Part shown: positions 1 through 15,068 of the stretch, one piece after another
How the letters are laid out: every line of letters begins with the position of its first letter
Position numbering within the stretch: the stretch's first letter is position 1
From: Deltaproteobacteria bacterium
Lineage (GTDB): Bacteria > Myxococcota_A > Polyangia > Polyangiales > Houyiibacteriaceae
Assembly: GCA_034670305.1 (NCBI GenBank)
Contig: JAXMNT010000090.1
Location: 1-15,068, forward strand
DNA length: 15,068 nucleotides
Direction of reading: 5' to 3'
The notes under the pieces: generated by a model
Database searches by the model: none
The model's input: only the letters and a program-made list of their open reading frames with translations
What the model was told of the DNA's origin: nothing
Made by a program: the position numbers and the translations under genes

Positions 1-38
1 CGATGCTCGTCGCGCTGATCAAGCGATCTGACCGCTGA
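1..38 (+). CDS. Truncated 3' end of a gene (...MLVALIKRSDR*), possibly a four-helix-bundle (23S rRNA intervening-sequence/bAvd-like) protein
   Basis: ATG CTC GTC GCG CTG ATC AAG CGA TCT GAC CGC TGA at 3-38. Amphipathic helix resembling the '(A/S)MLxxLI' C-terminus I recall for four-helix-bundle proteins; only about 12 residues visible. Confidence 0.4.
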   Translation, partial: MLVALIKRSDR

Positions 39-122
39 TCCGCGGGCAAGGGCAAAGGCAAGGGCAGGGGCAAGGGGCAGGCTGCGAGAACGCCCTGCGG
101 GCGTTCTTCAGCAACCTGCTAG
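1..122. repeat. Left copy of a perfect 122-bp inverted repeat (partner 14946-15067); probable end of a multicopy MITE/IS-like element
   Basis: Bases 1-122 match the reverse complement of 14946-15067 base for base; identity stops after CTAG (119-122). Contains a GGGCAA-type tract (44-80) and a palindrome (78-118). Confidence 0.95.
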
Positions 123-1240
123 ATCAGGATGGTGGGGCAGCCGAAGAGGATGTCGAGTGCGTCGGCCATGCGCGCGCGGTCGCACGCCGCTCCGAAGAGT
201 TCGATCTGCGTCATGTCGTCGGAGTAGTCCCAACCGCTCCCGCGCGCGGGGTCGCGTGGGATGGATTCGTCGCCGCCTTCGATCTGGATCCGCACGTTCA
301 CCTGACCGGGATCGAACGCACCGTCCGGGTTGTCGGGGATCTCGTAGACGCACTCGAGGACGGCTTCGCCGATCGCCGCGAACGCATCGCGGAGCGCGGC
401 GCCGAAGTCGAGGGCCGGGTCGGTGAGATCGTAGTGGCAGTAGGTCGGACCGCTGTCGCTGCACCCGGCCCGCGCGGTGCCCGCGGCGCTGGCGAGTCGA
501 GAGAGCACTGGCCGATAACCAGCGGAACCCGGCACCCCGATCACGAAGGTGGGCACACCGGCGGCCGCGGCGGCGCGCACCCGCTCCACCAGCGCGTCGT
601 TGTCGCGATCCTGTGCACTCGGGTCGTCGAACGCGCAGTCGGTGTCGCAGCCGAAGCAGACCCGCGCGTCGCCATCGGTCGCGAGCACGAGCGCTGGCCG
701 CTCCACGCCACTCAAGCGACCGACGCCGAACGCCACCGCATCGTGGGTGGGCGTCGAGAGACCGTCCGGCACGATCGACCGCGCGGCTGCCACCACGCCC
801 GCGCGCCCATCGCTCAACCGGGTGAAGTCGGAGACGAACTCGTCGCGGGCACAGGCGCCCTCCGCGCGCGGAAAACGCATCAGTCCCACCGAGGACGCAT
901 CGCTGAACGAACCCACCGCGTCGACGAGCGCCGACACGAAGACATCCCAGCGAGAGTCGTCGGGCGCGGGCGTCGGGTCGTCGGTCAAACAACCGAAGTC
1001 GTCCGCGCGGCAGTTCATGCTGTTGCTCGTGTCCATCTGGAAGAGCACCGTTGGCGGCAGCGGCTCGGCCACCGCGCTCACCGTTTCACACACCTCGCCC
1101 GGCACATCGAGCCGCACCACGTCGCGGAACGGTGCATCGATTGCAGACGAATCTGCGGCAGCCCCATCCACCGACGCGTCGATCCGTCGAACGTCCGAAG
1201 CACACCCCACCAAGAGCCCCAACACCAGCCAACGCGCCAT
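119..1240 (-). CDS. von Willebrand factor A (vWA) domain lipoprotein, myxobacterial Cys-rich type
   Basis: ATG at 1240; signal peptide with lipobox MARWLVLGLLVG-C; MIDAS DTSNS after hydrophobic strand TVLFQM; TPT and VLATDG motifs; Cys-rich C-terminus GWDY...IELFGAAC...FGCPT. TAG stop lies in the CTAG at 119-122. Confidence 0.88.
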   Translation of the reverse strand: MARWLVLGLLVGCASDVRRIDASVDGAAADSSAIDAPFRDVVRLDVPGEVCETVSAVAEPLPPTVLFQMDTSNSMNCRADDFGCLTDDPTPAPDDSRWDVFVSALVDAVGSFSDASSVGLMRFPRAEGACARDEFVSDFTRLSDGRAGVVAAARSIVPDGLSTPTHDAVAFGVGRLSGVERPALVLATDGDARVCFGCDTDCAFDDPSAQDRDNDALVERVRAAAAAGVPTFVIGVPGSAGYRPVLSRLASAAGTARAGCSDSGPTYCHYDLTDPALDFGAALRDAFAAIGEAVLECVYEIPDNPDGAFDPGQVNVRIQIEGGDESIPRDPARGSGWDYSDDMTQIELFGAACDRARMADALDILFGCPTILI

Positions 1241-1247
1241 GCCGCGC

Positions 1248-1253
1248 AGCATA
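1248..1253 (-). promoter_or_regulatory. Putative -10 box (TATGCT) of a leaderless transcript for the vWA gene
   Basis: TAnnnT 7 nt upstream of ATG 1240; no Shine-Dalgarno. Confidence 0.55.
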
Positions 1254-1279
1254 CCGCCTGACCCATTCGTGGCCGCCCG

Positions 1280-1398
1280 AGGGCCGCCAGTCGAGCGAAG
1301 CGAGCCAGGCCCGCAGCGAACAAACATTCGACGCGGCGAAGCCGAGCGAAGCGAGCAAGCCGTGTCACCAGGACGGGGTTTGGGGGCCGTGCCCCCAA
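1280..1398. repeat. REP-like intergenic palindromic element
   Basis: 34-nt unit at 1280-1313 is 32/34 identical to 2419-2452; GCGAAGC mini-hairpins at 1295 and 1346, CGGC-GAA-GCCG at 1334-1344, perfect TTGGGGGC-CGT-GCCCCCAA hairpin at 1380-1398. Confidence 0.7.
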
Positions 1399-1475
1399 GA
1401 ATACTGTGTGAATGATCACTGAACAGACGTGTCGTTTACTGGACCTGCGCGCAGCACTGACCGAAAGTACAGGGC

Positions 1476-1715
1476 ATGACGCAAACCACTCATGAATACG
1501 TTGTTTTTGGTGTCCTGGATCTTCTGCTCGCGGACGAACCGCCCAGTGTCCCGGCCCTGGCGCTGCGACTCGGCATCGATCGCGATACGGTCGAGTCGAA
1601 GCTCGCGCACCTCGAAGGCAAAGGCCTCGTGGCGTCGGGTCGCCTCACGATGTCTGGGCTCGCCGCCGCCAGCTCCCTTCGGGCCGCCCGCCAGTTCGCC
1701 AGCTGCGCCGCCTGA
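1476..1715 (+). CDS. Small winged helix-turn-helix DNA-binding protein (79 aa)
   Basis: SVPALALRLGIDRDTVESKLAHLEGKGLV...RLTMSG fits a wHTH (MarR/DtxR-like) pattern; fills the gap between flanking genes. Confidence 0.7.
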   Translation: MTQTTHEYVVFGVLDLLLADEPPSVPALALRLGIDRDTVESKLAHLEGKGLVASGRLTMSGLAAASSLRAARQFASCAA

Positions 1716-1752
1716 AGGTTCCGGATCGGCGGGAAGCGATCCCGCGCGAGTT

Positions 1753-1761
1753 TGTTATGGT
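1753..1761 (+). promoter_or_regulatory. Putative extended -10 box (TGtTATGGT) of a leaderless transcript for the PPIase gene
   Basis: TGn-TAnnnT 6 nt upstream of ATG 1768; no Shine-Dalgarno. Confidence 0.55.
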
Positions 1762-1767
1762 CCGCGC

Positions 1768-2349
1768 ATGCGACCCTCGATCTGGATTCTCAGTGCGATG
1801 TTGAGCTTCGGCACCCAGCTCGGCTGTGGTGGAGAAGACGCCGATTCATCGGAAGAAAGCGCCGAATCCGAAGACGAGTCCACCGAGTCGGAGACCGAGT
1901 CGGAAGACGGGTCGGAGACCGAGTCGGAGACCGAAGAAGAAGCCGAAGAAGAAGTCGACGACGACGAACTCGCGATCGACGTCGAGGAACACACGCTTGA
2001 CGAAGAGACCCGAGAAGCGGGCGCGGCCGAGACCCGCGGCATCGCCCACATCCTCGTGCGTTACCGCGGTGGGGACCGAACCCCCGCGTCGGTCACCCGC
2101 ACCGAAGCCCAGGCAGAGACGCGGGCCAACGAAGCGCTCGGCCGGATCGAAGCGGGCGAGACGTTCGCCGAAGTGGCGGCGGACCTGAGCGACGACGAAG
2201 CCAACCGCGAAAGCGGCGGTGCGATGGGTTCGCTCGAACGCGGCCTCTTGCCCAGCGCGCTGGATGCCGCCCTGTTCTCGATGGAAGTCGGCGAGACCCA
2301 GGTCGTCCAGACCAACCTCGGCTACCACGTCGTCCGCCGAACGCAGTAG
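1768..2349 (+). CDS. Parvulin/PpiC-type peptidyl-prolyl isomerase lipoprotein with acidic linker
   Basis: ATG at 1768; signal peptide ending QLG-C; Ser/Glu-rich linker; rotamase motifs AHILVRY, GETFAEVAADLSDD, GGAMG, VQTNLGYHVVRR. Confidence 0.9.
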   Translation: MRPSIWILSAMLSFGTQLGCGGEDADSSEESAESEDESTESETESEDGSETESETEEEAEEEVDDDELAIDVEEHTLDEETREAGAAETRGIAHILVRYRGGDRTPASVTRTEAQAETRANEALGRIEAGETFAEVAADLSDDEANRESGGAMGSLERGLLPSALDAALFSMEVGETQVVQTNLGYHVVRRTQ

Positions 2350-2400
2350 CGACGCGCGCTTCTTCAGTGGAGCAACCGAAGGGCGGCGAGCACGTGAAGG

Positions 2401-2457
2401 CGCGACGGGCGCGTGCATAGGGCCGCCAGTCTCGCGAAGCGAGCCAGGCCCGTCGTG
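2401..2457. repeat. REP-like stem-loop between convergent genes (second copy of the 34-nt unit)
   Basis: Outer stem CGCGACGGGC / GCCCGTCGTG; inner CTCGC-GAA-GCGAG (2431-2443); 2419-2452 matches 1280-1313 at 32/34. Confidence 0.7.
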
Positions 2458-2458
2458 T

Positions 2459-3604
2459 TCAAAGGAAGACCCCGTCGCCGTGACGGGCGACTTGGGTGCG
2501 GACGTGTTCGAGGATGGCTTGCCGGCGAAACTCGATGCCCTCCCAATGGCGCTCGTCGGTCAACGGCGGTCCCAACGGATCGGAGGCCATGCGCGCGCGC
2601 AGCCGATCCAGATCGAGCGCTTCCAGCGACTCGATCGTGGAGCGGCGGAACTTCTGGATGGCGTGAAGTCGGGACTCGGCGAGCCCGAGCATCAGCTCTC
2701 CCTCCCAGAAGCCGGCGCCGTTGTCCAAGTAGATGAGGGGCCCGCCGCGGCCGCGGCGACGCACGTTCGTGTAGTCGCCGCCCCAGCGGTCGACGTTGTG
2801 GATGAGGGTGTCGAAGACGATCAGATCGGAGGCTTCGGCCAGCTCTTCGAGTGAGAGTTCGGCGGCTGGGGGCTCGCGTCCGAGTGCGGTGTCCTCAGGC
2901 AGGCGGATGCCGTTGACCACATCGCGCCAATCGCGGGGCGGTTGGAAGGGCGAATGGGCGGGGTGGGCGAGCAGGTCGACGCGGCCGAAGCGCAGCTGTC
3001 GTTCGAAGCCCGGCCCAATGCGCCACCGCACGAGTCGCTGCGGCACCCAGCCGATGAACGCCCCCGCAACCCAACCTTCGTCGTCGACCTCGAGGCCTTC
3101 GAGTCGTGGATCCTCCGGCGCGGCGCGCTCGAGTGCCCGAAGTGGAAAACGTCGCCCAACGGTCGGCGGGACCCGGTCGAGTCCGAGCTCACGATCGATG
3201 TGGTAAGCGGCCACCTCGGAGTACCAGCGCGCGCCGGCAAACGCCTGCGCAGGTTTGAAGTAGCCTGCGGTGCCGTTGACCAACGTGACCTTGAAACCGA
3301 GGCTTCTGCCACCGGAGCCACGCTCCATGCGACCCCAACCGGCTTCGGCGAGAGAGCGGCGCCATGCCGAATCGTCGGAGCCGAGAAAGGTCGAGTCGAA
3401 CTCGGCCTGCACATCCACTTCGAGGTCCAGCTCGACGACATCAACTTCGACTTCGGCCGGACCCGCATCGGCACCGGCGTCGGCGCCCGCATCCACGGCC
3501 TCGTTCAGGGAAGCCGTGTGTCCGGTGCTCGGCGAATCACAGCCGATCAGGCCAGACGCCGCGATGCCTGCGAGGCACAGCGCTTGAACAAACGACCAGT
3601 GCAC
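2459..3604 (-). CDS. Fam20C/Four-jointed-like atypical protein kinase, predicted lipoprotein
   Basis: Motifs GSGGRSLGFKV...YFKP, SEVAAYHIDRELGLDRVPPTVGR, DLIVFDTLIHNVDRW, LIYLDNGAGF; hydrophobic stretch ending LIG-C. Start uncertain (GTG 3604 or TTG 3622; frame open to 3673). Confidence 0.8.
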   Translation of the reverse strand: MHWSFVQALCLAGIAASGLIGCDSPSTGHTASLNEAVDAGADAGADAGPAEVEVDVVELDLEVDVQAEFDSTFLGSDDSAWRRSLAEAGWGRMERGSGGRSLGFKVTLVNGTAGYFKPAQAFAGARWYSEVAAYHIDRELGLDRVPPTVGRRFPLRALERAAPEDPRLEGLEVDDEGWVAGAFIGWVPQRLVRWRIGPGFERQLRFGRVDLLAHPAHSPFQPPRDWRDVVNGIRLPEDTALGREPPAAELSLEELAEASDLIVFDTLIHNVDRWGGDYTNVRRRGRGGPLIYLDNGAGFWEGELMLGLAESRLHAIQKFRRSTIESLEALDLDRLRARMASDPLGPPLTDERHWEGIEFRRQAILEHVRTQVARHGDGVFL

Positions 3605-3787
3605 CGCGCAAACGCTGCGCAACTCCAGGGACTCTGGGCGGTTCGATGCGGTTTGGGGACAGGTGTGCATCAAAAGGGATCATCCGTTGTACGGACGGAT
3701 GTATCCAGAAAGCGACATGGATCGTCCCAGCTACGATCCGTGGTTCTACGGGCCGCGACTCCGGCAAGAATGGAGTAGCTTGGTGGG

Positions 3788-4768
3788 GTGAGCGTGCGTG
3801 TCGTTCTGGGGGCTGTGGCCCTGGCCATGGTCTGTGCCGGAGCGGCCGCCCAGCCCGTGGAGCAACCGGAGATCCCGACGACCGTTCCGGCGGCCACCAC
3901 CTGGGGACTGGTGCTCGCAGCCGACGAGTGCCTGACGCCGCGGCTGCGAGAGGCGGTCGATCAGTGGGCACCGGAGGCGGCCGACGCGTCGGTGAGCGTG
4001 GTGGTCGAACACGTCGACGGGGCGATCGAGTTCGCGGTCCTTCGGAGTGGCCACGACGTGGGTCGCCGACGCTTCGACCGGCTGCCCCAAGGGTGTGCCG
4101 ATCGGGTGGCGGCGCTGAGTCTGGCCATCGCCATCGCGCTGGATGGCCGGGTGCTGGAGCGAATCACTGGAGAACCCGCGCCTCCGGCTCGCATCGACTC
4201 GGGTCCCGAAGAACCCGAGCCGGTCCCCGAACCGTCCGACCCGACGCCGCCCGACTTCGGTGTGTCGTTCGCGGTCAGTGCCGGTGCGTCCGCCGGTGCC
4301 CTGCCCTCGTGGGTGGGGACCGGCCGTTTCGCGTTTCGGTTCGACTGGCGGGCGCTCTCGGTCGAGCTCGGCGGCATCGGCACCCTCCTGTCCAAGACCA
4401 ACCTCGGCACCGGCATGCTCGACACCCGACTCTTCGCCGGTTCGCTCGATGTGTGTCTGGCCCGCGCGCATCGACGCACGAAGCTGCTCGGCTGCGTGGG
4501 CGCCAGCTTGGGCCGCGTCATGGGAGCAGGCCGCGGGTTCGGGACCTCGCTCGGGACGACGCTGTGGTGGGGATCGGTCGATCCGAGTCTTTCGATCGCG
4601 TGGCCGATCGACTCACCGGTGCGGCTGCGAACCGGGGTGCGCGGACACGTCAAGACCATGCGGCCCGAGTGGCGCGTGGTCGATTCGAACGGTGCCACCC
4701 AGGCCTACGCCACCCCGTCCCTCGTGGGACTCGACGTCTCGGTGGGCGTGGAGTTCGTGTTGTGGTGA
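3788..4768 (+). CDS. Secreted hypothetical protein with Pro-rich linker and C-terminal beta-strand-rich (possible outer-membrane barrel) domain
   Basis: Signal peptide ending AAA-Q; small Cys-containing N-domain; PEEPEPVPEPSDP linker; alternating hydrophobic strands ending VSVGVEFVLW; directly upstream of the ECF sigma. Confidence 0.75.
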   Translation: MSVRVVLGAVALAMVCAGAAAQPVEQPEIPTTVPAATTWGLVLAADECLTPRLREAVDQWAPEAADASVSVVVEHVDGAIEFAVLRSGHDVGRRRFDRLPQGCADRVAALSLAIAIALDGRVLERITGEPAPPARIDSGPEEPEPVPEPSDPTPPDFGVSFAVSAGASAGALPSWVGTGRFAFRFDWRALSVELGGIGTLLSKTNLGTGMLDTRLFAGSLDVCLARAHRRTKLLGCVGASLGRVMGAGRGFGTSLGTTLWWGSVDPSLSIAWPIDSPVRLRTGVRGHVKTMRPEWRVVDSNGATQAYATPSLVGLDVSVGVEFVLW

Positions 4769-4807
4769 AGGATCCCCAGTCCCCCGGCATGAAGACGTAG
4801 AAGGCCG

Positions 4808-5335
4808 TTGGCTTCCACCATCAGCGCAGAGGAGCTCTTCCATGCACATGCCGGCTTTGCCGCATCGTTTTTGCACCGTCTTGGCGTGCCGAACCGCGAT
4901 GTACCGGACCTCGTGCAGGAGGTCTTCTTGCTCGCCCATCAGAAGGGCGGCTTCGTCGACGACGGCCGCGCCAAGTCGCGCACGTGGATCGCTGCGATCA
5001 CCGTCCGCCTCGCGTCCGGCTACCGGCGCAAGCGCAAAGAAGAACTCTCCGATGTGGAACCCGGCATGACCACCCGCACCCCCGAAGTCGAAGTCTCGAC
5101 CCGCCGCAGCCTAGAGCGGCTCACCCAGTGTCTCGATGGACTGGACCTGGAACACCGCAGCGTGTTCGTGCTCTTCGAGGTGGAAGGCATGCGCTCGGCG
5201 GAGATCGCCGAGACCCTCGGGGTGCCCGTCGGCACCGTCTACTCGCGGTTGCACCACGCCCGCGCCCGAGTGCGCGAAGCGTACGTGGCACTCGGCCGCG
5301 GGACGAAGCCGATCGCCGAAGGAGGCGGGTCATGA
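4808..5335 (+). CDS. ECF-family sigma-70 RNA polymerase sigma factor
   Basis: Region 2 DLVQEVFL...RTWIAAIT; region 4 RSVFVLFEVEGMRSAEIAETLGVPVGTVYSRLHHAR; TTG start approximate. Confidence 0.93.
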   Translation: MASTISAEELFHAHAGFAASFLHRLGVPNRDVPDLVQEVFLLAHQKGGFVDDGRAKSRTWIAAITVRLASGYRRKRKEELSDVEPGMTTRTPEVEVSTRRSLERLTQCLDGLDLEHRSVFVLFEVEGMRSAEIAETLGVPVGTVYSRLHHARARVREAYVALGRGTKPIAEGGGS

Positions 5336-6054
5336 ACGAACCGAAACCCTGGCTCGAGGATCCTTCGGGCCTGCCGCCCGGCCTCGCCGAAGACCTGCAG
5401 GCCATGCGCGAGTTTCCGGTGCCGTACGACGCGGCGGCTGGACTCGAGCAGCTTCAGTCCACCACCGGGGCGACTGGTGGTGCGGCTGGCTTGGGCGCCG
5501 CCAAGGGGATCCTCCTGCTGGTCGTCGTCGTGGGGGTCGGCGGGCTGATCGCGCTGTCTGCGCGGCCATGGACCGAACCGAGCGCTGAGACGGCGACCGA
5601 GCACGAGCCCTCGGCCGAGGTGGAAGTCGAGACCGCAGCACCCGCGACCGACGAAGTCGAAGCGGCCGACGAAGTCGAAGCGGCAGTCCCGACCACCGAG
5701 CCTGGCGAGCCCGCCGAGCAGCCGGAGACGACCGAGACGACCGAGAACACCGAAGCCCGGACCGCGGTGGAAACGGTCCAGAATCCCGCGACGGCCAGCC
5801 CCGAGGACGAGATTCGGCATCTTGCAGCGCTGCGAAGCCTCTCGCATTCGAACCCGGACCGCGCGGTTCGGGAAGCCAATCGTGGGGACGCACGCTTCGA
5901 GGGCGGCCTCTTCGCTGAAGAGCGCGCGGCGATTCGGGTGTTCGCCCTGGAACGTTCGGGTCGGCACGCCGCCGCCGTGCGCGCTGGCCGCCGTTTCCTT
6001 CGACGCTACCCAAGCAGTCCGCAACGAACCCAGATCCAGGAGCTCGTCCAATGA
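5332..6054 (+). CDS. Putative anti-sigma factor: single TM helix, acidic linker, C-terminal TPR-like helical domain
   Basis: ATGA overlap with the sigma stop and GAAGGAGG Shine-Dalgarno; TM GILLLVVVVGVGGLIAL; C-terminal EERAAIRVFALERSGR...ARRF-type helices ending RYPSSP. Confidence 0.8.
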   Translation: MNEPKPWLEDPSGLPPGLAEDLQAMREFPVPYDAAAGLEQLQSTTGATGGAAGLGAAKGILLLVVVVGVGGLIALSARPWTEPSAETATEHEPSAEVEVETAAPATDEVEAADEVEAAVPTTEPGEPAEQPETTETTENTEARTAVETVQNPATASPEDEIRHLAALRSLSHSNPDRAVREANRGDARFEGGLFAEERAAIRVFALERSGRHAAAVRAGRRFLRRYPSSPQRTQIQELVQ

Positions 6055-8060
6055 CTCGTCTTCGACTTCAACACACCCTCTCTTTGTTCGTCGGCTGCCT
6101 GGCCTTGGCGTGCGGCGACTCCGGCGTCGTGGGCGTGGATGGGGATGCGGATGTGGCCGATGCGAACGCGCCGGACGGCTTGTCCACGGACTCGAGCCTC
6201 CCCGGGCTGATCTCACTGCGCGTCGAACCGGCGCTCGTCGAGATCGCCGACGATGGGTTCGCGCCAGGGGAGACGGCGGCCGTCCGGGCCATCGGCACCT
6301 TCGACGACGGGGAACGCGACCTCACGGCGTTGGTGTTCTGGACGGTCGAACGGGAAGCGCTCGCGACGCTGGACTCCGGCCTCGTGACCAGCCAGGGCAT
6401 CGGCGGCCGAGGCGTGATCACCGCGCAAGCGGGGGAGGCGACGGCGAGCGCCGACCTGCACATCCGAGTGGAAGTCGCAGTGCCTGGCGACGTCGATCCA
6501 GAGGTCCGCGCGCTCTTTCCGGAGGACACCTCGGGCGACGTGGTCGGCGTCGAAGACGCACCGCTGATCGTCTACCCGAGCGACGAGACCCAGTTCCCGC
6601 GCAACCTCGAGCGGGTCGACCATCAGTGGCGCGCCGAAGGACTCGACGTGTTCGAGGTGCGTTTCGAGAGTGAGCTCGGCCTCATCCGATACTTCACGAG
6701 CGACCTGCACCTGCTGCCCGACGCCGCCGGCTGGCGTTGGATCGCGGACACGCACGCGGGGGCATCCCTCGAGTTGAGCGTGCGCGGCATCGACTCCGAA
6801 GATCCCTCTCGGGTGCTGCGTTCGGACGCGGTGACGCTCTACTACTCGGAGTCGGAGGTGCGGGGCGCACTCTACTACTGGTCGACCGGCGCCCAGGGCG
6901 TGATGCGGGCGACGATCGCCTCGACCCTCGCCACCAAGTTCTACTCTGGACCGGAAGACAACACCTGCGTCGCCTGCCACACCGTGTCGCGCAACGGTCG
7001 CCGAATGTCGATGGGCTACGGCGGCGAGCAGTTGAGGCAGGTCTCCGTCCCCGAAGCAGAACTGCAGATCCCAAGCGACCCGGATGGGCGGGGGCGCGAC
7101 TACGGCTGGGGCACCTACAACCCGGAGGCGACCCGCCTGCTCTTCTCCGCCGACGGTGAGTTCACCATGCTCGACGCTGAGAGCGGAGACGAACTCGAGG
7201 CGCCGGGCCTTCCGGAAGACTGGACCGTCACCCATCCCGACTGGAGTCCAGACGGAGCGTACATCGCGTTCGCCTACCACGATTCGGAGTCGCTGGGAGA
7301 CAAGAGCGCCGAAGGCACCGGGCTCGCGCGCATCCCCGTGCGCGGCGATGGAACGTTCGGCACCGCCGAGGTCCTGCTCCCGAGCGAAGACGGGGAAGAC
7401 GACACGCTCTTCTTCCCCGCGTACTCGCCGGACGGCCGGTGGCTCGCGTTCGTGCGCGCCGAAGGCAAGTCGAAGGACGCCGAGTCGGCGACCGTCTTCC
7501 TGCTCGCCTCCGACGGCGCGGGCGCGCCCGTCGAGCTGATGCGCCTGAACGAACGGGTCCGGCACCAGGACGGCGTGGTGGACGTCGGCAACTCCATGCC
7601 TCGATGGGCGCCGAGCACCCAGCCCGGCACCTTCTGGCTCGTCTTCTCCTCCGTGCGTGCGTACGGCGACGTCATCCAAGACGGCGGCCGCGATCAGCTG
7701 TGGGGCGTCGCGATCGACCCGGCCGCCATCGGCGCGTCCGACCCGAGCTACGCGGCGTTCTGGATGCCGTTCCAGGAAGTGGAAGAGGGCAACCACCGCG
7801 CGTTCTGGACCATCGACACCGACGACGTGTGCGACGACGTCGTGGAGATCTGCGACGAGATCGACAACGACTGCGACGGCATCGTCGACGAAGAGTGTTG
7901 CGTGCCCGGCCCCGAGGTGTGCGGCGACATGGTCGACAACGACTGCGATGGACTCGCGGACGAAGGCTGTGGCTGCGAAGACACCGAGACGTGCGACAAT
8001 GGCATCGATGACGACTGCGATGGCGCGACGGACGGGGCGGACGAGGATTGTCTGATCTGA
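6051..8060 (+). CDS. Large lipoprotein: Ig-like domain, single CxxCH motif, TolB/PD40-like beta-propeller, C-terminal Cys/Asp (MopE-related) repeats
   Basis: ATGA overlap; lipobox LALA-C; CVACH at 6966-6980; HPDWSPDG and FPAYSPDGRWLAF repeats; three EICDxIDNDCDGxxDE-type repeats. Confidence 0.88.
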   Translation: MTRLRLQHTLSLFVGCLALACGDSGVVGVDGDADVADANAPDGLSTDSSLPGLISLRVEPALVEIADDGFAPGETAAVRAIGTFDDGERDLTALVFWTVEREALATLDSGLVTSQGIGGRGVITAQAGEATASADLHIRVEVAVPGDVDPEVRALFPEDTSGDVVGVEDAPLIVYPSDETQFPRNLERVDHQWRAEGLDVFEVRFESELGLIRYFTSDLHLLPDAAGWRWIADTHAGASLELSVRGIDSEDPSRVLRSDAVTLYYSESEVRGALYYWSTGAQGVMRATIASTLATKFYSGPEDNTCVACHTVSRNGRRMSMGYGGEQLRQVSVPEAELQIPSDPDGRGRDYGWGTYNPEATRLLFSADGEFTMLDAESGDELEAPGLPEDWTVTHPDWSPDGAYIAFAYHDSESLGDKSAEGTGLARIPVRGDGTFGTAEVLLPSEDGEDDTLFFPAYSPDGRWLAFVRAEGKSKDAESATVFLLASDGAGAPVELMRLNERVRHQDGVVDVGNSMPRWAPSTQPGTFWLVFSSVRAYGDVIQDGGRDQLWGVAIDPAAIGASDPSYAAFWMPFQEVEEGNHRAFWTIDTDDVCDDVVEICDEIDNDCDGIVDEECCVPGPEVCGDMVDNDCDGLADEGCGCEDTETCDNGIDDDCDGATDGADEDCLI

Positions 8061-9361
8061 ACATACTTGGCCGCAGCCGAGGCATCGCGCTGATCCTGTC
8101 GGTGATGGTGCTTGGCTGTGCGGTGGACCGCTCGGGTCTGGCCACGGTCGACGGCGGAACCGGCGGGGTCGACGCGGGGGTCGATGCGACCGGGATCGAC
8201 GCGCCTGGGGTCGACGCGCCTGGGGTCGACGCGCCTGGGGTCGACGCGCCTGTGATGGATACTTCGGTCGACGCGCCGATCGACATCGACGCGCCGATCG
8301 AGATGGACGCCGGCACCGACGCCGGCACCGACGCCGGTACCGACGCCGGCACCGACGCGGGCCCGCCGGACGACTGGTGGGACACCGACTGGGGCTGTCG
8401 GCGGCGGGTCACGGTCGCAGGCGGCCGCGATGGCGCCCTCAACGACTTCCCTGTGTTGCTCGGCATGGCCGCAGCGCGCCTCGACTTCGGTCGCGGCCGC
8501 ATCGAACGGGACCACATCCGGGTGATCGACGCGGACCACTCGACCGTGTTGCGGCACGAAGTCGAATCATGGGAAGCCGATGGCGCGGTGATCTGGGTCA
8601 AGCTGGACATCGAGGCCGGCGGCCAAGACTTCTGGATCTACGCCTGCAACTCGGACGCATCGCGCGACGAACGGCCGAACGATGTGTGGACCAGCTCGTA
8701 CCGCGGCGTCTGGCACATGTCGGGCGACATGCAGGACGCGTCCGGCGGCAGCCACCACGGTTCGAGCGGACACACCTCTGTCGTGGCGGGCGCCTTGGGC
8801 GGGTACAGCGGCAGCGCACTCGGGTTCGCCGGCGGGGACTTCACGACCATTCCCGACCACGGGGACCTCGATCTGAACCGATCGATGACCATCGAGGTCT
8901 GGGCGCGCATCGACCCGGGCTCGGGCTCCGACCACCGCCACGGCATCCTCGCCAAGCGCGCCGACTGCGGCACCGACATCAACTACGCGATCTTCCAGCA
9001 ACCCGAGCCGTGGCCGACCCAGTTCGAGTTCACCGACAGCACCTACCGGACCTACCTCGGGAGCGAAGGGCTCGGACGAAACCGCTGGCGCTACATCGTC
9101 ATCCGCATGCTGGACGAATCCGCCACCGAGATCTGGGTCGACGGCGTGCGCGACCTGCGCCGCGAGCACGGCTTCCGGATGGAGACCAACAACGACGACA
9201 TCGAAGTCGGCCGCAACGGAGGCTGCGACAACGAACACCTCGACGGCGCGATCGACGAGATCCGGATCCAGAACCTCGTTCGTTCGGTTCCATGGATCCA
9301 GACCCAGTATCAATCGATGACCGACGCGCTGCTGACCTACCAGACCCCCGAACGCATCTGA
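8048..9361 (+). CDS. DUF2341 plus LamG/concanavalin A-like lectin domain lipoprotein
   Basis: Lipobox VLG-C; DAPGV/DAGT linker; WWDTDWGCRRRVTV, NDFPVLL, AVIWVK (DUF2341-like); YRGVWHM, MTIEVWAR, LDGAIDEIRI (LamG-like). Start codon uncertain by a few codons. Confidence 0.85.
   Translation: MSDLNILGRSRGIALILSVMVLGCAVDRSGLATVDGGTGGVDAGVDATGIDAPGVDAPGVDAPGVDAPVMDTSVDAPIDIDAPIEMDAGTDAGTDAGTDAGTDAGPPDDWWDTDWGCRRRVTVAGGRDGALNDFPVLLGMAAARLDFGRGRIERDHIRVIDADHSTVLRHEVESWEADGAVIWVKLDIEAGGQDFWIYACNSDASRDERPNDVWTSSYRGVWHMSGDMQDASGGSHHGSSGHTSVVAGALGGYSGSALGFAGGDFTTIPDHGDLDLNRSMTIEVWARIDPGSGSDHRHGILAKRADCGTDINYAIFQQPEPWPTQFEFTDSTYRTYLGSEGLGRNRWRYIVIRMLDESATEIWVDGVRDLRREHGFRMETNNDDIEVGRNGGCDNEHLDGAIDEIRIQNLVRSVPWIQTQYQSMTDALLTYQTPERI
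8196..8362 (+). repeat. In-frame coding tandem repeats: 15-bp TCGACGCGCCTGGGG x~3.8 (8196-8252) and 12-bp GACGCCGGCACC x~4.5 (8306-8362)
   Basis: Read directly from the sequence; encode DAPGV and DAGT repeats. Confidence 0.9.
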
Positions 9362-9533
9362 GCCGGGCCCTTTGGGTTGAGGGCGAGGGCGAGGAGCCGA
9401 GTGCGGGGCTCCGCTCAGCTTTGTCTCGCTCCGAGACGAATCAGGGCGCCCCTGCGCCCGACCGCCCCGCCCACAGGACCACTGGCGAATGGGGGGTGGC
9501 TTGTCGGCCGCGCGACGGTAGCCTCCCGCGGCC

Positions 9534-11129
9534 ATGACCAGCGTCCAGACCACCAGCGGCTCGCCGAGCCACATCGACTGTTTCGAACCCGCGACCGGCG
9601 CGCCGCTCGGCCAGGTCCGCGTGACCACCCCCGAAGAGGTGCACCGCGCGATCGACAAAGCCCGGGAAGCCCAAGCGCTCTGGGCCCGCACCACGTTCGA
9701 TGTGCGGCGCTCGGTCCTGCGACAGATCCAGCGCCACGTGCTCGACCACGCGGACGAGCTCTGCGATCTCATCGTTCGGGACGCGGGCAAGACCCGTGAG
9801 AACGCGATGCTCGGCGAGATCTGGCCGGTCTCCGAAAAGATCCGCTGGACGATCCGGCACGGCGAGAAGCACTTGCGGCCCGAGCGGGTCTCGAGCGGGC
9901 TCTTCGTACACAAGAAGGCCACCATCGAATACCACCCGCGCGGCGTGGTCGGCGTCATCTGCCCGTGGAACTACCCGCTGCAAAACATCCTCGGACCGGT
10001 GGTCCCGGCGCTGATGGCCGGCAACGCGTGCGTCGTGAAGGTCAGCGAGCAGGTGGCCTTCAGCGCCGCGCGCTTCGAACGGATCTTCCACGAAGCCTTC
10101 GACCAGCACGGCTTCCCGCACGCGCTCGTCCAGATCGTGCACGGCTACGCGGAGACCGGCGCGGCGGTGGTCAGCGGCGGCAGCGATCTCGTGGTCTTCA
10201 CTGGCTCGATGGCCAACGGCAAGAAGGTCATCGCCGAGAGCGCGAAGTCGATTACGCCGGTCATCCTCGAGCTCGGGGGCAAAGACGCGATGATCGTGTG
10301 CGACGACGCCGACCTCGAGCAAGCCGCCCACGCGGCCCTCGCTGGCAGCTTCATCGCGGCGGGACAGAACTGCCTCGCCGCGGAACGCACCCTCGTGCAC
10401 GCGGGCATCTACGACGCGTTCGTCGCCCGGGTCGCGCACCTCGCGGGACAGATGACGCAAGGCGTGCCGCACGAAGGCCGGCCGGATGTCGGCGCGCTCG
10501 TCGCCGCGCAGCAGGCCGACATCGTCGAACACCTCGTCAACGACGCGCTCGCCAAGGGTGCGCGCGCGCTCGTCGGTGGCGCCCGACCGAAGCGCGCGGG
10601 CAACTGGTTCGAACCCACCGTGCTGGTCGATTGCACGCCCGAGATGTTGATCATGCACGAAGAGACCTTCGGTCCCGTGATGGCCATCTGCCGCGTGCGC
10701 TCCGACGAAGAAGCGATCGAGATCGCCAACGGCACCCAGTACGGGCTCAGCTCCACGGTGCTCAGCAAGGACAAGAAGCGCGCGAAGCGCATCGCCGACG
10801 CGATCGTCACCGGCAGCGCGTCGATCAACGACTACGGCCTGACGTACATGGCGCAGGAGCTGCCCTTCGGCGGGGTCGGCGGATCCGGGTTCGGCCGACT
10901 CAACGGGCGCGAAGGATTGCGTGCGTGCACGAACGTGAAGTCGGTCCTCGAGGATCGCATCGCGCTGCACCAGCCCGCCAAGCTCTTTCCCGTCGGCCCG
11001 CGCGACTACGATGTGGCCCGCGGCGTGATCAAGACGCTCTACGGCCAAGGCGTGCGCGGACGGATCGAAGGTCTGAAGGACCTCGTGCGCACCGCACGCG
11101 GCGTGGTACGTCCCCGCCGCCGTGACTGA
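9534..11129 (+). CDS. NAD(P)-dependent aldehyde dehydrogenase
   Basis: GVICPWNYP, ALMAGNACVVKVSE, FTGS, LELGGKD (catalytic Glu), GQNC (catalytic Cys), EETFGPV, LPFGG. Confidence 0.96.
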   Translation: MTSVQTTSGSPSHIDCFEPATGAPLGQVRVTTPEEVHRAIDKAREAQALWARTTFDVRRSVLRQIQRHVLDHADELCDLIVRDAGKTRENAMLGEIWPVSEKIRWTIRHGEKHLRPERVSSGLFVHKKATIEYHPRGVVGVICPWNYPLQNILGPVVPALMAGNACVVKVSEQVAFSAARFERIFHEAFDQHGFPHALVQIVHGYAETGAAVVSGGSDLVVFTGSMANGKKVIAESAKSITPVILELGGKDAMIVCDDADLEQAAHAALAGSFIAAGQNCLAAERTLVHAGIYDAFVARVAHLAGQMTQGVPHEGRPDVGALVAAQQADIVEHLVNDALAKGARALVGGARPKRAGNWFEPTVLVDCTPEMLIMHEETFGPVMAICRVRSDEEAIEIANGTQYGLSSTVLSKDKKRAKRIADAIVTGSASINDYGLTYMAQELPFGGVGGSGFGRLNGREGLRACTNVKSVLEDRIALHQPAKLFPVGPRDYDVARGVIKTLYGQGVRGRIEGLKDLVRTARGVVRPRRRD

Positions 11130-12744
11130 ACCAAGGACCCACACACCCGCCGACACCTTCGACTACGTCGTGGTCGGCGGCGGCAGCGCGGGCTGCATCC
11201 TCGCGGCCGATCTCTCGAAGGTCGGCACCGTCTGTCTGCTGGAAGCGGGACCGCACGCGAGCCAAGCCCCCGCAACGTTGCGCGCCGATGGCTACAAGGA
11301 CGCGTTCACCGATCCGCGCCTGATGTTCGAACGGTTCGCCAAGAAGGACGCGCGCTGGGGCGACCGGCGGGTCTTTGTGGGCACCGGCCGGGTGCTCGGC
11401 GGCAGCGGTGCTGTGAACGCGATGGTCTACACGCGCGGCGCGGCGGAAGACTTCGACAGCTGGCCCGAAGGCTGGCGTTGGCAAGACGTGCAGCCTGCGT
11501 TCGATGCGGTGGAATCCACGCTGAGGCCGCGGCCACGCGAACTGACCGAATGGACCGAACGCTGCATCGCGTCGGCCGAGCTCGCAGGCATGCGCCGCAG
11601 CCGCAACCTCAACGACGGCGACCTGAGCGGCGTGCTCGGCTACGAGGCGATGAACTACGAAGGCGACGCGCGGCGCTCTTCCTACGTCGGGTTCTTGGCC
11701 CCCGCGCTCGAAGCCCAGATCACGGCGCCCGAAGCGAAGCGCACCCTCCAAGTCGAGACCGGCGCGCTCGTCGATCGCGTCGTGGTGCGCGGCGGCCGAG
11801 CGCGCGGCGTCGCGTACTTCAAGGGCACGACCGAACACGAAGTGTTCGCGCGCCGCGAGGTCGTGCTCTGCGGTGGCGCGCTCGCGACGCCTGCCATCCT
11901 TCAACGCTCCGGCATCGGCGCGGCGAGCGCGCTCCAAGCGCTCGGCATCGACGTCGTACTCGACCAGCCACGCGTCGGCGCGAACCTGCACGACCACCCG
12001 AACGTACAGCTCTTCTTCCGTGGCAAACGCGAGGTCGACTGCGACTACCCGCAGCTCTACGGCTTCGAACACGTGGGCGCTGGTTCCGAGTCCGCACCCG
12101 ACACCTGCTTCGTCTTCTACCCGGCCCGCTCCTCCTTCCGAGAGGGCCTGTTGAAGTTGCTCCCGGGCATCGCGCTGCCCGAGTCGCTCTACGACAACCC
12201 GGTGTTCCCCGCCGCGATCCGCAAGTCGATCGAAGTCGCGTTCGAGCGCGACGCGGTGCGTTCGTTCGTGGAGAAGCTCTGGGGCGTGGTCGTGATCCTC
12301 GGCAAACCGAAGAGCCGCGGCAGCGTGCAGATCACGAGCCGCGATCCGCACGCGATGCCGGACGTGGACCCCGGCTGGTTCGCCGATCCCGCCGACATGG
12401 ACACCGTGCTCGCTGGCGTCGAACGCGCGCGCGACATCGCCGGCCAAGCGCCGCTCGGGTTCTTCGGACAGAAGGAACTCTTGCCCGGCAAACGCGTGAA
12501 ACGCCGCGCCGCGCTCGAGCGGTGGGTCCGCAAGAACGTGATGACGACCTACCACTTCGCTGGCTCGTGCGCCTTCGGCACCCAGGACGACGATGTGCTC
12601 GACCTCGATCTGCGCTTGCGGGGCATCGAGGGCCTTCGAGTCGCCGACGCGAGCGCGATGCCCATCGCGCCGGTCGCCGCGCTCAACGCGCCCACGATGA
12701 TGCTCGCCTACCGCGCCGCCCAGCGCATCGCCGCGGACGCGTAG
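11122..12744 (+). CDS. GMC family FAD-dependent oxidoreductase (choline/alcohol dehydrogenase-like)
   Basis: DYVVVGGGSAG, GRVLGGSGAVNAMVYTRG, ILQRSGIG, VGANLHDH, TTYHFAGSC, LRVADASAMP, NAPT; GTG start overlaps the ALDH end by 8 nt. Confidence 0.95.
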   Translation: MTEPRTHTPADTFDYVVVGGGSAGCILAADLSKVGTVCLLEAGPHASQAPATLRADGYKDAFTDPRLMFERFAKKDARWGDRRVFVGTGRVLGGSGAVNAMVYTRGAAEDFDSWPEGWRWQDVQPAFDAVESTLRPRPRELTEWTERCIASAELAGMRRSRNLNDGDLSGVLGYEAMNYEGDARRSSYVGFLAPALEAQITAPEAKRTLQVETGALVDRVVVRGGRARGVAYFKGTTEHEVFARREVVLCGGALATPAILQRSGIGAASALQALGIDVVLDQPRVGANLHDHPNVQLFFRGKREVDCDYPQLYGFEHVGAGSESAPDTCFVFYPARSSFREGLLKLLPGIALPESLYDNPVFPAAIRKSIEVAFERDAVRSFVEKLWGVVVILGKPKSRGSVQITSRDPHAMPDVDPGWFADPADMDTVLAGVERARDIAGQAPLGFFGQKELLPGKRVKRRAALERWVRKNVMTTYHFAGSCAFGTQDDDVLDLDLRLRGIEGLRVADASAMPIAPVAALNAPTMMLAYRAAQRIAADA

Positions 12745-12748
12745 CCTG

Positions 12749-12948
12749 CTTGCCAGCGCCGAAGGCGCAATCCCCTTGCCCTCGGTGGGGCTTTGCTCGC
12801 TAGGGAGTGTCTTCAAAGGGTCGGGCCGTAGGCCCGGCCTTCGTGCACGTACACGTACACGCACACGTGCACGTACCCGTGTGCGTCCTCGTCCCCTTGC
12901 CAGCGCCAAAGGCGCGATGCCCTTGCCCCGACCCTTGCCTCGGTGGGG
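12749..12948. repeat. Composite intergenic repeat: two direct repeats flanking CTAG, an IS-like end, a hairpin and a hexamer tract
   Basis: CTTGCCAGCGCCGAAGGCGCAATCCCCTTGCCC (12749) vs CTTGCCAGCGCCAAAGGCGCGATGCCCTTGCCC (12896), 30/33 identical, both followed by TCGGTGGGG; CTAG 12800-12803; hairpin 12819-12839; GTGCAC/GTACAC hexamers 12843-12896. Confidence 0.8.
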
Positions 12949-13020
12949 TTGGTTCCCGACATCCGCGCTGTCCCCGAGACCCATCGGACGCGGTGCCTAC
13001 GCAAGGGCGTCGATTCGGAG

Positions 13021-13029
13021 TGCTACGCT
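13021..13029 (+). promoter_or_regulatory. Putative extended -10 box (TGcTACGCT) of a leaderless transcript
   Basis: TGn-TAnnnT 6 nt upstream of ATG 13036; no Shine-Dalgarno. Confidence 0.55.
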
Positions 13030-13035
13030 GGCCGC

Positions 13036-14949
13036 ATGCGCGCTCTTCTTCTCTTCGGTCTGTCTGTCTCTCTGATCGCCTGCGGAGACGACGACTCTGC
13101 CGGAGGCGACGACGCTGGCGGAGGCGAAGACTCGGGCGCCGTCCTCTGCCGCGCCGACGTGGACTGCTCCGACGCGGTCTACTGCAACGGAGTCGAAGTC
13201 TGCGCGCCATCTGCCGCGGGCGCGGACGAGCGCGGCTGCGTGAACCCCGGCGCGCCCTGCACCGAACCGGGCCGCAGCTGCGACGAGCTCGGTCGACGCT
13301 GTTTCACCGAATGCGAAGTCTCCGGCGATGCCGACGGAGACGGAGTGGACTCCGAAGACTGCGGCGGAGGCGATTGCGACGACGGCAACCCGAACCGCTT
13401 CCCAGGCAACGAAGAGGTCTGTGACGAGGCGGGGCTCGACGAGGACTGCGACCCGCGCACGCTCGGCGGTGTGGACGACGACGGCGACGGACACATCGCC
13501 TCCATGTGCTGCAACGGAGAGGTCTGCGGTACCGACTGCGACGACATGAGCGCTGGCACGTTCGTCGGCGCGATCGAAGTCTGCAACGGCCTCGACGACG
13601 ACTGCGACGGCACAATCGACGAAGGCCTTCCGGTAGAGGCCTACCTGCCCGATTGCGACCGCGACAACTTCGGCGCCGACGACGGCGAAGCGGTCATGGG
13701 TTGCTCCGTTCCAGGCGATCCACCAGCGTGTGATCTCGGGGTGTGGGTGGTCGGCACCGGGGACTGCAACGACGGCGACGCCAACATCAACCCAGGCAAC
13801 CCCGAGGTCTGCAACAACGTCGACGACAACTGCGACGACACCGTGGACAACATGGGCGCGGGTGGGGCCTTCGTCTGCGAAGCCGGCGAGGAGATGGCCT
13901 GCACGAACGGTTGCGGCGTCTCCGGCAGAACGCTCTGCATGGGATGCACCGCGTTCGCCGAGTGCACTTCGGACGAGATCTGCAACCACTGCGACGACGA
14001 CAACGACGGCAACTTCAACGAAGAGCGCGAGCTCTCGACGGGGACCGACGCGCCCATCTTGTTCTGCGGGACGCAGGCGGGCGTGGGCGACTGCAGCCCG
14101 GTTTCGGGGGGTTCGGATTCGATGTTGTTCGTCGCGACCGTGCTGGACGGCACGAGCAACGACAGCGCCGGAGCCGTCTGGCTCAACCTCGTGGATGTGG
14201 CTGGCATGGCGGTGGACCCGGCGATGGGCTGGGGAACGATCGAGTTCGACGTCGTGCTCGAAGCGACCGCGGTTCCAAATGGCGAGACCGACGCGGAGTC
14301 TCCGCTCGGCGGGTGGGCAGTGGTGTTCGCGCGGGAAGGCGGCGAGGGGGTCGGGACACCCGAAGATCGGGGCGTTCCACGCGACCTCGTTGGCGGATCG
14401 GTGAACTGGTACTGGTCCTACCTGTACATGGACTCTCCGCCCGGCACCTTCGACCAGACCCGCTACCACTCCCACCGTGGCGTGGGCGGCGGCACGCCCA
14501 TCCGGGCCGATGGAACCGGTCCGAACTGGAACCTCGACGATGGAGAGTTGCTCGCGGGCGGCTCCACCGGGTTCGATGGGCAGACGACAGCAGTCGCCCA
14601 ACACCTTCGCATTCGCTACACACCGGACGATCCGATCACGATCGCGAACGAAGAACGCGTCGAGGTCACCGCTTCCACGGACGGGGGCAACAGGGTCTCT
14701 GTGTATGCCGCCGCGATGCCAGACGGTTCGCCAGACCCGGCCAACGACCTCCCGGTGGGCGCCCCCCTCGTCATCGGATTCACCGCGGGCACGTACACGG
14801 ATTCTGGGTTCACCGGGCCGCCGCCTGGGTTCACCTTCGGCGTACCCGTTCGTGCAACCGTCGAACTGAGCCGAATCCGGACCGACGTCAGTCCTGTGGA
14901 GTACAGCTCGGCCAACGCCTCCCTCACCCGCGGCGGCATCTGCCCCTAG
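13036..14949 (+). CDS. Cys/Asp-repeat (MopE-related putative metal-binding motif) lipoprotein with possible C-terminal L-type lectin-like domain
   Basis: ATG at 13036; lipobox LIA-C; repeated DCDD...PG.xEVC...DxDCD motifs; C-terminal SAGAVW...IEFDV...GGWAVVF pattern reminiscent of L-type lectins. TAG stop lies in the CTAG at 14946-14949. Confidence 0.85.
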   Translation: MRALLLFGLSVSLIACGDDDSAGGDDAGGGEDSGAVLCRADVDCSDAVYCNGVEVCAPSAAGADERGCVNPGAPCTEPGRSCDELGRRCFTECEVSGDADGDGVDSEDCGGGDCDDGNPNRFPGNEEVCDEAGLDEDCDPRTLGGVDDDGDGHIASMCCNGEVCGTDCDDMSAGTFVGAIEVCNGLDDDCDGTIDEGLPVEAYLPDCDRDNFGADDGEAVMGCSVPGDPPACDLGVWVVGTGDCNDGDANINPGNPEVCNNVDDNCDDTVDNMGAGGAFVCEAGEEMACTNGCGVSGRTLCMGCTAFAECTSDEICNHCDDDNDGNFNEERELSTGTDAPILFCGTQAGVGDCSPVSGGSDSMLFVATVLDGTSNDSAGAVWLNLVDVAGMAVDPAMGWGTIEFDVVLEATAVPNGETDAESPLGGWAVVFAREGGEGVGTPEDRGVPRDLVGGSVNWYWSYLYMDSPPGTFDQTRYHSHRGVGGGTPIRADGTGPNWNLDDGELLAGGSTGFDGQTTAVAQHLRIRYTPDDPITIANEERVEVTASTDGGNRVSVYAAAMPDGSPDPANDLPVGAPLVIGFTAGTYTDSGFTGPPPGFTFGVPVRATVELSRIRTDVSPVEYSSANASLTRGGICP

Positions 14950-15067
14950 CAGGTTGCTGAAGAACGCCCGCAGGGCGTTCTCGCAGCCTGCCCCTTGCCC
15001 CTGCCCTTGCCTTTGCCCTTGCCCGCGGATCAGCGGTCAGATCGCTTGATCAGCGCGACGAGCATCG
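14946..15067. repeat. Right copy of the perfect 122-bp inverted repeat (partner 1-122)
   Basis: CTAG, then CAGGTTGCTGAAGAACGCCC-GCA-GGGCGTTCTCGCAGCCTG (14950-14990), then CCCTTG hexamers (14988-15024); exact reverse complement of 1-122. Confidence 0.95.
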
Positions 15068-15068
15068 C
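15030..15068 (-). CDS. Truncated 3' end of a gene (...AMLVALIKRSDR*), identical copy of the stub at 1-38
   Basis: Reverse strand reads GCG ATG CTC GTC GCG CTG ATC AAG CGA TCT GAC CGC TGA. Confidence 0.4.
   Translation of the reverse strand, partial: AMLVALIKRSDR

Follow-up and report, generated by a model that had tools for sequence, protein, structure and literature searches.

A perfect inverted repeat at both ends of a myxobacterial contig begins at the stop codons of two lipoprotein genes

Genes of the contig and the edges of the inverted repeat

The window, by which we mean the whole stretch of DNA analysed here, is an entire contig of 15068 nt, since its own proteins P0003 and P0085 belong to a contig of exactly that length. 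Its genes are ordinary chromosomal ones and encode, among others, a vWA lipoprotein, a PPIase, a Fam20-like kinase, an ECF sigma factor with its anti-sigma factor, an aldehyde dehydrogenase and a GMC oxidoreductase. Protein family searches found no transposase within the window, as the earlier note had already remarked from its reading of the sequence. No phage or plasmid function was found there either; a PHROGs search of 11 proteins returned 4 matches, all weak or generic. Three of these were to families whose function is unknown and one was to a sigma factor; polymerase, capsid, packaging and partition proteins were absent. The window contains no tRNA and no Rfam family at the gathering threshold, and the right-hand end (14900-15068) gave no Rfam match at E values up to 10. 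A search of 1230-1500 gave a single sub-threshold chance match to Rfam. Small intergenic repeats occur elsewhere in the window too: 1280-1313 and 2419-2452 are a 94% match, and the copy at 2415-2458 folds into a modest hairpin while that at 1276-1320 does not.

The two ends of the contig are inverted copies of one another. The earlier note had described a perfect 122-bp inverted repeat, and a repeat search across the whole window bears this out: the arms are 100% reverse-complementary over 122 nt, without a mismatch, and the runner-up inverted pair spans just 42 nt at 76% (Table 1). A 20-nt gene-proximal probe with up to 3 mismatches matches the window twice, once in each arm, where shuffled sequences (n = 200) give an expectation of 0.00. 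One extra base at the right end of the contig lies outside the paired arm, the left end being one base shorter, so the repeat is 123 nt long at one end and 122 nt at the other. As the window spans the contig from end to end, each arm simply runs out where the contig does.

The inner limits are more informative. The identity of the arms ends on both sides at the tetranucleotide CTAG, and the adjacent inward base differs between left and right. CTAG is scarce in the window: its 15068 nt hold 4 sites where shuffles give 9.84 +/- 3.05, and the two junctions account for 2 of the 4. Each junction contains the TAG stop codon of the adjacent lipoprotein gene, and the repeat has the same end towards each gene, so that the earlier claims of a repeat starting at the TAG of two unrelated, unbroken genes, in the same orientation to each, both stand. 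That the genes are unbroken is seen in C-terminal alignments, which show native ends. The homologues of the vWA protein are named VWA and carry PF00092/PF13519; all 22 aligned sequences (the window protein and 21 homologues) share the final column, and FGCPT and the lipobox cysteine C42 are invariant. The Cys-repeat protein carries PF11617 in three stretches, and the lipobox cysteine C47 is invariant in its family; 11 of 18 aligned sequences (the window protein and 10 of 17 homologues) end exactly in CP, and the remaining 7 extend 1-3 residues beyond CP or differ. With the end of the repeat exactly on a native stop, the TAG is common to gene and repeat.

Table 1. Positions of the repeat, its parts and the adjoining genes in the window
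Feature	Position	Strand	Description
Left arm	1..122	- (outward from vWA gene)	reaches contig end; 100% complementary to 14946-15067
Right arm	14946..15068	+	14946-15067 paired, plus partnerless base 15068
CTAG, left inner boundary	119..122	.	holds TAG 121-119 (-), stop of vWA lipoprotein gene
CTAG, right inner boundary	14946..14949	.	holds TAG 14947-14949, stop of Cys-repeat (MopE-motif) lipoprotein gene
Imperfect palindrome, 43 nt	14949..14991; mirror 77-119	+	~19-20 pairs, 3-nt loop
Hexamer run, 5.5 copies	14992..15024; left arm 44-76	CCCTTG, +; GGGCAA, plus strand (left arm)	period 6, 85% matches, score 52
Distal part of repeat	15025..15068; mirror 1-43	+	weak hairpin only
vWA-family lipoprotein gene	119..1240	-	complete; 373 aa (P0003); ends at the family's native C-terminus
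Cys-repeat lipoprotein gene, MopE metal-binding motifs	13036..14949	+	complete; 637 aa (P0085); ends in family-typical CP

A hairpin beside the stop codon

From the gene outward, CTA comes first and is followed by a 43-nt palindrome; next come 5.5 hexamers (GGGCAA on the left arm's plus strand), and the remaining 43 nt form the distal part. Pairing in the palindrome begins at the G of the TAG stop codon. Folded as RNA, the palindrome reaches -32.3 kcal/mol (z -6.24), a value equalled by 0 of 200 shuffles, and as DNA it reaches -18.5 kcal/mol (z -5.55). It may thereby provide the gene with a stop-proximal hairpin, acting as a terminator or as a stabiliser of the 3' end. Folding of the distal part gave no significant hairpin (z -0.36 and -0.63). 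On its plus strand, read by eye, the left arm has a stop in all three frames by nt 38; a convergent gene could have its 3' end in these distal 38 nt.

Orthologous loci, a related copy and the length of the repeat

The repeat is absent from the corresponding place in related genomes. In all 22 orthologous vWA loci (L001-L022), the sequence 3' of the vWA stop is unrelated to it, and the stop itself is TGA in 16, TAA in 2 and TAG in 4, with 0 in a CTAG context. Searches of 27 loci (397,620 nt) with the 123 nt, by blastn, blastn-short and nhmmer, returned nothing but matches to the hexamer run, which fall within a Gly/Gln-rich coding region in L009 and L011 and in a spacer in L006. L012 has a 20-nt match in coding-looking DNA, without extension. 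With a threshold of 80 bits, no other gene of the window was found beside vWA in any of the 27 loci; weak paralogue-level matches near vWA in L003, L007 and L014 are the exceptions to this absence of synteny. A 28-nt probe from the tip had 0 matches among representative genome contigs, so close copies are absent there or differ in those 28 nt. Against a plasmid collection, the only blastn match of the 123 nt was 25 nt long and due to chance (E 0.3); against a phage collection there was none.

The sole related sequence that we found is P0206, recovered twice, by a full scan of 1.84 billion protein representatives and by a word-indexed search of longer proteins. The two sequences are identical at 32 of 35 residues and have equal numbers of hexamers, and the upstream flank of P0206 is different; as read from the translation, that copy appears to carry the palindrome as well. 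P0206 comprises 218 aa over 654 nt on a contig of 370,969 nt, has 0 Pfam families and no match in the plasmid collection by tblastn, and looks like a junk ORF across non-coding DNA. It extends 163 residues, or ~490 nt, past the point at which the window ends, and the repeat is therefore longer than 122 nt. The suggestion in the earlier note that the element exceeds 122 bp and that the contig is broken inside it was thus well founded, given this longer copy and a window that is the whole contig. P0206 also has two copies of a short motif that is found once in the vWA-PPIase spacer of the window.

The arms could also mark the edges of a large chromosomal block duplicated in inverted orientation, such as rRNA operons or some multi-kb duplication that gene conversion keeps identical, and the stop codons would then only show where homology ends. 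Large identical repeats often break contigs and are indeed the commonest cause of such breaks. The tail of P0206, by eye, has more A/T-type codons than the window, as in leaders or RNA genes, and 32 of 35 identical residues in a translated non-coding frame, against at most 62% for the best NCBI-sourced vWA homologues, fits strong conservation, though the P0206 genome may be a near one. However, the window has no tRNA and no Rfam family at the gathering threshold, no rRNA-like translation was seen by eye in P0206, and a duplicated block would not be expected to have its edge exactly at the stop codons, TAG included, of two unrelated genes; we consider such a block quite unlikely.

The length of the arms may reflect the assembler. 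A published assembly recipe, as given in the available part of its source, finishes at k=123 (PMC6126044), and we infer that arm lengths of 122 and 123 nt are k-1 and k of a run ending at that value. The assembler would have entered the repeat for k-1 or k bases and then stopped, which would make 122 nt a technical length and not that of the element. The same match of the arms to k-1 and k, exactly at the contig ends, might also be taken to mean that the two junctions were misjoined or belong to different strains, so that no single genome has both inverted copies, and the source does appear to be metagenomic, its relatives being MAGs. Yet a de Bruijn contig should by its construction contain read k-mers only, so both junctions should be present in the data, and the 14.8-kb interior is continuous from one to the other. 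A strain-specific junction would, moreover, normally branch and end the contig at the gene end, not 122 nt past it. An artefact or population mixture therefore seems to us very unlikely.

A size of 15 kb and a perfect terminal inverted repeat also match the signature used for calling complete linear genomes, and the contig could on that basis be taken for a linear replicon or virus that is complete and ends in inverted repeats of 122 nt. This reading is extremely improbable, because the gene content is that of a chromosome and lacks replication, terminal-protein or virion genes, because homologous sequence continues ~490 nt further inside a contig of 370,969 nt, and because the repeat has no match in the phage collection and only a chance match among plasmids.

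The nature of the repeat

The repeat is probably an ordinary dispersed or mobile one that stopped the assembler, and the 122 visible bases do not tell its type. The earlier note inferred a recently active, multicopy element, which it may be; two copies are seen here. One possibility is an autonomous DDE insertion sequence (IS5-, IS630- or IS701-like) present in two inverted copies, of which the arms would show the same end. It would target CTAG, or TA within CTAG, its transposase would lie just outside the contig, and the interior would have the geometry of a composite transposon. Other families also target CTAG. The identity of both arms terminates at CTAG, a tetranucleotide found in the target preferences of IS5 and IS630: in the available parts of the sources, IS5 duplicates a Py-T-A-Pu tetranucleotide that is most often CTAG (15 of the 24 cases listed in Table 3 of PMC5493358), and IS630 inserts at TA inside 5'-CTAG-3' (PMC2170065). 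Perfect identity over at least 122 nt with an assembly break is typical of IS copies; the identity itself suits an IS end and a small module equally. All plus-strand frames of the left arm close within nt 1-38; this leaves ~80 nt to the tip, a usual distance between a transposase stop and the end of an IS.

Other features fit an insertion sequence less well. The likeness to IS5 consists of CTAG at the junction, seen at one end of both copies, and an assignment to that family would be drawn from a target that is common to IS630. Unlike IS5, the visible tip is a long self-complementary palindrome, and the visible part has no transposase or recognisable terminal inverted repeat. With IS630/Tc1/mariner elements and the MITEs derived from them the repeat shares the TA-in-CTAG context at its visible end, and if TA were the duplicated target the element would start at the G of TAG, precisely where the palindrome starts. 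Some mariner-type ends open with a similar short word. Here too, the visible part differs from such elements in having no transposase or paired inverted repeat. The region of P0206, a 218-aa junk ORF over 654 nt without a family, argues against a strong gene beside that end of the element in the other genome. We consider an autonomous insertion sequence possible but on the unlikely side.

ERIC, Correia and similar elements of ~100-150 nt have strong secondary structure, lie in transcribed spacers near gene ends, affect termination or mRNA stability, and are defined by paired terminal inverted repeats. Our repeat resembles them in its strong secondary structure close to gene ends, a likeness of general description in which no sequence relation is expected. 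Integron attC and Tn7-like readings were dropped on general knowledge, since the two copies stand in inverted orientation beside unrelated genes and no core-site-like words were seen by eye.

RAYT tyrosine transposases presumably move REPs and their clusters (BIMEs/REPINs), and by analogy the closest described behaviour to that of our repeat is that of GTAG-tagged REPs. In the available text of PMC3733652, REPs lie mostly downstream of ORFs, the unit is a palindrome of 20-40 bp with a stem of 5-13 bp, and dimers have 20-100-bp spacers; GTAG REPs carry an unpaired terminal tetranucleotide, G first and variable at positions 2-3, and such tagged termini often give flanking ORFs their TAG stop. 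Our repeat likewise has a palindrome straight after a tetranucleotide ending in TAG, its two copies both adjoin the 3' ends of complete genes, and in both the TAG is the stop of the flanking ORF. As in REP dimers, a spacer and a second, different stem-loop follow within ~100 nt, this second hairpin being here not significant. Unlike GTAG REPs as that text describes them, the tag is CTAG, with C first and its G paired, and the palindrome is longer (43 nt, with a stem of ~19-20 bp); the identical unit, at least 123 nt here, differs as well. That text gives no REP family for Myxococcota, the terms Myxococc, Sorangium and deltaproteobacteria having 0 occurrences in it, and the literature seen to pair 'myxobacteria' with 'repetitive extragenic palindromic' was on an unrelated topic.

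A preference for CTAG would not by itself account for the stop codons. In a crude count on related DNA, CTAG coincided with the stop of a GC3-supported ORF at 18 of 213 sites, with an ORF set whose TAG usage (179 of 425 stops) shows that it includes spurious ORFs; two hits on stop codons are thus not expected from CTAG targeting alone. The idea of a compositional funnel, in which CTAG in GC-rich DNA occurs mostly at stops, was not borne out by this crude test. The coincidence (n=2) could be partly due to chance and selection.

We favour, at about an even chance, the reading that the arms belong to a dispersed and probably mobile repeat, present in two inverted copies, with its TAG-bearing end on native stops. 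The contig, from an uncultured Polyangiales/Sandaracinaceae-like myxobacterium, would then be 14.8 kb of unique chromosomal sequence lying between two such copies. We think that the arms more likely belong to a structured, largely non-coding element than to one end of a complete insertion sequence; this element would be a tagged-palindrome module, REP/BIME- or MITE-like, moved in trans and inserting at a TA, TAG or CTAG target so as to leave or supply the stop. As it stands, the case is that of an ordinary unresolved repeat at contig ends, and this repeat explains where the present contig, and probably many others of the same assembly, ends. Homologous recombination between the two perfect inverted copies could invert the interior, and the 14.8-kb segment is thereby flagged as potentially invertible.

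A bolder reading, which we hold only tentatively and think doubtful, is that a structured, non-coding mobile module of Polyangiales docks specifically on TAG stops and brings a 20-bp hairpin with it, supplying both stop and terminator. Such a module would be the equivalent of a GTAG REP with a CTAG tag and a long stem, would belong to a phylum for which the literature available to us describes none, and the tagged-palindrome class of small mobile repeats would then reach Myxococcota. The ~90% identity of the repeat between genomes whose orthologues are perhaps ~60% identical would in that case mean horizontal spread or strong constraint. It would be a concrete case of a repeat that gives host genes both their stop codon and their 3' hairpin, and would bear on how very GC-rich genomes, in which TA-containing targets are scarce, may host mobile DNA without losing genes.

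The inverted repeat and its two junctions

The two ends of the window carry one sequence in opposite orientations. A repeat search recovers the perfect 122-nt inverted repeat described in the earlier note, the runner-up inverted pair in the window being 42 nt long and 76% identical, and a 20-nt probe from the arm's inner end finds only these two sites at ≤3 mismatches (expected 0.00). Reading of both ends bears out that identity stops at CTAG, with a different adjacent base on the inward side, and that each CTAG holds the TAG stop of a lipoprotein gene, one of the vWA family and the other with Cys repeats (MopE motif). CTAG is scarce in the window, with 4 sites where shuffled sequences have 9.84 ± 3.05, and the junctions account for two of the 4.

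C-terminal alignments indicate that the stops at which the repeat begins are native ones and that neither gene is truncated. The vWA protein and 21 homologues (52-70% identical) share the same last column in 22/22 sequences, with FGCPT invariant. When the Cys-repeat protein is aligned with 17 homologues, 11 of the 18 sequences (query included) stop exactly at ..CP, and the other seven are one to three residues longer or have a different ending.

The interior products are the vWA-family lipoprotein, a PPIase, a Fam20-like kinase, one uncharacterised protein, an ECF sigma factor and its likely anti-sigma factor, a PD40/MopE protein, a LamG protein, an aldehyde dehydrogenase, a GMC oxidoreductase and the MopE-motif lipoprotein. 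No match to a family of transposases, integrases, replication or virion proteins occurs among these 11 products; PHROGs returned four matches, generic or of no known function, and NCBIfam nothing for the seven searched. That the contig is a linear replicon, with the arms as its ends, seems to us scarcely credible. The Fam20-like protein (404 aa) weakly matches the C-terminal domain of the eukaryotic Golgi casein kinase Fam20C (E 4e-07), which is unusual for a bacterial protein.

Coordinates of the features discussed, in the window unless a locus is named
Feature	Position	Strand	Remark
Arms of the inverted repeat	1-122; 14946-15067		reverse complements
CTAG junctions	119-122; 14946-14949
TAG stop, vWA gene	121-119	minus
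TAG stop, Cys-repeat gene	14947-14949	plus
Imperfect palindrome, following CTA	14949-14991; mirror copy 77-119		43 nt
Hexamer run	44-76; 14992-15024		5.5 copies
Fam20-like gene	2459-3673	minus
34-nt intergenic repeat	1280-1313; 2419-2452		94% identical
Partial third copy of 34-nt repeat	1340-1359
G5/C5 hairpin motif	1363-1407		vWA-PPIase spacer
Spacer before Cys-repeat gene	12745-12942
33-nt direct repeat	12749-12781; 12896-12928		91%
A/T-richer hexamer	12842-12880		6.5 copies
L003, duplicated vWA 3' end	4600-4760		tandem
L018, repeats after vWA gene	2566-2650		15-nt unit
L006, C-rich hexamer run	5420-5600		spacer
L009, C-rich hexamer run	6320-6470		coding, other strand
L011, C-rich hexamer run	6770-6870		coding, other strand

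Length and anatomy of the repeat

P0003 and P0085, two of the window's own proteins, are catalogued on a contig of 15068 nt, as long as the window itself. The window is therefore the entire contig, and each arm runs out at a contig end; the repeat measures 122 nt at one end and 123 at the other, where base 15068 is included. A de Bruijn assembler that runs from a unique segment into one repeat node on either side, in opposite orientations, stops with k-1 nucleotides of that node on one side and k on the other. A passage of PMC6126044 describes one published assembly recipe, MEGAHIT with a k list up to 123. As k-1 = 122 and k = 123 match the arm lengths, we regard the 122 nt as probably set by the assembly and not as the length of the repeat itself.

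The earlier note's expectation of a longer repeat is upheld by a related copy in another genome. The 39-aa frame that is open outward served as query against 1.84 billion representative proteins, and the outward frame with its stop read as X as query against the longer proteins of a 5.8-billion-cluster collection. Both searches returned one match, the 218-aa NCBI-sourced protein P0206 from a 370,969-nt contig (E 6e-11 and 2e-10). By tblastn, 32/35 residues are identical to the window from the palindrome to its last base, with an equal number of hexamers, and P0206 extends 163 residues (about 490 nt) beyond the window-end match, so the related sequence does not stop at the contig end. Its first 17 residues have no tblastn match beside the window's junctions, which places that copy in a different context, and residues 18-27 are the translation of the opposite palindrome arm in the window. 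That translation suggests that the palindrome at P0206 may be perfect, the window copies having a mismatch and a 2-nt bulge. A Pfam search of P0206 found no family, and its composition is junk-like, rich in Arg, Ser and Pro; P0206 appears to be a spurious ORF across an extended tract of DNA that is non-coding or oddly coding.

Outward from either gene, the repeat consists of CTA, the palindrome, the hexamer run and a final 43-44 nt that fold weakly (z -0.36 and -0.63). The palindrome has ~19-20 pairs and a 3-nt loop, with the G of the stop codon as its first paired base, and folds strongly as RNA (-32.3 kcal/mol, z -6.24, 0/200 shuffles as good) and as DNA (-18.5 kcal/mol, z -5.55). No T run follows it, and a simple terminator scan of the window does not list it. 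Rfam has no family in the window at the gathering threshold and none in 14900-15068 at E up to 10, and a tRNA search of the window found none. In the left arm, stops on the plus strand close all three frames by nt 38, so a gene entering from outside would end there; in the outward direction one frame is open as far as the contig end.

The window's spacers hold other small repeats. The copy of the 34-nt repeat ~8 nt past the Fam20-like gene's stop forms a modest hairpin (z -1.7), and the copy in the vWA-PPIase spacer folds no better than shuffles (z +0.97). The G5/C5 hairpin motif occurs once in the window and twice in P0206 (12/15 and 17/28 residues in translation), so the two genomes share at least two spacer-repeat families; it does not occur in 27 other loci with a vWA-family gene. 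A direct repeat and a hexamer array occupy the spacer before the Cys-repeat gene.

Orthologous loci and the nature of the repeat

Those 27 loci (397,620 nt, from Polyangiales, Sandaracinaceae and related MAGs) came from a vWA-family profile search; 22 (L001-L022) are clear orthologues, and L023-L027, 29-35% identical, were omitted from the orthologue comparison. In the 22 loci the gene ends in ..FGCPTxxx or ..YGCPTxxxx, the DNA after the stop is lineage-specific and unrelated to the repeat, and the stops are TGA in 16, TAA in 2 and TAG in 4, none in a CTAG context. With the 123 nt as query, blastn-short and nhmmer gave hexamer-run matches in the full set of 27 loci and one 20-nt match that does not extend, and otherwise none. 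The orthologous loci are empty sites in a loose sense only, since these relatives are distant (≤63% protein identity). Gene order around the vWA gene is not conserved among the 27 loci, and the comparison covers the vWA junction.

Odd repeats stand at the vWA-family stop in three lineages, those of the window, L003 and L018. In L003 the 3' end of the gene is duplicated in tandem together with its stop and ~40 nt beyond (TAA in copy 1, TGA in copy 2), followed by C-rich hexamer runs able to pair with a G-rich run; in L018, ~five tandem repeats of the last four codons and TAA lie immediately 3' of the gene. C-rich hexamer runs resembling the repeat's also occur in a spacer of L006, there followed by a 12-nt tandem array, and in L009 and L011 within a Gly/Gln-rich coding stretch.

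One sequence with two different right-hand neighbours means two copies. The contig runs without a break from one neighbour to the other, which makes the copies inverted and puts them 14.8 kb from each other in a single genome or dominant population. An assembly or strain artefact is in our judgement highly improbable. Duplication of a large block that includes the arms is improbable too, for it would not be expected to place its boundary on the stop codons, TAG included, of two unrelated intact genes. Target-specific insertion would produce that boundary. The earlier note's description of the repeat stands, and its interpretation, a recently active multicopy element that inserts at stop codons, is supported only in part. 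A passage of PMC5493358 gives the IS5 target as Py-T-A-Pu, mostly CTAG, and one of PMC2170065 gives that of IS630 as TA within CTAG. The junction is compatible with both, so CTAG alone assigns no family. That the arms are the end of an autonomous IS is rather unlikely. A structured non-autonomous repeat is favoured instead by the strong palindrome at the tip, starting inside the tag, by the lack of convincing coding sequence in the 123 nt, by the junk-like character of the related 654-nt stretch, and by the further small intergenic repeats in the window, one copy of which is a modest hairpin. We put a dispersed mobile repeat of a non-coding kind at about an even chance; it probably adds a new member to a kind of small or mobile repeats that is already known. 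In behaviour it comes nearest, among described repeats, to GTAG-tagged repetitive extragenic palindromes (REPs), whose ends often supply adjacent ORFs with their TAG stop (PMC3733652). This is a likeness in behaviour and not membership, since both the tag's first base and the size of stem and unit, two features that were tested, set the repeat apart from them.

Stop codons and consequences for the genes

The 27 loci together with the window yielded a crude set of 425 stop-to-stop ORFs (≥100 codons, GC3 ≥0.78); its TAG stops, 179 of 425, are too many, which shows that it contains spurious antisense ORFs. Only 18 of 213 CTAG sites fall at such a stop, 52 lying inside ORFs and 143 outside, contrary to the idea that CTAG in GC-rich DNA falls mostly at stops. 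Taken at face value, the counts from this crude set suggest that a preference for CTAG is not enough to make two hits at stop codons likely. Either the element recognises more than CTAG, or selection and chance (n = 2) have played a part.

Lying right after the stop, the palindrome should serve both genes as a hairpin terminator or a 3'-end stabiliser. Homologous recombination between perfect inverted copies can flip the DNA that lies between them, and the two arms could in this way invert their 14.8-kb interior.

Follow-up and report, generated by a model that had tools for sequence, protein, structure and literature searches.

The repeat end at positions 1-122 of the window is most probably (about 85%) the transposase-upstream end (IRL) of an IS5 element of the NF033581 type that carries a four-helix-bundle (4HB) gene as passenger. 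The window is the whole stretch of 15,068 nucleotides that was analysed and represents the entire contig C90 of the assembly G000 (7.93 Mb, 105 contigs, 68% GC), so that both of its ends are assembly breaks at repeat copies. Judging by named neighbours, the host is probably a myxobacterium. The full element would be about 1.7 kb long and read TA, TIR with hairpin, hexamer tract, 4HB gene (outward), 72 nt, transposase gene (outward), mirrored tract, hairpin with TIR, and TA. Its own DDE transposase would bind both TIRs and insert the element at TA in CTAG, and about 50 near-identical transposase-bearing copies would have broken the assembly. We infer an intact copy in G000, its activity and a 2-bp duplication.

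The features of the two copies in the window are collected in Table 1, together with the related loci in other bacteria. Window positions 1-122 recur inverted and 100% identical at 14946-15067. An ORF tail, hexamers, a palindrome and a CTAG at 119-122 had been described by the sequence-only reading, and all of them lie where it had placed them; its assignment of the tail to the four-helix bundles is borne out by the PF05635/TIGR02436 profile matches, and the tail is not a DDE C-terminus. In the window the upstream part of the 4HB gene is cut off by the contig end. Folding of positions 71-122 as DNA gave -17.3 kcal/mol for the plus strand and -18.5 kcal/mol for the minus strand, values equalled by none of 200 shuffles. 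The TA at 120..121 forms, with the first G of the TIR, the TAG stop of the host ORF 119-1327 (-), and the TA at 14947..14948 likewise completes the TAG stop of the host ORF 12943-14949 (+), both ORFs pointing toward the element. Since the TIR starts with G, the TAG stop survives on both sides, and insertions at gene ends would therefore be mildly harmful and accumulate.

Table 1. Features of the element in the window and loci bearing related elements in other genomes
Feature	Position or locus	Strand	Remark
4HB passenger gene, 3' tail	1..38, frame 3-38	+	MLVALIKRSDR and stop; 11 last codons and TGA 36-38; runs on into PF05635/TIGR02436 sequence in other copies
GGGCAA-type hexamer tract, about 5-6 units	44..80	+	mirror-image tract inside the other end of the element
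Terminal hairpin, imperfect palindrome; outer arm overlaps TIR	78..118	.	folding z -4.7 (+) / -5.2 (-)
IS5 TIR, transposase-upstream side (IRL), starts GCAGG	105..119	-	18/20 bases (including flanking CTA) equal to plain-relative consensus
Target TA within CTAG (119-122), putative duplication	120..121	.	family-level empty site
Second copy, target TA	14947..14948	.	
Second copy, TIR (IRL)	14949..14963	+	
Second copy, hairpin and hexamer tract	14950..15024	-	
Second copy, 4HB 3' tail	15030..15068	-	
4HB-bearing transposase loci	L023, L024, L025, L026, L103, L104, L105, L183, L186, L201		deleted form L206
G404 IS1380-type copies	L232 (G404:C2:1552745-1554170); L233-L235		transposase internally deleted in all seen

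A BLAST search of G000 returned 142 matches of at least 60 nt to the window (right) end and 152 to the partner (left) end, the latter query being taken from an internal copy. Identical copies had been claimed from the letters alone, and 61 of the 72 copies cut by contig ends are indeed 100% identical to the window (rounded). The partner end, in which a matching inverted repeat and CTAG were to be looked for, contains both and follows a mirror plan of CTAG, TIR folded into a hairpin, and hexamer tract. The assembly holds 54 paired units of 175-726 nt, all without a whole transposase, and unpaired ends, 74 left and 78 right, stand no more than 700 nt from a contig end, which amounts to 152 of the 210 contig ends at which the assembly breaks because of this repeat. 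The shortest contig is 2063 nt, and no intact copy, intact transposase ORF or intact 4HB ORF of the element was found in the G000 assembly. Scans of G000 with the Pfam DUF772 and NCBIfam IS5_3 profiles gave no matches because the collapsed element is absent from the assembly, and the scan with NF033581 gave four pieces, all below the cut-off. The assembled copies are deletion derivatives of the parent element, and some of the short ones may be mosaics since no listed read contig spans the stretch deleted in the copy on contig C59. Internally deleted copies would move, if at all, in trans for as long as both TIRs last. In most assembled G000 copies the 4HB gene is either lost or interrupted by a nested repeat at a single GATATC site; this site gave 22 matches in assembled copies, of which 6 were scored intact and 16 not, the latter including one 1-nt deletion and one chance match.

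Other repeats were noted in the window. Positions 1323-1405 form a small double-hairpin repeat with AT-rich ends (75 matches over 80% of its length); members of this family and of a related one are inserted into the IS5 element at two GATATC sites, frequently as tandem copies, and the same two sites are joined by many deletions of the element. Another dispersed repeat, at 1279-1322 and 2371-2465 (81 and 32 matches over 80% of the length), often adjoins other mobile ends. Past the stop of the ORF 11122-12744 lies a degenerate hairpin and hexamer unit (12746-12990; 21 partial matches), which resembles simpler units of CTAG, hairpin and tract.

The consensus end of the plain relatives, compiled from 136 IRL and 125 IRR sequences, is CTAGCAGGCTGCTGAAAAAC, in which the anchor fixes six positions, and of the twelve free ones that follow most are conserved at 80-99%. 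A TIR with flank was present at 141 of the 152 left and 111 of the 142 right matches in G000. CTA stands just outside the TIR in 123/141 left and 94/111 right termini and GTA in only 7/141 and 3/111, and a GTAG-tagged REP/RAYT unit was rejected on these counts. Among 33 valid pairs (one mis-paired row was dropped) TA flanks the element on both sides in 23, and eight of these 23 have a base outside TA that departs from the CTAG pattern, so that a 2-bp TA duplication with the TIR starting at G is favoured over a duplication of 4 bp. No empty paralogous site was found in G000 among the 23 rebuilt sites. For a 54%-identical relative, the filled site in Sinorhizobium meliloti has CTAG twice and the empty site in Rhizobium tropici has it once, a comparison in which duplications of 2 and 4 bp are indistinguishable; RefSeq labels a 54% relative 'IS5-like element ISMch8 family'. 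Duplications of 2-9 bp are given for the IS5 groups in a passage of PMC3281130. On an S. meliloti plasmid (CP140950.1; L238:1122-2644) an IS5 relative is inserted in the anti-phage gene qatC; the passenger ORF that follows its transposase is a different one (114 aa). At 22 of the 23 sites an open frame of 150 codons or more terminates on one or both sides, compared with 811 of 1283 other CTAG sites (p 4e-4), a bias toward stop codons that could result from targeting or from purging. CTAG itself is under-represented in G000, with 1615 occurrences observed and about 5740 expected from 3-mers.

N-terminal, middle and C-terminal pieces of a transposase are found in different G000 copies, on the strand opposite to the 4HB gene and always in the same place and orientation between the two ends. 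A 47-aa piece matches 167 proteins, the best of them 87-90% identical, and the full-length ones among those listed have 340-380 aa with DUF772 and DDE domains. The full-length homologue P0004, 87-89% identical to the G000 piece, scores 270 bits on NF033581 (IS5_4; cut-off 140). Three homologues score 179-191 bits on NF033551 (IS1182), under its cut-off of 270, and the IS1182 family is ruled out. Of the IS5/IS1182-type end that the sequence-only reading had proposed, the IS5 half thus holds, by the match of the TIR to the consensus, and the IS1182 half falls. That reading had also envisaged a non-transposase gene moving in a transposon-ended cassette: the 4HB passenger does lie within IS5 ends, but the unit is not devoid of a transposase, as an IS5 transposase gene that points away from the 4HB gene stands between the ends.

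Read contigs from four sets, all of one study, were aligned to the C59 copy. The transposase pieces were recovered on read contigs of 1043 nt (475 nt in one run) and 269 nt with a depth of 613-795, against 12-19 in the flanks. From this ratio of 45-61 roughly 50 G000 copies carry the transposase, a figure to be read with the origin of the read sets in mind, which are possibly the source of the assembly and in which other strains could add depth. The loose ends of the high-copy contigs continue as transposase (SSMLCLVSPE, SVPPERLLK and CRAAGATPH). The long read contig reaches 337 nt past the piece toward the transposase start; once 54 nt of gene and the 72-nt spacer that separates the divergent start codons of transposase and 4HB are subtracted, this high-copy contig would also include about 70 codons of 4HB, as judged from contig size, 30 letters being shown per loose end. 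The joined layout in G000 is accordingly a probable one, assembled from overlapping pieces and read-contig sizes, and the number of near-identical copies suggests recent transposition activity.

Complete elements of the same plan were found in other bacteria. With P0004 and an alignment as query, the best 80 of 539 genome loci, the best 80 of at least 568 metagenome loci and another 29 found in 400 genomes of the class were taken, giving 189 transposase loci that are the best matches to one query and not a census. Eleven of the 189, mostly in myxobacteria, have a 4HB gene (Table 1); L023 and L024 are the same element, which occupies two different sites in two Polyangiaceae MAGs. The ten with a transposase start share the G000 plan of an upstream, divergent 4HB gene, and mirrored tracts lie inside the TIRs wherever the contig includes the ends. 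Both ends are seen in L023, L024, L103, L104 and L186, at a distance of 1.69-1.84 kb. The 4HB frame is open in 7 of 9 distinct composites and frameshifted in L104 and L105. Of the 147 loci in which the start and a TIR anchor upstream of it are present, 135 are short, plain IS5 without 4HB, 6 are long with 4HB, and 4 long and 2 intermediate ones are without it. The phylum sample had 4HB in 1 of 30 loci, a deleted composite in the two-contig genome G646; this genome contains a series of deleted composites, and the deletion series is therefore real and not only a product of short-read mosaics. Viral contigs gave seven transposase loci, none with 4HB. The IS5 composites need two changes on the transposase tree, and with p-AU 0.33 for a single clade, a single capture of 4HB by IS5 is neither shown nor rejected. 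Matches to 4HB and to transposase agree in source and in the length of the longest contig in P0130/P0008, P0132/P0007, P0177/P0042, P0220/P0101 and P0221/P0071, hinting at further composites.

Overlapping pieces of different G000 copies give a 4HB gene of 117 aa that ends in the tail seen in the window. The copy on contig C14, which has this tail, scores 67.1 bits on PF05635 (cut-off 33.8) and 73.7 bits on TIGR02436 (cut-off 24), and the protein matches 2GSC in phmmer (E 1.3e-11). In all, PF05635 has 47 matches in G000 (e.g. C35:10682-10981, C8:37742-38032 and C26:32822-33106), about 35 of which fall into three further cassette families, multi-copy and without a transposase, that have a structured leader and hexamer runs in the same direction. 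In the relatives purifying selection acts on the passenger as strongly as on the transposase: dN/dS in three close pairs was 0.14, 0.07 and 0.06 for 4HB (113, 83 and 64 codons) and 0.08, 0.14 and 0.15 for the transposase. Three distant pairs, near saturation, gave 0.22, 0.23 and 0.48 for 4HB. A motif AAC-N(13-17)-CGAT is present 5-12 nt upstream of the 4HB start in 12 of the 20 leaders compared, in those of IS-borne as well as solo genes, as against a mean of 0.02 and a maximum of 1 in shuffled leaders, the motif having been picked from the same 20 leaders in which it was counted. ECF sigma factors recognise AAC and CGT boxes according to a passage of PMC8103513, and it is therefore a fair guess that the 4HB transcript is leaderless and stress-induced.

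The same 4HB subfamily also occurs between mirrored tracts without a transposase (L008, L214-L217 and L219-L222), and in a FastTree tree the solo genes do not separate from the IS-borne ones. One of these loci, L216, has 600 nt, retains a single IS5-like end and matches the 4HB half of L104 with 76% identity over 491 nt, as expected of a composite that would have lost its transposase, the reverse order being possible too. In the genome G404, three near-identical units of 1.43-1.46 kb and a shorter one, all of IS1380 type, have different TIRs, CTAG flanks, mirrored GGGAAC tracts, a 4HB gene and, in tandem with it, a deleted IS1380 transposase. This is an independent fusion with the same geometry, the transposase lying inside the tracts. 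Our best guess for the arrangement of transposase inside and TIRs outside the mirrored tracts is that one end was copied onto the other. A strict rule of five units per tract was not supported, since units numbered 3-8 in our own counting. The pattern G3N1-7 (G-quadruplex) fits most tracts of the subfamily, and the window's own tract does not fit it.

Each of the two genes would be transcribed outward and end in a tract and hairpin, which may terminate the element's own transcript and also that of the host gene at whose stop codon the element sits. As to why the 4HB gene is kept, we lean slightly toward an independently expressed hitch-hiker with an ECF-type promoter that benefits the host or its own cassette and uses the IS ends as a vehicle. 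The alternative that fares best makes the 4HB protein a working accessory of transposition, expressed from the stress (ECF) promoter, which would bind the mirrored tracts as DNA or RNA next to the TIRs and tune end pairing or transposase expression. It would account for the position of the tracts, which adjoin both TIRs on their inner side and enclose the transposase, in the IS5 and in the IS1380-type element, and for the tract inside the transposase-side end of 7 of 8 4HB loci and only 1 of 125 others, the sole exception (L124) being cut 129 nt upstream. The selection on 4HB, equal to that on the transposase, agrees with it too, as does the homology of PF05635 to Avd, an accessory of retrohoming, described in a passage of PMC10053308. 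However, the 135 of 147 scored relatives with a short distance from IRL to start and no 4HB mean that this type of IS5 transposase works without it, IS-borne and solo genes are intermixed in the tree, and the two changes on the transposase tree leave a single capture undecided; we regard an accessory role as quite unlikely. Equally doubtful is its extension, in which the Avd-like 4HB would be a general accessory module of DDE transposons: the protein, its stress-sigma promoter and the mirrored tracts would repeatedly fuse with unrelated IS families (IS5, IS1380), an oligomer would bind the tracts by both TIRs and control transposition, and the solo cassettes would be remnants after loss of the transposase. 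A reason for keeping the gene other than hitch-hiking or a role in transposition is unlikely.

A second alternative is that the units are transposase-less MICs or MITEs with IS5 ends and 4HB cargo that a separate plain IS5 would move in trans, and that the pieces of transposase are chance captures or assembly mosaics. Such units would look like the assembled paired copies, all short and without a whole transposase, like the transposase-less cassettes of the same subfamily in relatives, and like L216 with its one IS5-like end. Chance capture is at odds with the constant place and orientation of the pieces between the ends. Moreover, the closest transposase relatives listed (74-78% identical to P0004) are all in complete composites, the composite in G646 shows a like series of deletions, and a plain IS5 of this type was not found in G000, which together make this reading very improbable.

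In G000 a gene that is found on about 13 contigs (C20:45376-45900, C38, C1, C68, C63, C31, C59 and others) resembles, by eye, a tyrosine transposase of the RAYT/IS200 type. GTAG-tagged REPs and RAYTs are described in PMC3733652. A hairpin unit of the REP/REPIN kind, mobilised by a RAYT (HUH) transposase and bearing the IS5 gene as its cargo, would suit these multi-copy RAYT-like genes, the hairpins at both ends with their foot of CTAG or GTAG, and the simpler G000 units of CTAG, hairpin and hexamers that lack the inner half of the TIR, but it is extremely improbable given that the ends match the plain-IS5 consensus at positions outside the anchor, GTA is rare at the termini, the transposase gene is in its normal orientation and keeps its upstream motif, and target duplication is shown for a family member.

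By the TIR and homologue tests, the passenger-carrying element is placed in the IS5 family as a transporter IS (tIS), i.e. an IS with passenger genes, which are usually a resistance, a regulator or a methyltransferase gene. The term is used in a passage of PMC9330008. Like the tIS, the element is one IS with its own transposase and a passenger between a single pair of TIRs, seen whole in L023, L024, L103, L104 and L186, but here the passenger is PF05635, accompanied by a promoter motif and repeat tracts of its own, and these tracts enclose the transposase. With IS5 of the NF033581 kind (transpos_IS5_4) it shares TIRs of the type GCAGG..GCTGAAAAA and the CTAG target, and probably a single DUF772 and DDE transposase of about 350 aa and a short duplication, whereas it differs from a plain IS5 in about 450 nt of extra sequence between IRL and the transposase start with the divergent 4HB gene, in the mirrored hexamer tracts and hairpins inside both ends, and in the burst of about 150 ends of each kind in G000. 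As in the MICs and MITEs of PMC3281130, as far as a passage of that source describes them, the assembled copies are non-autonomous, bounded by TIRs and of many lengths, but the parent element keeps its transposase and the derivatives mostly lose 4HB too. The element shares its PF05635/TIGR02436 gene with the 23S rRNA intervening sequences but is not in rRNA; an intervening sequence was rejected as the window copies abut protein-coding genes and Rfam gave no match in L023, L002 and L004. In contrast to Avd in diversity-generating retroelements (DGR), PF05635 is here carried by a DDE transposon, with no reverse transcriptase or TR/VR within the element. No link to a reverse transcriptase or DGR was found inside the element, and a DGR was rejected because the complete elements of 1.7-1.8 kb have room for two genes only. 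No report of an IS carrying PF05635 was found in the literature searched, to which ISfinder and subscription reviews did not belong, and a catalogued element may exist.

Genes of the PF05635 family are widespread and patchy, with no known function; the family is called uncharacterised in a passage of bioRxiv 2024.02.27.582315. A self-mobile carrier is one concrete route for their spread, in the relatives and most likely in G000. The element offers two genes in one unit, a passenger under selection across lineages, a deletion series that goes down to MITEs, and in L216 something like half an element. Were the 4HB protein found to influence transposition, it would represent a novel type of accessory factor; otherwise the element would be an unusual tIS.
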